From: Accumulibacter sp.
GTDB taxonomy: Bacteria; Pseudomonadota; Gammaproteobacteria; Burkholderiales; Rhodocyclaceae
Direction: 5' to 3'
NCBI RefSeq assembly: GCF_029255145.1
Contig: NZ_JAPUVQ010000050.1
Span: 15,681-79,680 of the forward strand
Length of the DNA: 64,000 nucleotides
Shown: positions 1-64,000 of the stretch, one piece after another
How the letters are laid out: every line of letters starts with the position of its first letter
Position numbering within the stretch: position 1 is the first letter of the stretch
Translations under genes and position numbers: made by a program
The notes under the pieces: generated by a model
The model's input: the letters and a program-made list of their open reading frames with translations, nothing else
What the model was told of the DNA's origin: nothing
The model's database searches: none

Positions 1-1
1 G

Positions 2-646
2 CTGCGCGTCGCCGCCGAACTGGGAATCGCCATCGTCGCTCCCGATACCAGCCCGCGTGGCGCGCAGGTGCCGGGTGACCCCGACGGCGCGTGGGATTTC
101 GGACACGGCGCGGGTTTTTATGTGAACGCCACGCAGCAACCATGGGCCGAGCATTACCGGATGCACGACTACGTGGTCTTCGAGCTGCCGGAGTTGATCG
201 AAGCGAGTCTGCCGGTCAACACCCGCCGTGGCCTCAGTGGCCATTCGATGGGCGGCCACGGCGCGCTGGTCTGTGCGCTGCGCAACCCCGGTCGCTACCG
301 CTCGCTGTCGGCCTTTGCGCCAATCAGCCACGCGCTCGCCAGTCCCTGGGGAGAGAAGGCCTTCTCGCGTTACCTCGGCGCCGACCGTAGCGCCTGGAAA
401 GCGTGGGATGCCTGCGAGCTGATCGCCGCCGGCGTCGGCGAGCGTCTGCCCTTGCTGGTTGATCAGGGCCTGGCTGACGGCTTCCTGGCCGAGCAACTGC
501 AGCCGGAGACGCTGCGGCAGGCGTGTGCTGCCGCTGGCCACCCGCTCACGCTGCGCTTGCAGGCGGGCTACGACCACAGCTACTTCTTCATCGCCAGCTT
601 CATCGACGATCACCTGCGCCATCACGCCGCAGCGCTGCTGCCCTGA
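2..646 (+). CDS. fghA: S-formylglutathione hydrolase (esterase D family), 5' end cut by window edge
   Basis: The frame is open from the window start (..[10 protein letters not shown]..). It has the serine-hydrolase motif [10 protein letters not shown] and the family-typical C-terminus GYDHSYFFI. Track ORF 68..646 is the internal-Met version. Confidence 0.85.
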
Positions 647-688
647 CGCGCACTGCCCCGAACGGTGCCTGGCCGGCGGCAGCGGTGC

Positions 689-2608
689 TCAGGCGGCGAC
701 GACGACGCGGTTGCGGCCGCCGTTCTTGGCCTGGTAAAGCGCCGCATCGGCGGCCTGGATCAGCGCCTGGCTGTCCTTTACCGCTGTCCCGAGGTGGGCG
801 ACGCCGATGCTGACGGTGAGCGGCAGCGATTGCCGCGTCCACAGGAAGTCGTATTTCTCGACCAGCGCCCGGATCCGTTCGGCGATCTGCGCCGCGATGC
901 GCGCACTGGCGTTGGGCAGGACCGCCGCGAATTCCTCGCCGCCATAGCGGAAGACCAGATCCTCGCCGCGCGAGGTGCGCTTGAGCAGATCCGAGAGCTG
1001 CCGCAGGACGGCGTCGCCGGCGGCATGGCCGTAGGTGTCGTTGATCCGCTTGAAGTGGTCGATATCGAGCAGCAGGCAGGCCATCGGCAGTCCGTTGGAC
1101 TGCGCAAAGGCCCATTCGGAGGCCAGGAAATCGAGGCCGTGACGGCGGTTCGGGAGTTGCGTCAGGGTGTCTGTCAGAGCGTCCTGCAGCAGGCGCTTAT
1201 GGGCCACCGCAAACTCGTCGGTCGAGCGCATGATGCCGCGGCGCTCGCGCTGAATCTCTTCGCGCAGCAGCAGCATGCGGCTCGCCGTATTGAGGCGCAC
1301 GCGCAGCGTCTGCATGGTCAGCGGCTTGACCAGAACGTCGTCGGCGCCGGCATCGATCGCCTCCAGGATGTGCCGTTCGCTTTCCGGTGAAGCCAGGAGC
1401 AGCGCATAGCTCTCCTTGCCGGCCGCGGTCTGGCGCAGGCGGCGGCAGAAGACCGCCGGTTGCAGTCCGGGCATGGCCATGTCGGCGATGACGATCTGCG
1501 CCGGCTGGCGGAGCGTCTGCTGGAGTCCTTCGACGCTGCTTTCCATCAGCATCGGCTGGTGCCCCAGGCTTTCGATCTGCTTTATCAGCACCGGCAGCTC
1601 GGCCGGGGGAATGCCGAGGAGCTGCACCTGCAGGCGCGGCGCGCCGCCCTTGCCGCTTTGTTCGGGACTGGCCGCGCTGACCCGCAGGCTGGGCGGGCTG
1701 GCCGCCAGAATCTCGGCGAAAGGGGGTATCTCCTGTGTTCGGACCTGCAGCAGCGCACCCCACTCGCGCCAGCGGCGGGCCATCCGGTCGACGATGTCGT
1801 TCAGCGCGTCACCGCTGATCCCCAGGCGAGCCGCCCGGGTCAGCAGGGCTGGCAGCAGGCTCCAGCGCGACTCTTCGTCGGCCATGCAGACCTCGGCGAG
1901 CGAGCGGGCGAAGTTCAGCGACTGGGTAAGCGTCTGCAAGCGCGAGCCATCCGGAAAACCGGCGACGTCGGGTTGCTCATGGTGGTAGGCGGCCTGAATC
2001 AGCATCTCGGGCAAGCCCCATTCGGCGAGCATCGTCGCGCCGAGCTGGCGGTGGTCCATGGCGAAGCGCTGGCGTTCGAGATCGACCAGATCCTGTCGCG
2101 TTTCCTGCACCCTGATCAGCACGCCGGCGTATTCGTCGGGGTACAGCGAGGCCATCGCCAGCTCGCCGACGCGGCTCAGCAAGCCGATGGTGAAGATGTC
2201 TTCAGTCGAAATCTGCGCGAAATGAGCGAGTTCCTGGCAAGCAATGCCGGTGGCCAGCGAATGTCCCCAGAATGCTCCGTAATCGAAAGCCGCGCACTGA
2301 CCGCTCTTGTTGCTGTGCATCACCGACAGGCCGATCACCAGGTCGCGCACCTTGAACGATCCGAGGGCGACGATCGCCCGCTGCAGCGAGACGATCGGCC
2401 TGGTCCGGCCAAAGGCGGCGGCGTTGGCGAACTTGAGCAGGCGTCCGGCAATCGCCGGGTCGGACTGGACCAGCCGCACCAGTTCGGAGACCCGGAAGTC
2501 GTCGCGCTGCAGGAGTTTGATGATCGAAAAGGCAACGCCCTTCGGCGACGGCAGCTTGCCGGTCGCCTTCATCGCATGGTAGCGGTCGTGGTCGACGAAG
2601 GGGATCAA
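689..2608 (-). CDS. HDOD domain / receiver-like / GGDEF diguanylate cyclase
   Basis: 639-aa ORF. The N-terminus is HDOD-like (KLPSPKGVAFSIIKLL..SDPAIAGRLLKFANAAAFG) and the C-terminal GGDEF domain has an intact RYGGEEFA motif. The start is TTG at 2608, with an alternative ATG at 2572. Confidence 0.85.
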   Translation of the reverse strand: MIPFVDHDRYHAMKATGKLPSPKGVAFSIIKLLQRDDFRVSELVRLVQSDPAIAGRLLKFANAAAFGRTRPIVSLQRAIVALGSFKVRDLVIGLSVMHSNKSGQCAAFDYGAFWGHSLATGIACQELAHFAQISTEDIFTIGLLSRVGELAMASLYPDEYAGVLIRVQETRQDLVDLERQRFAMDHRQLGATMLAEWGLPEMLIQAAYHHEQPDVAGFPDGSRLQTLTQSLNFARSLAEVCMADEESRWSLLPALLTRAARLGISGDALNDIVDRMARRWREWGALLQVRTQEIPPFAEILAASPPSLRVSAASPEQSGKGGAPRLQVQLLGIPPAELPVLIKQIESLGHQPMLMESSVEGLQQTLRQPAQIVIADMAMPGLQPAVFCRRLRQTAAGKESYALLLASPESERHILEAIDAGADDVLVKPLTMQTLRVRLNTASRMLLLREEIQRERRGIMRSTDEFAVAHKRLLQDALTDTLTQLPNRRHGLDFLASEWAFAQSNGLPMACLLLDIDHFKRINDTYGHAAGDAVLRQLSDLLKRTSRGEDLVFRYGGEEFAAVLPNASARIAAQIAERIRALVEKYDFLWTRQSLPLTVSIGVAHLGTAVKDSQALIQAADAALYQAKNGGRNRVVVAA

Positions 2609-2682
2609 GGAAGTTTCAAGTCGAGCATAAGCGGCCGATTATGCTACAAAACCCGGGCCGCTGCGGTCCGATCGCCAAGGCC

Positions 2683-3039
2683 CTACAGCAGCTCGGTATC
2701 GCCGTGGTCGTAGGCCGGACTGCAGCAGCAGAGCAGGTGCAGCGCCTCGCTGCCAGTGGCGGTGACGCCATGCGCCGTCCCCGGCGGGATCAGGACGGTG
2801 TCGCCAACGGCGATTTCCAGCGTCTCGCCGGCCAGCGTCATCAGGCCGGTGCCGCGGGTCACGTGGTACAGCTCCTCGCTGATCCGGTGGCGATGCAGAA
2901 GCGTCTGCTGGCCGGGCTGGATGATCGCCTCGGCCAGGCTCTGCTGGCGGTTGCCATGGACGCCGGGGTGCATCAGCTCGCGGATTTCGGAGCTGTCGCG
3001 GGTGGTGTAGGCGGCGATCTCGCGGTAGCGCGTTCTCAT
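2683..3039 (-). CDS. cupin domain protein (118 aa)
   Basis: Internal ATG (3039) of track ORF 2683..3411. Cupin barrel motifs are present (HRHRISEELYHVTRGTG .. GDTVLIPPGTAHG). ATGA stop/start overlap with the upstream SRAP gene. Confidence 0.7.
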   Translation of the reverse strand: MRTRYREIAAYTTRDSSEIRELMHPGVHGNRQQSLAEAIIQPGQQTLLHRHRISEELYHVTRGTGLMTLAGETLEIAVGDTVLIPPGTAHGVTATGSEALHLLCCCSPAYDHGDTELL

Positions 3040-3722
3040 TGCGGTTCGCTGCTGATGGAGACGATCAGCGCCGGATCGTCCTCGCTGGCCTTGCCGACCC
3101 GGCTGCTCACCGGCCAGCGCTGCATCCCGGCCTCGGGATACGGCTGGATCAGCGCCCCGGCCCGGTCGACGCCGGCAGCCAGCCAGTCCTGCCAGTGCTC
3201 GGCCGCGAGGATCAGCGGCATCCGCTCGTGGACGGCGCGCAGCAGGCCATTGGCGGCGGTGGTGACGATGCAGCAGCTGCGAACGACGTCTCCGCCAGGC
3301 GCCGTCCACGACTCCCAGAGGCCGCCGAAGGCCATCGTTTCGCCCGACGACAGCGAGATGTACCAGGGTTGCTTGCGCGCTGCCGCGGCCGTTCCGGCGA
3401 TCGCCTGCCATTCGTAGAAGCCGCTGGCCGGAATCAGGCAGCGGCGGCGCTGGAAGGCGTCGCGGAACGCGGGCTTTTCAGCCAGCGATTCGCCACGCGC
3501 GTTGATCAGCCGGCTGGCGATCGCCGGGTCTTTCGCCCAATGCGGCAGCAGCCCCCAGCGCAGCAGGTGCAAAACGCGCTGGCCGGCCGGCGACTGGCGG
3601 ATCACGGGAATGTCGGTCGCCGGCGCGATGTTGTAGCGGGCGACGACGGCGGCGCATTCGTCGAGGCCGAAGCGCCAGGACAAACGCGAGCTGGGAGCTT
3701 CCAGAGCATAGCGTCCACACAT
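3036..3722 (-). CDS. SOS response-associated peptidase (SRAP/YedK family)
   Basis: This is the last 228 aa of track ORF 3036..5297, starting MCGRY (the family's catalytic Cys2), with an ASGFYEW motif. The upstream 525 aa of that ORF are Arg/Ala-rich antisense of menE and are rejected. Confidence 0.85.
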   Translation of the reverse strand: MCGRYALEAPSSRLSWRFGLDECAAVVARYNIAPATDIPVIRQSPAGQRVLHLLRWGLLPHWAKDPAIASRLINARGESLAEKPAFRDAFQRRRCLIPASGFYEWQAIAGTAAAARKQPWYISLSSGETMAFGGLWESWTAPGGDVVRSCCIVTTAANGLLRAVHERMPLILAAEHWQDWLAAGVDRAGALIQPYPEAGMQRWPVSSRVGKASEDDPALIVSISSEPQ

Positions 3723-3902
3723 CGGCGAAGTGTAACGCTGGATCGGCTCGAACGGGCCTGGGAAGCGTCGCCAACGACCCGGTGCCGGCCGATGCGGACC
3801 GACGCAGACACGCGGCGGCGTTTTCTTGATCGGCAGCAAAGGCGCTTGCCGGGTCGCTGCGTATAATCTGCGGCCGATGAACACAAGCACGCTCAGGGGC
3901 CG

Positions 3903-5288
3903 ATGAGTCCTCTCGCCCATTGGCTGGCCGACGGCGCTCGCCGGCATCCGGCGGCGCCGGCCTTGCTCGGCCCGCACGGCAACTGGCGATACGGCGAACT
4001 GGCTTCGCTGGCCGACGCGGGTGGCCGCTTTCTGCGCCGCCAGGCGGTGCAGCCCGGCGACATCGTGGCGATAGCCGGAAGTGCCAGCGAGCTGGCGCTG
4101 GCGGCACTGGCCTGTGCGGCGGCGAGTGCGGCGCTGTTGCCCCTCGACCCGCTGACCGCCGATGCCGCCTGGCCGGCTCTGCAGACGCTGGCGGGTGGTC
4201 GCTTGCAGCGCTTCGCGCCGCTGCGCTGGCCAGGTGATTTCAGTGCCGGCGCCGCGCCGCCAGCGCCTGCCGGCAACGCAGGCGAGGTGGCGTTGCTGAT
4301 CGCCACCAGCGGCAGCGAAGGCGCGCCAAAGGTCGTCCAGCTGACCCGGGGCAATCTCGCTGCCGCGGCAGCCGCGTCGAACCAGCGCCTGCCGCTGGCC
4401 GCTGGTGACGTCTGGCTGGCTTGCCTGCCGCTGCATCACATCGGCGGCATCTCGATTCTTTATCGCTGCCTGCGTGCCGGCGCCAGCATGCGCTTGCACG
4501 AGGGTTTTGCGGCCGCGGCCGTTTGGGACGATCTGCACCGCCTCCGTGTCAGTCACCTGTCGCTGGTTCCGGCGATGCTCGCGCGCCTGCTCGACGTGGC
4601 TGACGGCGCGCACCCACCGCCCAGCCTGCGCCATGCCCTGATCGGCGGCGCGGCGCTGTCGCGACCGCTGTGCGAACGTGCGCTGGCCAGCGGTTGGCCG
4701 ATCCGCCCGAGCTGGGGGATGAGCGAGACCGCCGCGCAGGCGGCGACGCTGGTGCAGCCCGGCAGCGACTGGCAGGTCGGACAGGTCGGCACCTTGCTGC
4801 CGGGGCTGCAGGCACGGGTCGCTGCCGACGGTCGCCTGTGCCTGCGTGGCGAGCAGGTGATGGACGGTTATCTGAACCCCGAGGGGCAGCGCGGCCACGG
4901 ACTCGACGATGGCTGGCTGCGGACCGGCGACCTCGGCCTGCTCGACGAGCGCGGGCAGGTGACGATCATCGGTCGCGCCGATGATCTGCTGATCAGTGGC
5001 GGCGTCACGCTTCACCCGCTCGAGGTCGAGAGCTGCCTGGCGGCTTGTCCTGGCGTCAGCGACGTGGCGGTCACCGCGGCGCCCGACCCGGTGTGGGGCG
5101 ACGTGCTGGTCGCGCTGGTCGTCGGTCGGGCCGAGATCCGTACGCTGCACGACTGGTGCCGGCGCCATCTGGTGGCTGCCAAGCGGCCGCGGCGCGTGCT
5201 GCGGGTCGAAGCGCTGCCGCGCAACGCGATCGGCAAGCTGGCCAGGCAGACCCTGCGCGAACTGCTCCAGCAGCGGGGAGGAGCATGA
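3903..5288 (+). CDS. menE: o-succinylbenzoate--CoA ligase-like AMP-dependent synthetase
   Basis: 461 aa with the AMP-binding signature LIATSGSEGAPKVV. Size and position directly upstream of menF/menD fit, and its stop overlaps the menF ATG (ATGA). Confidence 0.7.
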   Translation: MSPLAHWLADGARRHPAAPALLGPHGNWRYGELASLADAGGRFLRRQAVQPGDIVAIAGSASELALAALACAAASAALLPLDPLTADAAWPALQTLAGGRLQRFAPLRWPGDFSAGAAPPAPAGNAGEVALLIATSGSEGAPKVVQLTRGNLAAAAAASNQRLPLAAGDVWLACLPLHHIGGISILYRCLRAGASMRLHEGFAAAAVWDDLHRLRVSHLSLVPAMLARLLDVADGAHPPPSLRHALIGGAALSRPLCERALASGWPIRPSWGMSETAAQAATLVQPGSDWQVGQVGTLLPGLQARVAADGRLCLRGEQVMDGYLNPEGQRGHGLDDGWLRTGDLGLLDERGQVTIIGRADDLLISGGVTLHPLEVESCLAACPGVSDVAVTAAPDPVWGDVLVALVVGRAEIRTLHDWCRRHLVAAKRPRRVLRVEALPRNAIGKLARQTLRELLQQRGGA

Positions 5289-6703
5289 ACTTCGCACGGC
5301 TGCTCGGCGCCGCGCAGCTCGCGTTGCTGCGCCGTCGGCTGCGTGCGCGGCTGCCCGGAGCGCCAGCGAACGGCCTGCTGAGCATCACGCTCGACCTTGG
5401 CGCGGGCGATGCGCAATGGTTGAACGTCGATCTGGCGCGAAGCCAGGTCAACTGGTGGGCGCGACCAGCGGCCGGCGGGGCCGGCGACTATCGCCTGGCA
5501 CTCGGCAGCGCGATGAGCTTTGCGACCGCGGGGCCGGCGCGCTTCGCCGCGCTGCAGGCAGCTTTCACGGGCCTGGCAGCGGTCTGGCTGCACGACGACG
5601 ACCAGCAGACCGGCGTCGTTCCGGCGGCGCACATCGGCTTTGCCTTCGACGAAGAGAGCCGTGACGAGCTGCCCAACGCCCGCCTGCTGGTCCCTGCCAT
5701 CCTCCTGCACAGCCGCGCCGGGCGCTGCAGCGCCAGCTTCACTTGCGCGGTGCGCGAAGGTGAGAGCGCCATCGCGCGCTGGCTGGCCGAGTTGCGGGCC
5801 GCCGCGCCAGCACCCGACCGGGCGGTGACCGCGGGCGTCTGGCTGCGCCAGAGCGAGCCGCTGGCCGATCGCGCTTTCCTGGCGCGCGCCCGCGCAGCGC
5901 TGGCCGAGATCGCGCGCGGCACCGTCGACAAGCTGGTTCTCGCGCGCAGCGTGCGCTTCGACAGCGAGACGCCGATCGCCCTGGCGCCCCTGCTGGCGGC
6001 GCTGGCCGATCGCCATCGCGAGTGCACCACCTACAGCGTTGGCCAGCATGGCCAGTGTTTCGTCGGCGCCACACCCGAGCGGCTGGTGTCGCTGCGCGAC
6101 GGGATGGTGCACGCCGATGCACTGGCCGGCACCGCCTGGCTGCTGGCCGACCCGCTGCCCGGGCAGCCGGTCTCACTGGCCTTGCAGCACGAGAAGAACA
6201 GCCGTGAGCAGCAACTGGTGGTTGACGCGGTGCGCGCTGCCCTGGAGCCGGTGTGCGCCGAGCTGAATCCGCCGCAGGCGGCCGAGATCATGCAGCTTGG
6301 CGAATTGCAGCACCTGCGCACGCGGATCACCGGCCGGCTGCGGGCTGGGGTCGGCCTGTTCGATCTGGTCGCCGGCCTGCACCCGACACCCGCCGTCGGC
6401 GGCTCGCCCGGCAGCGCTGCCCGGCAGTGGTTACGGCGCCATGGCGACCGCCGTGGCGCCTGGTACACCGGCGGCGTCGGCTGGATCGACCGTGACGGTG
6501 ACGGCGAGGTGGTCGTCGCGCTGCGCTGCGCGCGGATCAAGGGCCGTGCCGCCGAGCTGTTCGCCGGTGCCGGGATCGTTGCCGGATCGGACCCGACGCA
6601 GGAACTCGCCGAAACCGAAGCGAAACTGTCGGTGATCAGCGCAGAGCTGCGCCGGCCGCGCCGCGTCGCGTCTCGCCAGACACCCCGGAGCGGTGCCGCA
6701 TGA
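5285..6703 (+). CDS. menF: isochorismate synthase
   Basis: The start is ATG 5285 (MNFARLL) inside track ORF 5045..6703. The C-terminal half is chorismate-binding (HPTPAVGG .. WYTGGVGWIDRDGDGEVVVALRCA .. AGAGIVAGSDP). Confidence 0.8.
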   Translation: MNFARLLGAAQLALLRRRLRARLPGAPANGLLSITLDLGAGDAQWLNVDLARSQVNWWARPAAGGAGDYRLALGSAMSFATAGPARFAALQAAFTGLAAVWLHDDDQQTGVVPAAHIGFAFDEESRDELPNARLLVPAILLHSRAGRCSASFTCAVREGESAIARWLAELRAAAPAPDRAVTAGVWLRQSEPLADRAFLARARAALAEIARGTVDKLVLARSVRFDSETPIALAPLLAALADRHRECTTYSVGQHGQCFVGATPERLVSLRDGMVHADALAGTAWLLADPLPGQPVSLALQHEKNSREQQLVVDAVRAALEPVCAELNPPQAAEIMQLGELQHLRTRITGRLRAGVGLFDLVAGLHPTPAVGGSPGSAARQWLRRHGDRRGAWYTGGVGWIDRDGDGEVVVALRCARIKGRAAELFAGAGIVAGSDPTQELAETEAKLSVISAELRRPRRVASRQTPRSGAA

Positions 6704-8478
6704 AGCGTCCCGACGCAAGTTCCACCTCTCCCGGGGCAGCTTCCGAAGTCGCTTCCGGCGCCACCGCCGACGACCTCGGGGAGCTCAATCTGCGCTGGTC
6801 GCAGGTGCTGGTCGATGCGCTGGCCGCCGCCGGCCTCAGGGACCTGGTGCTCTCGCCAGGTTCCCGTTCGAGTCCCCTGGCGCTGGCCTTCCTGCGGCAG
6901 CCGGCGATCCGCTGCCAGGTGATTCTCGACGAGCGCAGCGCCGCCTTTTTCGCTTTGGGCATCGCCAGGGCCAGCGCTCGCCCGGTGGCGCTTCTGTGCA
7001 CCTCGGGATCGGCGCCGGCCAACTGGTTTCCGGCGGTCATCGAGGCCGATCTCGGCGCGGTTCCGCTGCTCCTGCTGTCAGCCGATCGGCCGCCCGAGCT
7101 GCTCGGCTGGGGCGCCAACCAGACCATCGACCAGCAGCGCCTGTTCGGCAGCCACGTGCGCGCCTTTCACGCGCCAGCGGCGCCTGGCAGCGAATTCCCG
7201 GCCGCTTACCTGCAGCGTCTGGCGGCCCGCGCAATGGCCGAGAGCGGCTGGCCACTGGCCGGTCCGGTGCATCTCAACCTGGCTTTTCGCGAGCCCTTGT
7301 TGTCTGTCGGCGACGCACTTCCGGCGGCGTGCGCCGCGACCGGCGAGCCAGTGGTCGATCTGGCTGCGCCGCGCCTGCTTCCCGACCCGCGGCAGATCGC
7401 GAGCACGCTGGCCAGGGTCAGCGGCCGACCGGGGGTGATCGTCTGTGGCGGTGCCGCCTATCCGCCAGGATTCGCCGACGCGGTGAGCGCGCTGGCCGAG
7501 CGGCTGGACTGCCCGATTCTCGCCGAACCGCTGTCCAACCTGCGTTTCGGCGCGCACGACCGCAGCCGGCTGTGCGTGCGCTACGAGGCTTTCCTGCGCC
7601 AGCCAGCGGTGCTGGCGACCGCGCGGCCGGCGTGGCTGCTGCGCTTCGGCGCTTTTCCGGTCACCCGTGCGCTGCAGGACTGGCTGCGCGCGGCAGCGCC
7701 GGCAGCGCAGATCCTGGTCAGTCCGGACGGCCGCTGGCCAGACCCGCTGCACCTCGCCACGACCCTGCTGCAAGCTGATCCGGTCCTGGTCTGCGAGGCC
7801 TTGCTGGCTGGCGGCGGCGAGCGCGCGCCGGGTGCCTGGCGAGCGTCGTTCGCGCGCGCGGAAGCGCACGCCGGGAGGGTCGCCGGGAGCTGCCGGCGGC
7901 AGGAGAACTTCGAAGGCGCGCTGATCCCGGCCCTGCTCGAACGCCTGCCAGCCGGTCATCGCCTGTTCTGCGGCAACTCGTTGGCGATCCGTGACCTCGA
8001 CGCCTTTTCCGGCAGCAGCGACCAGCCGTTGCGCATCTTCGGCAATCGTGGCGCCAGCGGTATCGACGGCAATCTGTCGACCGCGCTGGGTATTGCCAGC
8101 GACGGCCCCTGCGTGGCGCTGGTCGGCGACCTGACGGCCCAGCATGACCTGACGGCGCTGGCCGCTGCCGGCGGCCGCGAGATCGTTGTGGTGGTGATCA
8201 ACAACGGCGGCGGTGGCATTTTCGAGTACCTGCCGGTCGCCGCCTTGCCGGAGTTCGACATCGCCTGGCTGACGCCGCAGCCGGTCGACCTGGTCGCCGC
8301 GGCGCAGAGCTTTGGCGTTGCCGGCGAGCGGCTGTCGTCGCTGGCGGAATTCCGGTCGGGCCTCGATCGTGCGCTGCAGCGAGGCGGCGCGACGTTGCTC
8401 GAAGTGGTGATCGATCGCCACGCGAGCATCGCCGCGCACCGGGCTTACTGGCAGGGGGTCGCGGCCGCTGGCAGTTAG
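6700..8478 (+). CDS. menD: 2-succinyl-5-enolpyruvyl-6-hydroxy-3-cyclohexene-1-carboxylate (SEPHCHC) synthase
   Basis: 592-aa ThDP-enzyme architecture (..FGNRGASGIDG.., ..VVVINNGGGGIF..). ATGA overlap with menF. Confidence 0.85.
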   Translation: MKRPDASSTSPGAASEVASGATADDLGELNLRWSQVLVDALAAAGLRDLVLSPGSRSSPLALAFLRQPAIRCQVILDERSAAFFALGIARASARPVALLCTSGSAPANWFPAVIEADLGAVPLLLLSADRPPELLGWGANQTIDQQRLFGSHVRAFHAPAAPGSEFPAAYLQRLAARAMAESGWPLAGPVHLNLAFREPLLSVGDALPAACAATGEPVVDLAAPRLLPDPRQIASTLARVSGRPGVIVCGGAAYPPGFADAVSALAERLDCPILAEPLSNLRFGAHDRSRLCVRYEAFLRQPAVLATARPAWLLRFGAFPVTRALQDWLRAAAPAAQILVSPDGRWPDPLHLATTLLQADPVLVCEALLAGGGERAPGAWRASFARAEAHAGRVAGSCRRQENFEGALIPALLERLPAGHRLFCGNSLAIRDLDAFSGSSDQPLRIFGNRGASGIDGNLSTALGIASDGPCVALVGDLTAQHDLTALAAAGGREIVVVVINNGGGGIFEYLPVAALPEFDIAWLTPQPVDLVAAAQSFGVAGERLSSLAEFRSGLDRALQRGGATLLEVVIDRHASIAAHRAYWQGVAAAGS

Positions 8479-8518
8479 CGACCGGTCGCCGCCGGGCAGG
8501 TCGTGCGCGTTGGCGGCG

Positions 8519-9928
8519 TCAGGCCCGGACGATGCGCACGCAGTCGGTGCTGCCGGTACGCGGCCCGGTGGCCCCGAAAACAACCGCCACCAGATCGCCG
8601 TCGCGGACGATGCCGGCCTTGCGCGCAGCCGCCAGCGCCAGTCGCAGGGGTTCTTCCTCGCGGTTTTCCGGGACCAGCAGTGGCAGCACGCCCCATACCA
8701 GCGCCAGGCTGCCGAGGACCTGCGGCGAGGTCGAGATGCCGGCGATCGGGACCGTCGGCCGGAAAGCGGCGACTCGATGCGCCGTCTTGCCGCTGCGCGT
8801 CGGGCACAGGATCGCGGCGACGCGGAGATCCTCTGCCGCCTGCACCGCAGCGTGCGCCACCGCCCACGCCACCCGGTCGGCGTCGGCGCCGGCGATCGCC
8901 GCCGGATGGACGCGGTCGTGCGGCCAGCCCTCGGCCGCTTCGGCGACTTCGCTCATCATCCGCACGGTTGCGCTCGGGAACAGGCCAACCGCGGTCTCTT
9001 CCGAGAGCATCAGGGCGTCGGTGCCGTCGAGCACAGCGTTGGCCACATCGTTCACCTCGGCGCGGGTCGGCAACGGCGAGCGGGTCATCGACTCGAGCAT
9101 CTGCGTCGCGGTGATCACCGGTATTCCGGCCAGGTTGCAGGCGCGAATGATTTCCTTCTGGAGTAGCGGCACCCGCCGTGCCGGCATCTGGATCCCCAGG
9201 TCGCCGCGGGCAACCATCACCGCGTCGGCCGCGGCGATGATCCCGGCAAGGTTGTCGACCGCGGCGGCGGTCTCGATCTTCGGCACCAGCGCCGGCCGCA
9301 TCCCGCGCTTGGGGAGCCGCGCGCGCACGCGCTCGACATCCTCGGCGCGGCGGACGAAAGAAAGTCCGAGAAAATCGACCTTGGCGGCGATGGCCATCTC
9401 CAGCGCCAGCGCATCGCGAGCGGTGAATGGCTCGACGTGCGCTTCGGCGCGCGGCAGGTGCATGCCTTTGCGCGAGCGCAGCGTACCGCCGCGCACGACT
9501 TCGGTGCGCACGTCGCTGCCGAGCGTCTCCAGAACGCGCAGCACGATCGCCCCGTCGGCGAGGTAGACCTCGTCGTCGCGGCGGGTCCACTTCGCCATGT
9601 CGGGCAGCGTCGTGGCGACGTGCCGTGCATCGCCGATGCCGTCGCCGCTGCTCAGGACGAACTCCTGGCCGCTCTCGAGTTCGACCTCGTCGTTCGCCAC
9701 GACACCGCTGCGGATTTTCGGTCCGGGCATATCGACCAGCACGCCGACGTTACGGCCCAGGTCACTGGCCACTTCGCGGACCAGCCGTGCATTGTTGGCG
9801 TGGGTGGCCATGTCCGAGTGCGCCGCGTTGAGCCGCACGACGTCGACACCGGCCTCCAGGAGCTGCCGCAGGGTCGCCGGCGTGGCGGTGGCGGGGCCGA
9901 TGGTGGCCACGATCTTGGTTCGGCGCAT
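8519..9928 (-). CDS. pyk: pyruvate kinase
   Basis: ATG at 9928 (MRRTKIVATIGPA) is preceded by GAGGAGGA. It has the MVARGDLGIQMP motif. The track ORF extends 32 aa further upstream without support. Confidence 0.9.
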   Translation of the reverse strand: MRRTKIVATIGPATATPATLRQLLEAGVDVVRLNAAHSDMATHANNARLVREVASDLGRNVGVLVDMPGPKIRSGVVANDEVELESGQEFVLSSGDGIGDARHVATTLPDMAKWTRRDDEVYLADGAIVLRVLETLGSDVRTEVVRGGTLRSRKGMHLPRAEAHVEPFTARDALALEMAIAAKVDFLGLSFVRRAEDVERVRARLPKRGMRPALVPKIETAAAVDNLAGIIAAADAVMVARGDLGIQMPARRVPLLQKEIIRACNLAGIPVITATQMLESMTRSPLPTRAEVNDVANAVLDGTDALMLSEETAVGLFPSATVRMMSEVAEAAEGWPHDRVHPAAIAGADADRVAWAVAHAAVQAAEDLRVAAILCPTRSGKTAHRVAAFRPTVPIAGISTSPQVLGSLALVWGVLPLLVPENREEEPLRLALAAARKAGIVRDGDLVAVVFGATGPRTGSTDCVRIVRA

Positions 9929-10060
9929 CTGGTCCTCCTCAATTGCTTCAACGCCCGGGCAGGGTGTCGCCGGACGGCGGTCGCGGCGCGCAACCGCGAT
10001 CGCGTGCGGCAGGGAAATCGACAAATCGGCCGGCAGTATAGGGAGCGGTCGCAGCCATAG

Positions 10061-10285
10061 TCAATCACGGCTGCCGGCGCGGTCGCCCCCGGCGTCACCA
10101 GCCGCATCGCCGTCGGCCACCGGTGGCGTGCCCGGTGGCGTGACGGCCGGGGCTTGCGGGGTTGCCGCCTCGATCGTTATTGCCGTGGCTGCTGGTGGCG
10201 GTGCCCGGTGCGCCAGACTCTGTAAGTGGTCGGCGACTCCCCAGGCGATGGCCAGCATCAGCAGCAGGAAGAAGAACAGGAGCAT
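10061..10285 (-). CDS. small membrane protein, hypothetical (74 aa)
   Basis: ATG 10285 (MLLFFFLLLMLAIAWGV) sits 6 nt after GAAGGAA. It has one hydrophobic helix followed by a Pro/Ala-rich tail. No family was recognised. Confidence 0.35.
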   Translation of the reverse strand: MLLFFFLLLMLAIAWGVADHLQSLAHRAPPPAATAITIEAATPQAPAVTPPGTPPVADGDAAGDAGGDRAGSRD

Positions 10286-10371
10286 CGGCGGTTCCTTCAC
10301 AGACCGGTGGGCAGCCAGCCTGGGCTCGCGGGCGCTGGTGTCGCTTCGACCTTGGCGGGCGGCCAGAGTGG

Positions 10372-10848
10372 CTAGCTCGCCGGCGGGACGCCGGTCGCCG
10401 CGCGGGCGCGCTGCTTGGCGGCGATGTAGTCGGCATGGCCGATGTGGAGCAGGTTGCCGATCTTTCGCATCAGGTGTGATTCATGCGCGTCAAGATGACC
10501 GTCGGCGAGAGCGACCTGCCACATGTTCTCGATGATGCGGAGCTTCTGGGCGGCGTCGCAGGTCTTGTTGATCAAGGAAGTGAACTGGTAGTAGCCACTG
10601 GCCTGGCGTGCCTCGTGTTCGGCGAGCGCGAGCAAGCGGTCGATCTCGGTGGCGTCCAGCCCGAACTGTTGGCGCAGTGCGGCGGCTACGGCATCCCGTT
10701 CCTGGTCGGCGATGCGCGCATCCATGCGCATTACTTCCAGCAGCAGGGCGGCGGTGGCGATCTGCAGGGCGTGTTCGCCCGCGGCGTCGGTCTGCCGGGT
10801 CCCGGGTTCGATGAATTGCTCGAAGAACTCCTTGATGCTGGCGATCAT
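10372..10848 (-). CDS. TerB-family (tellurite-resistance-like) protein
   Basis: 158 aa with duplicated acidic helices (..MDARIADQERDAV.., ..ADGHLDAHESHLMRKI..) resembling the TerB fold. Recognised from memory only. Confidence 0.65.
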   Translation of the reverse strand: MIASIKEFFEQFIEPGTRQTDAAGEHALQIATAALLLEVMRMDARIADQERDAVAAALRQQFGLDATEIDRLLALAEHEARQASGYYQFTSLINKTCDAAQKLRIIENMWQVALADGHLDAHESHLMRKIGNLLHIGHADYIAAKQRARAATGVPPAS

Positions 10849-10892
10849 GTGCGGCTTGTCTCCGGCTGGCGAGCGGCCATTCTAGCAGCGGC

Positions 10893-11843
10893 TCAGCCGC
10901 CAGGCGTCACGCGCCGCACCTGCACCGTCGCCGTCATTCCCAGGTACGCGTTGGCTGCGCCAAACCAGTTGCCGGATATCGGCGAGGCCTGGCTGGGGTC
11001 GCGTGCCACGCCGACGCGGATCAGCTGATCGCTGCCGCCGAGCAGGTTGTTGGTCGGGTCGAAGGTCACCCAGCCGGCGCCGGGCAGGTAGGCCTGCAGC
11101 CAGGCGTGCGTCGTTCCGGCGCCAACGGTGCCGCTCTCCCGGCCGCCGGCGTGGCCGCTCAGGCCGCTGCTACCCTGGTCGCTATCGAGCGCCTGGTCAT
11201 ACAGGTAGCCGGAGACGAAACGGGTGGCGACGCCGAGGCGCCGCATGGCCTCCATCATCAGCAGCGCAAAATCGCGGCAGCTGCCGGTGCCCAGGCCCAG
11301 CGTCTGCAATGGCGTTTGCGTGCCCTCCTGTTCGCGCTGCGCATAGCCGAAGTGGTCACGAATGAACTGGTTCATGTGCAGCAGCAGGTCGCGTGTGCCG
11401 GTCGGGCCGTCGGTACGCATGAACTGGCGAGCCCAGTGGGTCAGTACGCCCTCGGGGTCGTCGTGGTGCGGGCGCATGTAGTGTTCGAGGTCGAAACGCT
11501 CTTCGACGGAATAAGCAAAGGGAAAAATCAGCGCGCTGGGCGAGAGCTGGAGTTCGGGATAAAGGCTGCGCGCCTGTTCGATAGTGAATGAGCAGACGAA
11601 CTTCAGTTCCGTGGCCGCGCCGAGTGGCGTCACCAGCGCCACCGAGTTGGAGTGCGGGTCCTGGATCATCCGCACGACCGCTTCAGGGCTGACCTGCAGG
11701 TCGGTCGCCAGAACCCGCTGGTCGTGGCTGTCGCGCGGGCGGAACATCACCCGGTGTTCGCCGAAAGTCACCGGCGAGCTGTACCGGTAGCAGGTGGTGT
11801 GGACGATGTCGTAGTGAACGGGCATGGGTTTCCAGGTGGTCAA
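10893..11843 (-). CDS. transglutaminase-like cysteine protease family protein
   Basis: 316 aa. The core has Cys in GTGSCRDFALLMMEAMR and His/Asp in THAWLQAYLPGAGWVTFDPTN. The N-terminal region matches the bacterial transglutaminase-like N-terminal type. Confidence 0.85.
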   Translation of the reverse strand: MTTWKPMPVHYDIVHTTCYRYSSPVTFGEHRVMFRPRDSHDQRVLATDLQVSPEAVVRMIQDPHSNSVALVTPLGAATELKFVCSFTIEQARSLYPELQLSPSALIFPFAYSVEERFDLEHYMRPHHDDPEGVLTHWARQFMRTDGPTGTRDLLLHMNQFIRDHFGYAQREQEGTQTPLQTLGLGTGSCRDFALLMMEAMRRLGVATRFVSGYLYDQALDSDQGSSGLSGHAGGRESGTVGAGTTHAWLQAYLPGAGWVTFDPTNNLLGGSDQLIRVGVARDPSQASPISGNWFGAANAYLGMTATVQVRRVTPGG

Positions 11844-11903
11844 GGGGTGGCTGACGTTCGATCGCGTTTCTCGCCAGCGCCGGGATAGTCAGCAACAGGG
11901 GCG

Positions 11904-11939
11904 AAAAAAAAAAGCCTGTCGCCGGCAAAGGCGACAGGC
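11904..11939 (-). terminator. rho-independent terminator downstream of prpE
   Basis: A perfect 10-bp GC-rich stem, GCCTGTCGCC (11914-23) / GGCGACAGGC (11930-39), with a 6-nt loop. It is flanked by A10 on the plus strand, which is a U-tract on the minus strand. It lies 28 nt after the prpE stop. Confidence 0.75.
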
Positions 11940-11966
11940 CTGTCACATCGATTGGCCTGCCGGCGG

Positions 11967-13868
11967 CTACGCCTGCTCGCCGCTCAGCGCGCGCTGCAGC
12001 TGCTCGAGAGCTTTCGGATCTTCGATGGTCGTCAGATCGCCCGGGTCGCGGCCTTCGGCCAACGCCTGGATGGTCCGCCGCAGCAGCTTGCCCGAGCGGG
12101 TCTTCGGCAAGACGCTCAGGAAGTGCACCCGGCTCGGGCGGGCGATTGCGCCGAGGCTCTCGTCGACCTTCTTCATCACTGCCTTCTCGAGCGCTTTGAC
12201 GAGTTCCGGCGTGGCGATACTGTCGGCGCTCTTGACCACCGCGAACGCCATCGGCATCTGACCCTTGAGCTTGTCGGCAACGCCGACGACGGCGACTTCG
12301 GCGATCGCCGCATGCCCCTGGATCGCTTCCTCGATCTCGCGCGTGCCGAGACGGTGACCGGCAACGTTGATCACGTCGTCAGTGCGGCCGAGGATGTAGT
12401 GGTAGCCGTCCTGGTCCTGGATACCCCAGTCGAACGACGAGTACACCTGCGGCTCGCGGAACAGCGAGAAGTAGGTCGACACAAAGCGTTCGTCGTCGCC
12501 CCAGACGGTCGACAGACAGCCAGGCGGCAGTGGTGGCAGGATGCCGACGATGCCTTTTTCATCCCGGTCGCAGATCGTGCCGTCTTCGCGGAAGATCTTC
12601 AGGTTGTAACCGTAGACCGGGAAGCTCGGTGTACCGAAGCGAATCTCGGTCTTCTCGACCCCGGGCATCGCCGACAGCATCGGCCAGCCGCTTTCGGTCT
12701 GCCAGTAGTTGTCGATCACCGGCAGGCCGAGTTCGCCCATCAGCCATTCGTGCGTCGGCTGATCGAGCGGCTCGCCGGCGAGGAACAGGTGCTTGAGCGT
12801 CGACAGGTCGTACTTGTGCATGTATTCGGTGTCGTGCTTCTTGAGGACCCGCGCGGCAGTCGGCGCCGAGAACATGACGCTGACCTTGTACTTCTCGACG
12901 ATCTGCCACCAGATGCCGGGGTCGGGGCGCAGTGGCGTTCCCTCGTACATGATGGTCGCCATGCCGGCGAGCAGCGGCCCGTAGACGATGTACGAGTGGC
13001 CGACCACCCAACCGATGTCGGAAGTGGCGAAGAAGGTCTCGCCCGACTCGCCGCAGAAGATGTTCCTGATCGACGCCGCCAGGGCGACGGCGTAGCCGCC
13101 AGTGTCACGCTGCACGCCCTTCGGCTTGCCGGTGGTGCCCGAGGTATAGAGGATGTAGGACGGCTCGGAGGACTCCAGCCAGGTGACCGGTACGTCGGCG
13201 TCCATGAACTGGGCGCGCAGCGTGGCGTAGTCTACGTCGCGACCTTCAACCTTGTTGAAGCCCTTGTCCAGACCACGGTCGATCATCAGCACCTTTGCCG
13301 GTTTGTGTTCGGCCAGAGAAATCGCCTCGTCGAGCAGGCCCTTGTAGGGCACCGCCTTGCCGCCGCGCATGCCGGCATCGGAAGAGACCACCAACTTCGG
13401 CGTCGCATCGTCGATCCGGGTGGCCAGCGATCCCGAGGCAAAACCGCCGAAAACAACGGAGTGGATGGCGCCGATGCGCGCGCAGGCGAGCATCGCGAAC
13501 GCCGCCTCGGCGACCATCGGCATGTAGATCAGGACGCGGTCGCCCTTGACGACGCCGAGGCTCTGCATGATCGCCGCCATGCGCATCACCTCGGTCTTCA
13601 GCTCGGCGAAGGTGTACACCACTTCCTGGTCGGTCTCGGTCGAGATGAAGACCAGTGCCCGGTCATTCGGGCGCTTGGCCGCGTGACGATCGACCGCGTT
13701 GTAGCACAGATTCGTTTCGCCGCCGACGAACCACTTGGCGAAAGGCGGGCGTGAGAAATCGAGTGTCTGGGTGAACGGCTTGTGCCAGTCGATGAGTTTG
13801 GCCTCTTCGCTCCAGAAGGCGTCCGGATTGTCGATTGATTTCTTGTGAAACTCTTGAACTGTCGTCAT
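11967..13868 (-). CDS. prpE: propionate--CoA ligase (acyl-CoA synthetase, Acs/PrpE family)
   Basis: ATG 13868 follows AGAGGGAG. The N-terminus MTTVQEFHKKSIDNPDAFWSEEAKLIDWHKPFTQTLD..WF.GG.TNLCYNAVDRH closely parallels E. coli PrpE as I remember it. 633 aa. Confidence 0.85.
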   Translation of the reverse strand: MTTVQEFHKKSIDNPDAFWSEEAKLIDWHKPFTQTLDFSRPPFAKWFVGGETNLCYNAVDRHAAKRPNDRALVFISTETDQEVVYTFAELKTEVMRMAAIMQSLGVVKGDRVLIYMPMVAEAAFAMLACARIGAIHSVVFGGFASGSLATRIDDATPKLVVSSDAGMRGGKAVPYKGLLDEAISLAEHKPAKVLMIDRGLDKGFNKVEGRDVDYATLRAQFMDADVPVTWLESSEPSYILYTSGTTGKPKGVQRDTGGYAVALAASIRNIFCGESGETFFATSDIGWVVGHSYIVYGPLLAGMATIMYEGTPLRPDPGIWWQIVEKYKVSVMFSAPTAARVLKKHDTEYMHKYDLSTLKHLFLAGEPLDQPTHEWLMGELGLPVIDNYWQTESGWPMLSAMPGVEKTEIRFGTPSFPVYGYNLKIFREDGTICDRDEKGIVGILPPLPPGCLSTVWGDDERFVSTYFSLFREPQVYSSFDWGIQDQDGYHYILGRTDDVINVAGHRLGTREIEEAIQGHAAIAEVAVVGVADKLKGQMPMAFAVVKSADSIATPELVKALEKAVMKKVDESLGAIARPSRVHFLSVLPKTRSGKLLRRTIQALAEGRDPGDLTTIEDPKALEQLQRALSGEQA

Positions 13869-13938
13869 GAGACTCCCTCTTCCAAAAAATGTGAACCAGC
13901 TGCACCAGTGGAAACAACGCCTGCCGAGTGTCTTTGTT

Positions 13939-15063
13939 CTAGTGCTCCCGGTCAAGCGTCCGTTTTTGGATTTCTGCCAAAGGCAGGCCCAACTTCAACT
14001 CCCTTTCCAGCAATTCGAGAAAGGGCAGTATTTCCTTGCCGAGCTTCACCAGGTGCGGGATGACCGCGCTCTCGTGTCCGGCCTTGATCAGGTCGATGGC
14101 GTGGCTCAGGCGCGGCGTTGGCAGCTCGGTCGACGCTTTGCTGCCACACGCCACGACACGGTTGCCACCAGCGTGCTGCGCGGCCTGGAGGCGTTCTGCC
14201 GCCAATTCGAGCAAGGAAGCTGCGGAGCTTAACTGATCAACCGGGATGTTCGCTACCCCGACGCTGACCGAAAGATTCAGGCGCTGACCATGTACCGCGA
14301 TGTTGGCCACGGCAAAAGCTTCGCGCAGGCGATTGGCGAAGGCCTCGCACGCCGGGTAGGGGGTGCCCGGCGAAACCACCGCCAGACTGTCGCCGGAATA
14401 GTGCCCGAGGCTGTCTTCCTTGCGCACCTTGTTGGCGATGATGCTGGCGAAACGCTTGTGCAATTCCCTCGCCAGATCGATTCCGAGATCTTCACGCAGC
14501 GCGTCGAATCGGTCAAACCCCATCACCAGTATGCTCACCGGGCTGTCGTGGCGAAGCGCATGCGACATCGCCTGCGCCGCCTGCACTTCGACCCGCTGGC
14601 GTGTCGGAAGTCCGGTGTCGGGGTGCTGCGAGTCGCGCTCGGGGTTCTCCCTCAGTTCGTTCTGGGCCTTGGCCAGGCGGAGCAGCGAGTCGATGCGGGC
14701 GAGCAGTTCGCTGGCGCCAATTCCGCTGGCAATGAAGTCGCTGGCGCCCAGCGCCCGGGCGCGCTCCTTGGCTTCCTCGTTGTCGCCGGCGATCAGCAGC
14801 ACCGGCATCTGGCGCAGCCGCGCCAGCCTGGACGAACGTACCCGAGCCAGCAGGCCGTCGCCATCGAGCGCCGGCAGCGACATCGACAGCGAGCAGATCA
14901 CCAGCTGGATCGAATGGTCGATGACCAGCGCCTGCCAACCGCCTTCGCCATTGATTTCTTCGCGAAAACTGTAGTGTTCACGAATCAGCTTGATCAGCGT
15001 CGCGCGGACGATCCGCGACTGGTCGACAATCAGGATGCGAGGCCGTTGCTGCGGGTCGTCCAT
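13939..15063 (-). CDS. response-regulator-like protein with degenerate GGDEF domain
   Basis: N-terminal receiver-like fold (RILIVDQSRIVRATL..). The GGDEF position reads HYSGDSLAVV instead of GG(D/E)EF. It has a roughly 90-aa C-terminal extension of unknown type. Confidence 0.75.
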   Translation of the reverse strand: MDDPQQRPRILIVDQSRIVRATLIKLIREHYSFREEINGEGGWQALVIDHSIQLVICSLSMSLPALDGDGLLARVRSSRLARLRQMPVLLIAGDNEEAKERARALGASDFIASGIGASELLARIDSLLRLAKAQNELRENPERDSQHPDTGLPTRQRVEVQAAQAMSHALRHDSPVSILVMGFDRFDALREDLGIDLARELHKRFASIIANKVRKEDSLGHYSGDSLAVVSPGTPYPACEAFANRLREAFAVANIAVHGQRLNLSVSVGVANIPVDQLSSAASLLELAAERLQAAQHAGGNRVVACGSKASTELPTPRLSHAIDLIKAGHESAVIPHLVKLGKEILPFLELLERELKLGLPLAEIQKRTLDREH

Positions 15064-15082
15064 CGAGTCTTGCGGTCGTGGC

Positions 15083-16078
15083 TCAGGCGCCGCAAATGTC
15101 GACGACCACCCGGCCGTGCGCGCGACCCTTGAGGTAGTCGTCGAAAACGCCGGGCAAGTCGTCGAAGGCGATACTGCGCGTCATCGTGTGCAGGTGCTGC
15201 GGGCGCAAGTCGCTCGCCAGCCGCTGCCAGATGCCGGTGCGATAGGGCTCGCCGATGTAGCCGGAATCGATGCCGAGCAGGCACGCACCGCGCAGGATGA
15301 AAGGCATTACCGTGGTGTTGAGCGACGGGCTGGCCGCCAGGCCGATGCTGGCGATTGTCCCTCCCTGCTTCATGGTGCTGGCGATCCACGCCAGGACCTC
15401 GCCGCCGAGGTTGTCGACCGCGCCCGCCCACAGCGTCTTGTCGAGCGGCCGGATCCGCGACAGATCGATCGTCGACCGAAGCGTCACCTTCGTTGCGCCT
15501 AGGCCAGCCAGGTACTCCGCTTCGCTTGCCTTGCCGGTCAATGCGGTTACCTGGTAGCCACGTCTGGCCAGCATGTCCACCGCCAGGCTGCCGACGCCAC
15601 CGCTGGCGCCGCTGACGAGCACTGGCCCCCTGGTCGGATCGAGACCGTTTTCCTCCATCCGGACGACGCCCAGCGCAGCGGTAAAGCCGGCCGTGCCCAG
15701 GGCCATCGATTCGTAAAGCGACAGCCCCTTGGGCAGGGGAACCACCCATTTGGCCGGCACCCTGGCGTATTCGGCGTAGCCGCCGTGGTGAGCGACCCCG
15801 ATGTCAAAGCTGGTGGCGATCACTGCGTCGCCTGCCTGGAAACGGGGGTCGCTGCTCGCTTCTACGGTGCCAGAGAGGTCTATGCCACCGACGCAGGGAT
15901 AACGACGGATGATCCGGCCGGCACCCGTCGCCGCCAGCGCATCCTTGAAGTTGACGCTGGAGTAGGCAACCTTGATCGTGACCTCGCCCGGGTCGAGTTG
16001 CGACTCGTCAACGGTGACGAAGTCGCTTCTCGTCACCCCTTCCTTTTCGTCGATCAGGTAGGCCTTGAACGGGGTCAT
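15083..16078 (-). CDS. acuI: acrylyl-CoA reductase AcuI / YhdH-type NADPH-dependent oxidoreductase
   Basis: ATG 16078 (MTPFKAYLIDEKEG..). MDR-superfamily protein with YhdH-like strings (VAYSSVNFKDALA..GAGRIIRRYP..GIDLSGTV). 331 aa. Confidence 0.8.
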   Translation of the reverse strand: MTPFKAYLIDEKEGVTRSDFVTVDESQLDPGEVTIKVAYSSVNFKDALAATGAGRIIRRYPCVGGIDLSGTVEASSDPRFQAGDAVIATSFDIGVAHHGGYAEYARVPAKWVVPLPKGLSLYESMALGTAGFTAALGVVRMEENGLDPTRGPVLVSGASGGVGSLAVDMLARRGYQVTALTGKASEAEYLAGLGATKVTLRSTIDLSRIRPLDKTLWAGAVDNLGGEVLAWIASTMKQGGTIASIGLAASPSLNTTVMPFILRGACLLGIDSGYIGEPYRTGIWQRLASDLRPQHLHTMTRSIAFDDLPGVFDDYLKGRAHGRVVVDICGA

Positions 16079-16238
16079 GCTGCTTCCTTGCGGTGGCGGG
16101 TGGCCGCGTTGGCGCAACGACAGGCGTCGAGCGGCGCACGGATGATGAACGTCAAGAATTATAAACACAAACCCCGGCAGCCTCCCGTGCGAAGCGGTGC
16201 TGGCAAGAGCCGCCGCAATCGCGGCGCCAAGTCAGGTC

Positions 16239-16300
16239 TTTCAATGCTCGCGGCACCGCGACAAGAAAGTTTTCAAAGGTCGCGGCACCGCGACAAGAAA
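16239..16300. repeat. two tandem ~30-bp repeats, each containing the palindrome TCGCGG-CA-CCGCGA (operator-like)
   Basis: TTTCAAtGcTCGCGGCACCGCGACAAGAAA (16239-68) and TTTCAAaGgTCGCGGCACCGCGACAAGAAA (16271-300), with a 32-bp period. They lie in the acuI / NlpC-P60 divergent intergenic region. Confidence 0.85.
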
Positions 16301-16448
16301 TATGTGTCGTTTGTTCCACCAATCGCACGTGTGGCTGATCGCCGACTCAAACGTGCTTTTTGGAGAAGTATCATATGTAAATTAGATGCTTGCAGCGTGA
16401 TGCTGAGCGGGTTTCTTGGATGGCGAGAGCTTGATTAGGGGTTTACAG

Positions 16449-16464
16449 TGTGACATTTTTCACA
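16449..16464. promoter_or_regulatory. perfect CRP-type palindrome TGTGA-N6-TCACA
   Basis: TGTGACATTTTTCACA read directly, 15 nt upstream of the NlpC/P60 ATG. Its function is unproven. Confidence 0.35.
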
Positions 16465-16478
16465 TAGATTTCGTCCCC

Positions 16479-16988
16479 ATGTCCAGAAAACACCCCTTCG
16501 CATCTCTTCTCGCCGCTGCCCTGATTGCTTTCTCGGGAGCAGACCTGGCCCACGCCGATGAGCAGCAAAGGCCGCTCGATGAACCTTCGCTCTTCGCGCG
16601 CTATACCAACAACGCACAGGACCTGATCCTCAAGGGCCTGGAGTTGATCGGTATCAACTATCGTCGGGGCGGCACGGATCCGGATTCCGGCCTCGACTGC
16701 AGCGGTTTTGTTCAGCTTGTTTTCAAGGACGCGATCGGCGTGCTGCTGCCGCGTACTGCCAGGGAGCAAAGCGAGGTGGGGGCGGTCATTGACTTTCAGG
16801 AGTTGAAGGCGGGCGACCTCGTTTTCTTCAACACCATGCGCAACGCTTTTTCGCACGTCGGAATCTATCTGGGCGACAACCGTTTCATGCACGCGCCGCG
16901 CACCGGCGCCGAAGTCCGCATCGAGGACATGCGACAGAGTTACTGGGTGCGTCGTTACAACGGCGCGCGCCGCCTGTTGGTGCGCTGA
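16479..16988 (+). CDS. NlpC/P60 family peptidoglycan peptidase (secreted)
   Basis: ATG 16479 (MSRKHPFASLLAAALIAFSGADLAHA signal peptide). Catalytic Cys in GLDCSGFV and His in FSHVGIYLG. Confidence 0.85.
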   Translation: MSRKHPFASLLAAALIAFSGADLAHADEQQRPLDEPSLFARYTNNAQDLILKGLELIGINYRRGGTDPDSGLDCSGFVQLVFKDAIGVLLPRTAREQSEVGAVIDFQELKAGDLVFFNTMRNAFSHVGIYLGDNRFMHAPRTGAEVRIEDMRQSYWVRRYNGARRLLVR

Positions 16989-17031
16989 GTAGCGCAACGC
17001 CGGGTGGCAAGAACCTCCCGGAAGCACCGTG

Positions 17032-17057
17032 AAACGACGTGACGCGTCGTTTTTTTT
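17032..17057 (+). terminator. rho-independent terminator after NlpC/P60 gene
   Basis: Stem ACGACG (17034-39) / CGTCGT (17045-50) with a 5-nt loop, followed by a run of 8 T. It lies 44 nt after the stop. Confidence 0.75.
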
Positions 17058-17068
17058 AGCCACCAGTC

Positions 17069-17087
17069 AAGAACGATTCTCATTTAC
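17069..17087. promoter_or_regulatory. Fur-box-like AT-rich 19-mer upstream of fbpA
   Basis: AAGAACGATTCTCATTTAC matches the classical Fur consensus GATAATGATAATCATTATC at 12/19 positions by hand count. It lies 67 nt upstream of the fbpA ATG. Confidence 0.3.
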
Positions 17088-17153
17088 AGACGTGATTACG
17101 GTTGCTATGATCTTCCAGGAGCCATCGTGGTTCGCATGCAATAACCTGGAGAC

Positions 17154-18191
17154 ATGACAATGAAGTTGTTTTTTTCGCGTTCGCTGTTGACCCTGGCGAC
17201 CCTCGCGGTGATGGTGGCGCTGCCCGAGGCGCAGGCCGAAGAGAAGGTCCTGAACCTCTACTCGGCTCGCCACTACCAGACCGATGAGGCCCTGTACGAG
17301 GGATTCACGCGGCAGACCGGGATCAAGATCAAGCGCATCGAGGGCAAGGAAGACGAGTTGCTCGAACGGATCAGGAACGAGGGCGCTTATAGCCCGGCGG
17401 ATGTCTTGCTGACCGTCGATGCGGCACGGCTGTCGGCCGCGCACGAACTGGGGCTCTTCGCACCGGTCACTTCGCCAACTCTGGAGAAGCGCATTCCGGC
17501 CAACCTGAGGACCGGCGACTGGTTCTCCTTCTCGACCCGCGCGCGGGTCATCATCTACGCCAAGGGCGTGATCGACCCCGATCAAGTGAAGACCTACGGC
17601 GATCTGGCGAACCCGCGCCTGAAAGGCAAGGTCTGCTCGCGTTCGGGCTCGCACCCCTACAACCTGTCGTTGATGGCTTCGATCATCGCCCATCACGGTG
17701 AGGCGGAAGCGGAGCAGTGGGCGAAGGGCGTGGTGGCCAACTTTGCTCGTGCACCCAAGGGAGGCGATACCGATCAGATTCGGGCCGTCGCCGCCGGCGA
17801 GTGTGCGGTGGCGGTTTCCAATACCTACTACCTGGCGCGCCTGATGCGGTCGGACAAGGCCGAGGATCGCAAGACGATGGACAAGGTCGGCGTCGTCTGG
17901 CCAGACCAGCGGGGCGTTGGTGCGCACATCAACGTCTCGGGCGGCGGCGTCTTGAAGCACGCTCCGCACCGGGAAGCGGCGGTCAGGTTCCTCGAATATC
18001 TCGCCAGCGACCAGGCGCAACGCTATTTTGCAGACGGCAACAACGAGTGGCCGGTCGTCGCCGGGATCAAGATCGACAATCCGGCGCTGGAGGCGCTCGG
18101 CAAGTTCAAGGCCGACAGTCTGCCGGTGGCGTCGCTGGCGATGTATCGTGCCAAGGCGCAGATCATTTTCGATCGCGCCGGCTACCGCTGA
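17154..18191 (+). CDS. fbpA: Fe(3+) ABC transporter periplasmic substrate-binding protein
   Basis: 345 aa with a signal peptide, then EEKVLNLYSARHYQTDE, which is typical of FbpA/AfuA-type ferric-binding proteins. Confidence 0.85.
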   Translation: MTMKLFFSRSLLTLATLAVMVALPEAQAEEKVLNLYSARHYQTDEALYEGFTRQTGIKIKRIEGKEDELLERIRNEGAYSPADVLLTVDAARLSAAHELGLFAPVTSPTLEKRIPANLRTGDWFSFSTRARVIIYAKGVIDPDQVKTYGDLANPRLKGKVCSRSGSHPYNLSLMASIIAHHGEAEAEQWAKGVVANFARAPKGGDTDQIRAVAAGECAVAVSNTYYLARLMRSDKAEDRKTMDKVGVVWPDQRGVGAHINVSGGGVLKHAPHREAAVRFLEYLASDQAQRYFADGNNEWPVVAGIKIDNPALEALGKFKADSLPVASLAMYRAKAQIIFDRAGYR

Positions 18192-18236
18192 TATCCTGCG
18201 GCGGGCGGCGGTGTATCGGGTTGCCGCGACGCGCCG

Positions 18237-19889
18237 TCAGCGGCGGCGACGGGCGATCTGGCGCGATAGCGCGATCAGCGGCAGGAGCCCGACGGCGACG
18301 ATCGCCAGTGACGCGCTGGCCGCCTCGGCGAGCCGCTCGTCCGAAGCGAGGGTATAGGCCTGGGTCGCCAGCGTATCGAAATCGAAAGGGCGCATGACCA
18401 GCGTCGCCGGCAACTCCTTCATGACGTCGACGAATACCAGCAGGCCGGCGGTGAACAGGCTGCTGCGCAGGATCGGCAGGTGTACCCGGCGCAGCGTCGC
18501 TGCTTGTCCGAGGCCCAGGCTGCGCGCTGCATCGTCCATGTTGGTGGTGATCTTGGCCAGGCTGGTGCTGACCGCCTGCAAGGCGACGGCGAGGAAGCGC
18601 ACCAGGTAGGCATAGATCAGCGCGGCAATGCCGCCGGTGATCAGCAGGCCGGGGTTGCCCCCGAACCACTCCTGCCATTGCCCGGCCAGCCAGATGTCCA
18701 GACGGCTGACCGGAATCAGGACGCCAACGGCGATCACGGAACCGGGGACCGCGTAGCCGAGGCCAACCAGGCGGTTCAGCGTCCGCGCGACAAAGCCCCT
18801 GGACAGGCGCGCGCCGTACGCGAGCAGGACCGCCAGGGCGACGGCGATGACGGCGGTCAGCCCGGCCAGCAGGAAGCTGTTGCGCACCATGCCGAAGAAA
18901 TGCTCGCCGAAGCGTGCCTGGCCGTCGGCCAGCGCCAGGCGCAGCAGCAGGTACGCGGGGAGCAGGAAGCCGATCGTCAGCGGCAGCGCGCACAGCGCAC
19001 TGGCCAGCCAGCCAAGCCAGCCCGGCAAGGGGCGCCCCGCCCTCTGGCGGTGGCGTCCGGTGGTGTCGTGAAAGCGCGAGCGACCGCGTGAGCCGCGCTC
19101 GATCAGCAGCAGGAGCATTACGAAGAGCAGCAGGGCCGCCGCCAGCTGGGCCGCGGCTATGCGATCGCCAAGCGAGAACCAGGCGCGATAGATGCCGGTG
19201 GTGAAGGTTTGCACGCCGAAGTATGAAACCGTCCCGTAATCAGCGAGGGTCTCCATCAGCGCCAGCGCGGTACCGGCCGCGATCGCTGGCCTGGCCAGCG
19301 GCAGCGACACCCGAAAGAAGCCGCGCCACGGCCCGAGGCCCAGCGTGCGCGATGCTTCGAGCATGCCGCTGGCCCGTTCCAGGAAGGCCGCGCGGGTCAG
19401 CAGGTAGACGTACGGGTAGAGCACGAAGATGAACATGCTGACCGCGCCACCGAGGCTGCGCACTTCCGGAAACCAGTAGTCGGCCTTGCTCCAGCCGAAG
19501 GATTCGCGCAGGAAACTCTGCAGTGGCCCGACGAACTGCAGAAAATCGGTATACACGTAGGCCAGGACGTACGCCGGCATCGCCAGAGGCAAGACCAGCG
19601 CCCACTCGAACACCCGCCGACCGGGGAAGGAGTGCATGGTCGTCAGCCACGCCGTCGCCACGCCGACGGCCATCACCCCCAGACCGACCGCGAGGCACAA
19701 CACCAGGGTATTGCCGACGTAGCTCGGAAGAACCGTCGCCGCCAGATGCGACCAGGTGGCGCCGGTACCGCCGCTGAAGATGTTCGCCAGGACGCTCAGC
19801 ACCGGCAGGCCGACCAGTGCCGCGACGGTGGCGGAAACCACAAGCAGGGGGGAAGCCAGACGCAGGGGATTGAGGCGCGAGCGGGTCAT
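18237..19889 (-). CDS. fbpB: iron(III) ABC transporter permease (double-module)
   Basis: 550 aa, polytopic, with two tandem permease modules as in FbpB. Confidence 0.85.
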   Translation of the reverse strand: MTRSRLNPLRLASPLLVVSATVAALVGLPVLSVLANIFSGGTGATWSHLAATVLPSYVGNTLVLCLAVGLGVMAVGVATAWLTTMHSFPGRRVFEWALVLPLAMPAYVLAYVYTDFLQFVGPLQSFLRESFGWSKADYWFPEVRSLGGAVSMFIFVLYPYVYLLTRAAFLERASGMLEASRTLGLGPWRGFFRVSLPLARPAIAAGTALALMETLADYGTVSYFGVQTFTTGIYRAWFSLGDRIAAAQLAAALLLFVMLLLLIERGSRGRSRFHDTTGRHRQRAGRPLPGWLGWLASALCALPLTIGFLLPAYLLLRLALADGQARFGEHFFGMVRNSFLLAGLTAVIAVALAVLLAYGARLSRGFVARTLNRLVGLGYAVPGSVIAVGVLIPVSRLDIWLAGQWQEWFGGNPGLLITGGIAALIYAYLVRFLAVALQAVSTSLAKITTNMDDAARSLGLGQAATLRRVHLPILRSSLFTAGLLVFVDVMKELPATLVMRPFDFDTLATQAYTLASDERLAEAASASLAIVAVGLLPLIALSRQIARRRR

Positions 19890-19900
19890 GGTTCAAGCGG

Positions 19901-19919
19901 CTAAATGAGAATTATAATT
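19901..19919. promoter_or_regulatory. Fur-box-like AT-rich 19-mer in fbpB/fbpC divergent region
   Basis: CTAAATGAGAATTATAATT matches the Fur consensus at 12/19 positions by hand count. It is the only AT-rich island in this intergenic region. Confidence 0.3.
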
Positions 19920-20013
19920 GACAAGTACCCCGTTTGACCTTGCCAGCTGGCGCCGCGCCGGCTGCGGCGCCAGCGGATCCCGCCAACCGGCAGCACCCGA
20001 TCACCAGGCATCG

Positions 20014-21123
20014 ATGGCCCACCTCGAACTCGAAGGAATCGTCCAGCGTTACGGATCGCATACGGTGGTCGATGGCGTCGGCTTTGGCGTCGAAACGGGC
20101 ACCATTGCCTGCCTGCTTGGCCCTTCGGGCTGCGGCAAGACGACCCTGCTGCGGTGCATTGCCGGTTTCGAGGAAATCGCCGCCGGCGAGATTCGGATCG
20201 ACGGCCGGACGGTGAGCCGCGCCGGGCGTCGCGTGCCGCCGGAGAAGCGGCAGATCGGCATGGTTTTTCAGGATTACGCCCTGTTCCCGCATCTCAGCGT
20301 CGCGGCCAATGTCGGTTTTGGCCTCGCCGGGCTGGCCGCCCGTGACCGCCAGCAACGGGTCGCCGAGTTGCTGGCGACGGTCGGCCTCGGTGGCCAGGGC
20401 AGCAAGTACCCGCACGAACTTTCGGGCGGCCAGCAGCAGCGCGTCGCGCTGGCGCGCGCCCTGGCGCCGCAACCGGAGCTGCTGCTGCTCGACGAGCCCT
20501 TCTCGAACCTCGACGTCGGTCTGCGCGAGCGGCTGTCGCTCGAAGTGCGCGAGATCCTGAAAAGCCAGAACATTACCGCGGTGCTGGTCACCCATGATCA
20601 GCACGAAGCATTCGCGATGGCCGACGAAATCGGGGTGATGGCCGCCGGAATCATTCAGCAATGGGACACCCCATACCGCCTGTACCATCAGCCGGTGAAC
20701 CGTTTTGTCGCCGATTTTGTCGGGCAGGGCGTTTTCGTCGCCGGCGTGGTGATCGACGACAGCAGCGTCGAAGTCGAACTGGGCGTCCTCGAATCGCGTC
20801 TGCCGCTCGAATGCAGCCAGGGTTGCGAGGCCTGTGGTCAGGGTTGTGGCGTCGAAGTGCTGCTGCGTCCGGATGACATCATTCACGACGATCGCAGCGA
20901 TCTGTTGGCGGAGGTCCGGCACAAGGCCTTTCGCGGCGCCGAGATCCTCTATACCTTGCGACTCGACAGCGGCGTCGAAGTCCTGTCGCTGGTCCCCTCG
21001 CATCACAATCACGCCCTTGGCGAGAAGATCGGTATCCGGCTGGACGTTGACCACGTCGTTGCCTTCAAGACGCCGACCCGCGCTTTCCCGTCGAACGCGC
21101 AGGCTATCCAGTTCCATCGATGA
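20014..21123 (+). CDS. fbpC: iron(III) ABC transporter ATP-binding protein
   Basis: ATG 20014 ([14 protein letters not shown]). Walker [10 protein letters not shown], signature [15 protein letters not shown], Walker B LLLLDEP. Confidence 0.85.
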
Positions 21124-21827
21124 TTCCATGGCTCGAAGGCAGCGAACCCTTCCCGCCGCTGGAGGGCGCCCTGAGCGATCCGAACGGCCTGCTCTGTGCG
21201 GGTGGCGACCTGTCACCGAAACGCTTGCTCGACGCCTACCAACATGGAATCTTTCCCTGGTATTCGAGGGGCGAGCCGATCCTCTGGTGGAGTCCGGACC
21301 CGCGCATGGTTCTCGATCCCGGCGAATTCCGGGTCTCGCGCTCGCTGCGCCGCAGTTTGCGCGCCGGTCGCTGGCAGGTGACCCTGGACCGCGATTTCCC
21401 GGCGGTCATCCGGGCCTGCGCCGAAGCGCCACGCAGCGGCCAGGACGGCACCTGGATCGTCCGCGACATCCAGCACGCCTACTGGCAGCTGGCCCAACTG
21501 GGATTCGCCCATTCGGTGGAAACCTGGCTTGACGGCGAGCTGGTTGGCGGCCTATACGGCCTGGCGATCGGCCGCATGTTCTACGGAGAGTCGATGTTCT
21601 CGCGGGTCACCGACGCCTCGAAGGTTGCCGCCGCGCATCTTGCCCGCTTTCTCGAAGGCGAAGGATACGGCATGATAGATTGCCAGATGAGTACGCCGCA
21701 CCTGGCGTCGCTTGGCGCGCGGGAGATTCCTCGTGCGGTTTTCATGGCGCGTCTGCGGGCCCTGGTCGCCGTCCCCTGGCAGCCCGGCCGCTGGCCGACG
21801 AACGGCGCCAGCCAGGCCTGGAACTAG
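21120..21827 (+). CDS. aat: leucyl/phenylalanyl-tRNA--protein transferase
   Basis: 235 aa with the family-typical [19 protein letters not shown] and GGLYG motifs. ATGA overlap with fbpC. Confidence 0.9.
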
Positions 21828-21831
21828 ATAC

Positions 21832-22596
21832 ATGGCGCGACTCAACGACTCCGACCTGCCGTTCTCCTTGCTGCAGTTCTACGCCACGGCGCCCTACACC
21901 TGCAGCTACCTGCCGGGTGAGCGGGCACGTTCGCAGGTTGCCGCACCAAGCCATCTGATCAATAGCGAGGTCTACGGCGAACTCGTACGCAGCGGCTTTC
22001 GACGCAGCGGGATGTTCACCTACCGGCCGAAGTGCGATGCCTGCCAGGCCTGCGTCCCGGTGCGCATCCCGGTCAAGGCCTTCGCACCCAACCGCAGCCA
22101 GCGCCGCAGCCTCCGGATGCACGGCGCGCTGCACGCACGCGAGTTGCCGCTCGTTTTTCGCGACGAACACTACCAGCTCTACCTGCGCTACCAGTCGGCC
22201 CGGCACGCCGGCGGCGGCATGGATCAGGACAGCCACGACCAGTACGCGCACTTCCTGCTGCAGAGCCGGGTGGACACCCGCCTGGTCGAATTCACCGACC
22301 ACGGCGAGCTGCGCATGGTCAGTATCGTCGACGTGCTGAGCGACGGTCTGTCTTCGGTCTACACCTTCTACGATCCGGACCTGCAGTCGGCCAGTTTCGG
22401 CACCTACAACATCCTCTGGCAGATCTCCCAGTGCCTTGCCAACGGCCTGCCCTACCTGTATCTCGGCTACTGGATTGGCGGTAGCCGGAAAATGGCCTAC
22501 AAAGCCAATTTCAAGGCCATCGAGGGACTGGTCGACGGTCGGTGGAGCGATCTGAGATCGCGGTTGGGGCTGCAAGCGGGCGCGCTTTCCGGATAG
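21832..22596 (+). CDS. bpt: arginyl-tRNA--protein transferase family (Bpt, Asp/Glu leucyltransferase)
   Basis: ATG 21832 ([30 protein letters not shown]). Cys cluster [14 protein letters not shown]- and C-terminal domain layout. Confidence 0.85.
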
Positions 22597-22635
22597 AATG
22601 TCGGTTTGCGCTTTGCTCCCCGCTGAGCTTCGTCC

Positions 22636-25170
22636 ATGTCCAGCAAGAAAAGACCTTCTGCCGCGCGCGCTCGTCCAGCTGCTGTCGGGGGCGTGCTTTC
22701 GCCCGAGGCAAGAGCCCGACAGGCGCTGGACACGCGCCACTTCCGCGAGGCTATAGAACACTACAAGACCTTGCTGAAACAGGAGCGCCGCGTCGAGTGG
22801 CTCGATGGCCTGGCCGACAGCTATGCCGGCCGCGCCGCCGAACTGGCCGACAAGGGCATGCTTTCCGAGGCGCTGGTGGTGTGGCGTAATCGCGCCAGCC
22901 TGTGTGGTCGGCCGCTGGCCGAAGGACCCTACCTTGGCTGGCTGCTGCGCGCTGGCGAGCACGATGCCGCACTGGCTTTGCTGACCGCTGATGGCCTTTC
23001 GGCGACCGCGGCTGCCGAGCTGGAAACCGGGCTGGCCGCGGTGGTGCTGACCTCGCCCGACAGCGCGCTGGCGCGGCTCGCCGCCGACAGCCCGCTATTT
23101 CGCCAGCGTCCGATCGCGTTGGCCGCCATCGCCGCTTGCTGCCGCGGCGACCAGACCGAGCTGGAGCAGCACTTGCGTGCGATACCGTTTCGTTCGCCAT
23201 ATCGCGACCTTCGTTTCATCCTCAAGGCGCTGTCGGTGGTCGGCAGTGACCCGGCCCAGGCCGCCGGCCTGATCGGCCGGGCGGTCGTCGCTGGCCCTTT
23301 CGAAGGCCTCGCCGCGGTCGTTCGCGCCGCCATTCTTCCCGGCAGCCGCTGGCTTGCCGCCATGCCAGCTCTCGACGACGAGGGTCGGCAGTTGCTGCTG
23401 GACCTCAAGGGGTGCCCGGAAGACCGTCGTTCCGTTCTTTTCGACCTTGCCCGGCTTGGTAGCACGCCACCACCCGCCAAGGTGGTCGAGTTGCTGCTAC
23501 GGCGCCATCGCGGCTTGCCGGCGAGCGTGGCGACGCTTTGCCGGCGACTGTTGCCCTACGCGCAGCAACGCATGTCGGAATACCAGGGCGCTTTCGGTCC
23601 GCTGACCGAAGGCGAGCAGGAGTGCATTGCGGCGCTGGCAGCCGAACATCAGGGCGATTCGAGACTGAGCAGGGCGCACTGGTTGCGTGCCGCAGAATGG
23701 TACTCGCCGCCCGAAAAGGAGCCGCTGCAGGCGGCGCTGATCCTGCGCCGTCTGTTTGAGGTGTTCGTCGGCGATGCCGAGCGCGCGGATCCGGATGCGG
23801 AGTGCATCGACTGGCTGCAACGCAGCCTGGCGTTGGACCCGGACGACCTCGCCACGTACCTGAAAGTGATTCGAATCCATCGACAGGGTCGTGACCTCAG
23901 GGCGGCGCGGGCGATGGTCGACCGCGCGCTGGCGCGCTTTGCCAACGATCCGGCGGTGCTGCTCGAAGCGGTCGAGGTGGCCCTGGCCGGCAATGCCTTC
24001 AAGAAAGCGGTGACCCTGGCGAAGCGCCTGCTGGAACTCGATCCGATCAATTCACGGGTGCGCGCGCTGATCGGCCAGGCGCATGTTTCGCATGCGCGCA
24101 AGCAGATTCGCGCGAAGCGGCCGGACGCGGCTGCCAAGGAACTCGCTCTCGCCGAGCAGTGGCTCATTTCGGCCGACGAGCGCAGCGTCGTCAAACTGCT
24201 GCGTGGCCTGAGTGCTACCGATCAGACGGCGAGCGCGCTGCTGAGCGATGTGGTGCGCGAACTCGGCGGCCAGTTGCTGGCGGCTTTTCACCTGTTGCTG
24301 GAATGCGCCCGCGTCGGCATTCCGGCGCCAGCGACGCTGCGTCGTGCCGGCATCGATCTGTCGGGCAAACCGAACGCGAGCGAAGTCCTGGCGGTGGCGC
24401 ACGCGCTGAATACGCTGCGAGAAGAACCGCGGGCGCTGCGGACGCTGCTCGATTCACTGCGTGCACCGCTGCGTCGTGCTGCCGGTGAAGACTTCAGTGA
24501 ATCCGAGCGGGTTTCGATCTGCGAAGCGCTGCTGCGCTGGGACGAGCGGTCGCTGCTGCAGGCCTATGCGGATGTCGGCCTGAAGCGCTGGCCCGCACGG
24601 CCGATCTTCGTCTATTTCACGACCTTTGCCCGGCACGGCGCGCGCGCCTATTTCGTCATCTCCGTGCGTGAAGAGACGGCCCTGGCGCGAGCGCTGGATC
24701 AGGCCCAGGACGATGGCGATCAACGGACCGCCTTGCGAATTCGCGGCTTGATCGAGCCGCCGGAGCGTTTCCACAGCTGCCCTACGGGCGATTCCGATGA
24801 CTGGGGCGACCTGGAAGACGCCTTTGCGGACTTGGGCAATGGGCTGCCCCTCGATCCACGCGCGGTCCTGGAAATGATGCTGGGCATGGCCGGCGAAGAG
24901 CAGGTCATCAGCATGGCTCGCGAAGGTTTCTCGGCCAGCGAGTTTCGGCAGCTTGAGCGTGCCGCCGGCGGCAACCGCAAGAAACTGGCCAGGCTGTTGG
25001 TCGAGGCGGTCGGCGATCGGGTGGAGCGCCGGGCGGCTGATCTCCCATCGGACCCGTTGCCACCTCCGCCGGCCGCGCCACCTCCGCGCTTGGCTCCGAG
25101 ACGCAAGCCGCCAGCACCACCCGTGCAGCCCGTTCACGATGACCGGCAGAAAGACCTGTTCGATGATTGA
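22636..25170 (+). CDS. large TPR-like repeat protein with Pro-rich acidic C-terminus
   Basis: 844 aa, helical-repeat rich (..AIEHYKTLLKQ.., ..YLKVIRIHRQGRDLRAARAMVDRALA..). The tail reads PPPPAAPPPRLAPRRKPPAPP..KDLFDD. First gene of the Hsp70 module. Confidence 0.7.
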   Translation: MSSKKRPSAARARPAAVGGVLSPEARARQALDTRHFREAIEHYKTLLKQERRVEWLDGLADSYAGRAAELADKGMLSEALVVWRNRASLCGRPLAEGPYLGWLLRAGEHDAALALLTADGLSATAAAELETGLAAVVLTSPDSALARLAADSPLFRQRPIALAAIAACCRGDQTELEQHLRAIPFRSPYRDLRFILKALSVVGSDPAQAAGLIGRAVVAGPFEGLAAVVRAAILPGSRWLAAMPALDDEGRQLLLDLKGCPEDRRSVLFDLARLGSTPPPAKVVELLLRRHRGLPASVATLCRRLLPYAQQRMSEYQGAFGPLTEGEQECIAALAAEHQGDSRLSRAHWLRAAEWYSPPEKEPLQAALILRRLFEVFVGDAERADPDAECIDWLQRSLALDPDDLATYLKVIRIHRQGRDLRAARAMVDRALARFANDPAVLLEAVEVALAGNAFKKAVTLAKRLLELDPINSRVRALIGQAHVSHARKQIRAKRPDAAAKELALAEQWLISADERSVVKLLRGLSATDQTASALLSDVVRELGGQLLAAFHLLLECARVGIPAPATLRRAGIDLSGKPNASEVLAVAHALNTLREEPRALRTLLDSLRAPLRRAAGEDFSESERVSICEALLRWDERSLLQAYADVGLKRWPARPIFVYFTTFARHGARAYFVISVREETALARALDQAQDDGDQRTALRIRGLIEPPERFHSCPTGDSDDWGDLEDAFADLGNGLPLDPRAVLEMMLGMAGEEQVISMAREGFSASEFRQLERAAGGNRKKLARLLVEAVGDRVERRAADLPSDPLPPPPAAPPPRLAPRRKPPAPPVQPVHDDRQKDLFDD

Positions 25171-25453
25171 CCCTTACCGCATTCTTGGCGTCGAGTTCGC
25201 CGCCAGCGACGAAACGATCCGCAGCGCTTACCTGGCGGCGATTCGCGAATCGCCGCCAGAACGCGACCGTGAGCGTTTCGAAAGCGTCCGCGCTGCTTAC
25301 GAGGCGATTTCAGACCGGCGCCGCCGCCTCGCGCACCAGCTCTTCGACCATTCGCCGCCAACGCTCGATGACTTGCTGAGTGCCGTCAGCAGCGATTTCG
25401 TACCGCGTCCGCCGAGCGAGAACCGCTTGCTGCGCGTACTGGGGGCGAAGTGA
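25163..25453 (+). CDS. J-like domain protein (96 aa) lacking canonical HPD
   Basis: ATG 25163 (MIDPYRILGV..AYLAAIRESPPERD..AAYEAISD). This is a J-domain helix pattern with PPE where HPD is expected. It overlaps the TPR gene by 8 nt. Confidence 0.65.
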   Translation: MIDPYRILGVEFAASDETIRSAYLAAIRESPPERDRERFESVRAAYEAISDRRRRLAHQLFDHSPPTLDDLLSAVSSDFVPRPPSENRLLRVLGAK

Positions 25454-26214
25454 CACCGGTGTTGACGTACCTGCCGGCCCAGCCGTCGAGGCCAGTCCCG
25501 GGAGCCTTCTCCGCCGAGGAAAGGGAGCTTCTGGTCGAGCAGTTCCGCGCCGCTCTTGAGGACGCTGCAAGGCAGCCCGAAGCCGGCGGCTGGTCAGATC
25601 GTGAAGCCGATGACGAAGCCGTGGACGCGGCGCAACCGGCCGTCGACCTGGTCACCCTGCTCGGCGAAATGGCGGTGCTCAAGAACGAGCTGCGGCTGCA
25701 ATCGCGACAGTTCAAGAATACGCTCGACGAGCTGCGTGCCTTCGGCGGCGACCTGCGCGCGCACAGCGAGCGTCTGCAACGTGAACTCGAACGTGCGCGC
25801 GAGCACGCGGCGTCGATCGAGAGCCGGACCGCACGGCAATTTCTGCTGGCGCTGCTTGATCTGCGTGATCGCCTGCAGAGTGGCGTCGATGCGGCCCGGC
25901 GGCCGCCCTCGTCGCTCCTGGCGCGCCTGTTTTCGCGGTCGACGCGTCTTGCCAACAGTCTGGCCGATGGACAGCGCTTGACCCTGCAACGGCTGGACGA
26001 GCTGCTCGCCAGCAATGGTGTGCGGCCGATGCGCGTGGTCGGCGAAATTCTCGACCCCGAACGGATGCGCGTGGTCGGTCTCGAAGCCGCTGCCGCGTCG
26101 GCGACGGTTCCTGACGGTACCGTTCTGCGCGAGATCCGGCGCGGGTTTTTTCACGAAGGCGAGCTGTTGCGAGTCGCCGAAGTCATCGTCAGCAAGAAAG
26201 CGAACAGAACATGA
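25450..26214 (+). CDS. GrpE-like nucleotide exchange factor
   Basis: GTG 25450 (GTGA overlap). It has a coiled-coil region followed by a GrpE-type C-terminal beta domain (..VRPMRVVGEILDPERMRVVG..GTVLREIRRGFFHEGELLRVAEV). Confidence 0.75.
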   Translation: MTPVLTYLPAQPSRPVPGAFSAEERELLVEQFRAALEDAARQPEAGGWSDREADDEAVDAAQPAVDLVTLLGEMAVLKNELRLQSRQFKNTLDELRAFGGDLRAHSERLQRELERAREHAASIESRTARQFLLALLDLRDRLQSGVDAARRPPSSLLARLFSRSTRLANSLADGQRLTLQRLDELLASNGVRPMRVVGEILDPERMRVVGLEAAAASATVPDGTVLREIRRGFFHEGELLRVAEVIVSKKANRT

Positions 26215-27959
26215 CAGAAATCATCGTCGGCATCGATCTTGGAACCACCAACTCCGAGGTGGCGATCGTCCGTGACGGGCGTGTCGAGGTCCTGGAAGTG
26301 GCGCCGGGGGTGCGTATTCTCCCCTCGGTCGTTGGCGTTGGTGATGACGGCGCGCTGCTGATCGGCCAGGCGGCGCGCAACCAGTACGTGCTGCATCCCG
26401 AGCGCAGCGTGCGCTCGATCAAACGCCGGATGGGCGAATTCACGGCGGTGCACATGGCCGGTAAGGATTACAGCCCGCAGGAAATCTCGGCGATGATCTT
26501 GCGCCGGCTGCGCGAGATTGCCGAGGCGCATACCGGCGAGACCGTCACCAAGGCGGTGATTACCGTACCCGCGTATTTCTCGGATGCGCAGCGTCAGGCG
26601 ACGCGCGAGGCTGGCGAGATCGCCGGCCTGGAGGTGATGCGCATCATCAACGAGCCGACGGCTGCCGCGCTGGCCTACGAAAGTTGCCACAGCGGTGCGC
26701 GCAAGGTACTGGTCTACGACCTTGGTGGTGGCACTTTCGACGTCTCGGTGGTCAATCTGGAGAGTGCCGTCGTCGAGGTCCTCGCCAGTCACGGCAACAA
26801 TCACCTCGGCGGCGACGACTTCGACCTGCAACTCGTCACCTTTGCCGTCGAACACCTGCAGCGCGAGAACGGCATCGACGTTCGCGATAATGCGGTCGCC
26901 ATGGCGCGCCTGCAGCGAGCCGCCGAAGCCGCCAAGATCGCCCTGTCGGACCAGCCCTACGCGATCTTGTCCGAAGAGTACCTGCTGGAGAAGGACGGCG
27001 TCCCCGTGCACCTGTCGGTCGAGGTCTCGCGCGACGAGTACGAGGAAATGATCGCCCCCTTCGTTGCCGAAACGATCGAGGCGGTGCACGTCGCGCTGAG
27101 TGGCGCCGGGTTGACGGTCAGCGAGATCAACGAAATCCTGCTGGTCGGAGGCGCGACGCGCACGCCGCTGGTGCAGCGGCGGCTGGAACAGGATCTCGGC
27201 CTGCAACCGCGCGCAGAGGTCGATCCCGACCTCTGCGTCGCGATGGGCGCCGCCATCCAGGCGGCGGTGATCGCCGGTGGCCAGGCGCCGACGGTGCTGG
27301 TCGACGTCACGCCCTACACCTTCGGTACCAGCGCCATCGGTCCGCTCAACGGCGAGATCTATCCCTACTGCTTCGTTCCGCTGATCCGCAAGAACACGCC
27401 GATTCCGGTTTCCAGGAGCGAAGGCTTTTTCACCGTTTACGATGGCCAGACCAAGGTCGATGTCAACGTCTACCAGGGAGAAGACCCCGATGCGCTGAAC
27501 AACATCGAGATCGGGCGGTTCACCATCGAGGGCCTGCGCGATGCTCCGGCAGGCAACCCGCTGATCACTACCTTCGCGCTGGATGTGAACGGCATCCTGC
27601 AGGTGACTTCGCGCGAAAAGGAAAGCGGCCTGGTGCATTCGATCACCATCGACAACGCCATCGGGCGTTTTGCCGGTGACAAGTTGACGGCCGCGCGCGA
27701 TCGGATCGACGGGATGTTCGGCGATCGGGAAGAGGCGGGCGCGGCCGAAGCTGTCGGCGGTCGGCGGCTGCGTGTCGAGGCGACGGCGCTGATCGAAAAA
27801 GCCGAGCGCCTGATGACCTCCACAGGTGCCGAAGACTCGGAGGACCTGGTGAATGGTATCGAGGCCGTCAAGGACTGCCTCGCCGGATCCCGCTCCGAAG
27901 CCGAACTGAAGACGGCCATCGATGCGCTCGCCGACCTGCTCTATTATCTTGATGCCTGA
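26211..27959 (+). CDS. Hsp70 family ATPase (non-DnaK paralogue, 582 aa)
   Basis: Motifs IDLGTTNS, DLGGGTFD and LVGGATRTP are present. It is shorter than DnaK at the C-terminal lid. ATGA overlap with the grpE-like gene. Confidence 0.9.
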   Translation: MTEIIVGIDLGTTNSEVAIVRDGRVEVLEVAPGVRILPSVVGVGDDGALLIGQAARNQYVLHPERSVRSIKRRMGEFTAVHMAGKDYSPQEISAMILRRLREIAEAHTGETVTKAVITVPAYFSDAQRQATREAGEIAGLEVMRIINEPTAAALAYESCHSGARKVLVYDLGGGTFDVSVVNLESAVVEVLASHGNNHLGGDDFDLQLVTFAVEHLQRENGIDVRDNAVAMARLQRAAEAAKIALSDQPYAILSEEYLLEKDGVPVHLSVEVSRDEYEEMIAPFVAETIEAVHVALSGAGLTVSEINEILLVGGATRTPLVQRRLEQDLGLQPRAEVDPDLCVAMGAAIQAAVIAGGQAPTVLVDVTPYTFGTSAIGPLNGEIYPYCFVPLIRKNTPIPVSRSEGFFTVYDGQTKVDVNVYQGEDPDALNNIEIGRFTIEGLRDAPAGNPLITTFALDVNGILQVTSREKESGLVHSITIDNAIGRFAGDKLTAARDRIDGMFGDREEAGAAEAVGGRRLRVEATALIEKAERLMTSTGAEDSEDLVNGIEAVKDCLAGSRSEAELKTAIDALADLLYYLDA

Positions 27960-28323
27960 AGTCCTCGATCGCTGTCAGGCCTGCCGTGCACGCTTGACCG
28001 AGAGCGCGGTCTGTCCGCGTTGTGGCTGCGATTTCTCGCTCGCACGCAGGGCGCTGGAGCAGGGCCGGCATTGGCTGGACGACGCGCTGCGCTCGCTGGC
28101 GGTCGGTGACCGGGCGGCGGCCCGGCGCCAGGTCGATGCCGCTCTGGCCTTGAGCGGACCGCGCCTGGCACTGGCCATGAAGGCCTTCCTCGCCGGCGAA
28201 CCGCGCTCCCGCCGAACGAGGTTCGACGCGAATGCGGACGCGTCATCGCGTCGCGCCGAGATCGGCCCGGACGGTCTGCCGCACGGTGAATTGCCTGACC
28301 CGGATCGGGTCGAGGCCCAGTAA
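27952..28323 (+). CDS. zinc-ribbon protein (CxxC..CxxC), hypothetical
   Basis: MPEVLDRCQACRARLTESAVCPRCG, then a helical Ala/Arg-rich part. It overlaps the Hsp70 stop by 8 nt. An alternative ATG lies at 27922. Confidence 0.5.
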   Translation: MPEVLDRCQACRARLTESAVCPRCGCDFSLARRALEQGRHWLDDALRSLAVGDRAAARRQVDAALALSGPRLALAMKAFLAGEPRSRRTRFDANADASSRRAEIGPDGLPHGELPDPDRVEAQ

Positions 28324-28390
28324 TGGTGCGAGCCGGCCGGGACGCGAGCTGAAACGCGGCGTTGGTCGGATAGAGAGCAGATCAGCCGCG

Positions 28391-30109
28391 TCAGCCGCTT
28401 GCCGCGGGTGGCGCAGCGCCCGGCGTCGCGGCGCTGTCGCCAGCCGGCACCTGTTCCATGGCCAGCACCTCGAACAGCGTCGCGATTCCCTCGGCCGCGT
28501 GTTCGAGCGACTTGGCGTCTTCGGCAGTCAGGCTGCCGGGGGCCGACTGCAGCCGCTGGGCGACCTCGATCACTTGCTCGCCGTGCCGCAGCAGGCGGCC
28601 ACGGATGGCGTTGAGTTGCTGAAGCCTGGCGATCGTGGCGCGGCGCAGATCCTGCATCGCCTCGTCCTTTTCCTCATCGGTGCTGGCGCCCAGCAACTCG
28701 CGGCGGGCGCTTACTTCGTCCATCGATTCCTTCCACCAACGCAGGAATGTCGTCCGGTGATCGACCAGTGCGTTCAGGGACTCGCCCATCGAATTGATCT
28801 CGTCGCGACCACCGCTGATCGTCGGGACATGGTCGCTCGGCCTGCCGTAGGCCAGGCCGTCGAGCAGGCCGGCCATTTGCCGGACCGGGCGGACGATGCG
28901 CGCGGTGATCGCCAGAGCCAGGGCGACCGACAGCACGATTGCACAGCTCATCAGCAGCAGGCTCGCGCGGGCGCTCTCCTGCGACGACTGGTCGATCTCG
29001 GCGACGCGGCTGGCCATCACCTGATTGGCCTGGTCGACGTTCTGTTTGACCAGCGGCGCGACGCGATCAGCCGCCGAGTTCATTTCCCTGGTCAGCGTCG
29101 CGATGCTGGAAGTCTGCGCGACCAGCGCCAGGAAGTCGCGCTCGTAATCGTGCAACAAGCCGGTGAGCAGCGTCTTGTCGGCGTCCGATAGTGCCGATTC
29201 GGTGATCTGCGCGCGAATCGACCTGGCGATGGCGACGACCATCGGCGGGTAGGAGTCGTCGCCGCGGAGCAGGAAGTCCTTCTCGCGCCGCCGCATCTGC
29301 AGGACGCTGGTCTCCAGATTGGGGACGTGATAAGCGGTGAGGATCGCCTCGATGTGGTGTGCGGCGTCGCGGAAAGGCCCTTTGCCGCCGTCGATATTGC
29401 CCGATTTGAGCGCGCGTTCAGCGTAAGGCTCAAAGGTCCTGGCGTACGTCGCCAGTTCGGCCAGCAGTTGTTGCCTGACCGCTGCCTGAAGTTCAGACGT
29501 TTCCAGCAGTCGACGCAATTCGCCGAGCAGTTTGCGAACGCGCTCGCGATAGGCCGCGTCCTGCCGCAAGGCGAGGTCCTTCTCGCTACGGCGGATCTGC
29601 AGCAGGAGCGTGTAGAGGCGGTCGACGTTGTAGGCCGCCGAAAGCTCCTGCAAGCGATGGACGTTCTCGCGGAAGGCGCCCTGCAGCCCCGAGTTCTCGT
29701 CCAGACCCATCATCCGCCAGGCGCCGGCCACCGCCTCGAAGCTCTGCTGGTAGGTGGTCACCAGTTGCTGCAGCGAGGCCGCCGTCTGTCGCGAGTCCTG
29801 GTCTACCGCGGCCAGGGCAGCGATTTTGCCGAGCAAGGTTTGCAGGCGCTGATCGACCTCGCCGGCGAAGCTCTCCCGACGTTCGATGAGGAAGCTCTTC
29901 TCCGCGTCGCGAACGGCGGCCAGCTCGATCTCGATCTCCAGTGCCAGCGACTTTCGCAGCTCGAAACCCTGCAGCTGGTGGTAGTCGCCGAGGACCGACT
30001 GAAGCGTCTGGTGGTACTGCCAGACGACACCGACGAACAGCAGTCCGACCAGCGCGAAGCCGAGTCCGATCTTCTCACCGATGCGCAACCTGCTGGCCAA
30101 CTTGTCCAC
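28391..30109 (-). CDS. membrane sensor with HAMP domain, no recognisable output domain
   Basis: GTG 30109 follows GGGAG (the track start is TTG 30184). Layout is TM1, a roughly 330-aa helical extracytoplasmic region, TM2, then HAMP (ITARIVRPVRQMAGLLDGLAYG..DEINSMGESLNALV) and a roughly 140-aa tail. Confidence 0.7.
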   Translation of the reverse strand: MDKLASRLRIGEKIGLGFALVGLLFVGVVWQYHQTLQSVLGDYHQLQGFELRKSLALEIEIELAAVRDAEKSFLIERRESFAGEVDQRLQTLLGKIAALAAVDQDSRQTAASLQQLVTTYQQSFEAVAGAWRMMGLDENSGLQGAFRENVHRLQELSAAYNVDRLYTLLLQIRRSEKDLALRQDAAYRERVRKLLGELRRLLETSELQAAVRQQLLAELATYARTFEPYAERALKSGNIDGGKGPFRDAAHHIEAILTAYHVPNLETSVLQMRRREKDFLLRGDDSYPPMVVAIARSIRAQITESALSDADKTLLTGLLHDYERDFLALVAQTSSIATLTREMNSAADRVAPLVKQNVDQANQVMASRVAEIDQSSQESARASLLLMSCAIVLSVALALAITARIVRPVRQMAGLLDGLAYGRPSDHVPTISGGRDEINSMGESLNALVDHRTTFLRWWKESMDEVSARRELLGASTDEEKDEAMQDLRRATIARLQQLNAIRGRLLRHGEQVIEVAQRLQSAPGSLTAEDAKSLEHAAEGIATLFEVLAMEQVPAGDSAATPGAAPPAASG

Positions 30110-30296
30110 TTCGTGCTCCCGGGTCGTGCAACTCGTGCTCGGTGTGGCTGGGCCACCTGCACGGCGTCGCAGCGCACGCGGCAAGGCGAGCGGTCAGGGT
30201 CGGCAGGTGGGGACGAAAAGCTGTTGAAGACAGAGTATATCGGCAGCGTCGAAGCCGTGTCGACCCGCATTGCCCGGTAGGCCGACCCGGGCACGA

Positions 30297-31421
30297 TCAG
30301 GGACGTTCAGCGTCGGCCGGTGATGGCGGCGTCACCGCGGTCGCCGCGACCGGGCGCCCATGCATTCGGCGCCATGCCAGCGGCGAGACGTTCTGCCAGC
30401 GCTTGAAGGCGTGCGCAAAGGCGCTGGCGCCGGAATAGTCGAGCACGGTTGCGATCTGGGCCAGCGACAGGTCGGTATGTCGAATCAGGCGTAGCGCCAG
30501 GCCGCAGCGAACGTCGTCGAACAATTCCCGGTAGCTTGTCCCCTCGCGTTCGAGCATCCGGTTCAGGCGGCGAGGGTTGATCGACATTGCGCCGGCGACG
30601 GCGGCCAGGGAGCACCGCCGCAGGACCGCCATCGCCAGCACCAGTCGGCGGACCTGCGCGAGGGTATCTAGGCCGTGCTGGCTGCTGATGTTGTCTAGTT
30701 GTTCCTTCAGCAGTTTGAATTGATTGGGGTCCGCGCCGGCAATCGGGAGTTTCAGATCACCGGCGGGAAAGACCAGTGACGAGTTCTCGGCATCGAACTC
30801 GATCGGGCACTGAAAGATCTGTTGATACGGTCGCTGGTTCTCCGGCCGGCACCGCGAGAGCAGTACGGCCCGCGGCTTCCACTGCGGGCCGCAGAGCAGG
30901 CGCATCAGGTTCAGCGCAACTACCATCGTGCCGTCGAGGATCTGGTCAACGCCGGCGACCGGTCCGGCAAACAAGGTGTAGCCGAGGGTGGCGGTGTCAC
31001 CGTCTACCGTGCGTGTCGGGATCGCCCCGCGGTCGTTGAGGTGAAAGAAGTTCTGCAGGTGTACCAGCGCCGTGCCGACGTCGGCGCAGTGCGGCAGAAG
31101 CTCGCCGATCATGCCAAGCGACCGTGCGGTAACCGTTCGCCCCAGGGTCAGGCCAAAATGGCGACAGCCGGTCGCTGCAACGCAGCGATCCAGCAGCTCT
31201 CCCACCGTTTGCAGCGAGATCGTGTTGTCGGGGTTGGCAAACAGTTCGCCTGAAAGCCCGATACTGGCGAACAGCGCTTCGGGATCGACGCCGAAGCGAC
31301 GGATTGACTGCGCCAGGTTGGCCAGCGGAGCAACTCGAACAAAGCCCTCCGGAACGTCGCCGTAGGGCTTCTCAATCTTCGCTACGGGTGCCCTGTCCAA
31401 CTTCTCCATGGTCGTCTGCAC
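30297..31421 (-). CDS. AraC family transcriptional regulator
   Basis: 374 aa with a C-terminal AraC-type double HTH (..LSLAQIATVLDYSGASAFAHAFKRWQNVSPLAWR). Confidence 0.8.
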   Translation of the reverse strand: MQTTMEKLDRAPVAKIEKPYGDVPEGFVRVAPLANLAQSIRRFGVDPEALFASIGLSGELFANPDNTISLQTVGELLDRCVAATGCRHFGLTLGRTVTARSLGMIGELLPHCADVGTALVHLQNFFHLNDRGAIPTRTVDGDTATLGYTLFAGPVAGVDQILDGTMVVALNLMRLLCGPQWKPRAVLLSRCRPENQRPYQQIFQCPIEFDAENSSLVFPAGDLKLPIAGADPNQFKLLKEQLDNISSQHGLDTLAQVRRLVLAMAVLRRCSLAAVAGAMSINPRRLNRMLEREGTSYRELFDDVRCGLALRLIRHTDLSLAQIATVLDYSGASAFAHAFKRWQNVSPLAWRRMHGRPVAATAVTPPSPADAERP

Positions 31422-31735
31422 TCGCTTTCAGCGGCGTGGGGTTGTCGCAAATTATCAAGCAGTTTGCACGCGGCAAGTAGACAATCGCTCCCGGACGTTC
31501 GCTGGGGCGTTCCGTGCGGCACGCTAAAATGGTCACTGGGCGGCCGCGCTGGCGTTTCCGGCGGCTTCTCCTCGTCTGGCGGCGAAGCTGCTTGCTGCCA
31601 GGATCATCGTCGAGTCGCAGTGCTTGGGAGCGATGACCTTCGGCTCGTCGGCGTTGGCCGCGGCGGGTGCAACGCGGTCAGTGTTGGCTTGCACCTTTGT
31701 TGTCTTGTTGTCTACTTACTCGCACGGAGGATGTC

Positions 31736-32020
31736 ATGCGCACACGGTTCTGGCTCATCGGAGTTGCTCCCGCCGCTTTCTTTGCGGGCGCCGCTGTCGC
31801 CCAATACCCGATCATGGACATGATCGCCCAGAGGGTCATCGAAAAGTATCAGACCTCGACCTGCGAGCAGCTATGGCAAAGCCGCGGGAAGCCGGCTTCG
31901 GCCGAGGAACAGCGCGCGATGAGCGTGCTGCGCGGCGACCCGCAAATGCGACAGGCCTTCTTCAACCAGATTGCCGGGCCGGTCATGAACAAGATGTTCG
32001 ACTGCGGCATGATCCCCTGA
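31736..32020 (+). CDS. small secreted protein, hypothetical (94 aa)
   Basis: ATG 31736 follows GGAGG. It has a signal peptide (MRTRFWLIGVAPAAFFAGAAVA) and two Cys. Confidence 0.55.
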   Translation: MRTRFWLIGVAPAAFFAGAAVAQYPIMDMIAQRVIEKYQTSTCEQLWQSRGKPASAEEQRAMSVLRGDPQMRQAFFNQIAGPVMNKMFDCGMIP

Positions 32021-32149
32021 TCCGTTTGATGCCATGAGTCAGATGATAGACATCACCACGCGAACACGCTGTGGGCGCCTGCCAGCGACGACCGTGGTGC
32101 TCGGGCTGCTGGCGGGCATGGCTACCCGGGGTATCATCCGCCGACCGCC

Positions 32150-32479
32150 GTGCCGTACTACTCTGGCGGCTGCTACGGCTGTGCGGCTGCCGCCGGAGCG
32201 GTCGTCGGCGTGGCCGCCGGAGCGGCAGTCGCATCCGCCAACACGCAGGCAGCAACGTCGAATGCCTATGCGGCCGGAGTGGCGGCTGGCAGCGCCAGCA
32301 CGGCAGCGGCATACAGCGGAGGGGTGGCCTACGTGGTCGGGATCAATTACGCCAGTATTCCGGCGGGCTGTGCCAACCCCGTCGTCGCTGGCCAGACCTA
32401 CTACCTGTGCGGCAATACCTGGTTCAAACCGGCATATGGCGCAAACGGCGTGTACTATCGCGTCGTCCCCACCCCCTGA
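32150..32479 (+). CDS. Gly/Ala-rich small membrane or secreted protein, hypothetical
   Basis: 109 aa from GTG. Codon third-position GC is high. It has a GA-rich hydrophobic stretch and a Tyr-rich C-terminus (..YYLCGNTWFKPAYGANGVYYRVVPTP). The start is uncertain (see findings). Confidence 0.45.
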   Translation: MPYYSGGCYGCAAAAGAVVGVAAGAAVASANTQAATSNAYAAGVAAGSASTAAAYSGGVAYVVGINYASIPAGCANPVVAGQTYYLCGNTWFKPAYGANGVYYRVVPTP

Positions 32480-32570
32480 TGCAGGGAGCAGACGAGGGCG
32501 AGGAGGCGGGTTCCGCCCGGCGCGCGGCGGTCGCGGAGCGCGGCACATTCTTGGATAGAAAGGAAGATAG

Positions 32571-33104
32571 ATGAAAAGCAGACGCAAGTTCATGATTGCC
32601 GCTACCTTGGCGGCAGTTGCTGCCCCGATCGGTGCCGTGCTCAACCCGGCGGCTGCCGCGGAAAGCAAGGTCCAGCTGATGTTCGTGCAAAGCGCCGAAG
32701 GCCTCAAGGCGGACGACAAGACGCTGCGCCTGATCAATGTGGCGCCGCAGACAATCTACTTTTCCGACCGGCCCGAGCGCATCGCCGGGCATATCACCAT
32801 GCCGGCGTATCTGAAGGAGTGGACGGCCGCTGCCGGTCCGGACAACTTCAGCAAGGATCCTCCGAACGCCACGCTGTCGGTGTATGAGCCGGGGCAGAGC
32901 ACCAACACGCTGACCGTGATCGAAATCAGCAAGCCGGTCGTCGAAGGCAAGGACCTGGTGTACAGTTACAGGCTGATCGAAGGCAAGGTGCCGACGGCCG
33001 GTGGCGCGACGTCCTTGTTCATCGACTGGATCGGTCCTGGCGGCGGCGTCGGCGTCGGCTTCCACGGCGTCGGTGTCGGTGGTCGGGGAGTGGGTTGGCG
33101 GTAA
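32571..33104 (+). CDS. Tat-signal secreted protein, hypothetical
   Basis: Twin-arginine motif SRRKFMIAATLAAVAAP. The C-terminal tail is Gly-rich (GPGGGVGVGFHGVGVGGRGVGWR). Confidence 0.65.
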   Translation: MKSRRKFMIAATLAAVAAPIGAVLNPAAAAESKVQLMFVQSAEGLKADDKTLRLINVAPQTIYFSDRPERIAGHITMPAYLKEWTAAAGPDNFSKDPPNATLSVYEPGQSTNTLTVIEISKPVVEGKDLVYSYRLIEGKVPTAGGATSLFIDWIGPGGGVGVGFHGVGVGGRGVGWR

Positions 33105-33236
33105 GCGTCGGGCGCGCGCCAGGCGCGCCGCTGGCCGAGGCGACGAATGGCGTGCCACCGGTCCACGTTGTTGGTCGCGGCGAAGGCTGATGCTGGCTCG
33201 AAGATGGTGACTGCTGTTCAGGAAATGGGAGAGGAG

Positions 33237-34565
33237 ATGACGGCCTGGCGGGTATCGATGACAGGGCGGTGTCGCGCCGCAGCGAGGGTGGCCTGGTGTG
33301 CCGGCGCGCTGGCTGCCGGGCAGGCGACCGCCGGCGGCCTGATCGCCTACGAGGTCGGGACGGCCGACGTCGGTCTCGCTTCGGCGGGCTACGGCGCGCG
33401 TGCGCAGGACGCGTCGACGGTATTCACCAATCCTGCCGGCATGACGCGGCTGGAAGGGACCCAGGTTCTGGCGGGTGGGCAAGCGCTGTGGGGCAATACC
33501 CGCTTCTCCGCCAGCTCTGGCACCTCGCCGGGGCTCGGCAGCGACAACGGAGGCTACGTCGTCGGCTCGGACGGCTGGTTTCCGGGCGGCGGCGGTTTCG
33601 CAAGCTACAGCGTATCGCCGGATCTGAAGCTCGGGTTCGCCGTCACCGGCAACTTCGGTGCGCCGTTGAAGTACGACAACAGCTGGGTCGGCCGCTACTA
33701 CGTCCAGGAGGCGACGCTGCTGGGAATTTCGCTCCTGCCGTCGATCGCCTACAAGGTGAACGACAAGCTCTCGCTCGGCGCCAGCGTCAATGCCCTGTAC
33801 GGGGTTTATACCAACCAGGTGGCGATCAACAATCCGGCACCCCGCTTCGGTGATGGCCGGCTGAAGCTCGACGACAGCACCTGGGGCTGGGGACTCAACC
33901 TCGGTCTGCTCTACGAAGTCGATCCGGGCACCCGGGTCGGGTTGACCTGGAACTCGCAGGTCGATCTTGATTTCGCGGCCCCGGCGAAGTTTTCGAACCT
34001 CGCTCCTGGCCTGGCCTCGCTACTGGCCAGCCGTGGCGCGCTGAACGCCGAGCTGAAGGTCGGAATCAAGGTTCCGCAGCAGGCGATGGCCAGTGTCTTC
34101 ACACAGGTCAACGATCGGTGGGCGCTGCTCGGCAGTATCGGCTGGCAGCAGTGGTCGAAATTTGGCCAGCTCCAGATCGGAATCGACGACACCATGAATC
34201 CCCTCAGCCTGACGAAGGACCTGAAATTCAAGGACACCTGGCACCTCGCGCTGGGCGCGCAACACCGCCTGAGCGAACCGTGGCTGCTCAACTTCGGCGT
34301 TGCCTACGACTCCGCGATGCAGTCGGGCGATGTCTCGCCGTTGCTGCCGGTTAACGCGGCGTGGCGCTTCGCCATCGGTGGCGAGCAGCAGCTGAGCAAG
34401 AACGCTGCCTGGGGGATCGCCGCCGAGTACCTGTACGGCGGGACGCTCGACACCAGCCTGCAGGGCTCGGCGCCGGTGCTGGTCGGTGGGCGCGGTGACG
34501 TCGCCGGCGCGTACCACAACACCGGCACGATCTTTGTTGCGGTCTACCACAACTGGAAATTCTAG
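33237..34565 (+). CDS. outer-membrane transport protein, OmpP1/FadL/TodX family
   Basis: ATG 33237 follows GGAGAGGAG. It has a signal peptide, the N-terminal string YGARAQDASTVFTNPAGM, and a terminal aromatic residue (..YHNWKF). Confidence 0.8.
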   Translation: MTAWRVSMTGRCRAAARVAWCAGALAAGQATAGGLIAYEVGTADVGLASAGYGARAQDASTVFTNPAGMTRLEGTQVLAGGQALWGNTRFSASSGTSPGLGSDNGGYVVGSDGWFPGGGGFASYSVSPDLKLGFAVTGNFGAPLKYDNSWVGRYYVQEATLLGISLLPSIAYKVNDKLSLGASVNALYGVYTNQVAINNPAPRFGDGRLKLDDSTWGWGLNLGLLYEVDPGTRVGLTWNSQVDLDFAAPAKFSNLAPGLASLLASRGALNAELKVGIKVPQQAMASVFTQVNDRWALLGSIGWQQWSKFGQLQIGIDDTMNPLSLTKDLKFKDTWHLALGAQHRLSEPWLLNFGVAYDSAMQSGDVSPLLPVNAAWRFAIGGEQQLSKNAAWGIAAEYLYGGTLDTSLQGSAPVLVGGRGDVAGAYHNTGTIFVAVYHNWKF

Positions 34566-34609
34566 GCGGCGATGGGCATTCCTGGCGCTTGCCAGCCGAG
34601 GCCGGAGCG

Positions 34610-35290
34610 ATGAGCGATCCGGCCCCGTCGTCGCCAGCGCTGATGGCTTGCCAGGAGTGCGATCTGCTGCAGCGGATTCCGCCGCTGCCGGTCGGCGGCA
34701 GGGCACGCTGTGCGCGCTGCGGTTTCGGGCTGGCGGCGAGGCCCACCGATCCGCTCGAGCTTCCTCTGGCGCTGACGCTCACCGCGCTGATCGTGTTCAT
34801 CGTCGCCAACGCCATGCCACTGATGGATCTTGAGGCGGTCGGGCGCTATGCGAGCACGACGATTCTCGGCGGTGCCCGCCAGATGTGGCTGGACGGTGAA
34901 CGGCTCACCGCCATTATCGTCACGTTCTGTGCGGTGATCGCGCCCGCCTGCTACATTCTGCTGATGCTGACCGTGCTGCTCGCCGCGAGGCGGCCACCAC
35001 TGCCGCACTGGAGCGGCGAGTTGTTGCGCTGGGGTCTGCACATGCAACCGTGGGCAATGTACGACGTGATGTTGCTGGGTATCCTGGTGGCATTGATCAA
35101 GATCGCCGAACTGGCGACCGTAGAACCCGGCGTCGGGATGTACGCGATGGGTTTGCTGGCTGTACTGCTGCCGGCGATTTCGGTTACTTTTGACGCCCGC
35201 GAAGTCTGGGAGTTGGTCGAGTGGAAGCATGGCGACGATCGCGCTGCAGCGGCTCTCGTTGAAGAGAATTTCGCGGGGCGCGGACGATGA
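34610..35290 (+). CDS. pqiA: paraquat-inducible protein A (first half-gene)
   Basis: It has the Cys pairs CQECD..CARCG and is polytopic. ATGA-coupled to the second pqiA-like gene. Confidence 0.8.
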   Translation: MSDPAPSSPALMACQECDLLQRIPPLPVGGRARCARCGFGLAARPTDPLELPLALTLTALIVFIVANAMPLMDLEAVGRYASTTILGGARQMWLDGERLTAIIVTFCAVIAPACYILLMLTVLLAARRPPLPHWSGELLRWGLHMQPWAMYDVMLLGILVALIKIAELATVEPGVGMYAMGLLAVLLPAISVTFDAREVWELVEWKHGDDRAAAALVEENFAGRGR

Positions 35291-35928
35291 GTGGCACGTT
35301 CGTTACCGGTGCGCAGGCCGGATTGGTCTCTTGCGAAACCTGCAACCTGCTGACGCGGCCGCTGGACGCCGAGCATGCCGGCCACTGTCCGCGCTGCGGC
35401 GCGGCGCTCGAACTTCGCCGCGTGCAGTCGCTGCAGCGTACTTGGGCGCTGATCATCGCCGCCGCAATCTGTTACGTTCCGGCCAACCTGCTGCCGGTGA
35501 TGGTCAGCAACACCTTCGCAACGTCTGACGCCGAAACGATCATGGGCGGCGTCGCCTTCCTGTATGGCTCCGGATCGTGGCCACTGGCGCTGATCGTGCT
35601 TGTCGCCAGCGTCATGGTGCCGCTTGGCAAGCTGCTCGCACTCGCTTACCTTCTGGTCAGCGTTCAGCGTGGTATGGCTTGGCGGCACCACGAGCGCGCG
35701 CGCCTGTTCCGGATCGTCACCTTCATTGGTCGCTGGTCGATGCTCGACGTTTTCGTCGACACCTTTACCGTCGCGCTGGTGCAGTTACAGCCGCTGATGT
35801 CGGTGCTTCCAGGGCCGGGAGTCCTGTTCTTCGCAGCGGTGGTGGTGCTGACCATGCTTGCGGCGGAGAGCTTCGATCCCCGCCTGATCTGGGATTCGGC
35901 AAATAGTATGGAGAAGCACGATGGCTGA
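35287..35928 (+). CDS. pqiA: paraquat-inducible protein A (second half-gene)
   Basis: It has CETCN..CPRCG plus four TM segments. It overlaps the pqiB start. Confidence 0.8.
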   Translation: MSGTFVTGAQAGLVSCETCNLLTRPLDAEHAGHCPRCGAALELRRVQSLQRTWALIIAAAICYVPANLLPVMVSNTFATSDAETIMGGVAFLYGSGSWPLALIVLVASVMVPLGKLLALAYLLVSVQRGMAWRHHERARLFRIVTFIGRWSMLDVFVDTFTVALVQLQPLMSVLPGPGVLFFAAVVVLTMLAAESFDPRLIWDSANSMEKHDG

Positions 35929-37582
35929 AGGAGGCGAACGCAATGATCTACCGCAGGCGACGGTCGTGCCAAGGAAGCGGACGCGGCTGTCGACGGTTTG
36001 GGTGATCCCGATCCTGGCAGCCGTGGTCGCTTTCGGCATCGCTGTGCAGCGGATTCTCAGCGAAGGCCCGACGGTCACCATCGTCTTCAAGAATGCGCAG
36101 GGTATCGAGGCTGGCAAGACGGTCGTCAAATACAAGGACGTCAACATCGGTCAGGTAGCCGCTGTGCAGCTTTCCGACGATTACTCCACTGTCAAGGTGA
36201 CCGCCAAGATTGCCAAGAGCGCTGCTGGCTTGATGGTCAAGGACGCCAAGTTCTGGGTCGTCGAGCCGCGCATCACGCTGAGCGGAGTATCGGGTCTCGG
36301 CACGCTGCTCTCCGGCAACTATATCGGTTTCGAGGCCGGCCAGTCGGACGGTAGCGAGCGCCGCTTCAACGGCCTCGAAGTGCCGCCGATCATCACCGGC
36401 GATCAGCCTGGGCGGCAGTTTCTGCTCAAGGCAAGTGATCTGGGTTCGCTGGGCATTGGCTCGCCGGTATACTACCGACGCTTGCCGGCCGGCCAAGTCG
36501 TCGCTTACGAACTGGCAAAGGACGGCAAGTCGGTTGAGATCAAGATCTTCGTGCACGCGCCATACGACCAGTTCGTAAACCCGGGAACGCGTTTCTGGAA
36601 CGCCAGCGGCGTTGATGTGTCGCTCGGCGCCAGCGGTCTGGATGTGCGAACGCAGTCGATGGTCGCGTTGATCGCCGGTGGCCTGGCATTCGAGACGCCA
36701 CCGTTTTCGCAGCAAACGGAACCCGCCGCTGCCGATACCGAATTCACGCTTTATGACGATCGGCCGACAGCGATGAAGCAGCCCGAGCCGATGGCCAGAC
36801 GCTATGTCCTTTATTTCAATGAATCGCTGCGTGGATTGTCGCTCGGCGCGCCGGTTACGCTGCTCGGTCTGCCAGGCGGCGAGGTGACCAGTGTCGGCCT
36901 CGACATCGACCCGAAGACCGAGCGCCTTCGTGGCCGCGTCGAGTTCGTCGTCTATCCCGAGCGTCTGGTTGCACAAGTGCACAACGCGCAGCAAATCCGC
37001 GGTGAAATGCTCGCGCGCGTGAGTGCCAGACGTGAGGCGTTCTTCGAGCGGATGGTCGAGGATTTCGGCCTGCGGGCGCAGATTCAGAGTGGCAACCTGC
37101 TTACCGGCCAGCGCTACATATCTTTCGATTTTCACCCGGATGCACCGAAGGTCAAGGTTGACTGGGGCAAGGAAACGTCGGTGGTGCCGTCAATCCCCAG
37201 CACGCTCCCGAACTTCGAGGCGAAGATCGGCAGCATTCTCGCGAAGCTCGACAAGCTGCCGTACGAGGCCATCGGTACCGATACCCGGAAGGTGCTCGAA
37301 ACTTTCAACCAGACGCTGAAGGATACCGACAAGGCGATCAAGCGCCTGGACTCGGAGGTTACCCCGGAGCTCAAGAAGGCGCTGGAAGAGTTCCGCCGGG
37401 CGACTGTTTCGGCCGACCGGGCGATCAAGAACACCGACACCGCGTTGCTTGCCCCGGACGCGGCCGGCCAGCAGGAGCTACGCGATGCGATGCGCGAGGT
37501 CGCCCGCGCGGCGCGTTCGTTGCGGGTCCTGACCGACTATCTCGAACGCCATCCCGAAGCGCTGCTGCGCGGCAAGAACTGA
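35921..37582 (+). CDS. pqiB: intermembrane transport protein PqiB (multi-MCE domain)
   Basis: 553 aa with an N-terminal TM segment, repeated MCE-type domains and a C-terminal coiled coil. Confidence 0.85.
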   Translation: MAEGGERNDLPQATVVPRKRTRLSTVWVIPILAAVVAFGIAVQRILSEGPTVTIVFKNAQGIEAGKTVVKYKDVNIGQVAAVQLSDDYSTVKVTAKIAKSAAGLMVKDAKFWVVEPRITLSGVSGLGTLLSGNYIGFEAGQSDGSERRFNGLEVPPIITGDQPGRQFLLKASDLGSLGIGSPVYYRRLPAGQVVAYELAKDGKSVEIKIFVHAPYDQFVNPGTRFWNASGVDVSLGASGLDVRTQSMVALIAGGLAFETPPFSQQTEPAAADTEFTLYDDRPTAMKQPEPMARRYVLYFNESLRGLSLGAPVTLLGLPGGEVTSVGLDIDPKTERLRGRVEFVVYPERLVAQVHNAQQIRGEMLARVSARREAFFERMVEDFGLRAQIQSGNLLTGQRYISFDFHPDAPKVKVDWGKETSVVPSIPSTLPNFEAKIGSILAKLDKLPYEAIGTDTRKVLETFNQTLKDTDKAIKRLDSEVTPELKKALEEFRRATVSADRAIKNTDTALLAPDAAGQQELRDAMREVARAARSLRVLTDYLERHPEALLRGKN

Positions 37583-37600
37583 GACCGAGGAGGAATCCCG

Positions 37601-38167
37601 ATGCGTCACCCGGCTGTCATCGCCTGCCTGCTGCTGGCCATCGCCAGCGGTTGCGCTTCGCCGCCGTCGCGCTTCTACACCCTGAGTGCCGCCGCCGCCC
37701 CCGCCGCGACGGTATCGACGGTGTCGGTCGCTGTCGGCCCGGTGTCGCTGCCGGCGGTCGTCGACCGACCGCAGATCGTGGTCAGCACTGGCGCCAACGA
37801 GGTGCGGCTGGACGAGTTCAACCGCTGGGCGTCGCCACTTGCCGACAACATCGTGCGTGTGCTCGCCGACAACCTGGCGCGGGAACTCGGCACGGCGCGC
37901 GTCTGGCCCTACGGCCAGGCCACCCGGTCGAGCCCCGACCACCAGGTGCTGATCGACTTCCAGCGTCTTGACTCGACGCTCGGCGAGGGGGTGCTGATCG
38001 AAGCGCTGTGGACGGTCCGCCCAGCGGCCGGCGGCGCAGCGAAGAGCGGCCGCTCGCAAGTGCGCGAGCCGACCGCCGGCGCTGGCTTTGAAGCACTGGT
38101 CGCCGCCCACAGTCGCGCGCTGGCCCGCGTCAGCGGCGATATCGCGGCGGCGATTAGGGCGCCGTGA
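37601..38167 (+). CDS. pqiC: PqiC/YmbA-type lipoprotein
   Basis: Lipobox LLAIASGC followed by the family-typical SPPSRFYTL. Confidence 0.75.
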   Translation: MRHPAVIACLLLAIASGCASPPSRFYTLSAAAAPAATVSTVSVAVGPVSLPAVVDRPQIVVSTGANEVRLDEFNRWASPLADNIVRVLADNLARELGTARVWPYGQATRSSPDHQVLIDFQRLDSTLGEGVLIEALWTVRPAAGGAAKSGRSQVREPTAGAGFEALVAAHSRALARVSGDIAAAIRAP

Positions 38168-40917
38168 ACGGCTTGCTGGCAGTGCTGGATCGCTGGCTGG
38201 TGCGCCGATCCGTGGCCGGGGTCGGTCGCTGGGCGTGCGCCGTGCTGGTCTGGTTTTGTCTCGCCGTACTGCCGGCGCGGGCGACCGGTGGCCTGCCGGC
38301 AAGTCTGGCGAGCGATATGACAACCGAAAACATCAGGCTGGGCGTCCAGATCGCTGACGCGACGACGGCGCTCGAACTGGCGCGCATCGACCTCGCGCGC
38401 TTGCGCAGTAGCCAGCGCGACCTGGCGGAGAGCATGGAGCGCATCGAAAGGCACGCGCAGGTGCATGCGCTGGGCCGGGAGTTCGCGCAGACGGTGATCG
38501 GGCAATTGCGCGTCCTGCCCAAGCCCGAGCGTTTCGACGCCGAGCGCCGGCAGCGTGAAGGACTGCTGGCGTCGACCAGCGACGCCAATCTGCGCGCCGA
38601 GCGTGCGCTCGACGAACTCGGCGACCTGCAGGCGGTGGTCGCGACGCGCTTCGCCGAGGCCGAGCCACCGCTTGCCGAAGCGCTGTGGCCGGACTTTCAG
38701 GCGGCGGCGTGGGCCCGACTCGGAGAGCAGCGCGTCTTGCTGGCCCGGCTCGACGAGGTCCAGCGCCAATTGCTGCGCGCGCTGCTGGACAGTGACGAGG
38801 CCGATCTCGACCTCGCGCGAAGGACGCAGGCGGCCCGTTCGGAACTGACCCGCCTGCTGTTCTGGGTACCGGCACGTCCCGGGGCGCAGACGATCAGCGA
38901 GATTCCTGCGGCGATGGCGTGGATGCTCTCGGGCGCCAACTGGCGCGCTGCCGGCCAGGTGCTGGTTGACCAGGTGCCGCCGCGGCCGTTCTGGCCGGCG
39001 CTGGCCCTGCTGGTCGCGAGCGCCCTGTATCTCGGCCGCAGACGCCTGCAAGGCCGGCTGGTCGTCCTCGCGCCGGCAACGGCGACCTATGACCGCTACT
39101 GGATCGGACACACCGTAGCCGCGCTGGCGATCACCATGGCCCTCGCGTTGCCCGTGCCGCTGGTGCTGTGGACGACGGGGAATGTCCTTGCCGCGGCGCC
39201 GGAAACGCAGTCCTTCGCCCTCGCGCTGAGCGACGCCCTGACGGCGATCGCCAAGCTGCTGCTGGCGCTGTCGGCCTTTGCCTGGCTGCTCGACCGCCGC
39301 GGCGTGGCTGGCGGCCATTTCGGCTGGGACGAGTCCCTGACGGGTTACAGCGCGCAAGCCTTGCGGCGTTTTTCCGTGTTCTTCGTGCCGCTGCTCTTTT
39401 TCGTCGCGCTGAACGGCCTGGACCACGCCCCTTACGCCAACCGTGAGAGTGTCGGGCGGATGTCCTTCAGTGTGGCGATGATCGTTCTCTCCGTCTTCCT
39501 GATGCGCTTGCTGCGGCGCAAGAGCCCATTGATGCAGCGGCTCTACGCGAGCGCACCGCGCAGTTGGGCGGCACGCCTGCACGCGCTCTGGTTCGGTGCC
39601 CTGCTGGCCGGGCCGCTGGCGATCGCCGCGCTCTCGGCGGCTGGCTACTTCGTCGCTGCCGGCTATTTCTTCACGCGCACGGTGTACTCGGTGTTCCTGA
39701 CTTTCGCCGCCGTGGCGCTGTATGGCCTGATCGCGCTATGGGTGCAGGTCGAGCGCTGGCGGCTTGACCGTCACCAGTCCGAGGAGGCCAGGCGTCTGGC
39801 TCTGGCGGACGCGGACACCGAGGAGAGCGGCGAAGTGGCCGAGGCGCGCCCGCCGCAGCTCGATATTGCGGCGATCGGCGAGCAGACGCGATCGCTCCTC
39901 GACGTGTTGATCACGCTGCTGCTGCTCGGTGGCATCTGGCTGGTGTGGCGGGGCGGCATACCGGCGCTGTCGGTGATCGGCGACTACGCCCTGTGGACCT
40001 ACAATGCGAAGGTCGATGGCCAGGCGACGACGCTGCCGCTGACCGTCGGCAATCTGTTCCTGGCGTTGCTCGTCGGCGCGGTCACCGCCGTGGTCGTGCG
40101 CAACATCGGCGCGCTGCTCGACATCGTGCTGCTGCAGCGCTTCGAGGTGCAGGCCGACGCGACCTATGCGATCAAGGTCATTACGCGCTACGCCCTAGCT
40201 GCCGTCGGTATCGTCAGCGCCTTCAGCATCCTCGGCATCGGCTGGGCCGACGTGCACTGGCTGATCGCGGCGATGGGCGTCGGCCTCGGTTTTGGCCTGC
40301 AGGAAATCGTCGCCAACTTCGTGTCGGGCCTGATCGTCCTCGCCGAGCGGCCGATCCGCATCGGCGACATCGTCACGGTCGGCAGTGTCACCGGCACGGT
40401 CGGGCGCATTCGCGCGCGCGCGACCGCCGTGGTCGACTTCGACGGCAAGGAAGTGATCATCCCGAACAAGGCGTTCATCACCGACACGGTGGTCAACTGG
40501 ACGCTCTCGAACCAGACCACCCGGCTGCAGCTCAAGGTCGGCGTCGCCTACGGCAGCGACATCGCGCTGGTGCAGCGGCTGCTGATCGCGGCCGTACGGG
40601 CCAACGACGACGTCCTCGAAGATCCGGCGTCATCGGTCTACTTCGTCGGTTTTGGCGACAGCTCGCTGGATTTCGAGATCCGTGCCTTTGTCGATTCCTT
40701 CGACAAGCGCTTGCGCGTCCAGCACGAACTCAACCTTGCGGTCGAGCGGGCGCTGCGTGTTCAGGGGATCGAGATCCCGTTCCCGCAGCGCGATCTGCAT
40801 GTCCGTTCGGCCGCCGGGCTGAGTGGCTTGCCGGCGTTCGCCGCGGCCGCTGACGCCGGTCGCCGTACCGGTCCCGCCGGGCCGCTTGCGTCCGACCCGA
40901 TGCGGCCCTGCCCATGA
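38164..40917 (+). CDS. mechanosensitive ion channel, MscK/MscM-like
   Basis: 917 aa. Layout is an N-terminal coiled-coil periplasmic region, multiple TM segments, and a C-terminal MscS-type domain (..GFGLQEIVANFVSGLIVLAERPIRIGD..). GTGA overlap with pqiC. Confidence 0.85.
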   Translation: MNGLLAVLDRWLVRRSVAGVGRWACAVLVWFCLAVLPARATGGLPASLASDMTTENIRLGVQIADATTALELARIDLARLRSSQRDLAESMERIERHAQVHALGREFAQTVIGQLRVLPKPERFDAERRQREGLLASTSDANLRAERALDELGDLQAVVATRFAEAEPPLAEALWPDFQAAAWARLGEQRVLLARLDEVQRQLLRALLDSDEADLDLARRTQAARSELTRLLFWVPARPGAQTISEIPAAMAWMLSGANWRAAGQVLVDQVPPRPFWPALALLVASALYLGRRRLQGRLVVLAPATATYDRYWIGHTVAALAITMALALPVPLVLWTTGNVLAAAPETQSFALALSDALTAIAKLLLALSAFAWLLDRRGVAGGHFGWDESLTGYSAQALRRFSVFFVPLLFFVALNGLDHAPYANRESVGRMSFSVAMIVLSVFLMRLLRRKSPLMQRLYASAPRSWAARLHALWFGALLAGPLAIAALSAAGYFVAAGYFFTRTVYSVFLTFAAVALYGLIALWVQVERWRLDRHQSEEARRLALADADTEESGEVAEARPPQLDIAAIGEQTRSLLDVLITLLLLGGIWLVWRGGIPALSVIGDYALWTYNAKVDGQATTLPLTVGNLFLALLVGAVTAVVVRNIGALLDIVLLQRFEVQADATYAIKVITRYALAAVGIVSAFSILGIGWADVHWLIAAMGVGLGFGLQEIVANFVSGLIVLAERPIRIGDIVTVGSVTGTVGRIRARATAVVDFDGKEVIIPNKAFITDTVVNWTLSNQTTRLQLKVGVAYGSDIALVQRLLIAAVRANDDVLEDPASSVYFVGFGDSSLDFEIRAFVDSFDKRLRVQHELNLAVERALRVQGIEIPFPQRDLHVRSAAGLSGLPAFAAAADAGRRTGPAGPLASDPMRPCP

Positions 40918-40976
40918 CGCCGCGCTCGGGCGCGCAACATCCGCCGCATCGCAACACCACTTACGGGAGAAGACGG

Positions 40977-41508
40977 ATGAAGACAGGAAGGATCGTGGGC
41001 GTCCTGGTCGGCTGGACCGTCGGCGCCATGCTGGCCGTCGCGCCAGCAACGGCGCACCGAACGTCTGGCTGATCATGACGGGCGATTCGGGCTCCGGGGT
41101 CCCTGGTACCTTCGCCGGCGTCGTCCCGGCGCCGGCGCCCGATGGGATTGCCGCCAGCGGCTGTGGCACCGCGTGGTTCGGCAGGAACCACCACACGCCA
41201 TCGTTCCAGGCCAGCGCCATCGTGGCATCGGGCGCAGTGCTACCGGCGTGCTCAAGGCCGCCGGCAAGGTCGTTGCGGAGCGGAAGATGGAGCGGACGAT
41301 GGAGCGGACGATTCCGTTCATCCTGCAGCGGGACGAGAATCCGGACGTCGGATCCGGCACCGGCTCGCCGGTAAAGGACCGTGGCAGCCAGGGTGCCGTT
41401 CCAGCGCGTAGGATCTCGGGGTTTCGGGGTTCGGGGCTCGCCCGCGAACCATTGTGTAACCGCGGCGCGGACCGGTCGGTGGCGACCGGCCGCCGCCGCA
41501 AGCAATGA
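40977..41508 (+). pseudogene. possible frameshifted gene for a small secreted protein
   Basis: GGGAGAAG RBS plus ATG 40977 gives a 31-aa signal-peptide-like ORF (MKTGRIVGVLVGWTVGAMLAVAPATA..) that stops at 41070. High third-position GC then continues in frame +2 (..NVWLIMTGDSGSGVPGTFAG..) and later in frame +1 (..KAAGKVVAERK..IPFILQRDENPDVGSG..) up to stop 41508. Judged by eye. Confidence 0.3.
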
Positions 41509-41520
41509 AAGGAGCAGCAA

Positions 41521-42090
41521 ATGCGTAACAGAGTACTGATCGCAGCACTTGCGACGGCGGCCCTGACGGCCGGATGTGTTTCCGAGCAGACCTATCAGGG
41601 CGAGGTCAAGCAGGCCGAGATGTACCAGCAGAAGTCGGCCTTGTACGAGTCGCTGAACGCCAAGTTGCAGACGGAGATCAACGCCGATCAGGCCAGGATC
41701 GAGCAACTGCAGAACCAGGTCAAGCTGACCCTGGTCGACCAGATCCTCTTCCCCGAGGGCGGTTGGGAGATCCACCGCCAGGGCGAGCAGACGCTGGCCA
41801 AGATTGCCCCAACGCTGAGCACGCTGCAAGGCAAGCGGATCGTCGTCGAGGGCTTTACCGACAACGTGCCGATCGGCCCGGCGCTGAAGAAGCGCTTCCC
41901 GTCGAACTGGGAGTTGTCCACCGCGCGGGCCACCGACGTCGTCAGATTCCTCGTCGCCAAAGGCGTGCCGCCCGGCATCCTGGCCGCGGAGGGCTTCGGC
42001 GATGCGCGTCCGGTAGCGTCGAACGACACGCCGCAGGGGCGGGCCAAGAACCGTCGGGTCGAAATCGTCATCAGCGGCGTGAACCAGTAG
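41521..42090 (+). CDS. OmpA-family lipoprotein (OmpA/MotB C-terminal domain)
   Basis: Lipobox LTAGC, then a coiled-coil region and an OmpA_C-like domain (..GFTDNVPIG..SNWELSTARATDVVRFL..NRRVEIV). The RBS is AAAGGAG. Confidence 0.85.
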   Translation: MRNRVLIAALATAALTAGCVSEQTYQGEVKQAEMYQQKSALYESLNAKLQTEINADQARIEQLQNQVKLTLVDQILFPEGGWEIHRQGEQTLAKIAPTLSTLQGKRIVVEGFTDNVPIGPALKKRFPSNWELSTARATDVVRFLVAKGVPPGILAAEGFGDARPVASNDTPQGRAKNRRVEIVISGVNQ

Positions 42091-42144
42091 GCACCCGCAA
42101 GCACCCGTAACCCAGGCCGCGCTGACGCTCGGTGCGTCACCGCG

Positions 42145-42218
42145 GCCTGCCCGCCGGCTCGCGTTGGCGGGCAGGCCGACCTCCTGACGAGGCAGCGCTG
42201 GCCCGCTGCCTCGTCTTT
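42145..42218 (+). terminator. two consecutive GC-rich hairpins downstream of ompA-like gene
   Basis: Hairpin A has an 11-bp perfect stem, GCCTGCCCGCC / GGCGGGCAGGC (42145-76). Hairpin B has a 12-bp perfect stem, GACGAGGCAGCG / CGCTGCCTCGTC (42186-215), followed by TTT. Confidence 0.5.
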
Positions 42219-42399
42219 CGCCAACTCGATGGATCCATGGCTCGGCGGTCCGCCGCCGCGCCCGAAAGACCCCCCGGAACATGCACTTCGCGTACCAGAA
42301 GGACCGGCCGGCCGTCCGGGGCGTGAGCGCCAGAGACCGTTTCACGCGGCTGCCTGGCCTCTTGCCCGCCGACGTTCAGGTGCTCCGCCAGTGCCCGTG

Positions 42400-43470
42400 A
42401 TGCCGATCAACAAGTGGCTGTCGCTGCAAGCGCTCAGAGGTGTCGCGACGCTTGCCGTGGTGGCCTTTCACGCACTGGCCATCGAAAGGAAGTACGCGGG
42501 CGGCGACCTGCTGCTGCCAGATTTCCTTGTCCTTGGGCAATCCGGCGTCGATCTGTTCTTCGTGATCAGCGGCTTCGTCATGGTCTCGGTGACGACCGGG
42601 CGTTTTGGCCGCAGCAGAGAAATGACGCGCTTTCTCTGGGGCCGCCTGACCCGGATCTATCCGACCTACTGGTTCTACCTGTTGCTGACCCTTGCCGTGT
42701 TTCTGATCAGGCCAGGGTGGGTCAATTCGTCGCAAGGCGAGCAGGCCGGATTGTTGTCCTCCTTGCTGTTGCTGCCCGGCAATCCGCTCCTGGTAGCGGT
42801 CGCCTGGTCGCTCACGCACGAACTGTGGTTCTACCTCGTCTTCGCCGTGCTCCTGAGATTCAACGAAAAGTGTCTGCTGCCGTCGCTGCTGGTGTGGGCA
42901 GCAATCGTCATCGCGGCCAACGCCTCGTTGACGCTCGCCGACCTTCCGGCCGGCCTGGTGATCGCCCTGCACCCCTTTACGCTCGAGTTCATCGTCGGCG
43001 CACTGGTGGCGCTCTTCATTTCGAGCGCGTACGCGCCCCGATTCTCTGGCGGGATGTCGATCGGGGCCTCGGCGCTGATCGTCGCGGCCGGCTTCCCCTT
43101 GCTCTACGCGTTCGAGGTGCTAAACGGCGTCGGCCTGATTCGCGCGGGTGTCGTTGGCACGCTGTACGGATTGCTGGTGTTCGCGCTGGCGACCCTGGAG
43201 AAGGAGGAGCGAATCGTCATCCCGCGGTTCTTGCTGCTGATGGGCGATGCCTCGTACACCGTCTATCTCTCGCATGTGCTGGTCCTGTCGGTCATTGGTC
43301 GCCTGTGGGCCCTGGCGGGTCCCGCGCCGGACAGCCTGTTCGACAACCTGCTGGCCTGCCTGCTGATGTTCGCCGCCGTCGCGGTCTACGGTCGGCTGGG
43401 CTACCGTTTCCTTGAGGAGCCGATCCTGCGCTTCTCCCACGCGCTGCGGAAGCGCTGGTTTGACGCCTAG
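42400..43470 (+). CDS. acyltransferase family 3 (OafA/YrhL-like) membrane protein
   Basis: ATG 42400 (MPINKWLSLQALRGVATLAVVAFH, the AT3 N-terminal signature). About 10 TM segments, 356 aa. Confidence 0.8.
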   Translation: MPINKWLSLQALRGVATLAVVAFHALAIERKYAGGDLLLPDFLVLGQSGVDLFFVISGFVMVSVTTGRFGRSREMTRFLWGRLTRIYPTYWFYLLLTLAVFLIRPGWVNSSQGEQAGLLSSLLLLPGNPLLVAVAWSLTHELWFYLVFAVLLRFNEKCLLPSLLVWAAIVIAANASLTLADLPAGLVIALHPFTLEFIVGALVALFISSAYAPRFSGGMSIGASALIVAAGFPLLYAFEVLNGVGLIRAGVVGTLYGLLVFALATLEKEERIVIPRFLLLMGDASYTVYLSHVLVLSVIGRLWALAGPAPDSLFDNLLACLLMFAAVAVYGRLGYRFLEEPILRFSHALRKRWFDA

Positions 43471-43635
43471 CGCTGCGCATCCGTGCTCCTGAACCAGGCG
43501 CCTTCACGATCACCAGCGGCAAGGCGATCGTCGGCCTGGCCGTCGCCGGTCACGGTACGAACCGGGTGTGCGGCGTGTCTCGACGCCGGTCGCGGCAGCC
43601 CGTCCGCCCGCCGGTTCTGCCCGTTCCGCTCCCTG

Positions 43636-44085
43636 CTATTCGTGCTCCCAGTAGAAGAACAGCTCGCTGCGGCGACCGGCGGCAAGCCTGACGGACTGGC
43701 TGAGCTGCTGGCCCTTGAATTCGGCGTCGACCCGGTACTGCCCCCGCGGCAGACTGACGAAGAAGAGCGGTCCGGGCGACGTGGTCGCGAGCACCCTTTC
43801 CCCCGCCGCATTTCGAATGCCGACCTTTACGTCGGCCAGGTAGGCTCCGCTGCCCTTGAGCGCGAAAACCAGCTGCAGGTTGTAGTCGTGCCGCATCGCT
43901 TCGAGCGCGATCGGGTCGTCGTCGCCGATTCCCCCGCTCGCATGGGCGACTTCCGCCTCGGCCAGGGCCAGCGGCGGCCTCACCAGGCCGAAGATTGCCA
44001 GGCCCAGGACCAGCACGGTCAAGACCAGCAGCGTGCGCGCGCCCGGCAAGGGCCGGCTTGACCATAGGCAATAGCAGCGTTTCAT
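43636..44085 (-). CDS. secreted hypothetical protein (beta-sandwich-like)
   Basis: 149 aa with a signal/anchor segment (LLVLTVLVLGLAIFGL), then ..GPLFFVSLPRGQYRVDAEFKGQ.. reminiscent of carboxypeptidase-regulatory-like domains. Confidence 0.5.
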   Translation of the reverse strand: MKRCYCLWSSRPLPGARTLLVLTVLVLGLAIFGLVRPPLALAEAEVAHASGGIGDDDPIALEAMRHDYNLQLVFALKGSGAYLADVKVGIRNAAGERVLATTSPGPLFFVSLPRGQYRVDAEFKGQQLSQSVRLAAGRRSELFFYWEHE

Positions 44086-44214
44086 TTCCGTTCTCCTCCC
44101 TGTGCATGATCGAACTGCAGACCTTCGTCAGCAATGTCCGGAGCGATGCGTCGAAGCGGACGACGATCACTCCACCACCGCGCACCCGCCGCCGCTGCCA
44201 TCGTGAGCCTGCAC

Positions 44215-46638
44215 TCAGCGATCCGGCGGCTCGCCGGGCAAGGCCCCCGCGGCCTTCGGCAGCGCTCGTTCCGGCATCGCATTGCGCACGGCGTCGTCCA
44301 CGTTCTCCAGAAAAACGAACTCGAGTCGCTCCTTCGCCTGCGTTGGCACTTCTTCGAGGTCCCGCCGGTTTCTGGCCGGCAACAGCACCCGCGCGATGCC
44401 GGCGCGCATCGCTGCGAGCACCTTGTCCTTGATGCCGCCGACCGGCAGCACCAGTCCCCGCAGGCTGATCTCGCCAGTCATCGCCGTGTCGTTGCGTACC
44501 GGCAGGTCGGTGAACAACGAGGCCATGGCGACGAACATCGCGACGCCGGCGCTCGGCCCATCCTTGGGGATCGCCCCTGCCGGCACATGCACGTGGACGT
44601 TGGTCTTCGCGAAGCAGGCGACCTCAATCCCGAGGCTCGCCGCCCGCGTCTTGACCAGCGTCAGAGCGGCCTGCGCCGACTCCTTCATCACCTCGCCCAG
44701 CTGGCCGGTAAGGATCAGCCGGCCGTCGCCGGCGGTGCGGCTCGCTTCGATGAACAGGATATCGCCACCGGCCGGCGTCCACGCCAGGCCGGTCGCGACG
44801 CCAGCCAGTCCGGTCCGCAGGGCGACTTCATTGTCGTAGCGAACCGGCCCGAGGATCCCGGCCAGCGCGCCCTCTTCGACGTGCATCGCCTGAATCGTTC
44901 CTTCGGCGATGTTCACCGCCGCGCGGCGACAGACGGCGCCGATCTGCCTCTCCAGCGAACGGACACCGGCTTCGCGGGTGTAATCGCGGATGATCGCCAG
45001 CAGCGCCGCATCGGCAAAGTCGATCTGTCCGTCCTTGAGGCCATTCTGGTCGATCTGGCGTGCGACGAGATAACGCCGGGCGATCTCCAGTTTCTCCTCT
45101 TGCGTGTAGCCGGGAAGTTCGATGATCTCCATGCGGTCGCGCAGCGGTCCGGGAATGCTGTCGAGGACGTTCGCGGTGGTGATGAACAGCATTCGCGACA
45201 GGTCGTAGGGCAGCGCCAGGTAGTTGTCGCGAAAACTGTTGTTCTGCTCGGGATCGAGCACCTCCAGGAGCGCGGCCGACGGGTCGCCCTGGAGGCCACT
45301 GCCGAGCTTGTCGATCTCGTCGAGCATCATCACACAGCCCCTCGAACCGGCCTTGCGGATGGCCTGGATGATGTTGCCGGGAAGGGCGCCGATGTAGGTG
45401 CGCCGATGGCCGCGGATTTCGGCCTCGTCGTGCACACCACCGAGCGAGGCGCGAACGAACTTTCGCCCGAGCGCCCTGGCGATCGACTGGCCGAGGGACG
45501 TCTTGCCGACTCCCGGCGGGCCGACGAAACACAGGATTGGCCCGTGCCCGCCCGGCTTCAGCTTGCGCACCGCGAGAAACTCGACGATGCGCCTCTTGAC
45601 CTGATCGAGTCCGAAGTGGTCGTCGTCGAGGATCTTCCTTGCCGCGGCGATTTCGATGCGGTCCGCTTCGGGTTCCTTCCACGGCAGTTCGACCAGCCAG
45701 TCGAGATACGTGCGCAGCATCGAATACTCGGCCGAACCGTCCGACAGGTGCTCCAGGCGCTGCAACTCCTTGTGCGCCTGGGTGGCAACCTCGTCGGGCA
45801 TTTGTGCCTCGGCGATTGCCTTGCGCAGCGATTCGATTTCGCGGGCGTTGCCGGCGTCTCCCTCGCCAAGCTCCTTCTGAATCGAGCGCAACTGCTCGCG
45901 CAGCAGGTACTCGCGCTGACGCTGGTCGATGTTCGCCTTGGTACGCTCGTCGATCTCGCGCGACAGGCGCAGCACTTCCAGGCGCTGAAGCAGGCAATCG
46001 AGCACGATGTCCAGGCGCGGCGCCAGGTTCACCGCCTCAAGGACGCGCTGCTGGTCGGCCGCCTTGATCTCGGTGACGCTGGCGACCAGATCGGCCAGGG
46101 CCCCCGCCTGGCTGATGCTGCGGACCGCGGTCAGCAGCTCCGGCGAAACCTGCGGCTGGTACTGCAGCACTTCGACGGCACGTTCCCTGAGGCGGAGCAA
46201 TCGTGCTTCGATCTCGCTGTCCGTTTCTTCGGGCTCTTCGATGCGGACCATGGTGGCCACCGGGAAGGGGTAGCCTGGCAGGTACCCGGCGACGCGAAAT
46301 CGCTGCTCGCCCTGGCAGACGATGACGTGCGCGCCGTCAGGCAGAGTGACGTAGCGGAGGATGCTGGCAAGCGTCCCGAGTTGGCACAGATCATCAGGCC
46401 CCGGGATCTCGATCTCGGCGTTGCGCTGCAGCAGGATTCCCACCGGTCGTCCCGTTTTCACCGCGTGCTGCGCCGCCAGTACGGACGGCTCGCGACTGAT
46501 GGTCAGCGGCAGGATCATGCGCGGGAACAGCACCACGTTGCGGATCGGCACGATCACCAGTGCATCCGCAGGGACCACCAGGACAGCGCTGCTTGCTGCG
46601 GGTCGATCGCGCTGAGGCGTGGTCGTGTCAGCGGACAT
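44215..46638 (-). CDS. lon: ATP-dependent Lon protease (LonA architecture)
   Basis: 807 aa. Layout is a LON N-domain, an AAA+ module (GPPGVGKTSL) and an S16 protease domain (..PKDGPSAGVAM..). Confidence 0.92.
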   Translation of the reverse strand: MSADTTTPQRDRPAASSAVLVVPADALVIVPIRNVVLFPRMILPLTISREPSVLAAQHAVKTGRPVGILLQRNAEIEIPGPDDLCQLGTLASILRYVTLPDGAHVIVCQGEQRFRVAGYLPGYPFPVATMVRIEEPEETDSEIEARLLRLRERAVEVLQYQPQVSPELLTAVRSISQAGALADLVASVTEIKAADQQRVLEAVNLAPRLDIVLDCLLQRLEVLRLSREIDERTKANIDQRQREYLLREQLRSIQKELGEGDAGNAREIESLRKAIAEAQMPDEVATQAHKELQRLEHLSDGSAEYSMLRTYLDWLVELPWKEPEADRIEIAAARKILDDDHFGLDQVKRRIVEFLAVRKLKPGGHGPILCFVGPPGVGKTSLGQSIARALGRKFVRASLGGVHDEAEIRGHRRTYIGALPGNIIQAIRKAGSRGCVMMLDEIDKLGSGLQGDPSAALLEVLDPEQNNSFRDNYLALPYDLSRMLFITTANVLDSIPGPLRDRMEIIELPGYTQEEKLEIARRYLVARQIDQNGLKDGQIDFADAALLAIIRDYTREAGVRSLERQIGAVCRRAAVNIAEGTIQAMHVEEGALAGILGPVRYDNEVALRTGLAGVATGLAWTPAGGDILFIEASRTAGDGRLILTGQLGEVMKESAQAALTLVKTRAASLGIEVACFAKTNVHVHVPAGAIPKDGPSAGVAMFVAMASLFTDLPVRNDTAMTGEISLRGLVLPVGGIKDKVLAAMRAGIARVLLPARNRRDLEEVPTQAKERLEFVFLENVDDAVRNAMPERALPKAAGALPGEPPDR

Positions 46639-46649
46639 TTTGCGCGTGC

Positions 46650-47054
46650 TCAGGCCAGCTGCCGCAGAACCAGCACCAGGCAGCCATTCTCCAGAAACTG
46701 CTGGTGCAGGCTGAAGTGGCCTGGCGGCAGGGTAATCCGACGCTCGAACCGCCCGTAGGGGATCTCGAGGCGGTGGATCGCCGCCCTGTGACAGGGCGAA
46801 GGCATTGGCCGCTCGCCACCGACCAGCACGCCTGTGGCGTCGAGTTCCACTTCAATCAGCCGCGAATCGACTCCCGGCAAGGCGACCAGCAGGGTCACTT
46901 CGTCTCCGTCCTGAAAGAGGTCGACAGCCGGTTGCCAGCACGGCGGTGAATGCGACGTTTCGATGGCAAAAATCCGCCGCTGCAGCCGCTCCGAACCCTG
47001 CAGAAGGTCCAGTGCCTCGGCCCACACCCAGATGTTTCGCTCACCCGATCTCAT
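46650..47054 (-). CDS. Hsp20/alpha-crystallin family small heat-shock protein
   Basis: 134 aa with an alpha-crystallin core (..PAVDLFQDGDEVTLLVALPGV..GRFERRITLP..). It ends 11 nt upstream of the lon start. Confidence 0.8.
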   Translation of the reverse strand: MRSGERNIWVWAEALDLLQGSERLQRRIFAIETSHSPPCWQPAVDLFQDGDEVTLLVALPGVDSRLIEVELDATGVLVGGERPMPSPCHRAAIHRLEIPYGRFERRITLPPGHFSLHQQFLENGCLVLVLRQLA

Positions 47055-47126
47055 CGACTGAATCCCTTGCTCGGCAAAGCGTGGCGTTCACTGCCCGACC
47101 CCGGAAGTATAGCGCCGCTGATCCCG

Positions 47127-47180
47127 TTTTCCAGGCCGGGCACGGCCTTCCGATTTTTCCAGGCCGGGGATGGCCTTCCG
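47127..47180. repeat. tandem 26-bp repeat (28-bp period), each copy hairpin-forming, upstream of hsp20
   Basis: TTTTCCAGGCCGGGCACGGCCTTCCG (47127-52) and TTTTCCAGGCCGGGGATGGCCTTCCG (47155-80). Each contains the inverted repeat AGGCCG..CGGCCT. Confidence 0.85.
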
Positions 47181-47460
47181 TTCTATCGCATGGCAGCGCC
47201 CGGGACGAGGCCCGCCACCGTGCGCAGGGCGGCGACGATCACGACGACGCCCGCCTGGCGGTCGGCGGCGAGACCATGCAAAATGCCCGAGACCCCGATG
47301 GGCAGCAAACGCAGGTCATCCAGCAGCGGAACGTCACCGCCAATCCCCCGCTGACGCCGCGCAAGCCCGCAAGGCGTCTGGTCAGGCGCCCGGCCCGCTG
47401 CCACTGTCAATCAGGAAACGGTGCTATCCTGCGCAACACCCCGCCATAAATCGAGATCCC

Positions 47461-47706
47461 ATGGTCCGTTCGCACCTCGTCGAACTGATGCGCCGCCAGC
47501 AGCTGAAAACGACCGAGCTGGCACGGCTGGCGCACGTCAATCGCAGCACGGTGGCCGCATTGACGCGCGATCGCGCGACCCGCGTCGATCTCACCGCGCT
47601 GGAGAGAATCTGCACGGTCCTCGGCTGCGGGCTCGGTGATCTGCTGGAAATCGTCCCGGACGCGCCTCGGCAAAACGACAACCCGCCGACTGCCGGAGCG
47701 AGCTGA
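47461..47706 (+). CDS. XRE/Cro-C1-type helix-turn-helix regulator (81 aa)
   Basis: ATG 47461 (MVRSHLVELMRRQQLKTTELARLAHVNRSTVAALTR..ICTVLGCGLGDLLE). Its stop codon directly abuts the pglW ATG. Confidence 0.75.
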   Translation: MVRSHLVELMRRQQLKTTELARLAHVNRSTVAALTRDRATRVDLTALERICTVLGCGLGDLLEIVPDAPRQNDNPPTAGAS

Positions 47707-50700
47707 ATGCCCATGAGTCTCAGCCGCTGGCAGGCCGTCTCACAGTCGCAGTTCGCCTGGGAGCGCGAGGCGCTGGACTGGCTGCGCAACCAGCTTCCCG
47801 ATCGCGAGCCCTGGCACGCCTGGACCAACTTCGAATTCATCGACGACGAGGGCAAGGTCAACGAGGTTGACGCGCTGATCCTGACGCCGGCGGGTCTCTT
47901 CCTGATCGAGATCAAGAGCCGGCCCGGCGTCGTCACCGGCGACACCCACACCTGGCTGTGGGTCACCGATGGTCGCGAACGCGCCTACGACAACCCGCTG
48001 ATCCTCGCCAACCGCAAGTCGAAGCGGCTGGCCAGCCTGCTGCGGCGGCAGCCGTCGGTATTCAGGGCGAAAGTGCGCTTGCCCTTCGTCGAGCCGCTGA
48101 TCTTCCTGTCGGCCACCAGCCTTGACTGCCGGCTCAGTGGCACGGCCCGGGCAGGCACTTACCTGCGCGGTCAGCCGAACAGCGAGTCCGATACCGGCAT
48201 CATCGGCGCGCTGCAGAACGGAACCGCCAGTGCCCGCGCGATCCAGCTCGGCCGCGTCGACCATCAACACGCCCGGGTGCTCGCCCGGGCCATCGCCGAG
48301 GCCGGCGTCAGGCCCTCGAACAAGCATCGCAAGGTGGCCGATTACCAGCTCGGCGCGCTGTTGGCGGAAGGCGGCTCGTACCAGGACTGGGAGGGCACGC
48401 ACACCGCGATGGCGGCTGTACGCCGGCGTATTCGCATCTACACCGTCGCCGCCGCCACCACGCCCGATGCGCGCAGGTCGCTGGTTCGCCAGGCGCAGCG
48501 AGAGTTCCAGATCCTCGAAGGCATCGACCACCCGGGCATCGTCAAGGTCAAGGACTACCAGGACACCGAACTCGGCCCGGCGCTCATCTTCGATCACGAC
48601 CCCAAGGCCATCCGGCTCGACTTCCTGCTGCGCGAAATGGGCCACCAGCGGGGCCAACCGCGGGACCAACAGCGGAGCCAACAGCTCAACGTTGACCAGA
48701 GCCTGCAGATCGTCCGTGACCTGGCAGAGACCCTGAAGTACGCCCATCAGAAGCGCCTGTACCACCGCGCCCTGTGCCCGCAGAGCATTCTGGTTCAGGA
48801 TGTCGCCGGCGCAACGCCACGGCCGCGCATCATGAACTGGCAGACCGGCGCACGCGAGGGCACGCAAGGCACCGACACCGCCGATCCCGCGCGCCGCACG
48901 GTCGGCGGCACGATGCACGTCGAGGAGTACGTCGAGGACCCCGGCCTGGTCTATCTGGCGCCCGAAACCTCGCAGTCCGACGCGCAGCACGGCCCAAGCC
49001 TGGATGTCTTCAGCCTGGGTGCGATCACCTATCACGTCTTCTCCGGACAGCCACCGGCAAGCTCGGTGCTCGATCTCGCCGAAAAGTTGCGCATCGGGCA
49101 GGGCCTGCGGCTGTCGGACGTGCTCGACGGCTGTGGCAGGCAGCTGCAGGACCTCATCCAGCACAGCACCTGTCCCGACGTGATGGGCCGCTATGGCACC
49201 ATCGACGAGTTCCTGCAGGACCTCGACAAGGTCGTCGATGAACTGACGACCCCGGAGCCCGAGGCCACCGTCGATCCGGCCGAAGCCAACCCCGACGAGC
49301 GCATCGAAGGGGGCTTCACGGTCATTCGCAAGATGGGCCGAGGCTCGTCGGCGGACGTGCTGCTGGTCCGCGAGGACGGCAGGAGCGACGAGATGATCCT
49401 CAAGGTCGCCCTCGACGCCAGCCTCAACGACCGCCTCACCGCCGAGGGCGAAGCACTCTCCAAACTACGCCATCCGAATATCGTCGAGTGGCAGCGCACG
49501 CTCACCGTCAATGGCCGGACCGCGCTGCTGATGCACAAGGCCGGCGAAAAGACCCTGGCCGACCGCATCCGCGACGGAGCCCGCCTGTCGCTCGACCTCC
49601 TGCAGCGCTTCGGCGAAGAGCTGATCCAGGCGGTCGACTACCTCGATCAGCAGGGCGTCGCCCACCGCGACATCAAGCCCGAAAACATTGGCATGTCGCA
49701 GGCCGGTACCCGGGGCAAGCTGCAACTGGTGCTGTTCGATTTCTCGCTCACCCGCACTCCGGCCGAGAACATCGCCGCCGGCACGCATCCCTATCTCGAC
49801 CCTTTCCTCTCTCTGCGCAAACCGGCGCGCTGGGATCTCCAGGCCGAGCGCTTTGCGCTCGCCGTCACCCTGCACGAAATGGTCACCGGCGTCGCGCCGC
49901 GCTGGGGCGATGGCAAGACGCAAGCGTCGATGCTCGATTGCGAAGCCACCCTCGCCAGCGAGCGCTTCGACCCCTTGCTGCGTGACGGTTTCACCGCCTT
50001 CTTCGCCAGAGCGCTGAACCGCAACCCGCGCAAGCGCTTCGACAATGCCGAAGAGATGCTGCGCGACTGGCGCCGGATCTTCGAGGCCGGCGCGTCGGCA
50101 AGCCAGTCGTCGCCAGACCCCTTCGAAGCCGTCGCCCGCCTGGCCACCGCCAGCACCAACATGGCCGAGCTGGGCTACAGCGTCGAAGCGCAGAACGTGC
50201 TCGAAGCGATGGCCATCCACAACGCGCTCGAGCTGCTGGCCGTCGATCGCGTGCGCTTTCGCTACCTGCGCGGCGTCGGCGACCGCATCCGCAAGGAAAT
50301 CCGCCTCAAGGCCAAAGCCCTGGCTGCCATCCGGCCGGACCTCGTGCAAGGCCGCCCGACGCTGCACGAGGTCGACGACGACGCGGCAGCGGCCGGCGCG
50401 ATCAGCGTCAACGAACTGGCCGCGCAGCTCCTGCCGCGCCGGCCGGCCGGTGACGACCGTGTCGAAGAGACCGCACTGGCGATCTACCTTGGCCTGGAAG
50501 AGGCCGAAGGCTCGACGCTCTGGACACCGCTGGGCGTCGCCGCCAGCGCACTTGCGATCGACCGCAACGACCTTTCCGCCGCCTTGCTGAAAGCCCGCGA
50601 GCGCTGGCTGAAAACGCCGCAGCTCACCGAACTGCGTAACCACTTCGAAAGCCTGCTCTCCACCCAGGGCGGGGTGATGACCGTCCCCGAGCTGGCGTTG

Positions 50701-51966
50701 GCGCTGCTCGCCATGCGCGGCTGCGCGTCGCAGGACGACGCCGAGCGCCTGCGCCTGGCGACCGCCGTGGTTCGTGCCTGTTGCGAAGCCGAAGCCCATC
50801 TGGAGCGTCTGCGCTTTCAGGAATTCGAACACCGCCCCCTGCCGCTGATCGCCGTTTCCGCCGAATTGGCCGAATACGCCCGCCGGCTCGGCGCGTCGGC
50901 GGACGCCTGCGCGCAGGCCGAACCCTTGCTGACGCCGCAGCGAGCGCTCGAAACACTGGAGTCGGTGCCCGCGCCGGAGGTCAGTCCGGCGCTCTCGGCG
51001 CAGCGCCTGTTGCGCCTGGCCACCGCCGCAGCGCAGCGCGCGGCGCTGTCCAGCCGCCAGGAGATCTATCCACGCGGCATGGCCGCTGCTCTGGCCCTGC
51101 GCCAGTCGCTCGGCGCGCTGATGGGGGTGCGCTTCCTGAAGCCGAAGGATGTGCAGGATCGCGTCGCCGGCCGCTACCCCGAAGCACAGCCGCTGCCGCG
51201 ACGCCCACTCCTCGACACCCTGCTGGCCGACGTCGGCGCGCTGCTGGTCTGGAGCGACGACACCCCGGCCGGCCCGGGCTACCTGCCCTCGACGCAAGCG
51301 CTCGGCCCGTCGGCGGGCACTACCACGCAATACTCCCGCGCCACCACGGCCATGGAGCGCGGCCTGCCGGGAGCGGATGCCGGCAGCGACGAGGCCTCCG
51401 CCGCCGCCATCGAGGCGCAGAAGCTGGAAGACCGCCTGGCGTACGCGCGCACGGCCGGCGGATTTCTCGTGCTCACCGTCGAGCCGCGGCTGGCGCACCA
51501 TGTCGAAGCCGAGTTGCTGCGCCGTTTCGGCCACCGGCGGGTGAGCTTCGAGGCGCTGATGCTCAAGGCGCTGCGCCAGCAGGCCGAAGCGTTGAAGGTC
51601 AACTGGAACGTCGTTCTGATGGCTGATGCCGCCGCTCCCACCAGCACCGACTGGAGCCGCCTGATGCGCCTGGTGCACAAGGCGCTGCCGCTGGTGAAGC
51701 AGGCGCTCCTCGAAGCCACCGCCCCGGTGCTGCTGGTCAACTCGGGTCTGATCGCCCGCTACGGCCTGATGCCGCTCATCGACGAGCTGCGTGACGAGAT
51801 CGGCCGGCCGGGCAGGCCCGCCAGCCTGTGGATGCTGCTGCCGATGGCGGCCACCGGACTGCCGACCATCGACGACGTCCCCGTGCCGATCATCACCTCA
51901 ACCCAGTGGGCGAATGTTCCCGTCGCCTGGGCCAGGAACCTGCACCGCGCAGCCTCCGCGGCCTGA
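47707..51966 (+). CDS. pglW: BREX type 2 serine/threonine kinase PglW (NERD + degenerate kinase + kinase + large C-terminal region)
   Basis: 1419 aa. N-terminal NERD-like region (..EVDALILTPAGLFLIEIKS..). A first kinase-like domain has HRA/NWQ in place of HRD/DFG. A second has ILKVA, HRDIKPEN and DFS. Confidence 0.85.
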   Translation: MPMSLSRWQAVSQSQFAWEREALDWLRNQLPDREPWHAWTNFEFIDDEGKVNEVDALILTPAGLFLIEIKSRPGVVTGDTHTWLWVTDGRERAYDNPLILANRKSKRLASLLRRQPSVFRAKVRLPFVEPLIFLSATSLDCRLSGTARAGTYLRGQPNSESDTGIIGALQNGTASARAIQLGRVDHQHARVLARAIAEAGVRPSNKHRKVADYQLGALLAEGGSYQDWEGTHTAMAAVRRRIRIYTVAAATTPDARRSLVRQAQREFQILEGIDHPGIVKVKDYQDTELGPALIFDHDPKAIRLDFLLREMGHQRGQPRDQQRSQQLNVDQSLQIVRDLAETLKYAHQKRLYHRALCPQSILVQDVAGATPRPRIMNWQTGAREGTQGTDTADPARRTVGGTMHVEEYVEDPGLVYLAPETSQSDAQHGPSLDVFSLGAITYHVFSGQPPASSVLDLAEKLRIGQGLRLSDVLDGCGRQLQDLIQHSTCPDVMGRYGTIDEFLQDLDKVVDELTTPEPEATVDPAEANPDERIEGGFTVIRKMGRGSSADVLLVREDGRSDEMILKVALDASLNDRLTAEGEALSKLRHPNIVEWQRTLTVNGRTALLMHKAGEKTLADRIRDGARLSLDLLQRFGEELIQAVDYLDQQGVAHRDIKPENIGMSQAGTRGKLQLVLFDFSLTRTPAENIAAGTHPYLDPFLSLRKPARWDLQAERFALAVTLHEMVTGVAPRWGDGKTQASMLDCEATLASERFDPLLRDGFTAFFARALNRNPRKRFDNAEEMLRDWRRIFEAGASASQSSPDPFEAVARLATASTNMAELGYSVEAQNVLEAMAIHNALELLAVDRVRFRYLRGVGDRIRKEIRLKAKALAAIRPDLVQGRPTLHEVDDDAAAAGAISVNELAAQLLPRRPAGDDRVEETALAIYLGLEEAEGSTLWTPLGVAASALAIDRNDLSAALLKARERWLKTPQLTELRNHFESLLSTQGGVMTVPELALALLAMRGCASQDDAERLRLATAVVRACCEAEAHLERLRFQEFEHRPLPLIAVSAELAEYARRLGASADACAQAEPLLTPQRALETLESVPAPEVSPALSAQRLLRLATAAAQRAALSSRQEIYPRGMAAALALRQSLGALMGVRFLKPKDVQDRVAGRYPEAQPLPRRPLLDTLLADVGALLVWSDDTPAGPGYLPSTQALGPSAGTTTQYSRATTAMERGLPGADAGSDEASAAAIEAQKLEDRLAYARTAGGFLVLTVEPRLAHHVEAELLRRFGHRRVSFEALMLKALRQQAEALKVNWNVVLMADAAAPTSTDWSRLMRLVHKALPLVKQALLEATAPVLLVNSGLIARYGLMPLIDELRDEIGRPGRPASLWMLLPMAATGLPTIDDVPVPIITSTQWANVPVAWARNLHRAASAA

Positions 51967-51999
51967 ACACAGAACTTGCGAACGAATTGAAGCCTGCAC

Positions 52000-54447
52000 A
52001 TGATCGATGCCAAAGTCCTGCTCGCTGATCTGACCCGCCTGCTCAAGCGGCTGGAAGACGACCTGCGCGAACGCGTGCTCAGCCCGTCCAGCGAGGTACC
52101 GGAGCTGCGCACCCGGCTTCAGGCAGAGTGGCAGGCGGCGCGCGATGCCGGGCAAACGGCCGAGACCTTCGAATCCTGGGCCGAGCAGGTCATCACCCAG
52201 GCCGGCGTGCACTGGCTGTTGAGCGGCGTCTTCCTGCGCTTCATCGAAGACAACGGGCTGGTGGAACGGCCGTGGATCAGCGGCACGCCGCAATCAGGCC
52301 GGCTGGCCCTGGCACGCGACCGGCATGACGCGTACTTCCGTGAACATCCGCACCAGAACGATCGCGACTACCTGATGGGCTGCTTCCAGGAGGCCGGTGC
52401 CTTGCCGGGCCTGCACACCTTCTTCGACGGCGCCCACAACCCGGTCTTTCGCCTCGGCATCAGCGGCGATGCGGCGATGGCGGTGATGCAGTTCTGGCAG
52501 GAGGTCGCCGCCGATTCCGGGGCGCTGATTCGCGACTTCACCGACCCGACCTGGAACACGCGCTTCCTCGGCGATCTGTACCAGGACCTGAGCGAAGCCA
52601 CGCGCAAGCGCTATGCGCTGCTGCAGACGCCCGAGTTCGTCGAGGAGTTCATCCTCGACCGGACGCTGACCCCGGCGATCAACGAGTTTGGCTATCGCGA
52701 AGTGCGGACGATCGATCCCACCTGCGGATCGGGGCACTTCCTGCTCGGCGGCTTCCATCGCCTGATCGACGAGTGGTCGAGCAACGAGCCGGGGCGCAAC
52801 CGGCGCGACATCGCTCAGAAAGCGCTGGACGCGGTCGCTGGCGTTGACCTGAATCCGTTCGCGGTCGCCATCGCGCGTTTCCGCCTGTTGTTGGCGGCAT
52901 TGCGGGCCAGCGACGTGCGCCGAATGGCCGAGGCGCCGGATTTCAGGATTCATGTCGCCATTGGCGACAGCCTGCTGCACGGCAAGCGCTTTGGACTGAC
53001 TGCCACCGACGACATGTTCCAGGAAGCCGACCATTTTGCCGATACAGGCTTGGCGCATGCCTACGCCAGCGAAGACCTGGCTGAGGTGCAGGCGATTCTG
53101 GGTCGGCAGTACCACGCCGTGGTGGGCAACCCGCCCTATATCGTTGTCAAGGACGCTGCGCTCAATGCGGCCTATCGCAAGTACTACGCCAGTTGCCATC
53201 GGCAGTATTCGCTCGGCGCGCCGTTCACCGAGCGCTTCTTCGATCTGGCTGTCACTGGGCGCGATGCGCAGCCTGCCGGTTTCGTCGGGCTGATCACCGC
53301 CAACTCGTTCATGAAGCGCGAGTTCGGCAGCAAGCTGATCGAGCAGGTGCTGCCGCGACTGGATCTCACGCATGTGGTTGATACGTCTGGCGCCTACATA
53401 CCGGGCTACGGCACGCCCACTGTCATCCTTTTTGGCCGCCATCGGCCACCCATCGGCGATGGCGTGCGCACGGTGATGGGCATCAAGGGCGAGCCCAGCA
53501 CGCCGGAAACTCCGGCACATGGGATGGTGTGGTCGGCGATCGTGGGGCAGATCGACCGCACGGGTTCCGAGAGCGAGTTCGTTAGCGTGGCTGACACGGC
53601 GCGGGCGACGTTTGCAAAGCACCCGTGGAGCATCGGTGGCGGTGGGGCCGCTGAACTGCGCGAGCAACTCGAAGAGCCAGCAGGTGGAAGGCTTCGGGAC
53701 CTTGGCGCCGATCTCGGATTCGGAGTGGTCACGCGAGAAGACGACGCTTACCTGCTCGGCGAAGCAGCGCTGCTGCGCTTAGGAATCGACCCGACCCACA
53801 CGAAACCCGCCGTCGATGGCGAGTGCGTTCGCGATTGGTCTATTGACTCTCCGACTGTTGCGCTCTGGCCCTATGGCGCGCCTGGGCTCGATGCCACTGC
53901 CTCTTATGCAACCCAAAGCGCTCTCTGGGCCTACAAGACTGGGCTCTCGGGTCGCGTGGCATATGGGAAATCGCAGCTCGAGCGCGGCCTTGAGTGGTTC
54001 GAGTATTCGATGTTCTTCAAGAGCCGGTTTACTACACCGCTCACAATCACCTTCGCCGAAATCGCTACCCACAACCACTTCGTCCTCGATCGCGGCGGCA
54101 AGGTCTTCAAGCAGACGGCACCGGTGATCAAACTGCCCGCCGGGGCCGGCGAGGACGAGCACCTGGGCCTGCTCGGACTGCTCAACTCGTCGGTGGCGTG
54201 TTTCTGGCTGCAGCAGGTTTGTCACAACAAGGGCGGACCCGGTGGTGGATGCAGCAAGGATGAGAAGTGGCATGATTTCTACGCATTCAATTCAACCAAG
54301 GTCGCAGAGTTCCCACTAACCGACAAGCGCCCGCTGGACATCGCCCAAACGCTCGACCGACTCGCCCACGAACTGGCAGCCATCAGCCCGGCGGCCTTGC
54401 TCGATACCTCGCGCGTAGCCGAAGGAGACCACGATGCAAGTCCATAA
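52000..54447 (+). CDS. pglX: BREX type 2 adenine DNA methyltransferase PglX, N-terminal part (815 aa)
   Basis: Catalytic motif VVGNPPYIVVKD and SAM-binding region IDPTCGSGHFL. It ends ..LDRLAHELAAISPAALLDTS.. Confidence 0.85.
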   Translation: MIDAKVLLADLTRLLKRLEDDLRERVLSPSSEVPELRTRLQAEWQAARDAGQTAETFESWAEQVITQAGVHWLLSGVFLRFIEDNGLVERPWISGTPQSGRLALARDRHDAYFREHPHQNDRDYLMGCFQEAGALPGLHTFFDGAHNPVFRLGISGDAAMAVMQFWQEVAADSGALIRDFTDPTWNTRFLGDLYQDLSEATRKRYALLQTPEFVEEFILDRTLTPAINEFGYREVRTIDPTCGSGHFLLGGFHRLIDEWSSNEPGRNRRDIAQKALDAVAGVDLNPFAVAIARFRLLLAALRASDVRRMAEAPDFRIHVAIGDSLLHGKRFGLTATDDMFQEADHFADTGLAHAYASEDLAEVQAILGRQYHAVVGNPPYIVVKDAALNAAYRKYYASCHRQYSLGAPFTERFFDLAVTGRDAQPAGFVGLITANSFMKREFGSKLIEQVLPRLDLTHVVDTSGAYIPGYGTPTVILFGRHRPPIGDGVRTVMGIKGEPSTPETPAHGMVWSAIVGQIDRTGSESEFVSVADTARATFAKHPWSIGGGGAAELREQLEEPAGGRLRDLGADLGFGVVTREDDAYLLGEAALLRLGIDPTHTKPAVDGECVRDWSIDSPTVALWPYGAPGLDATASYATQSALWAYKTGLSGRVAYGKSQLERGLEWFEYSMFFKSRFTTPLTITFAEIATHNHFVLDRGGKVFKQTAPVIKLPAGAGEDEHLGLLGLLNSSVACFWLQQVCHNKGGPGGGCSKDEKWHDFYAFNSTKVAEFPLTDKRPLDIAQTLDRLAHELAAISPAALLDTSRVAEGDHDASP

Positions 54448-54781
54448 AACCACTGCCCGCATTCAAGCCTCTGGCGAACTCACCATCACACACCTGCCTT
54501 TTGCGCCGGGGACTCTGGTCGAAGTCTTGGTCGTGCGCAGCGAACGCAGCGCTGCCGAGCGCGAGCAGGAATGGGCGCGCTTGATGCAAGCGGTGCACGC
54601 GCTGCCGCACGCGCAGACGATCAGGGAAGAAGACATCGCCGTTGAAATCCACCGTCAGACGGCAATTCGTCAGGCGCTGACCGCTGTCGCGCAAGCGGGA
54701 ACTTTCGCCGCCGTCGATGATGCGTGTGCCTGGCAGCGCGAGTTGCGCGTCGACCGGGCGCAGCCGGGGCGCGAGGACTGA
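54434..54781 (+). CDS. 115-aa protein encoded inside the pglX split (AbrB/antitoxin-like N-terminus?)
   Basis: GAAGGAGA lies 5 nt before ATG 54434. It overlaps the PglX-N end by 14 nt and stops 4 nt before the PglX-C ATG. The N-terminus is ..ARIQASGELTITHLPFAPGTLVEVLVV... The first ~35 codons have more A/T-ending codons than their neighbours. Confidence 0.55.
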   Translation: MQVHKTTARIQASGELTITHLPFAPGTLVEVLVVRSERSAAEREQEWARLMQAVHALPHAQTIREEDIAVEIHRQTAIRQALTAVAQAGTFAAVDDACAWQRELRVDRAQPGRED

Positions 54782-54785
54782 AACC

Positions 54786-55982
54786 ATGACCCTCCCCACC
54801 CGCCAAAGCCTTGACGCTGCCCGCACCCAGTCCGCCCGCCTTCGCCGCCAGATGATCGCTGCCCAGGAAGAACTCGACTGGCGCTGCTACCGCCTCTACG
54901 GTCTGCTGCCCGCCGGCAGCAAGGAATCCGATTTTGAGCACTCTGCGCCACCCGAAGTGGCGCTCGGCGAGCGTCCCTTCGAGATCGTGATGGCTCGCCG
55001 TATCCTTGAAGGCGCTCTACAGACCAAGTGGTTTGAGTGGCTGGGCATAAAGCCCAAGACGGACATCCCTCCGCACTGGCCAGCGGACTATCAGGCATTG
55101 GTTCAGCGTCGGATTTCGCTGATCGAGACAGACCGCAGCATCGGTCTGATCGAAGCGCCCAGTTGCAAGCGCCGCTGGGAATCTACCCCGTGGGAGTCTC
55201 TTGAGCAGGCGGCGCTGCGCGACTGGCTGCTGGCCCGGATCGAGTCGCCGCGCTACTGGACGAGCAGCGCCGGGCAGCCGCCGCAGATGACCAGCACCAG
55301 CCGCCTCGCCGACGCGCTGCAGCGCGACTCCGACTTCATGCAGATTGCCGGGTTGTACGCGGGTCACGCCGACTTCCACACCGCCCAACTCGTTGCCGAA
55401 CTGGTGGCGTCGGAAGCGGTTCCCTTCCTGCCGGTGCTGCGCTACGCCGACACCGGCCTGCGCAAACGTGCCCAGTGGGAAGACACCTGGGCTTTGCAGC
55501 GGCGCGAGGATGTCGGCGAAGCAGTCGGCAAGATCCCGGTGCCGCCCAAGTACCAGAGCAAGGACTTCCTGAAGACCGATTACTGGCGCCTGCGCGGCGG
55601 CCTGGACGTGCCCAAGGAGCGCTGGATCAGCTACCCCGGCTGCGAACGCGGCGCCGACGGCAGCCTGGTCATCGCCTGGGCCGGCTGGGACCATCTGCAG
55701 CAGGCCACGGCCCTGGCCACCTACTTCATCGACATGAAGGAACGCGAAGGCTGGAGCCGCGAACGGCTACAACCCTTGCTCGCCGGCCTGCTCGAACTGC
55801 TGCCCTGGCTGAAGCAATGGCACAACGACATGAACCCCGATTTCGGCGCACGCATGGGCGACTACTACGAGAGTTTCGTGACCGACGAAGTGCGAGCACT
55901 GCAATTCACGCTCGATGACCTGCGTGCCTGGAAACCGGCGGTTACGGCGGCCAGGCGCGGGCGCAAGAGATCTGCAGCATGA
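54786..55982 (+). CDS. pglX: PglX C-terminal part (398 aa)
   Basis: ATG 54786 lies 8 nt after GAGGA. The string ..RRQMIAAQEELDWRCYRLYGLLP.. matches, as I recall it, the C-terminal region of BREX methyltransferases. Confidence 0.75.
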   Translation: MTLPTRQSLDAARTQSARLRRQMIAAQEELDWRCYRLYGLLPAGSKESDFEHSAPPEVALGERPFEIVMARRILEGALQTKWFEWLGIKPKTDIPPHWPADYQALVQRRISLIETDRSIGLIEAPSCKRRWESTPWESLEQAALRDWLLARIESPRYWTSSAGQPPQMTSTSRLADALQRDSDFMQIAGLYAGHADFHTAQLVAELVASEAVPFLPVLRYADTGLRKRAQWEDTWALQRREDVGEAVGKIPVPPKYQSKDFLKTDYWRLRGGLDVPKERWISYPGCERGADGSLVIAWAGWDHLQQATALATYFIDMKEREGWSRERLQPLLAGLLELLPWLKQWHNDMNPDFGARMGDYYESFVTDEVRALQFTLDDLRAWKPAVTAARRGRKRSAA

Positions 55983-56185
55983 CGCAATCGCCAGCAACGG
56001 TCCCGATGACCTACACGCACCTCTGCGCATGGTGCGTCATCGCTGGCATTGGCATGCCACGTGGCCTGGATACGGTGACTCTGGCGTCGGGTGAAGCCTG
56101 GTCGTATTCCCTGATCAGAGACATTGACAAGGCATTCGCAGTCAGCGACCGCGGCGCGGCGTCTGCGCCGGCCAGCGCAACGTAA
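55979..56185 (+). CDS. 68-aa hypothetical protein
   Basis: ATGA-coupled to the PglX-C stop. Third-position GC is moderately high. No family was recognised. Confidence 0.4.
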   Translation: MTQSPATVPMTYTHLCAWCVIAGIGMPRGLDTVTLASGEAWSYSLIRDIDKAFAVSDRGAASAPASAT

Positions 56186-56196
56186 GGAGGGCCGAC

Positions 56197-57318
56197 ATGT
56201 TCGACCGCAACAGGCCCTTCAACGACCTGCCCCCCCTGCCGCCGGCGGCAGAGGTGGAGACCGCCGCCGTTCTCAAGAAGGCGATCACGGCCAGCCGTGC
56301 CCTGGCCGAGTTGAAGGGCATGGCCGAGCGCATGCCGAACCAGGCGATGTTGATCGACAGCCTGGTGCTGCAGGAAGCGCGCGCGTCGTCGGAGATCGAG
56401 AACATCCTGACGACGAACGACGAGCTGTTCAAGGCGGCGTCGGACGAAGCCCTGCCGGCCAGCGCCGAAGCCAGGGAGGTGCTGCGCTACCGGCAGGCGC
56501 TGAACTACGGCTTCCGGCAGATCAGGGAACGGCCGCTGGCCACGGGCCTGTTCATCGAAATCGCGCAGCTCATCAAGCAGACCGACGTCAGCGTGCGTCG
56601 TACGCCCGGCACACGCATCACCAACGGCCGGGGTGAGACGATCTACACGCCGCCCGAAGGCGAAGCGGTCATCCGCGACAAGCTGCGTCACCTTGAGAAC
56701 TTCATGCACGCCGAGGATGGGCCGGGAAGCGGGCCGGGAGGCGGGCCGGGAAGGGGGCCGGGAAGCGGGCTGGACGTGCTGGTGAAGATGGCGCTGGTGC
56801 ACTACCAGTTCGAGGCCATCCACCCCTTCCCCGATGGCAACGGGCGCAGCGGGCGAATCGTGAACATCCTGTACCTGGTGGACCGGGGGCTGCTCAACCT
56901 GCCGGTGCTCTACCTGTCGCGCCACATCATCGACCACAAGCCGGCCTACTACGAAGGCCTGCGGCGGGTCACCGAGGAAGGCGCCTGGGGCGACTGGGTG
57001 CTATACATGCTGGACGCGGTGGAGCAGACCTCGCTGCGCACGCGCCAGCAGATCACCGACATCATGGCGCTGATGGAAGCGGTGCGCGAACGCGTGCAAC
57101 GCGAGGCGCCCGGCGTCTACAGCAAGGACCTGATCGAGCAGATCTTCCGGCAGCCCTACTGCAAGATCCAGTTCCTCGAACGTGCCGGCATTGGCACGCG
57201 GCAGACCTGTGCCAAGTACCTGCGCGAACTGGAGCGCCTGGGCGTGCTGCACGGCGAGAAGATCGGCCGTGAGGTGTATTTCATCAACCAGGCGCTGTTC
57301 GCGCTGCTGACGCGATGA
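56197..57318 (+). CDS. fic: Fic family protein (AMPylase-type, auto-inhibited class-II-like, C-terminal winged helix)
   Basis: AAGGAGG RBS. Fic motif HPFPDGNGRSGR, N-terminal inhibitory-type motif SSEIEN = (S/T)xxxE(G/N), and a C-terminal ..TRQTCAKYLRELERLGVL.. HTH-like segment. Confidence 0.9.
   Translation: MFDRNRPFNDLPPLPPAAEVETAAVLKKAITASRALAELKGMAERMPNQAMLIDSLVLQEARASSEIENILTTNDELFKAASDEALPASAEAREVLRYRQALNYGFRQIRERPLATGLFIEIAQLIKQTDVSVRRTPGTRITNGRGETIYTPPEGEAVIRDKLRHLENFMHAEDGPGSGPGGGPGRGPGSGLDVLVKMALVHYQFEAIHPFPDGNGRSGRIVNILYLVDRGLLNLPVLYLSRHIIDHKPAYYEGLRRVTEEGAWGDWVLYMLDAVEQTSLRTRQQITDIMALMEAVRERVQREAPGVYSKDLIEQIFRQPYCKIQFLERAGIGTRQTCAKYLRELERLGVLHGEKIGREVYFINQALFALLTR
56719..56766 (+). 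repeat. in-frame 12-bp tandem repeat x4 inside fic
   Basis: GGGCCGGGAAGC / GGGCCGGGAGGC / GGGCCGGGAAGG / GGGCCGGGAAGC encodes GPGS-GPGG-GPGR-GPGS (aa 175-190). Confidence 0.9.
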
Positions 57319-57345
57319 GCAAATCGGCCGACCGCACGACACGAT

Positions 57346-57375
57346 CTGTTAAAAACATGATCGTATTTTTAACAG
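57346..57375. repeat. AT-rich perfect 10-bp inverted repeat between fic and pglY (operator- or hairpin-like)
   Basis: CTGTTAAAAA (57346-55), a 10-nt spacer, then TTTTTAACAG (57366-75). It is followed by GTTGTC..GACAAC and two ACATGT palindromes (57385-90, 57402-07). Confidence 0.85.
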
Positions 57376-57445
57376 GTTGTCGCCACATGTTCGTTTGGAC
57401 AACATGTCGGCCCCAAGGGGCGGGCCGCCGGAAAGGAAGCATTCG

Positions 57446-60400
57446 ATGCCGCTGCTGAAAGACCTGATCGCCATCCCGGAGCGCGTGCACCAGGGCGACT
57501 TCGTCCTCAATCTGGCCGACGGCGTGGCGCATGCCGAGGCGACGCTGAGCGACTACGTGGTGACGCCGCAGCTCAACGCCTCCTTCAACGATGCGCTGAA
57601 CTTCATCAAGCAGTCGGTCCAGGGCGGCACCAGCAAGGCCGCGTACCTGCACGGCAGTTTCGGCTCGGGCAAGAGCCACTTCATGGCGGTGCTCAACCTG
57701 CTGCTCGACAACAACGTGTCGGCGCGCTCGATGCCCGAGCTGGCCGACGTCGTCGCTCAGCACAACGGCTGGACGCAGGAGCGCAGGTTCCTGCTCGTCC
57801 CATATCACATGATCGGTGCGCGCAGCATGGAGTCGGCGATCCTCGGCGGCTACGCCGAGTTCGTGCGCAAGCGCCATCCGGAGGCGCCGATCCCGGGCTT
57901 CTACCTGTCGGAGCGCCTTTTTGAAGACGCGGTGCGCATGCGCGATCGCCTCGGCGACGAGGCTTTCTTCCGGGATCTGAACGCGGGGTCCGATGCCGAC
58001 GACAACGGCGGCGGCGCTGACAGCGGCTGGGGTGAGCTGAGCGGCGGCTGGGATGCGACGAGCTTCGAAGCCGCGATGCTCGAGCCGCCGAGCGGGGACG
58101 ACCGCGTGCGCCTGGTCGGCGACCTGATCAGCCGCTACTTCACGGCCATCGCCGATGTCGCCGAGAGCCGCGGCGAGGCCTTCGTGCCGCTCGACGACGG
58201 CCTGAGCATCATCAGCCGCCACGCTCACGCGCTCGGCTACGACGCGGTGATCCTGTTCCTCGACGAGCTGATCCTGTGGCTGGCCAGCCGGGCGGCCGAT
58301 GTCAGCTTCGTCAGCAGCGAGGGCACCAAGCTCGTCAAGCTGGTCGAGGCCGGCAACGCTGACCGGCCGATTCCGCTGGTCAGCTTCGTCGCCCGGCAAC
58401 GCGACCTGCGCGAACTGGTCGGCGAAAACCTCGCCGGCTCGCTGCAATTGCAGTTCAGCGACGTGCTGCGCCACTGGGAAGCGCGCTTCCACCGCATCAC
58501 GCTCGAAGACCGCAACCTGCCGGCGATCGCCGAGAAGCGCGTGCTCCGGCCGTTGTCCGAAGCGGCCCGGCAGACTCTTGGCAACGCCTTCGATGAATTC
58601 CAGAAGGTCAGGCCCGAGGTCTGGAACACGCTGCTGACCGAGACCGCGGACAAGGAGATGTTCCGCAAGGTCTATCCGTTCAGCCCGGCACTGGTGCAGA
58701 CCCTGATTGCCGTATCGGCGGCCTTGCAGCGCGAGCGCACGGCCTTGAAGCTGATGCTGCAACTGCTGGTCGATCGGCGCGACGACCTGGAACTGGGCCA
58801 GATCATCCCGGTCGGCGACCTCTTCGACGTGATCGCCGATGGCGACGAACCGTTTTCGGAAGCGATGCGCATCCACTTCGACAACGCCAAGCGGCTGTAT
58901 CGGCGGAAGCTGCTGCCGCATCTGGAACGCCAGCACGGCGTGACCTGGGAAAACATCCGCATCGGCGACGCCGACCCGGCCAGGGCGCGAGCGCTGCGCA
59001 ACGATGCGCGGCTGATCAAGACGCTGCTGCTGAGCGCGCTGGTGCCGGAAGTCGATTCCTTGAAGGCCCTGACGGCGCAACGCCTGGCCGCGCTGAACCA
59101 CGGCACGATCCGCTCGCCGATCCCCGGCCGCGAAACCCAGGACGTGCTGCGCAAGTGCAAGGAGTGGGCGGCCGACATCGGCGAGATCAAGGTCACCGAC
59201 GATACCAACTCGCTGATCTCGATCCAGGTCACCGGCGTCGACATCGAGCCCATCGTGCGCGGGCCGGCTGCCTCCAGCGACAACCCGGGCAACCGCCGGC
59301 GGCGCGTGAAAGAGATGCTGTTCGAGCAACTCGGCGTGACCGACACCAACGACCTCTTCGCCACCTACACGGTGCTGTGGCGCGGGACCCGGCGCGAGGT
59401 CGAGGTGCTGTTCGAGAACGTCCGCGAGATGTCGGACGAGAAGCTGCGCGGGCGCGCGGGCACCTGGAGCGTGGTCATCGACTTCCCGTTCGACGACCCG
59501 CAGTTCACCCCGGCCGACGATCTGGTCCGTTTGGCCGACTATCGCGGCGACGATACGCAGACCCTGGTGTGGCTGCCGTCGTTCTTCAGCGCCAGGGCGC
59601 AGCATGATCTGGGCCGGCTGGTGGTGCTGGACTACATCCTCACCGGGGAGCGCTTCAACGAGCTGGCCGCCCACCTGGCGCTGGTCGATCGCGGGCCGGC
59701 GCAGGCGCTGCTGCGCAACCAGCGCGACCAGTTGCAGCAGCGGGTTCGGCAATACCTGGAGGTGGCCTACGGCATCGCCGGCGACTCGCGCGACGCGGTG
59801 GTGAACCCGATGGCGCCCGAAGACCAGTTCCGCTCGCTGGACCGGACGCTGACGCCGCTGCCGCCGGTCGGGGCGAACCTGAAATCGGCGTTCGAGGCGC
59901 TGCTCGACCAGCTCTTCAGGCACCAATACCCGGCGCATCCGGTCTTCGATGCCGAGGTGAGGCCAGCGGTGGTGAAAAAAGTGTGGCCGGAACTGGAGCG
60001 GGCGATCGGCAGCGCCGACGGACGCGCGCCGGTCGGCGATCGCGTGCTGCGGCAACTGATCCGCTCGATCGCCGACCCGGTGCATTTGGGCAAGACGGGC
60101 GAGAGCCATTTTGTGCTGCTTGACCATTGGCGCTCGCACTTTCTCCGCGAGCAGGCCAAAGCGGGCGCCGCGATCACCGTCGCCGATCTGCGCAAGTGGA
60201 TCGACCAGCCGCTGGCGATGGGGCTGCCGGCCGAGGTGCAGAACCTGATCATCCTGGCCTTCGCCGGGCATACGAATCGCCGTTTCGTGCGCGGCCATGT
60301 CCCCTACCTGGCGAGCATCGACCAGATGCCGGACGAACTGGAGCTGCGCGAGCAGATCCTGCCCGAACCCGGCGACTGGGAGGCCGCCTGCAAGCGTGCC

Positions 60401-61129
60401 GCCGCGCTGTTCGGTCTGACGATCCCGACATCGCGCCATGCGGGTAACGTCGCCAGGCTGGTCGAGGAAGTTCAGGCCAGGGCGCGTGAGGCCCGCGAGC
60501 CGATCAGCAGCCTGGTCAGGACGCTGAACGAGAAGTCGGCCTTGTTCCCGGCGGCGAGCGACAACCGTCGCCTGCAGACGGCACGTTCGGCGCTGGCCTT
60601 GCTCGCCGGGCTGCTGAGTGCCGAAAGCGCGGCGGTGGTCACGACCCTTGCCGGGGCAACGATAGAAACCTCCGAGGTCGCCATGCGCCAGACCCTGGCC
60701 AGGGCACGTGAACTGGATGAAGCGGTTCGCACCGCAGCGTGGGACATCTTCGAGGCGATGAAGGCGCTGAACGACGAGCGGCAAACCGCCGCGCGGGCGA
60801 TCGTCGCCAGGGTGTGCGAGACACTGGCCGCCGACGAGCATGCGATCGGCTTGAAGGCGGCGCTCGACGACCAGCGCGGCAGGGCCGTGCGCTTGCTGAC
60901 CGTGGCACCGCCGCCAGCGCCTCCCGGTCCGGTGTCGCCGCCGCTGCCGCCGGAAAAACCTGCGCCGGCACCCAGGCCACGGGTAATCGTGCAGGAATCC
61001 GCCGCGGCTGACCTTGACCGCACGCAGGCGCTGGCGCTGCTCGACGATCTGCACGCCAAACTCGACAAGGACACGGACCTGCGGCTGTCGATCTCGTGGC
61101 GGCTCGAAAGGCCGGGGAGCAGCAAGTGA
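57446..61129 (+). CDS. pglY: BREX type 2 P-loop ATPase PglY
   Basis: ATG 57446 follows GGAAAGGAAG. Walker A GSFGSGKSHF. 1227 aa. Positioned directly upstream of pglZ. Confidence 0.85.
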   Translation: MPLLKDLIAIPERVHQGDFVLNLADGVAHAEATLSDYVVTPQLNASFNDALNFIKQSVQGGTSKAAYLHGSFGSGKSHFMAVLNLLLDNNVSARSMPELADVVAQHNGWTQERRFLLVPYHMIGARSMESAILGGYAEFVRKRHPEAPIPGFYLSERLFEDAVRMRDRLGDEAFFRDLNAGSDADDNGGGADSGWGELSGGWDATSFEAAMLEPPSGDDRVRLVGDLISRYFTAIADVAESRGEAFVPLDDGLSIISRHAHALGYDAVILFLDELILWLASRAADVSFVSSEGTKLVKLVEAGNADRPIPLVSFVARQRDLRELVGENLAGSLQLQFSDVLRHWEARFHRITLEDRNLPAIAEKRVLRPLSEAARQTLGNAFDEFQKVRPEVWNTLLTETADKEMFRKVYPFSPALVQTLIAVSAALQRERTALKLMLQLLVDRRDDLELGQIIPVGDLFDVIADGDEPFSEAMRIHFDNAKRLYRRKLLPHLERQHGVTWENIRIGDADPARARALRNDARLIKTLLLSALVPEVDSLKALTAQRLAALNHGTIRSPIPGRETQDVLRKCKEWAADIGEIKVTDDTNSLISIQVTGVDIEPIVRGPAASSDNPGNRRRRVKEMLFEQLGVTDTNDLFATYTVLWRGTRREVEVLFENVREMSDEKLRGRAGTWSVVIDFPFDDPQFTPADDLVRLADYRGDDTQTLVWLPSFFSARAQHDLGRLVVLDYILTGERFNELAAHLALVDRGPAQALLRNQRDQLQQRVRQYLEVAYGIAGDSRDAVVNPMAPEDQFRSLDRTLTPLPPVGANLKSAFEALLDQLFRHQYPAHPVFDAEVRPAVVKKVWPELERAIGSADGRAPVGDRVLRQLIRSIADPVHLGKTGESHFVLLDHWRSHFLREQAKAGAAITVADLRKWIDQPLAMGLPAEVQNLIILAFAGHTNRRFVRGHVPYLASIDQMPDELELREQILPEPGDWEAACKRAAALFGLTIPTSRHAGNVARLVEEVQARAREAREPISSLVRTLNEKSALFPAASDNRRLQTARSALALLAGLLSAESAAVVTTLAGATIETSEVAMRQTLARARELDEAVRTAAWDIFEAMKALNDERQTAARAIVARVCETLAADEHAIGLKAALDDQRGRAVRLLTVAPPPAPPGPVSPPLPPEKPAPAPRPRVIVQESAAADLDRTQALALLDDLHAKLDKDTDLRLSISWRLERPGSSK

Positions 61130-63873
61130 CCGGTGCCACCGGGCCTTTGTCCTTGCCGCAGCTCGAGGCACAGGCGCTCGCCGTGCTGGAGCGCGCGAGC
61201 GACGCCAAGGTCATCGCCATTCAGACCAGGACGCAGGCGGCGTGGCCGGATGCCATCAAGCTGTCGGGCCGGCCGTTCCGGCTGCGCTGGTGCGACAGCC
61301 CGTTGATGGTCCGCGAGGCGCTGTCCGCGCTGGAAGAGGGCGCTGAGGAGCAGGCCTGCCCCGGCCTGATCCTGTTGACGCCGCTGTCCGCACGCGATTT
61401 GGGCGGCGACGTGGTGGCCCGACTGGCCCGCGCTCAGGTTTTTCAGCCCGACGCCTGGGGAATGGTGCAGCAGCTCTTCAAGGCGCGCGAGATCGACGCG
61501 CGACTCGGCCGTTTCCGGTGGATGGCGCAACTGCTTGTCGAGCGGTCCGGCGTCGGTGCGTATCCGCCCGTGCCCAACGGCTTCCTCGATATGGACACGG
61601 CGTGGCGTCACGTCCTTGGCCGGTGCCTGAGTCTGGATGCCTCGACGCCGGATGCGGCAATGCTGTTGAACTGGTCTCTGGGTTCCGACGCGGCCGGGTA
61701 TTTCAACGATCTGCCCGATCAGGCCAAACCGCAGGTCACCGCCTGGCTCGGCGATTCAGCCGGAGCGGTAGGCGCGCTGGTCATGTGTTGCGTAATGGCC
61801 GGCAACACGCGGGATGCCGTCCCGCTCGGACTGGTGTGCGGCGTGGTGCTGTCGGCACAGGGCGAAGGCGTGCATGAGCTTGCCGCCGCCGCGATACGTC
61901 TCGAACGCTTCATCGGCGGCAAGCGCATCGGCACCGCCGAGGGACGTCTTTGGGGCAATGACGCCGCGAAGTGTCTGAAGGCCTTGACGCCGGCCTTGCG
62001 TCACGAGGTGATCGAACGCGCCGAGTTGCTGCTGCGCGAGCTTCATGTTGATACCTGCGCGCGTCTGAGCGATGTGCTTCCGCTCGGCCTGGAGCAGCGG
62101 CTTGCACTACTCGCGGATGCGCTCAAGACCTTCATGGCCGGGCCAGCGACGGCACAACTTCAGGCCATCGAAGGCGCGGCCGATTCGGTAACGTGCCATG
62201 CCCATGCCGATCCGGCAAGCACACGGATGCTGCGGGTGAAGATGGCCGTTCGCCTGTGTCGATGGCTGATCGCCGAGCGGCCAGACAGCAAGGATTCGAG
62301 CGAAGGTCGGGCAAGCGGGTTCGCTGACCTCGCGCAACGGTATGCCCGCGAAGGCGCTTTCGTCGATTGGGCACGTTTCAAACTGCTCGGCGGCGACGAC
62401 CTGCCGGGCCTTTCTTCAGCCTTCGTTGCCTTGCGCGAAGCGGCACGCACAAAGGCCGAGGCATTCAATCAACGCTTTGCGCAAGCCCTGCAGGTCTGGA
62501 ACCGTGAGCCCCGGGCAGAACCCGCATGCATGCCGGTGGAAGCGATTGTCGAACGCTTGCTTGCCCCACTGGCAAAGCAAACCCCGGTGCTGTTGCTGGT
62601 GGCGGACGGACTGAGTTACCCCATCTTTCGGGAGCTTTTCGAGGGCCTGGAGGCCCTGGGATGGGACGAGCAGGTCACGGCTTCGCCGACGACACTGGCG
62701 GTCGGTATCGCCGCGCTACCGACGATTACCGAAGTGAGCCGCAGCAGCCTGTTGTCGGGCCGCCTGGTGGTCGGCGCAGCAGCGCAGGAGAAGAGCGCGT
62801 TCGCAACGCATCCTGCCCTGGTCGGCGCGTCGCGCGCCGGGAGCAGGCCGGTGGTGTTCCACAAGGGCGATCTCGCAGACGCCGAAGGTTTGTCGTCGAC
62901 GGTTCGCGATGCGATCGCCTCGCCGCAGCAGCAGGTGGTGGCGGTCGTCTACAACGCCGTCGACGACCACCTGAGCGGCTCGAACCAGATCCGGGTGCGC
63001 TGGACGATCGATGATCTGCGGCTGCTTGGGCCCTTGTTGAGCGAAGCACGTCGAGCGCGGCGGGTGGTCGTGGTCACCGCCGACCATGGACATGTGATCG
63101 ACGATGGCACGGTGCAGCGTGGCCAGGGGGAAGGCGACCGCTGGCGGTTGCCATCGGGTACGCCAGACGCAGGCGAGCTGCTCTTCGAGGGTGGTCGCGT
63201 GAAGACGCCATCCGGCAACGCGGTACTCTGCATCTGGTCGGAAGGCGTCCGCCACGGAGCCAGGAAGAACGGCTATCACGGCGGGGCATCGGCACAGGAA
63301 GTCGTCGTGCCGCTGAGCGTGTTTACGCCACGCAACATGGTGCTGAAGGGCTGGCAGGTGGCGGCTGCGCCACAACCGGATTGGTGGGCGCCGCTGGAGG
63401 CCGCATTGCCAGCAGGAGGCCCTGAAACGCCGGTGCTCCCGAAGAAGCCGCCGAGAGCGAAACCGCTGGCTTCGCCCACACCACAGATCGATCTGTTCGG
63501 TGGGACGCTACCCGTCGCGGCACCCGCGCCCGCAGTGAACTGGATCGACGCCCTTCAGGCGTCGCCCGCCTACACGGCGCAGAAGGCGCTGGCAGCGCGG
63601 GTGGCGCCGGCCGATGCCGAGGTGCGCTCCCTGTTGGAGGCACTGGCGGCTCGTGGCGGGAAGCTTTCCAAAGCCGCCCTCGCGCAGCGCCTTGGCATGC
63701 CCGCAATGCGCATCAGCGGCTTTGTCAATGCCGTCAAGCGCGTGCTCAACCTTGATCAAGCCGCGGTACTGGTGCTCGACGAGACGGCGGGTACGGTGGA
63801 GCTGAACCGGGAATTGCTGGGGCGTCAGTTTCTGGTGCCCGACGCAGCAAGAGTGGCGAGAGCCGCAACCTAA
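61126..63873 (+). CDS. pglZ: BREX alkaline-phosphatase-superfamily protein PglZ
   Basis: GTG 61126 (GTGA overlap with pglY). PglZ-type motifs LLLVADGLSYPIF and VVVVTADHGH. 915 aa. Confidence 0.88.
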   Translation: MTGATGPLSLPQLEAQALAVLERASDAKVIAIQTRTQAAWPDAIKLSGRPFRLRWCDSPLMVREALSALEEGAEEQACPGLILLTPLSARDLGGDVVARLARAQVFQPDAWGMVQQLFKAREIDARLGRFRWMAQLLVERSGVGAYPPVPNGFLDMDTAWRHVLGRCLSLDASTPDAAMLLNWSLGSDAAGYFNDLPDQAKPQVTAWLGDSAGAVGALVMCCVMAGNTRDAVPLGLVCGVVLSAQGEGVHELAAAAIRLERFIGGKRIGTAEGRLWGNDAAKCLKALTPALRHEVIERAELLLRELHVDTCARLSDVLPLGLEQRLALLADALKTFMAGPATAQLQAIEGAADSVTCHAHADPASTRMLRVKMAVRLCRWLIAERPDSKDSSEGRASGFADLAQRYAREGAFVDWARFKLLGGDDLPGLSSAFVALREAARTKAEAFNQRFAQALQVWNREPRAEPACMPVEAIVERLLAPLAKQTPVLLLVADGLSYPIFRELFEGLEALGWDEQVTASPTTLAVGIAALPTITEVSRSSLLSGRLVVGAAAQEKSAFATHPALVGASRAGSRPVVFHKGDLADAEGLSSTVRDAIASPQQQVVAVVYNAVDDHLSGSNQIRVRWTIDDLRLLGPLLSEARRARRVVVVTADHGHVIDDGTVQRGQGEGDRWRLPSGTPDAGELLFEGGRVKTPSGNAVLCIWSEGVRHGARKNGYHGGASAQEVVVPLSVFTPRNMVLKGWQVAAAPQPDWWAPLEAALPAGGPETPVLPKKPPRAKPLASPTPQIDLFGGTLPVAAPAPAVNWIDALQASPAYTAQKALAARVAPADAEVRSLLEALAARGGKLSKAALAQRLGMPAMRISGFVNAVKRVLNLDQAAVLVLDETAGTVELNRELLGRQFLVPDAARVARAAT

Positions 63874-63952
63874 AAAATCGCGCTAGAGAACACAAATGGA
63901 CATTCAGCCAGACACACAGAACCTTGATCCGGCGTTTGCGACGACGGTCTCC

Positions 63953-63990
63953 TTCAACGTCGTGATTGTTCCAGGAATCACGACGTTGAA
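63953..63990. repeat. perfect 15-bp inverted repeat with 8-nt loop downstream of pglZ
   Basis: TTCAACGTCGTGATT (63953-67) / AATCACGACGTTGAA (63976-90). It lies in a visibly lower-GC stretch that starts right after the pglZ stop. Confidence 0.85.
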
Positions 63991-64000
63991 TTTCAGCCTA

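Follow-up and report, generated by a model that had tools for sequence, protein, structure and literature searches.

The region at 47461-63873 of the window (the whole 64-kb stretch of DNA that was analysed) is a genuine type 2 BREX (Pgl) phage-defence locus of Accumulibacter sp. (Betaproteobacteria), and it is already recognisable as such. Only two features are unusual here: the pglX gene is cut in two by a toxin-antitoxin cassette that has since decayed, and SoFic, a second defence gene, lies inside the locus. A BREX-2 system with a two-gene pglX whose halves assemble, with an embedded SoFic and with a continuation beyond the window is the best explanation of the region, and we regard it as probable. 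ORF calling in the window gave nine closely spaced ORFs at 47461-63873, all on the + strand, and the gene order is XRE, pglW, pglX (two genes), the SoFic cassette, pglY and pglZ. Three of the eight junctions between them, counted from 5' to 3', are overlaps: the third (14 nt), the fifth (4 nt) and the eighth (4 nt). The other five leave, in order, 0, 33, 4, 11 and 127 nt between the ORFs. All nine ORFs are unbroken, and each has a start codon and a Shine-Dalgarno site. The co-directional tight packing and every motif quoted in the preliminary description were found in the window.

Family calls were made with PADLOC models, NCBIfam models with curated cut-offs, and Pfam. The PADLOC and NCBIfam models match PglW, PglX, PglY and PglZ, and the pgl genes are syntenic in the relatives; these results bear out the type 2 BREX / Pgl identity that was first proposed from the ORFs. 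Synteny with the window is kept in 25+ relatives, among them the related loci L003-L020, L025 and L026. The 25 related genome loci all come from Betaproteobacteria-like MAGs or isolates, and identical proteins from Accumulibacter sp. bear the RefSeq names BREX-2 PglX, PglZ and PglW; the suggested proteobacterial setting thus holds. The source contig, of 89,270 bp, encodes WP_300336606 to WP_300336620. Scans of the window revealed no match to an Rfam RNA family, no tRNA, and no promoter or terminator signal exceeding chance.

The pglW gene (47707..51966, + strand) encodes a 1419-aa protein with a NERD nuclease domain, tandem kinase domains (Pfam NERD and two Pkinase domains) and a long C-terminal region. 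It scored 1559 bits with NCBIfam BREX_PglW (cut-off 990) and 1590 bits with PADLOC PglW, and it contains HRDIKPEN at aa 653 and DFS at aa 678. The product of pglY (57446..61129, + strand) is a 1227-aa BrxC-like P-loop ATPase, which matched PADLOC BrxC-PglY over its full length (1577 bits, profile 2-1239/1240); the NCBIfam BREX-2 PglY score of 1073 bits is under the equivalog cut-off of 1700. The Walker A motif GSGKS is present (GSFGSGKSHF at aa 70), and PglY is 85-95% identical across 25 loci. The pglZ gene (61126..63873, + strand) has a GTG start codon overlapping the pglY stop. It encodes a 915-aa alkaline-phosphatase-fold protein of the BREX-2 clade (NCBIfam BREX_PglZ_2, 829 bits, cut-off 200, profile 5-889/890; PADLOC PglZ, 901 bits), with ADGLSYPIF at aa 493 and TADHGH at aa 651.

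Type 2 BREX is reportedly the Pgl system of Streptomyces coelicolor (pglWXYZ), in a classification said to be that of Goldfarb et al. 2015. The window is similar to this system in its PglW (NERD and pseudo-kinase/kinase), its type-2 PglX methylase with NPPY, its PglY and its type-2-clade PglZ; moreover, a linked pair of brxD and brxHI lies downstream in the relatives of the window. The differences are that the host is a betaproteobacterium, that the core genes form one co-directional array headed by a conserved XRE gene, and that PglX consists of two polypeptides and other defence genes are embedded. Actinomycetes account for 1039 of the 1309 surveyed type 2 taxa (PMC12839542).

The N-terminal pglX gene (52000..54447, + strand) encodes an 815-aa N6-adenine methyltransferase with NPPY at aa 377 and a hypervariable region at about aa 560-680, and the C-terminal pglX gene (54786..55982, + strand) encodes a 398-aa DUF7008 protein (Pfam DUF7008, 527 bits). 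NCBIfam BREX_2_MTaseX (cut-off 400) matched PglX-N with 1148 bits (profile 2-799/1185) and PglX-C with 567 bits (profile 799-1183); PADLOC PglX gave 1141 bits for the N half (profile 1-796/1189) and 557 bits for the C half. In its variable region, the PglX of Aromatoleum diolicum 22Lin carries the same allele as the window, with 75-90% identity. The BREX_2_MTaseX family definition foresees no split protein. Since the C-terminal third of the protein is encoded separately, at 54786-55982, the 815-aa methyltransferase represents only the N-terminal two thirds of PglX. The ORFs named in the preliminary description all exist on the + strand; however, this ninth gene was left out, and the methyltransferase listed there is an incomplete PglX.

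The pglX gene is a single ORF in 12 loci, has about 1210-1270 codons in most relatives, and is undivided outside the Accumulibacter group. The split was found in the window, L012, L013, L026-29, L032-35 and L040-43; the assemblies that share it are independent and represent at least five diverged sequence types. Linker alignment showed that the cut lies exactly at the variable inter-domain linker, with no PglX residues missing. A sequencing frameshift was considered as the cause and rejected, because the interruption is a 338-nt insert with an ORF of its own, which recurs in many independent assemblies. Phase variation of pglX in S. coelicolor is driven by a long homopolymer tract, whereas the pglX of the window has no such tract that would suggest phase variation; the only run of at least 7 in the window search falls outside pglX.

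The insert can be traced by comparison with the related loci. Some of them contain a complete cassette within pglX, composed of a 79-aa ORF, a 94-aa antitoxin and a 124-aa PIN toxin. Pairs of antitoxin and PIN toxin are free-standing in L030 and L031, and lie inside pglX in L032-35. The insert of the window encodes orf115 (54434..54781, + strand), a 115-aa chimeric antitoxin remnant, of which aa 1-72 match the 79-aa ORF and aa 73-115 match the tail of the 93/94-aa antitoxin that precedes the PIN toxin elsewhere (68-79% identical to the antitoxin C-termini in L030 and L032). Compared with L032, 259 nt and the PIN gene are missing from the window. The junction in L032 reads GAGGACTGAACCATG, followed by TGG...GTG and then by ACC, and the junction in the window reads GAGGACTGAAACCATG joined directly to ACC. 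The first 14 nt of orf115 lie within the end of pglX-N, and 4 nt separate its stop codon from the ATG of pglX-C. At the level of sequence comparison, these data demonstrate that a PIN cassette interrupted pglX at the linker and that loss of the toxin body and of 259 nt upstream left the fused 115-aa ORF; pglX-C evidently uses the start codon and the Shine-Dalgarno site that had served the deleted PIN toxin gene. The resemblance to VapBC-type modules lies in the C-terminal 43 aa of orf115 and in the stop-spacer-ATG junction, both of which match those of antitoxin-PIN pairs (L030, L031; L032-35). Unlike such modules, the antitoxin is chimeric with the N-terminus of another ORF, the toxin is absent, and neither the antitoxin nor orf115 belongs to a Pfam antitoxin family. 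The Pfam search at E values up to 5 gave nothing for orf115, the 79-aa ORF, the two antitoxins, orf68 and orf47. No PIN homologue was found anywhere in the 64-kb window, where the gene after orf115 is pglX-C.

The orf115 might be retained mainly as a ribosome carrier from pglX-N to pglX-C, through translational coupling. Alternatively, it might be a functional orphan antitoxin or DNA-binding regulator, which represses the pglX-C/SoFic part or neutralises PINs encoded elsewhere; we consider this unlikely. The orf115 frame is open in at least 11 clusters with all indels in-frame, its GC1/2/3 values are coding-like, and its synonymous sites have diverged unusually little relative to the flanks; these observations and the retained antitoxin tail speak for such a role. 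However, the dN/dS of 0.3-0.65 over 115 codons indicates weak constraint, searches with Pfam, PADLOC and NCBIfam models assigned orf115 to no family, the AF2 model of the protein is too poor to use (pLDDT 53), and the window contains no PIN gene. Homologues of orf115 occur only in Accumulibacter-type sequences. Moreover, the same slot in L012 is occupied by an unrelated truncated PIN in place of orf115, which suggests that no particular protein is needed there.

Neither half of PglX is broken, and purifying selection acts on both, as it does on the other core genes: the dN/dS values are 0.23 for PglX-N and 0.15-0.21 for PglX-C, compared with 0.16 for PglW and 0.13 for PglY. PglX-C is 60-88% identical to its relatives. 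The AF2 model of the DUF7008 half (pLDDT 92, pTM 0.86) predicts that it folds autonomously; comparison of this model with PDB structures gave no match (best E 0.6, TM about 0.15), and neither did a search of the half against PDB sequences. These properties bear on a second alternative, that the locus is a decaying, non-functional BREX-2 system in which the selfish toxin-antitoxin cassette killed the methylase and the other ORFs are not yet degraded. Decay is indeed present in several relatives, including a large pglW::pglZ deletion in L037 and L039, a broken or fragmented pglX-C in L027, frame breaks in pglY and brxD of L012, and a frame break in pglZ of L015; therefore BREX-2 loci erode in this lineage. 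The weak constraint on orf115 points in the same direction. The C-terminal domain of type 1 PglX could not be expressed alone (PMC11341690), so a split PglX may fold poorly, although the type 1 domain is different. On the other hand, all nine ORFs of the window have kept their starts and Shine-Dalgarno sites, the split is shared by diverged sequence types, the cut in the linker cost no residues, and selection on the two halves matches that on the unbroken core genes, with DUF7008 predicted to fold by itself. Decay of the window locus therefore seems improbable.

PglX might be a two-subunit enzyme in this lineage, consisting of the methylase and a separate DUF7008 subunit, which was born of the PIN toxin-antitoxin cassette in the linker and stabilised by deletion of the toxin, the antitoxin remnant being kept as a translational bridge or regulator. 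This reading is tentative, and we rate its chances just short of even. In the explanation of the region that we regard as probable, the two PglX polypeptides would come together as a functional methylase and specificity factor, and the assembled PglX would mark host DNA at a non-palindromic N6-adenine site. The other BREX-2 proteins would then block the replication of unmarked phage DNA.

The SoFic gene (56197..57318, + strand) encodes a SoFic-type Fic AMP-transferase of 373 aa. It matched PADLOC SoFic (370 bits), the Pfam domains Fic_N (95.8 bits), Fic (45.9 bits) and SoFic-like_C (95.4 bits), and, over its full length, the SoFic structures 3ZCN/3EQX in the PDB (E about 1e-94). The catalytic motif HPFPDGNGRSGR is at aa 209 and the inhibitory helix SSEIEN at aa 64. 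The NCBIfam score of 449 bits is under the equivalog cut-off of 550, and thus the protein is a SoFic-family homologue and not a certified equivalog. Judged from these matches, the Fic gene, which sits between pglX and pglY, is a full-length homologue of SoFic, already known as a defence that needs one gene only. SoFic, the Fic AMP-transferase of Shewanella oneidensis, acts as a single-gene defence, and is toxic, with the AS1 antitoxin in E. coli (PMC12249575). The protein of the window shares with it the Fic_N, Fic and SoFic-like C architecture, an intact HxFxDGNGRxxR and an N-terminal inhibitory SxxxEN helix. It differs in its variable GPGS-repeat loop and its location inside a BREX-2 operon, and is about 48-50% identical to plasmid homologues. 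It may act independently, as an AMPylating abortive-infection backup. Behind the Rhizobium and Methylosinus plasmid homologues of SoFic, no small ORF such as orf47 was found.

Upstream of SoFic, the 68-aa orf68 (55979..56185, + strand) is a doubtful small ORF or a leader of the SoFic cassette, with weak coding evidence. Its GC1/2/3 values (0.55/0.61/0.71) are atypical, its close clusters are only three, all from Accumulibacter, and its region is 99% identical to L040 at the nucleotide level. No Pfam, PADLOC or NCBIfam family was matched by orf68, and the region showed no RNA fold signal (z = -0.64).

Other BREX islands also contain embedded defence genes. For example, type 1 BREX islands embed PARIS (Salmonella D23580) and BrxU (E. 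fergusonii pEFER) (PMC11341690). The arrangement is similar in that unrelated defence genes, SoFic in the case of the window, lie between core BREX genes without disrupting them; the relatives of the window have PDC-M28, HEC-02, UG20 reverse transcriptase and PIN toxin-antitoxin pairs as embedded defence. However, the BREX type and the cargo are different, and the group of the window has three distinct slots: one within a core gene, pglX, a second that separates pglX from pglY, and a third that separates pglZ from brxD.

The first gene of the array (47461..47706, + strand) encodes an 81-aa XRE/Cro-type HTH protein (Pfam HTH_26, 64.5 bits; dN/dS = 0.30), and its stop codon abuts the pglW ATG. 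The XRE gene was found directly upstream of pglW, with 60-93% identity, in L005, L008-L012, L014-L016, L018, L020, L025 and L026. XRE is thus the conserved first gene of the module in this betaproteobacterial BREX-2 clade, and a putative transcriptional regulator. Upstream of XRE is an invariant 21-nt motif, TGCTATCCTGCGCAACACCCC (47422..47442, + strand), which marks the left border of the conserved BREX-2 module. The motif has one copy in the window, where none is expected by chance, and occurs once per locus and at the same place in 13 related loci (14 with the window). In the alignment, homology between loci is absent upstream of the motif; homology of the window to L010, L012 and L026 starts at 47407-47422. 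The motif is a candidate extended -10 promoter (TGcTATcCT) and/or operator (a CTGCGCAG-type palindrome) for the XRE-pglW operon, and the XRE protein might autoregulate the operon from this site. The generic promoter scan did not flag the motif at 47422-47442. Controller (C) proteins of R-M systems and BrxR of type 1 BREX are similar in being encoded by a small co-directional HTH gene that heads a defence operon near a conserved short DNA motif. The 81-aa XRE protein has only an HTH_26/HTH_3 domain and no WYL domain, and is therefore not a BrxR.

No brxD or brxHI was found in the window by tblastn, and the window stops 127 nt past pglZ. A 43-aa ORF starts in this interval (63897..64000, + strand) and is cut by the window end; it is the first ORF of a slot with variable cargo that separates pglZ from brxD, and has 94% amino acid identity to the ORF behind pglZ in L037-L039, which are related metagenome loci retrieved with the 35-nt tail pattern. 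In L038 and L039, the next gene after the homologue of the 43-aa ORF is a sacsin/TmtA-like gene (2509 aa). L039 continues from the sacsin/TmtA-like gene with a DrmD-like helicase, and brxD and brxHI follow after 10.4 kb of cargo. Among the 18 relatives with downstream DNA, 17 have brxD and brxHI after pglZ; in L010, for instance, PADLOC scored BrxD with 669 bits and BrxHI with 915 bits. Judged from these relatives, the locus almost certainly runs on past the window, first with cargo genes and then with brxD-brxHI, and the two genes are probably lacking here only because the window ends in the cargo slot.

The preliminary description had emphasised a non-canonical gene content, with four extra genes and no brxD/brxHI, and this claim is not supported in that form. 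The XRE gene is no addition, as it precedes pglW in every relative with the region visible, including loci that have brxD/brxHI. By its antitoxin-tail match, the 115-aa ORF is what remains of a PIN toxin-antitoxin cassette; the frame of the 68-aa ORF exists, but it is weakly supported as a gene; and Fic is the separately known SoFic. The gap at brxD/brxHI coincides with the window end. What is unusual is the split pglX, which had been overlooked. SoFic, the toxin-antitoxin cassettes and the other cargo differ from locus to locus, so that the SoFic and toxin-antitoxin genes are not fixed partners of the Pgl system. A reduced four-gene pglWXYZ system, with XRE, the small ORFs and Fic as substitute partners for brxD/brxHI, is therefore very improbable: the two genes are not inside the window and losses do occur (a survey of type 2 loci found BrxD in no more than 88% of them and BrxHI in 91%; PMC12839542), but so short a stretch follows pglZ, nearly all relatives with downstream DNA carry the pair, and L039, with the same tail ORF, reaches it.

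The locus leaves the principles of BREX unchanged, and the RefSeq label BREX-2 is already present. The split matters for annotation, since pipelines built around a PglX of about 1200 aa may score such loci as incomplete. To our knowledge, no other common BREX type is as poorly understood in its mechanism as type 2, and studies have mostly dealt with actinomycete or type 1 systems. A compact proteobacterial BREX-2 locus, with a conserved HTH regulator and a candidate 21-nt control motif, a naturally split PglX with selection on each half, and defined slots for defence genes, could serve experiments on the roles of the PglX domains, on how the locus is switched on, and on whether the embedded SoFic and similar genes back up BREX. 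If the two-subunit PglX is true, nature would already have run a domain dissection of type 2 PglX, and selfish toxin-antitoxin insertions would be a route from a single-chain to a multi-subunit defence enzyme.

The co-directional, tightly packed genes of the preliminary description were recovered as nine close-packed ORFs on the + strand (47461-63873), and all of the motifs it quoted are present. PglW (47707-51966) matched with 1590 bits in PADLOC and 1559 in NCBIfam (cut-off 990), and contains a NERD domain and two kinase stretches (Pfam). The PglX matches are divided over two genes. The methylase part pglX-N (52000-54447, 815 aa) covers 1-796 of the 1189 profile positions in PADLOC (1141 bits) and 2-799 in NCBIfam (1148, cut-off 400). 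The gene pglX-C (54786-55982, 398 aa, Pfam DUF7008) covers 791-1186 (557 bits) and 799-1183 (567, cut-off 400); it had been left out of the earlier gene list, in which the named ORFs were otherwise correct. PglZ (61126-63873) scored 901 bits in PADLOC and 829 in NCBIfam (cut-off 200); PglY (57446-61129) scored 1577 bits in PADLOC, and its NCBIfam score of 1073 is below the cut-off of 1700. RefSeq already names BREX-2 PglX (both pieces), PglZ and PglW. These matches and names show that the BREX-2 call was correct, as was the proteobacterial host (Accumulibacter sp.); the locus genuinely belongs to BREX-2 and was already known at the annotation level.

A genome scan with PglY gave 25 loci from Accumulibacter, Aromatoleum, Burkholderia, Ramlibacter, Ideonella, Aquariibacter and related MAGs, and the relatives were then mapped by tblastn. 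The order XRE-pglW-pglX-pglY-pglZ was kept in every locus that reached that far, so the pgl genes are syntenic in related genomes. PglW, PglY and PglZ share 77-97% identity with the window proteins; PglX diverges more (57-86% for the N half, 60-88% for the C half). A hypervariable block of PglX-N (aa ~560-680, window ~53650-54030) shares 20-35% identity with most relatives, and is presumably the target-recognition region. This block is 75-90% identical to that of Aromatoleum diolicum (L010), and the two PglX enzymes may share specificity. In two loci, L037 and L039 (13477-14696), a deletion within the BREX-2 core has linked pglW, up to ~aa 489, with the final ~230 pglZ codons; the downstream cargo and brxD-brxHI are retained. 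A 2026 survey recorded type 2 BREX in 1309 taxa, of which 1039 were actinomycetes, and reported PglW in ~80%, BrxHI in 91% and BrxD in 88% (PMC12839542). A text search of this survey (PMC12839542) returned no mention of XRE, Fic or split PglX.

The pglX gene is a single ORF (~1210-1270 codons) in 12 loci; the split version occurs in the window, L012, L013, L026-29, L032-35 and L040-43. The cut falls in a variable linker and no PglX sequence was lost; PglX-N ends in SPAALLDTSRVAEGDHDASP and a stop, and PglX-C starts with MTLPTRQSLDAAR. Between them lies orf115 (54434-54781), whose homologues are Accumulibacter-type sequences only. Its first 72 residues resemble a 79-aa ORF, and its last 43 resemble the tail of a 93/94-aa antitoxin, which sits 5' of a 124-aa PIN protein gene with a 3-nt spacer. 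This antitoxin-PIN pair is free-standing in L030/L031. Inside the pglX of L032-35 the order is pglX-N, 79-aa ORF, antitoxin, PIN gene and pglX-C. Compared with L032, the window lacks 259 nt, a loss that joins the 79-aa ORF with the tail of the antitoxin, and a further ~370 nt corresponding to the PIN gene body. The junction, GAGGACTGAAACCATG followed directly by ACCCTC, shows that pglX-C begins at the toxin ATG, behind the toxin Shine-Dalgarno. The split site of L012 (Ca. Accumulibacter phosphatis SBR_S, 7570-7835) holds a different, truncated PIN-like ORF (~83 aa, ...DRLIIATAL...), and a full pair of 93-aa antitoxin and 124-aa PIN protein lies between its pglX-C and pglY, which indicates that TA cassettes have used this locus repeatedly. 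The two-gene PglX was made by TA insertion, and may have been stabilised by toxin loss.

Each half carries its own start codon and ribosome-binding site, and the split was seen in many independent assemblies. The dN/dS values among the split loci (pglX-N 0.23, pglX-C 0.15-0.21) are similar to those of pglW (0.16) and pglY (0.13). PglX-C alone gave a confident AlphaFold model (pLDDT 92, pTM 0.86), which is consistent with an autonomous folding unit; no PDB match was found for the DUF7008 fold. The orf115 is coding-like (GC1/2/3 0.73/0.48/0.72), and its frame stays open with in-frame indels; it is weakly constrained (dN/dS 0.3-0.65), and structure prediction gave no usable model. It begins 14 nt inside the end of pglX-N and terminates 4 nt 5' of the pglX-C ATG; we infer that its main retained role would be translational coupling. 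The dS of orf115 (0.13-0.19) is lower than that of the flanking pglX halves (0.40-0.73).

The orf68 (55979-56185) is a doubtful gene: its codon-position GC is atypical, only three close clusters were found, and it gave no family match and no RNA structure signal. Its segment shares 99% nucleotide identity with L040, above pglX-C (91%) and SoFic (96%). Constraint, or a recent spread by recombination, could account for the low divergence of the orf115 and orf68 segments.

The Fic protein (56197-57318; PADLOC 370 bits; NCBIfam 449, below the cut-off of 550) has Fic_N/Fic/SoFic-like_C domains (Pfam) and aligned end-to-end with solved SoFic structures (E ~1e-94). SoFic is a known single-gene defence with a toxic product (PMC12249575), and unrelated defence genes, PARIS and BrxU, are embedded in type 1 BREX islands (PMC11341690). 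SoFic occupies the slot between pglX and pglY in the window, L001, L002, L036 and L040; in other relatives PDC-M28B/C, HEC-02A/B or an antitoxin-PIN pair is found there. In the SoFic gene of the window, a 12-nt unit (GGGCCGGGARGS) is repeated in frame to give four copies (56719-56769), which encode a GPGS-rich loop (aa 175-191); the version in the L040 homologue (96% identical) is 8 codons shorter, so the repeat number varies. A 47-aa ORF (57315-57458) overlaps the SoFic stop (ATGA), runs 13 nt into pglY, and remains open in L001, L002 and L040. In size and position it resembles the 47-aa AS1 antitoxin reported 3' of the E. coli SoFic (PMC12249575); the SoFic homologues of Rhizobium and Methylosinus plasmids have no such ORF 3' of them. 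The AT-rich patch between SoFic and pglY contains a perfect inverted repeat (57346-57375) of two 10-bp arms around a 10-nt spacer (CTGTTAAAAA-N10-TTTTTAACAG). The repeat is largely kept in L001, L002 and L040, and could be an operator or promoter region for pglYZ.

The window indeed contains no brxD or brxHI. Of the 18 loci whose sequence continues beyond pglZ, 17 have brxD (PADLOC 669 bits) and brxHI (915 bits) 3' of it, after ~20 nt or 1.8-2.9 kb of cargo. Similarity of the window to all relatives ends ~11 codons before the pglZ stop, and a new small ORF (43 aa) starts at 63897, opens a cargo block and is cut by the window end at 64000. A 35-nt pattern from this ORF matched three metagenome loci. 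In L038 (intact core; block at 3-936) and L039 (3109-13451), the next gene after the 43-aa ORF encodes a 2509-aa sacsin/TmtA-like protein, and it is within this gene that the L038 sequence stops. Beyond it, L039 encodes an 880-aa DrmD-like SNF2 helicase and then brxD-brxHI, 10.4 kb past pglZ. The position of the window end is thus the best explanation for the missing brxD and brxHI. The giant protein has a further homologue after brxHI in L016, and the helicase has one before XRE in L020; the pair may be a recurrent BREX-2 companion system. The pglZ-brxD slot can hold a UG20 reverse transcriptase, a MazE/PrlF-PIN pair or the sacsin-like/DrmD-like pair.

The XRE gene (47461-47706, 81 aa, Pfam HTH_26), previously listed as an extra, is clade-wide: it precedes pglW in every locus that reached that far (60-93% identity), and its stop codon abuts the pglW start. 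Upstream of XRE, 11 loci share no related sequence other than an invariant 21-nt block, TGCTAT(C/G)CTGCGCA(A/G)CACCCC, ~18 nt 5' of the XRE start. The window has a single copy (47422-47442), where chance would predict none, and each of 13 loci also has exactly one. The block marks the left border of a mobile module. It combines a TGnTATCCT extended -10-like element with a CTGCGCAG palindrome, and, with C proteins and BrxR as models, is a candidate promoter/operator of a putatively autoregulated operon. The left flanks vary by genome, for example lon in the window (44215-46638, minus strand) and ahpC/ahpF in L026, which indicates that the BREX-2 module moves. The left flank of the window (41521-46638) is ordinary chromosome, with an OmpA/MotB-family gene (41521-42090) and, by appearance only, a putative acyltransferase-like membrane protein; no integrase, tRNA or Rfam RNA was found anywhere in the 64-kb window. 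The novelty of this locus is modest, and consists of a two-gene PglX, a clade-wide XRE with an invariant putative control motif, and three cargo slots.

What the first reader, a model, noticed from the sequence alone, without database searches (positions are those of the whole stretch)
54380..54800. pglX is split into two ORFs by a ~340-nt segment that carries its own well-initiated 115-aa gene
PglX-N (815 aa, containing the NPPY catalytic core) stops at 54447. A 115-aa ORF starts at 54434, 5 nt after a strong GAAGGAGA, and stops at 54781. PglX-C (398 aa, with the EELDWRCYRLYGL region) starts at 54786 after GAGGA.

The three ORFs are in three different frames, so this is not a single indel. 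The sum 815 + 398 = 1213 aa is close to the roughly 1200 aa I remember for single-chain PglX. That suggests an insertion into a linker rather than decay.

The inserted gene begins with noticeably more A/T-ending codons than its surroundings, which hints at foreign origin. Its N-terminus (ARIQASGELTITHLPFAPGTLVEVLVV) looks like an AbrB/SpoVT-type swapped-hairpin antitoxin or DNA-binding module, which is inference only.

A methyltransferase expressed as two polypeptides, with a small adaptor or regulator coded at the junction, would be an unusual BREX architecture.
Basis: partly seen in the sequence, partly recalled or inferred. Interest (0 to 1): 0.7.

Follow-up and report, generated by a model that had tools for sequence, protein, structure and literature searches.

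The report
Toxin-antitoxin relic splits BREX methyltransferase
In this Accumulibacter phage-defence (BREX type 2) locus, the methyltransferase gene pglX was cut in two at a flexible loop by inserted toxin-antitoxin cassettes; the 115-aa gene at the junction is a leftover hybrid antitoxin whose toxins are gone, and the same loop has been hit independently in several other bacterial lineages.

Summary
pglX is encoded as PglX-N (52000-54447), a 115-aa ORF (54434-54781) and PglX-C (54786-55982), in three frames. The two halves abut at position ~799 of the 1185-position BREX-2 PglX model, with nothing missing.

The 115-aa ORF is not a dedicated adaptor. It is a chimeric orphan antitoxin. Residues 1-73 belong to a ~79-aa antitoxin family that sits upstream of PIN_3 toxins. 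Residues 74-115 are the C-terminus of a ~94-aa VapB-type antitoxin that pairs with a 124-aa PIN toxin. A related locus (L013) still has ORF79, a 5-codon toxin stub, vapB and vapC between the two PglX halves. In the window both toxins are gone.

Both PglX halves are intact and under purifying selection (dN/dS ~0.15-0.35). ORF115 is only weakly constrained.

Among 80 species-level genomes, 71 have single-chain PglX. Seven are split at this same loop, with four cargo types (two PIN TA types, DUF433/DUF5615, a nucleotidyltransferase) or their remnants, in at least 5 clades.

This is not an assembly artefact, not the common state, and not described in the literature searched. I rate it a new variant of known kinds, of moderate interest.

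The parts
47707..51966 (+). pglW (NERD nuclease + Ser/Thr kinase), first core gene of the BREX-2 locus
   Evidence: Pfam NERD and Pkinase. PADLOC PglW, 1590 bits.
52000..54447 (+). PglX-N: 815-aa N-terminal chain of the split BREX-2 methyltransferase. It carries the SAM motif DPTCGSGHF and the catalytic NPPY. The last ~10-14 residues (..DTSRVAEGDHDASP*) lie beyond the PglX model.
   Evidence: NF033451 positions 2-799, 1147.7 bits. Eco57I and MmeI_Mtase domains. Tail compared with unsplit relatives. dN/dS 0.23-0.28.
54421..54428 (+). Shine-Dalgarno GAAGGAGA for ORF115, lying inside the end of PglX-N. The same motif precedes ORF79-family antitoxins in L090 and L081.
   Evidence: Sequence. Comparison of upstream regions.
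54434..54652 (+). ORF115 residues 1-73: derived from a ~79-aa antitoxin family ('ORF79') that normally sits upstream of PIN_3 toxins.
   Evidence: 80% identical to L013 ORF79. phmmer finds ~40 stand-alone 78-83-aa relatives that cover exactly residues 1-74. These relatives overlap PIN_3/PIN toxin genes by ATGA.
54653..54781 (+). ORF115 residues 74-115 plus stop: derived from the C-terminal (presumed toxin-binding) part of a ~94-aa VapB-type antitoxin.
   Evidence: 79% identical to L013 VapB residues 52-94. Shared with 93-aa antitoxins that precede 124-aa PIN toxins in L010-L012.
54779..54788 (+). Deletion scar TGAAACCATG: antitoxin stop, vapC-type spacer and start context, joined directly to codon 2 of PglX-C. 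The whole vapC toxin gene is missing.
   Evidence: Alignment with L013, L005, L009, L001 and L065.
54786..55982 (+). PglX-C: 398-aa C-terminal chain, a complete DUF7008 domain, with GAGGA 8 nt upstream of its ATG.
   Evidence: PF22654 positions 1-367 of 368, E=3e-158. NF033451 positions 799-1183. dN/dS 0.15-0.35.
56197..57318 (+). SoFic-type Fic adenylyltransferase, cargo in the variable pglX-pglY slot
   Evidence: Pfam Fic_N, Fic and SoFic-like_C. PADLOC SoFic, 370 bits. NF046030 scores 448.8 bits, below its 550-bit cutoff.
57377..61129 (+). pglY/brxC ATPase. The likely true start is the ATG near 57446 (MPLLKDL...).
   Evidence: PADLOC BrxC-PglY, 1577 bits, aligned from residue 24. Relatives start MTLIRELI.
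61096..63873 (+). pglZ phosphatase
   Evidence: NF033446 BREX_PglZ_2, 828.6 bits. PADLOC PglZ.

Best explanation
pglX of an Accumulibacter BREX-2 locus was interrupted by type II toxin-antitoxin cassettes with PIN-domain toxins. The interruption lies in the short surface loop that joins the methyltransferase-containing part to the C-terminal DUF7008 domain (..SPAALL | LPTRxSLDAAR..).

The most complete surviving state is L013. It reads PglX-N, then ORF79 antitoxin, then a 5-codon stub of its PIN_3 toxin, then vapB, then vapC, then PglX-C. The first and last junctions use overlapping stop and start codons.

In the lineage leading to the window, a ~260-bp deletion fused ORF79 codons 1-73 in frame to vapB codons 52-94. 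This made ORF115. The junction shows CGAC microhomology. vapC was then gutted by an internal deletion and finally removed completely, between two CCATG repeats. As a result, the PglX-C start now sits 4 nt after the ORF115 stop.

Shown: homology, anatomy, phylogenetic recurrence, and purifying selection on both PglX halves.

Inferred:
- The operon is transcribed as one unit. No promoter or terminator was found in the insert.
- The three ORFs are translated by coupling: a 14-nt overlap with a strong SD, then a 4-nt gap with an SD.
- PglX works as two non-covalently associated chains.
- ORF115 itself is a weakly constrained relic. Its main present value may be to carry ribosomes to the PglX-C start, and possibly to neutralise related VapC toxins encoded elsewhere.
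For: - Clean split at model position ~799.
- ORF115 is a two-part chimera.
- L013-L016 keep ORF79, VapB (94 aa) and a PIN toxin (124 aa) between the PglX halves.
- A MKVVI stub of the PIN_3 toxin follows ORF79.
- ORF79-family genes pair with PIN_3/TIGR00305 toxins.
- vapC remnants of different extent lie downstream of ORF115 in L009, L005 and L001; none remains in the window.
- Unsplit relatives run straight through the loop. Two of them carry in-frame junk expansions of the loop of 135-252 nt (about 45-85 aa), so the loop tolerates disruption.
- An AlphaFold2 model of an unsplit relative shows a ~7-residue coil between two helices at this point.
- dN/dS is 0.15-0.35 for both halves, at dS 0.26-0.92.
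- pglW, pglY and pglZ are intact in the window.
- The same architecture appears on many independent assemblies.
Against: - There is no expression, methylation or protein-interaction data.
- Two ORF115-type loci show further damage: PglX-N is frameshifted in L009 and PglX-C is multiply frameshifted in L006. This could mean decay, or long-read indel errors.
- pglX alleles are recombination mosaics. Part of the purifying-selection signal could therefore have been acquired in unsplit backgrounds.
- The order of the two deletions is inferred by parsimony only, as is whether ORF115 once worked as a hybrid antitoxin for vapC.
Confidence: 0.75

Rival explanations
1. The insertion killed pglX. The two halves and ORF115 are a slowly decaying pseudogene inside a BREX-2 locus that no longer methylates or defends.
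For: ORF115 is weakly constrained (pN/pS 0.33-1.05; window comparisons not significant). L009 and L006 carry extra frameshifts in PglX halves. One contig has a broken ORF115 (P0017/P0018).
Against: The 815- and 398-codon ORFs remain open in at least 5 diverged lineages, with dN/dS 0.15-0.35 at dS up to 0.9. Seven species-level genomes keep both halves open around different cargo. All other BREX-2 genes in the window are intact. Start codons and SD sequences are preserved at every junction, even after the vapC deletions.
Confidence: 0.18
2. ORF115 is a selected adaptor or regulator that assembles or controls the two PglX chains.
For: ORF115 is kept open with only in-frame indels in 11 clusters. 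It is tightly coupled to both halves. Its nucleotide identity between lineages (89-92%) is higher than that of the flanks.
Against: Its two parts are recognisably pieces of two antitoxins whose normal partners are PIN toxins. Other split loci have quite different cargo, or only scraps, at the same place (L028, L061, L065, L069, L086, L094), so no particular junction protein is needed. In L001 ORF115 ends 320 nt before PglX-C. dN/dS is relaxed.
Confidence: 0.06
3. ORF115 is retained as a working orphan antitoxin (anti-addiction or immunity) against VapC toxins of the same family encoded elsewhere in the genome or arriving on mobile DNA. This is compatible with the best explanation for the origin.
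For: The VapB-type C-terminal 42 residues are strongly conserved between ORF115 and bona fide VapBs (68-85% identity). The same vapBC family is common in and around BREX-2 loci of relatives (L012, L061, L085, L009). Some lineage pairs show pN/pS 0.33-0.4 with p<0.05.
Against: No vapC homologue lies in the 64-kb window (repeated). The rest of the genome is unseen. Window-lineage comparisons are near neutral for the C-part (pN/pS 0.95-1.05).
Confidence: 0.25
4. Assembly or sequencing artefact, or a self-splicing element (intron or intein) that restores one chain.
For: None found.
Against: The same three-ORF structure appears in 30+ independent contigs from four sources. The Rfam scan of 54000-55200 found only a sub-threshold CRISPR-DR9 hit, E=0.3. 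The insert is not in frame with either half, so it cannot be an intein. The insert content is TA-derived coding sequence.
Confidence: 0.01

Closest known systems
BREX type 2 / Pgl methyltransferase PglX (NCBIfam NF033451; S. coelicolor Pgl system)
   Same: The two halves together match the full model end to end. NPPY and SAM motifs are present. The locus has pglW, pglY and pglZ.
   Different: It is encoded as two polypeptides separated by a TA-derived gene. 71 of 79 evaluable relatives are single-chain.
VapBC-type type II toxin-antitoxin modules with PIN toxins (Pfam PIN PF01850, PIN_3 PF13470, TIGR00305)
   Same: Each part of ORF115 is homologous to an antitoxin that sits immediately upstream of a PIN toxin, with overlapping or closely spaced stop and start codons.
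   Different: There is no toxin gene next to it. It is a chimera of two antitoxin families. It matches no curated antitoxin model. Only the relatives give weak, sub-threshold RelN-antitoxin hits.
Toxic or abortive-infection genes embedded in methylation-based defence operons. Examples are PrrC inside EcoprrI hsd genes and BrxU or PARIS in BREX-1 loci (own knowledge), and the 'backup effectors' (PIN, HEPN, OLD) catalogued in BREX loci by PMC12839542.
   Same: PIN-toxin modules are physically embedded in a BREX operon. The same cassettes also occupy the pglW-pglX and pglX-pglY gaps in relatives.
   Different: Here the cassette sits inside the coding sequence of the methyltransferase and splits it. 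PMC12839542 has no occurrence of 'split' and does not describe this.
Naturally two-chain DNA methyltransferases and RM enzymes (M.AquI alpha/beta, M.EcoHK31I, BcgI A/B versus single-chain AloI). This comparison rests on my own knowledge and was not tested here.
   Same: A methyltransferase that exists as one chain in most organisms is encoded as two chains in some.
   Different: The cause here is traceable to TA cassette insertion. The C-terminal chain is DUF7008, of unknown role, with no PDB fold match.
Orphan antitoxins and anti-addiction modules (for example chromosomal ccd of Dickeya; own knowledge)
   Same: The antitoxin is retained after the toxin is lost.
   Different: It is chimeric, and there is no evidence of activity.

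Membership tests
BREX-2 PglX | Scores above the curated cutoff of NF033451 (400 bits) | tested here: met
   PglX-N scores 1147.7 bits and PglX-C 567.2 bits.
BREX-2 PglX | N6-adenine MTase motifs (SAM-binding motif and NPPY) | tested here: met
   DPTCGSGHF and VVGNPPYIV are present in the PglX-N translation. Eco57I and MmeI_Mtase domains match.
BREX-2 PglX | Operon context with pglW, pglY/brxC and pglZ | tested here: met
BREX-2 PglX | Single polypeptide of ~1185-1240 aa | tested here: not met
   Three ORFs in three frames. 71 of 79 relatives are single-chain.
BREX-2 PglX | Methylates a BREX motif and is required for defence | not testable with these tools
   Needs methylome or genetic data.
Type II antitoxin (VapB-like) | Homology to proteins encoded directly upstream of a PIN toxin | tested here: met
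   N-part. C-part.
Type II antitoxin (VapB-like) | Adjacent cognate toxin gene | tested here: not met
   The next gene is PglX-C. vapC is fully deleted. There is no vapC or PIN_3 homologue in the window.
Type II antitoxin (VapB-like) | Match to a curated antitoxin model (Pfam or NCBIfam) | tested here: not met
   ORF115 has no hit. Relatives give only sub-threshold RelN-antitoxin hits of 14-18 bits against a 70-bit cutoff.
   The AlphaFold2 model has pLDDT 49.7 with the N-terminal 38 residues below 50. The PDB profile search found nothing below E=0.16.
Type II antitoxin (VapB-like) | Neutralises toxin; autoregulates operon | not testable with these tools
   Needs co-expression assays.
Self-splicing intron / intein | Rfam intron match, or in-frame Hint domain | tested here: not met
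   Rfam E-value scan. The frames differ.

The most novel reading that the evidence does not exclude
PIN-toxin TA cassettes may be functionally wired into BREX-2 rather than parked in it. Placing a translationally coupled toxin-antitoxin pair between two obligatory halves of PglX would tie toxin release to interference with BREX expression. It could also be placed before pglX or before pglY, as in relatives. Phage-induced shut-off or anti-BREX factors would then trigger abortive infection as a backup. Recurrent capture at the same PglX loop by at least four cargo types in at least 5 clades would then reflect selection, not just tolerance. A natural split site would also show that PglX can work as two chains.
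Probability: 0.2. Interest if true: 0.8.

Novelty: new variant of a known kind. Interest (0 to 1): 0.55.

Why it matters
BREX is widespread, but its mechanism is only partly understood, and type 2 least of all.

- A naturally occurring, recurrent and apparently tolerated split of PglX marks a true domain boundary. This is a permissive site for protein engineering: co-expression of halves, and tagging or swapping of the DUF7008 module.
- The repeated presence of PIN-toxin TA cassettes inside and around pglX suggests a testable link between TA modules and BREX-2. The link could be locus stabilisation, or a backup abortive response.
- The series L013, then L009/L005/L001, then the window is also a clear example of stepwise TA decay. 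It shows antitoxin domain shuffling, toxin loss, and an orphan chimeric antitoxin kept as a coupling spacer.

For the window alone the finding is modest: a relic. The comparative pattern is what is new.

Tried and rejected
- **Rfam scan of 54000-55200.** No intron, riboswitch or other RNA family. The only hit was a sub-threshold CRISPR-DR9 match (19 bits against a 45-bit cutoff), dismissed as chance.
- **Family searches on ORF115.** Pfam, NCBIfam and PADLOC gave no hits. Pfam scanned across 37 ORF79-family members gave only scattered noise.
- **PDB profile search with the ORF79-family alignment.** Nothing below E=0.16.
- **AlphaFold2 of ORF115.** pLDDT 49.7, so no fold search was run on it.
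- **AlphaFold2 of an unsplit C-terminal half, P0070, plus Foldseek against PDB.** No match with E<0.001. The DUF7008 fold remains unassigned. The model was used only to show that the split point is a short coil between helices.
- **Promoter and terminator scan of 53900-55100.** No promoter-like site. One minus-strand terminator-like hit, at the chance level.
- **Independent vapC losses.** I first read the vapC remnants as four independent toxin losses. Closer alignment shows that L001, L005 and L009 probably share one ancestral internal deletion (common junction GGYAAGCTCYTC), followed by lineage-specific erosion. I therefore withdrew the claim of many independent losses.
- **Apparent absence of full-length PglX.** The best 120 PglX-C protein hits were all 325-669 aa, which suggested that splits might be universal. 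The genome survey showed this was an effect of short contigs and hit ranking. Most genomes are single-chain.
- **Literature searches.** Terms were PglX/BREX/split/toxin-antitoxin, Accumulibacter+BREX, DUF7008, and BREX-2+vapC. No description of this architecture was found.


Full report
**1. The observation**

The ORF table and raw sequence confirm every coordinate.
- PglX-N runs 52000-54447 (815 aa).
- A 115-aa ORF starts at 54434, 5 nt after GAAGGAGA, overlaps the end of PglX-N by 14 nt, and stops at 54781.
- PglX-C (398 aa) starts at 54786, 8 nt after GAGGA.
- The three ORFs are in three different frames.

The curated BREX-2 PglX model NF033451 (1185 positions) aligns PglX-N to positions 2-799 and PglX-C to positions 799-1183. 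Both score above the 400-bit cutoff. PglX-C is a complete DUF7008 domain. PADLOC agrees.

The surrounding locus is a BREX-2 system. It holds pglW (47707-51966), split pglX, a SoFic-type Fic gene (56197-57318), pglY (about 57446-61129) and pglZ (61096-63873). An identical PglX-C protein is on record from an Accumulibacter sp. genome (P0024).

**2. What the 115-aa ORF is**

It matches no Pfam, NCBIfam or PADLOC family. A word-indexed search found 23 relatives, all from Accumulibacter-like sources. Their alignment shows three classes:
- 108-118-aa proteins like ORF115.
- 79-aa proteins that share only its first ~73 residues.
- 93-aa proteins that share only its last ~42 residues.

The gene contexts settle what these classes are.
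- The 93-aa proteins sit immediately upstream of 124-aa PIN-domain proteins. This is the classic vapBC layout (L010, L011, L012).
- In L013-L016 the 79-aa ORF overlaps the end of PglX-N exactly as ORF115 does. It is followed by a 94-aa VapB, a 124-aa PIN VapC, and then PglX-C. The PglX-C GTG start overlaps the vapC stop.
- An exhaustive phmmer search of 1.8 billion representatives shows that ORF115 residues 1-74 correspond to the full length of a family of 78-83-aa stand-alone proteins, at 28-45% identity.
- Two such proteins were looked up, and both overlap a PIN_3/PIN toxin gene by ATGA (L097, L098).
- An intact ORF79-PIN_3 pair also sits in the BREX-2 locus of Ca. A. adjunctus (L090). Its toxin matches TIGR00305 above cutoff.
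- In L013 the ORF79 stop is followed by ATGAAAGTCGTCATC, which encodes MKVVI. This is the conserved start of those PIN_3 toxins (MRVVIDTN, MKVVVDTN). The reading frame then breaks.

ORF115 is therefore a chimera of two antitoxins:
- Antitoxin 1 (ORF79 family) contributes residues 1-73, at 54434-54652.
- Antitoxin 2 (VapB) contributes its residues 52-94, at 54653-54778.

The fusion corresponds to a ~260-bp deletion relative to L013. CGAC is present at both breakpoints. The reading of microhomology is by inspection.

**3. The missing toxins**

The sequence TGAAACCATGACC in the window equals the vapB stop plus the vapC start context, joined directly to PglX-C codon 2. All of vapC is gone. CCATG occurs at both the vapC start and the PglX-C start in relatives, which suggests deletion between short repeats.

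Sister loci keep intermediate stages:
- L009 has a 23-codon mini-ORF, MLLAHGKLLIPRRIVGPLARIAP. It combines roughly vapC codons 1-9 with the last ~16 codons.
- L005 has a more eroded version.
- L001 (Ca. A. aalborgensis) keeps the last ~20 codons behind a ~280-bp REP-like palindromic element.

L001, L005 and L009 appear to share one deletion junction. I therefore infer one ancestral internal deletion followed by separate erosion, not many independent losses.

No vapC or PIN_3 homologue lies elsewhere in the window.

**4. Where the split lies in PglX**

Unsplit relatives read ..SPAALL, then 3-10 variable residues, then LPTRxSLDAAR... Split genes end ..AALLDTSRVAEGDHDASP* and restart MTLPTR...

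In an AlphaFold2 model of an unsplit relative (P0070, mean pLDDT 72), this point is a ~7-residue coil between a short helix and the long first helix of DUF7008.

Two unsplit genomes (L021, L025) carry in-frame expansions of exactly this loop, made of REP-like and tandem-repeat sequence. These add 135-252 nt, or about 45-85 residues. The loop therefore tolerates gross disruption.

**5. How common it is**

A scan of one genome per species returned 80 loci with PglX-C relatives at 51-81% identity.
- 71 have one continuous ORF through the junction.
- 7 are split there.
- 1 is masked by Ns, and 1 lacks upstream sequence.

The cargo in the split loci differs:

| Locus | Organism | Cargo at the loop |
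|---|---|---|
| L017 (same contig as L001) | Ca. A. aalborgensis | ORF115 plus a REP-like element |
| L028 | Accumulibacter SCELSE-10 | a second antitoxin/PIN pair |
| L061 | Ca. A. phosphatis SBR_S | remnant of that second pair, with the antitoxin C-terminus fused to PglX-N |
| L065 | Thiodictyon | vapBC of the L013 family |
| L069 | Thiodictyon | decayed remnant |
| L094 | Chromatiaceae | DUF433 + DUF5615 (PIN-like) |
| L086 | Lamprocystis | a nucleotidyltransferase-domain ORF |

On a neighbour-joining tree of PglX-C, the split loci fall into at least five separate clades, each next to unsplit relatives. This tree is a rough distance tree on recombining genes.

The same cassette families also occupy other positions in BREX-2 loci:
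- the pglW-pglX gap (L085, L012);
- just after pglX (L061, L022);
- just before pglY (L090, where the PIN_3 stop overlaps the pglY start; a remnant in L009).

The split is thus a minority state, but a recurrent one.

**6. Selection**

| Gene | dN/dS (Nei-Gojobori) | dS |
|---|---|---|
| PglX-N | 0.23-0.28 | 0.59-0.92 |
| PglX-C | 0.15-0.35 | 0.26-0.67 |
| ORF115 | 0.32-0.75 | 0.13-0.26 |

By parts, ORF115 has pN/pS 0.33-1.05. Comparisons that involve the window are not significantly below 1.

ORF115 is more similar at the DNA level (89-92%) than its flanks. A sliding comparison shows a high-identity block at about 54300-54930, covering the insert plus ~130-150 bp on each side. This block is bordered by hypervariable mosaic blocks.

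I read this as recombination among pglX alleles around a conserved junction, which could also move cassettes between alleles. This is inference.

**7. Mechanism proposed**

- Shown: the origin and anatomy described above.
- Inferred: the insert has no promoter-like or terminator-like site on the sense strand, so the operon is read through. ORF115 is translated from its strong SD. Ribosomes that terminate at 54781 reinitiate at 54786. PglX then acts as two associated chains.
- ORF115 is best seen as a relic kept open mainly because it delivers ribosomes to PglX-C. It may also serve as an orphan antitoxin.
- The alternative, that pglX is simply dead, cannot be excluded without methylation or expression data. 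It gains some support from the extra frameshifts in L009 and L006.

**8. Comparison with what is known**

- The locus is a BREX-2 member by every sequence criterion except the single-chain architecture.
- ORF115 works like, and descends from, VapB-type antitoxins. It fails the adjacency and curated-model tests for membership.
- The 2026 comparative survey of BREX (PMC12839542) reports PIN, HEPN and OLD nucleases embedded in BREX loci as putative backup effectors. It contains no mention of a split PglX or of DUF7008.
- Other literature searches found nothing.

**9. Verdict**

- The junction gene is a chimeric antitoxin fossil, not a designed adaptor.
- The split itself is conserved and apparently tolerated. 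It is one instance of a recurrent capture of TA cassettes at one loop of PglX.
- I rate it a new variant of known kinds, with interest 0.55.

Noticed in passing
window 56197-57318; L005 7663-12348; L001 7873-11197; L081 8222-10461; L090 8218-9885: The gap between pglX and pglY is a variable cargo slot. The window has SoFic. Relatives have an AAA_15/AAA_21 ATPase plus a 182-aa protein, a CbiA/ParA-like ATPase plus a 488-498-aa protein, vapBC, or ORF79-PIN_3.
   Followed up: partly
window ~53600-54000, 54200-54300, 54930-55100: pglX has hypervariable mosaic blocks. The window is ~45% identical to L001, L005 and L009 but 91-94% identical to L013 in 53670-54100. The partners switch further on. This looks like recombinational shuffling of specificity-determining segments.
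   Followed up: partly
L021 ~6750-7000; L025 ~6865-7000; L001 6348-6630: REP-like palindromic elements have landed in the same PglX loop. Their translations read VIPAKAGIH..LRGND in one frame and SFPRRRES..AFAGMT in another. In L021 they come with a tandem GNDGVEH repeat and stay in frame, giving a 1333-aa PglX.
   Followed up: partly
L028 3193-3426 vs L013 2040-2324: Antitoxin domain shuffling. VapB of L028 shares its first 40 residues (80% identity) with VapB of L013. It has a different C-terminus and a different PIN toxin.
   Followed up: partly
L061 4209-6749: In Ca. A. phosphatis SBR_S, PglX-N runs on in frame into the C-terminal part of an antitoxin (..QLAGKVRELGDVMCSASPAEWGIEE*), giving an 846-aa fusion. 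It is followed by a truncated PIN.
   Followed up: no
L090 9469-9885 / 9882: The stop codon of the PIN_3 toxin overlaps the pglY start. This is the same coupling style as vapC/PglX-C in L013.
   Followed up: no
window 44134-46758 and 47170-47706: An 874-aa ORF just upstream of the locus has no Pfam, NCBIfam or PADLOC match. A Cro/C1-type HTH protein ends exactly where pglW starts and may be a regulator of the locus.
   Followed up: no
P0070 model (unsplit PglX C-terminal half); window 54786-55982: DUF7008 is predicted to be largely helical, with pLDDT above 90 over much of the domain. It has no Foldseek match in the PDB at E<0.001. Residues 438-503 of P0070 form a low-confidence, length-variable insert.
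   Followed up: partly
L009 5208-5259; L006 6411-7530; L063 6059-6161: Extra frame breaks occur inside PglX halves in some metagenome or MAG contigs. It is unclear whether these are real decay or long-read indel errors.
   Followed up: no
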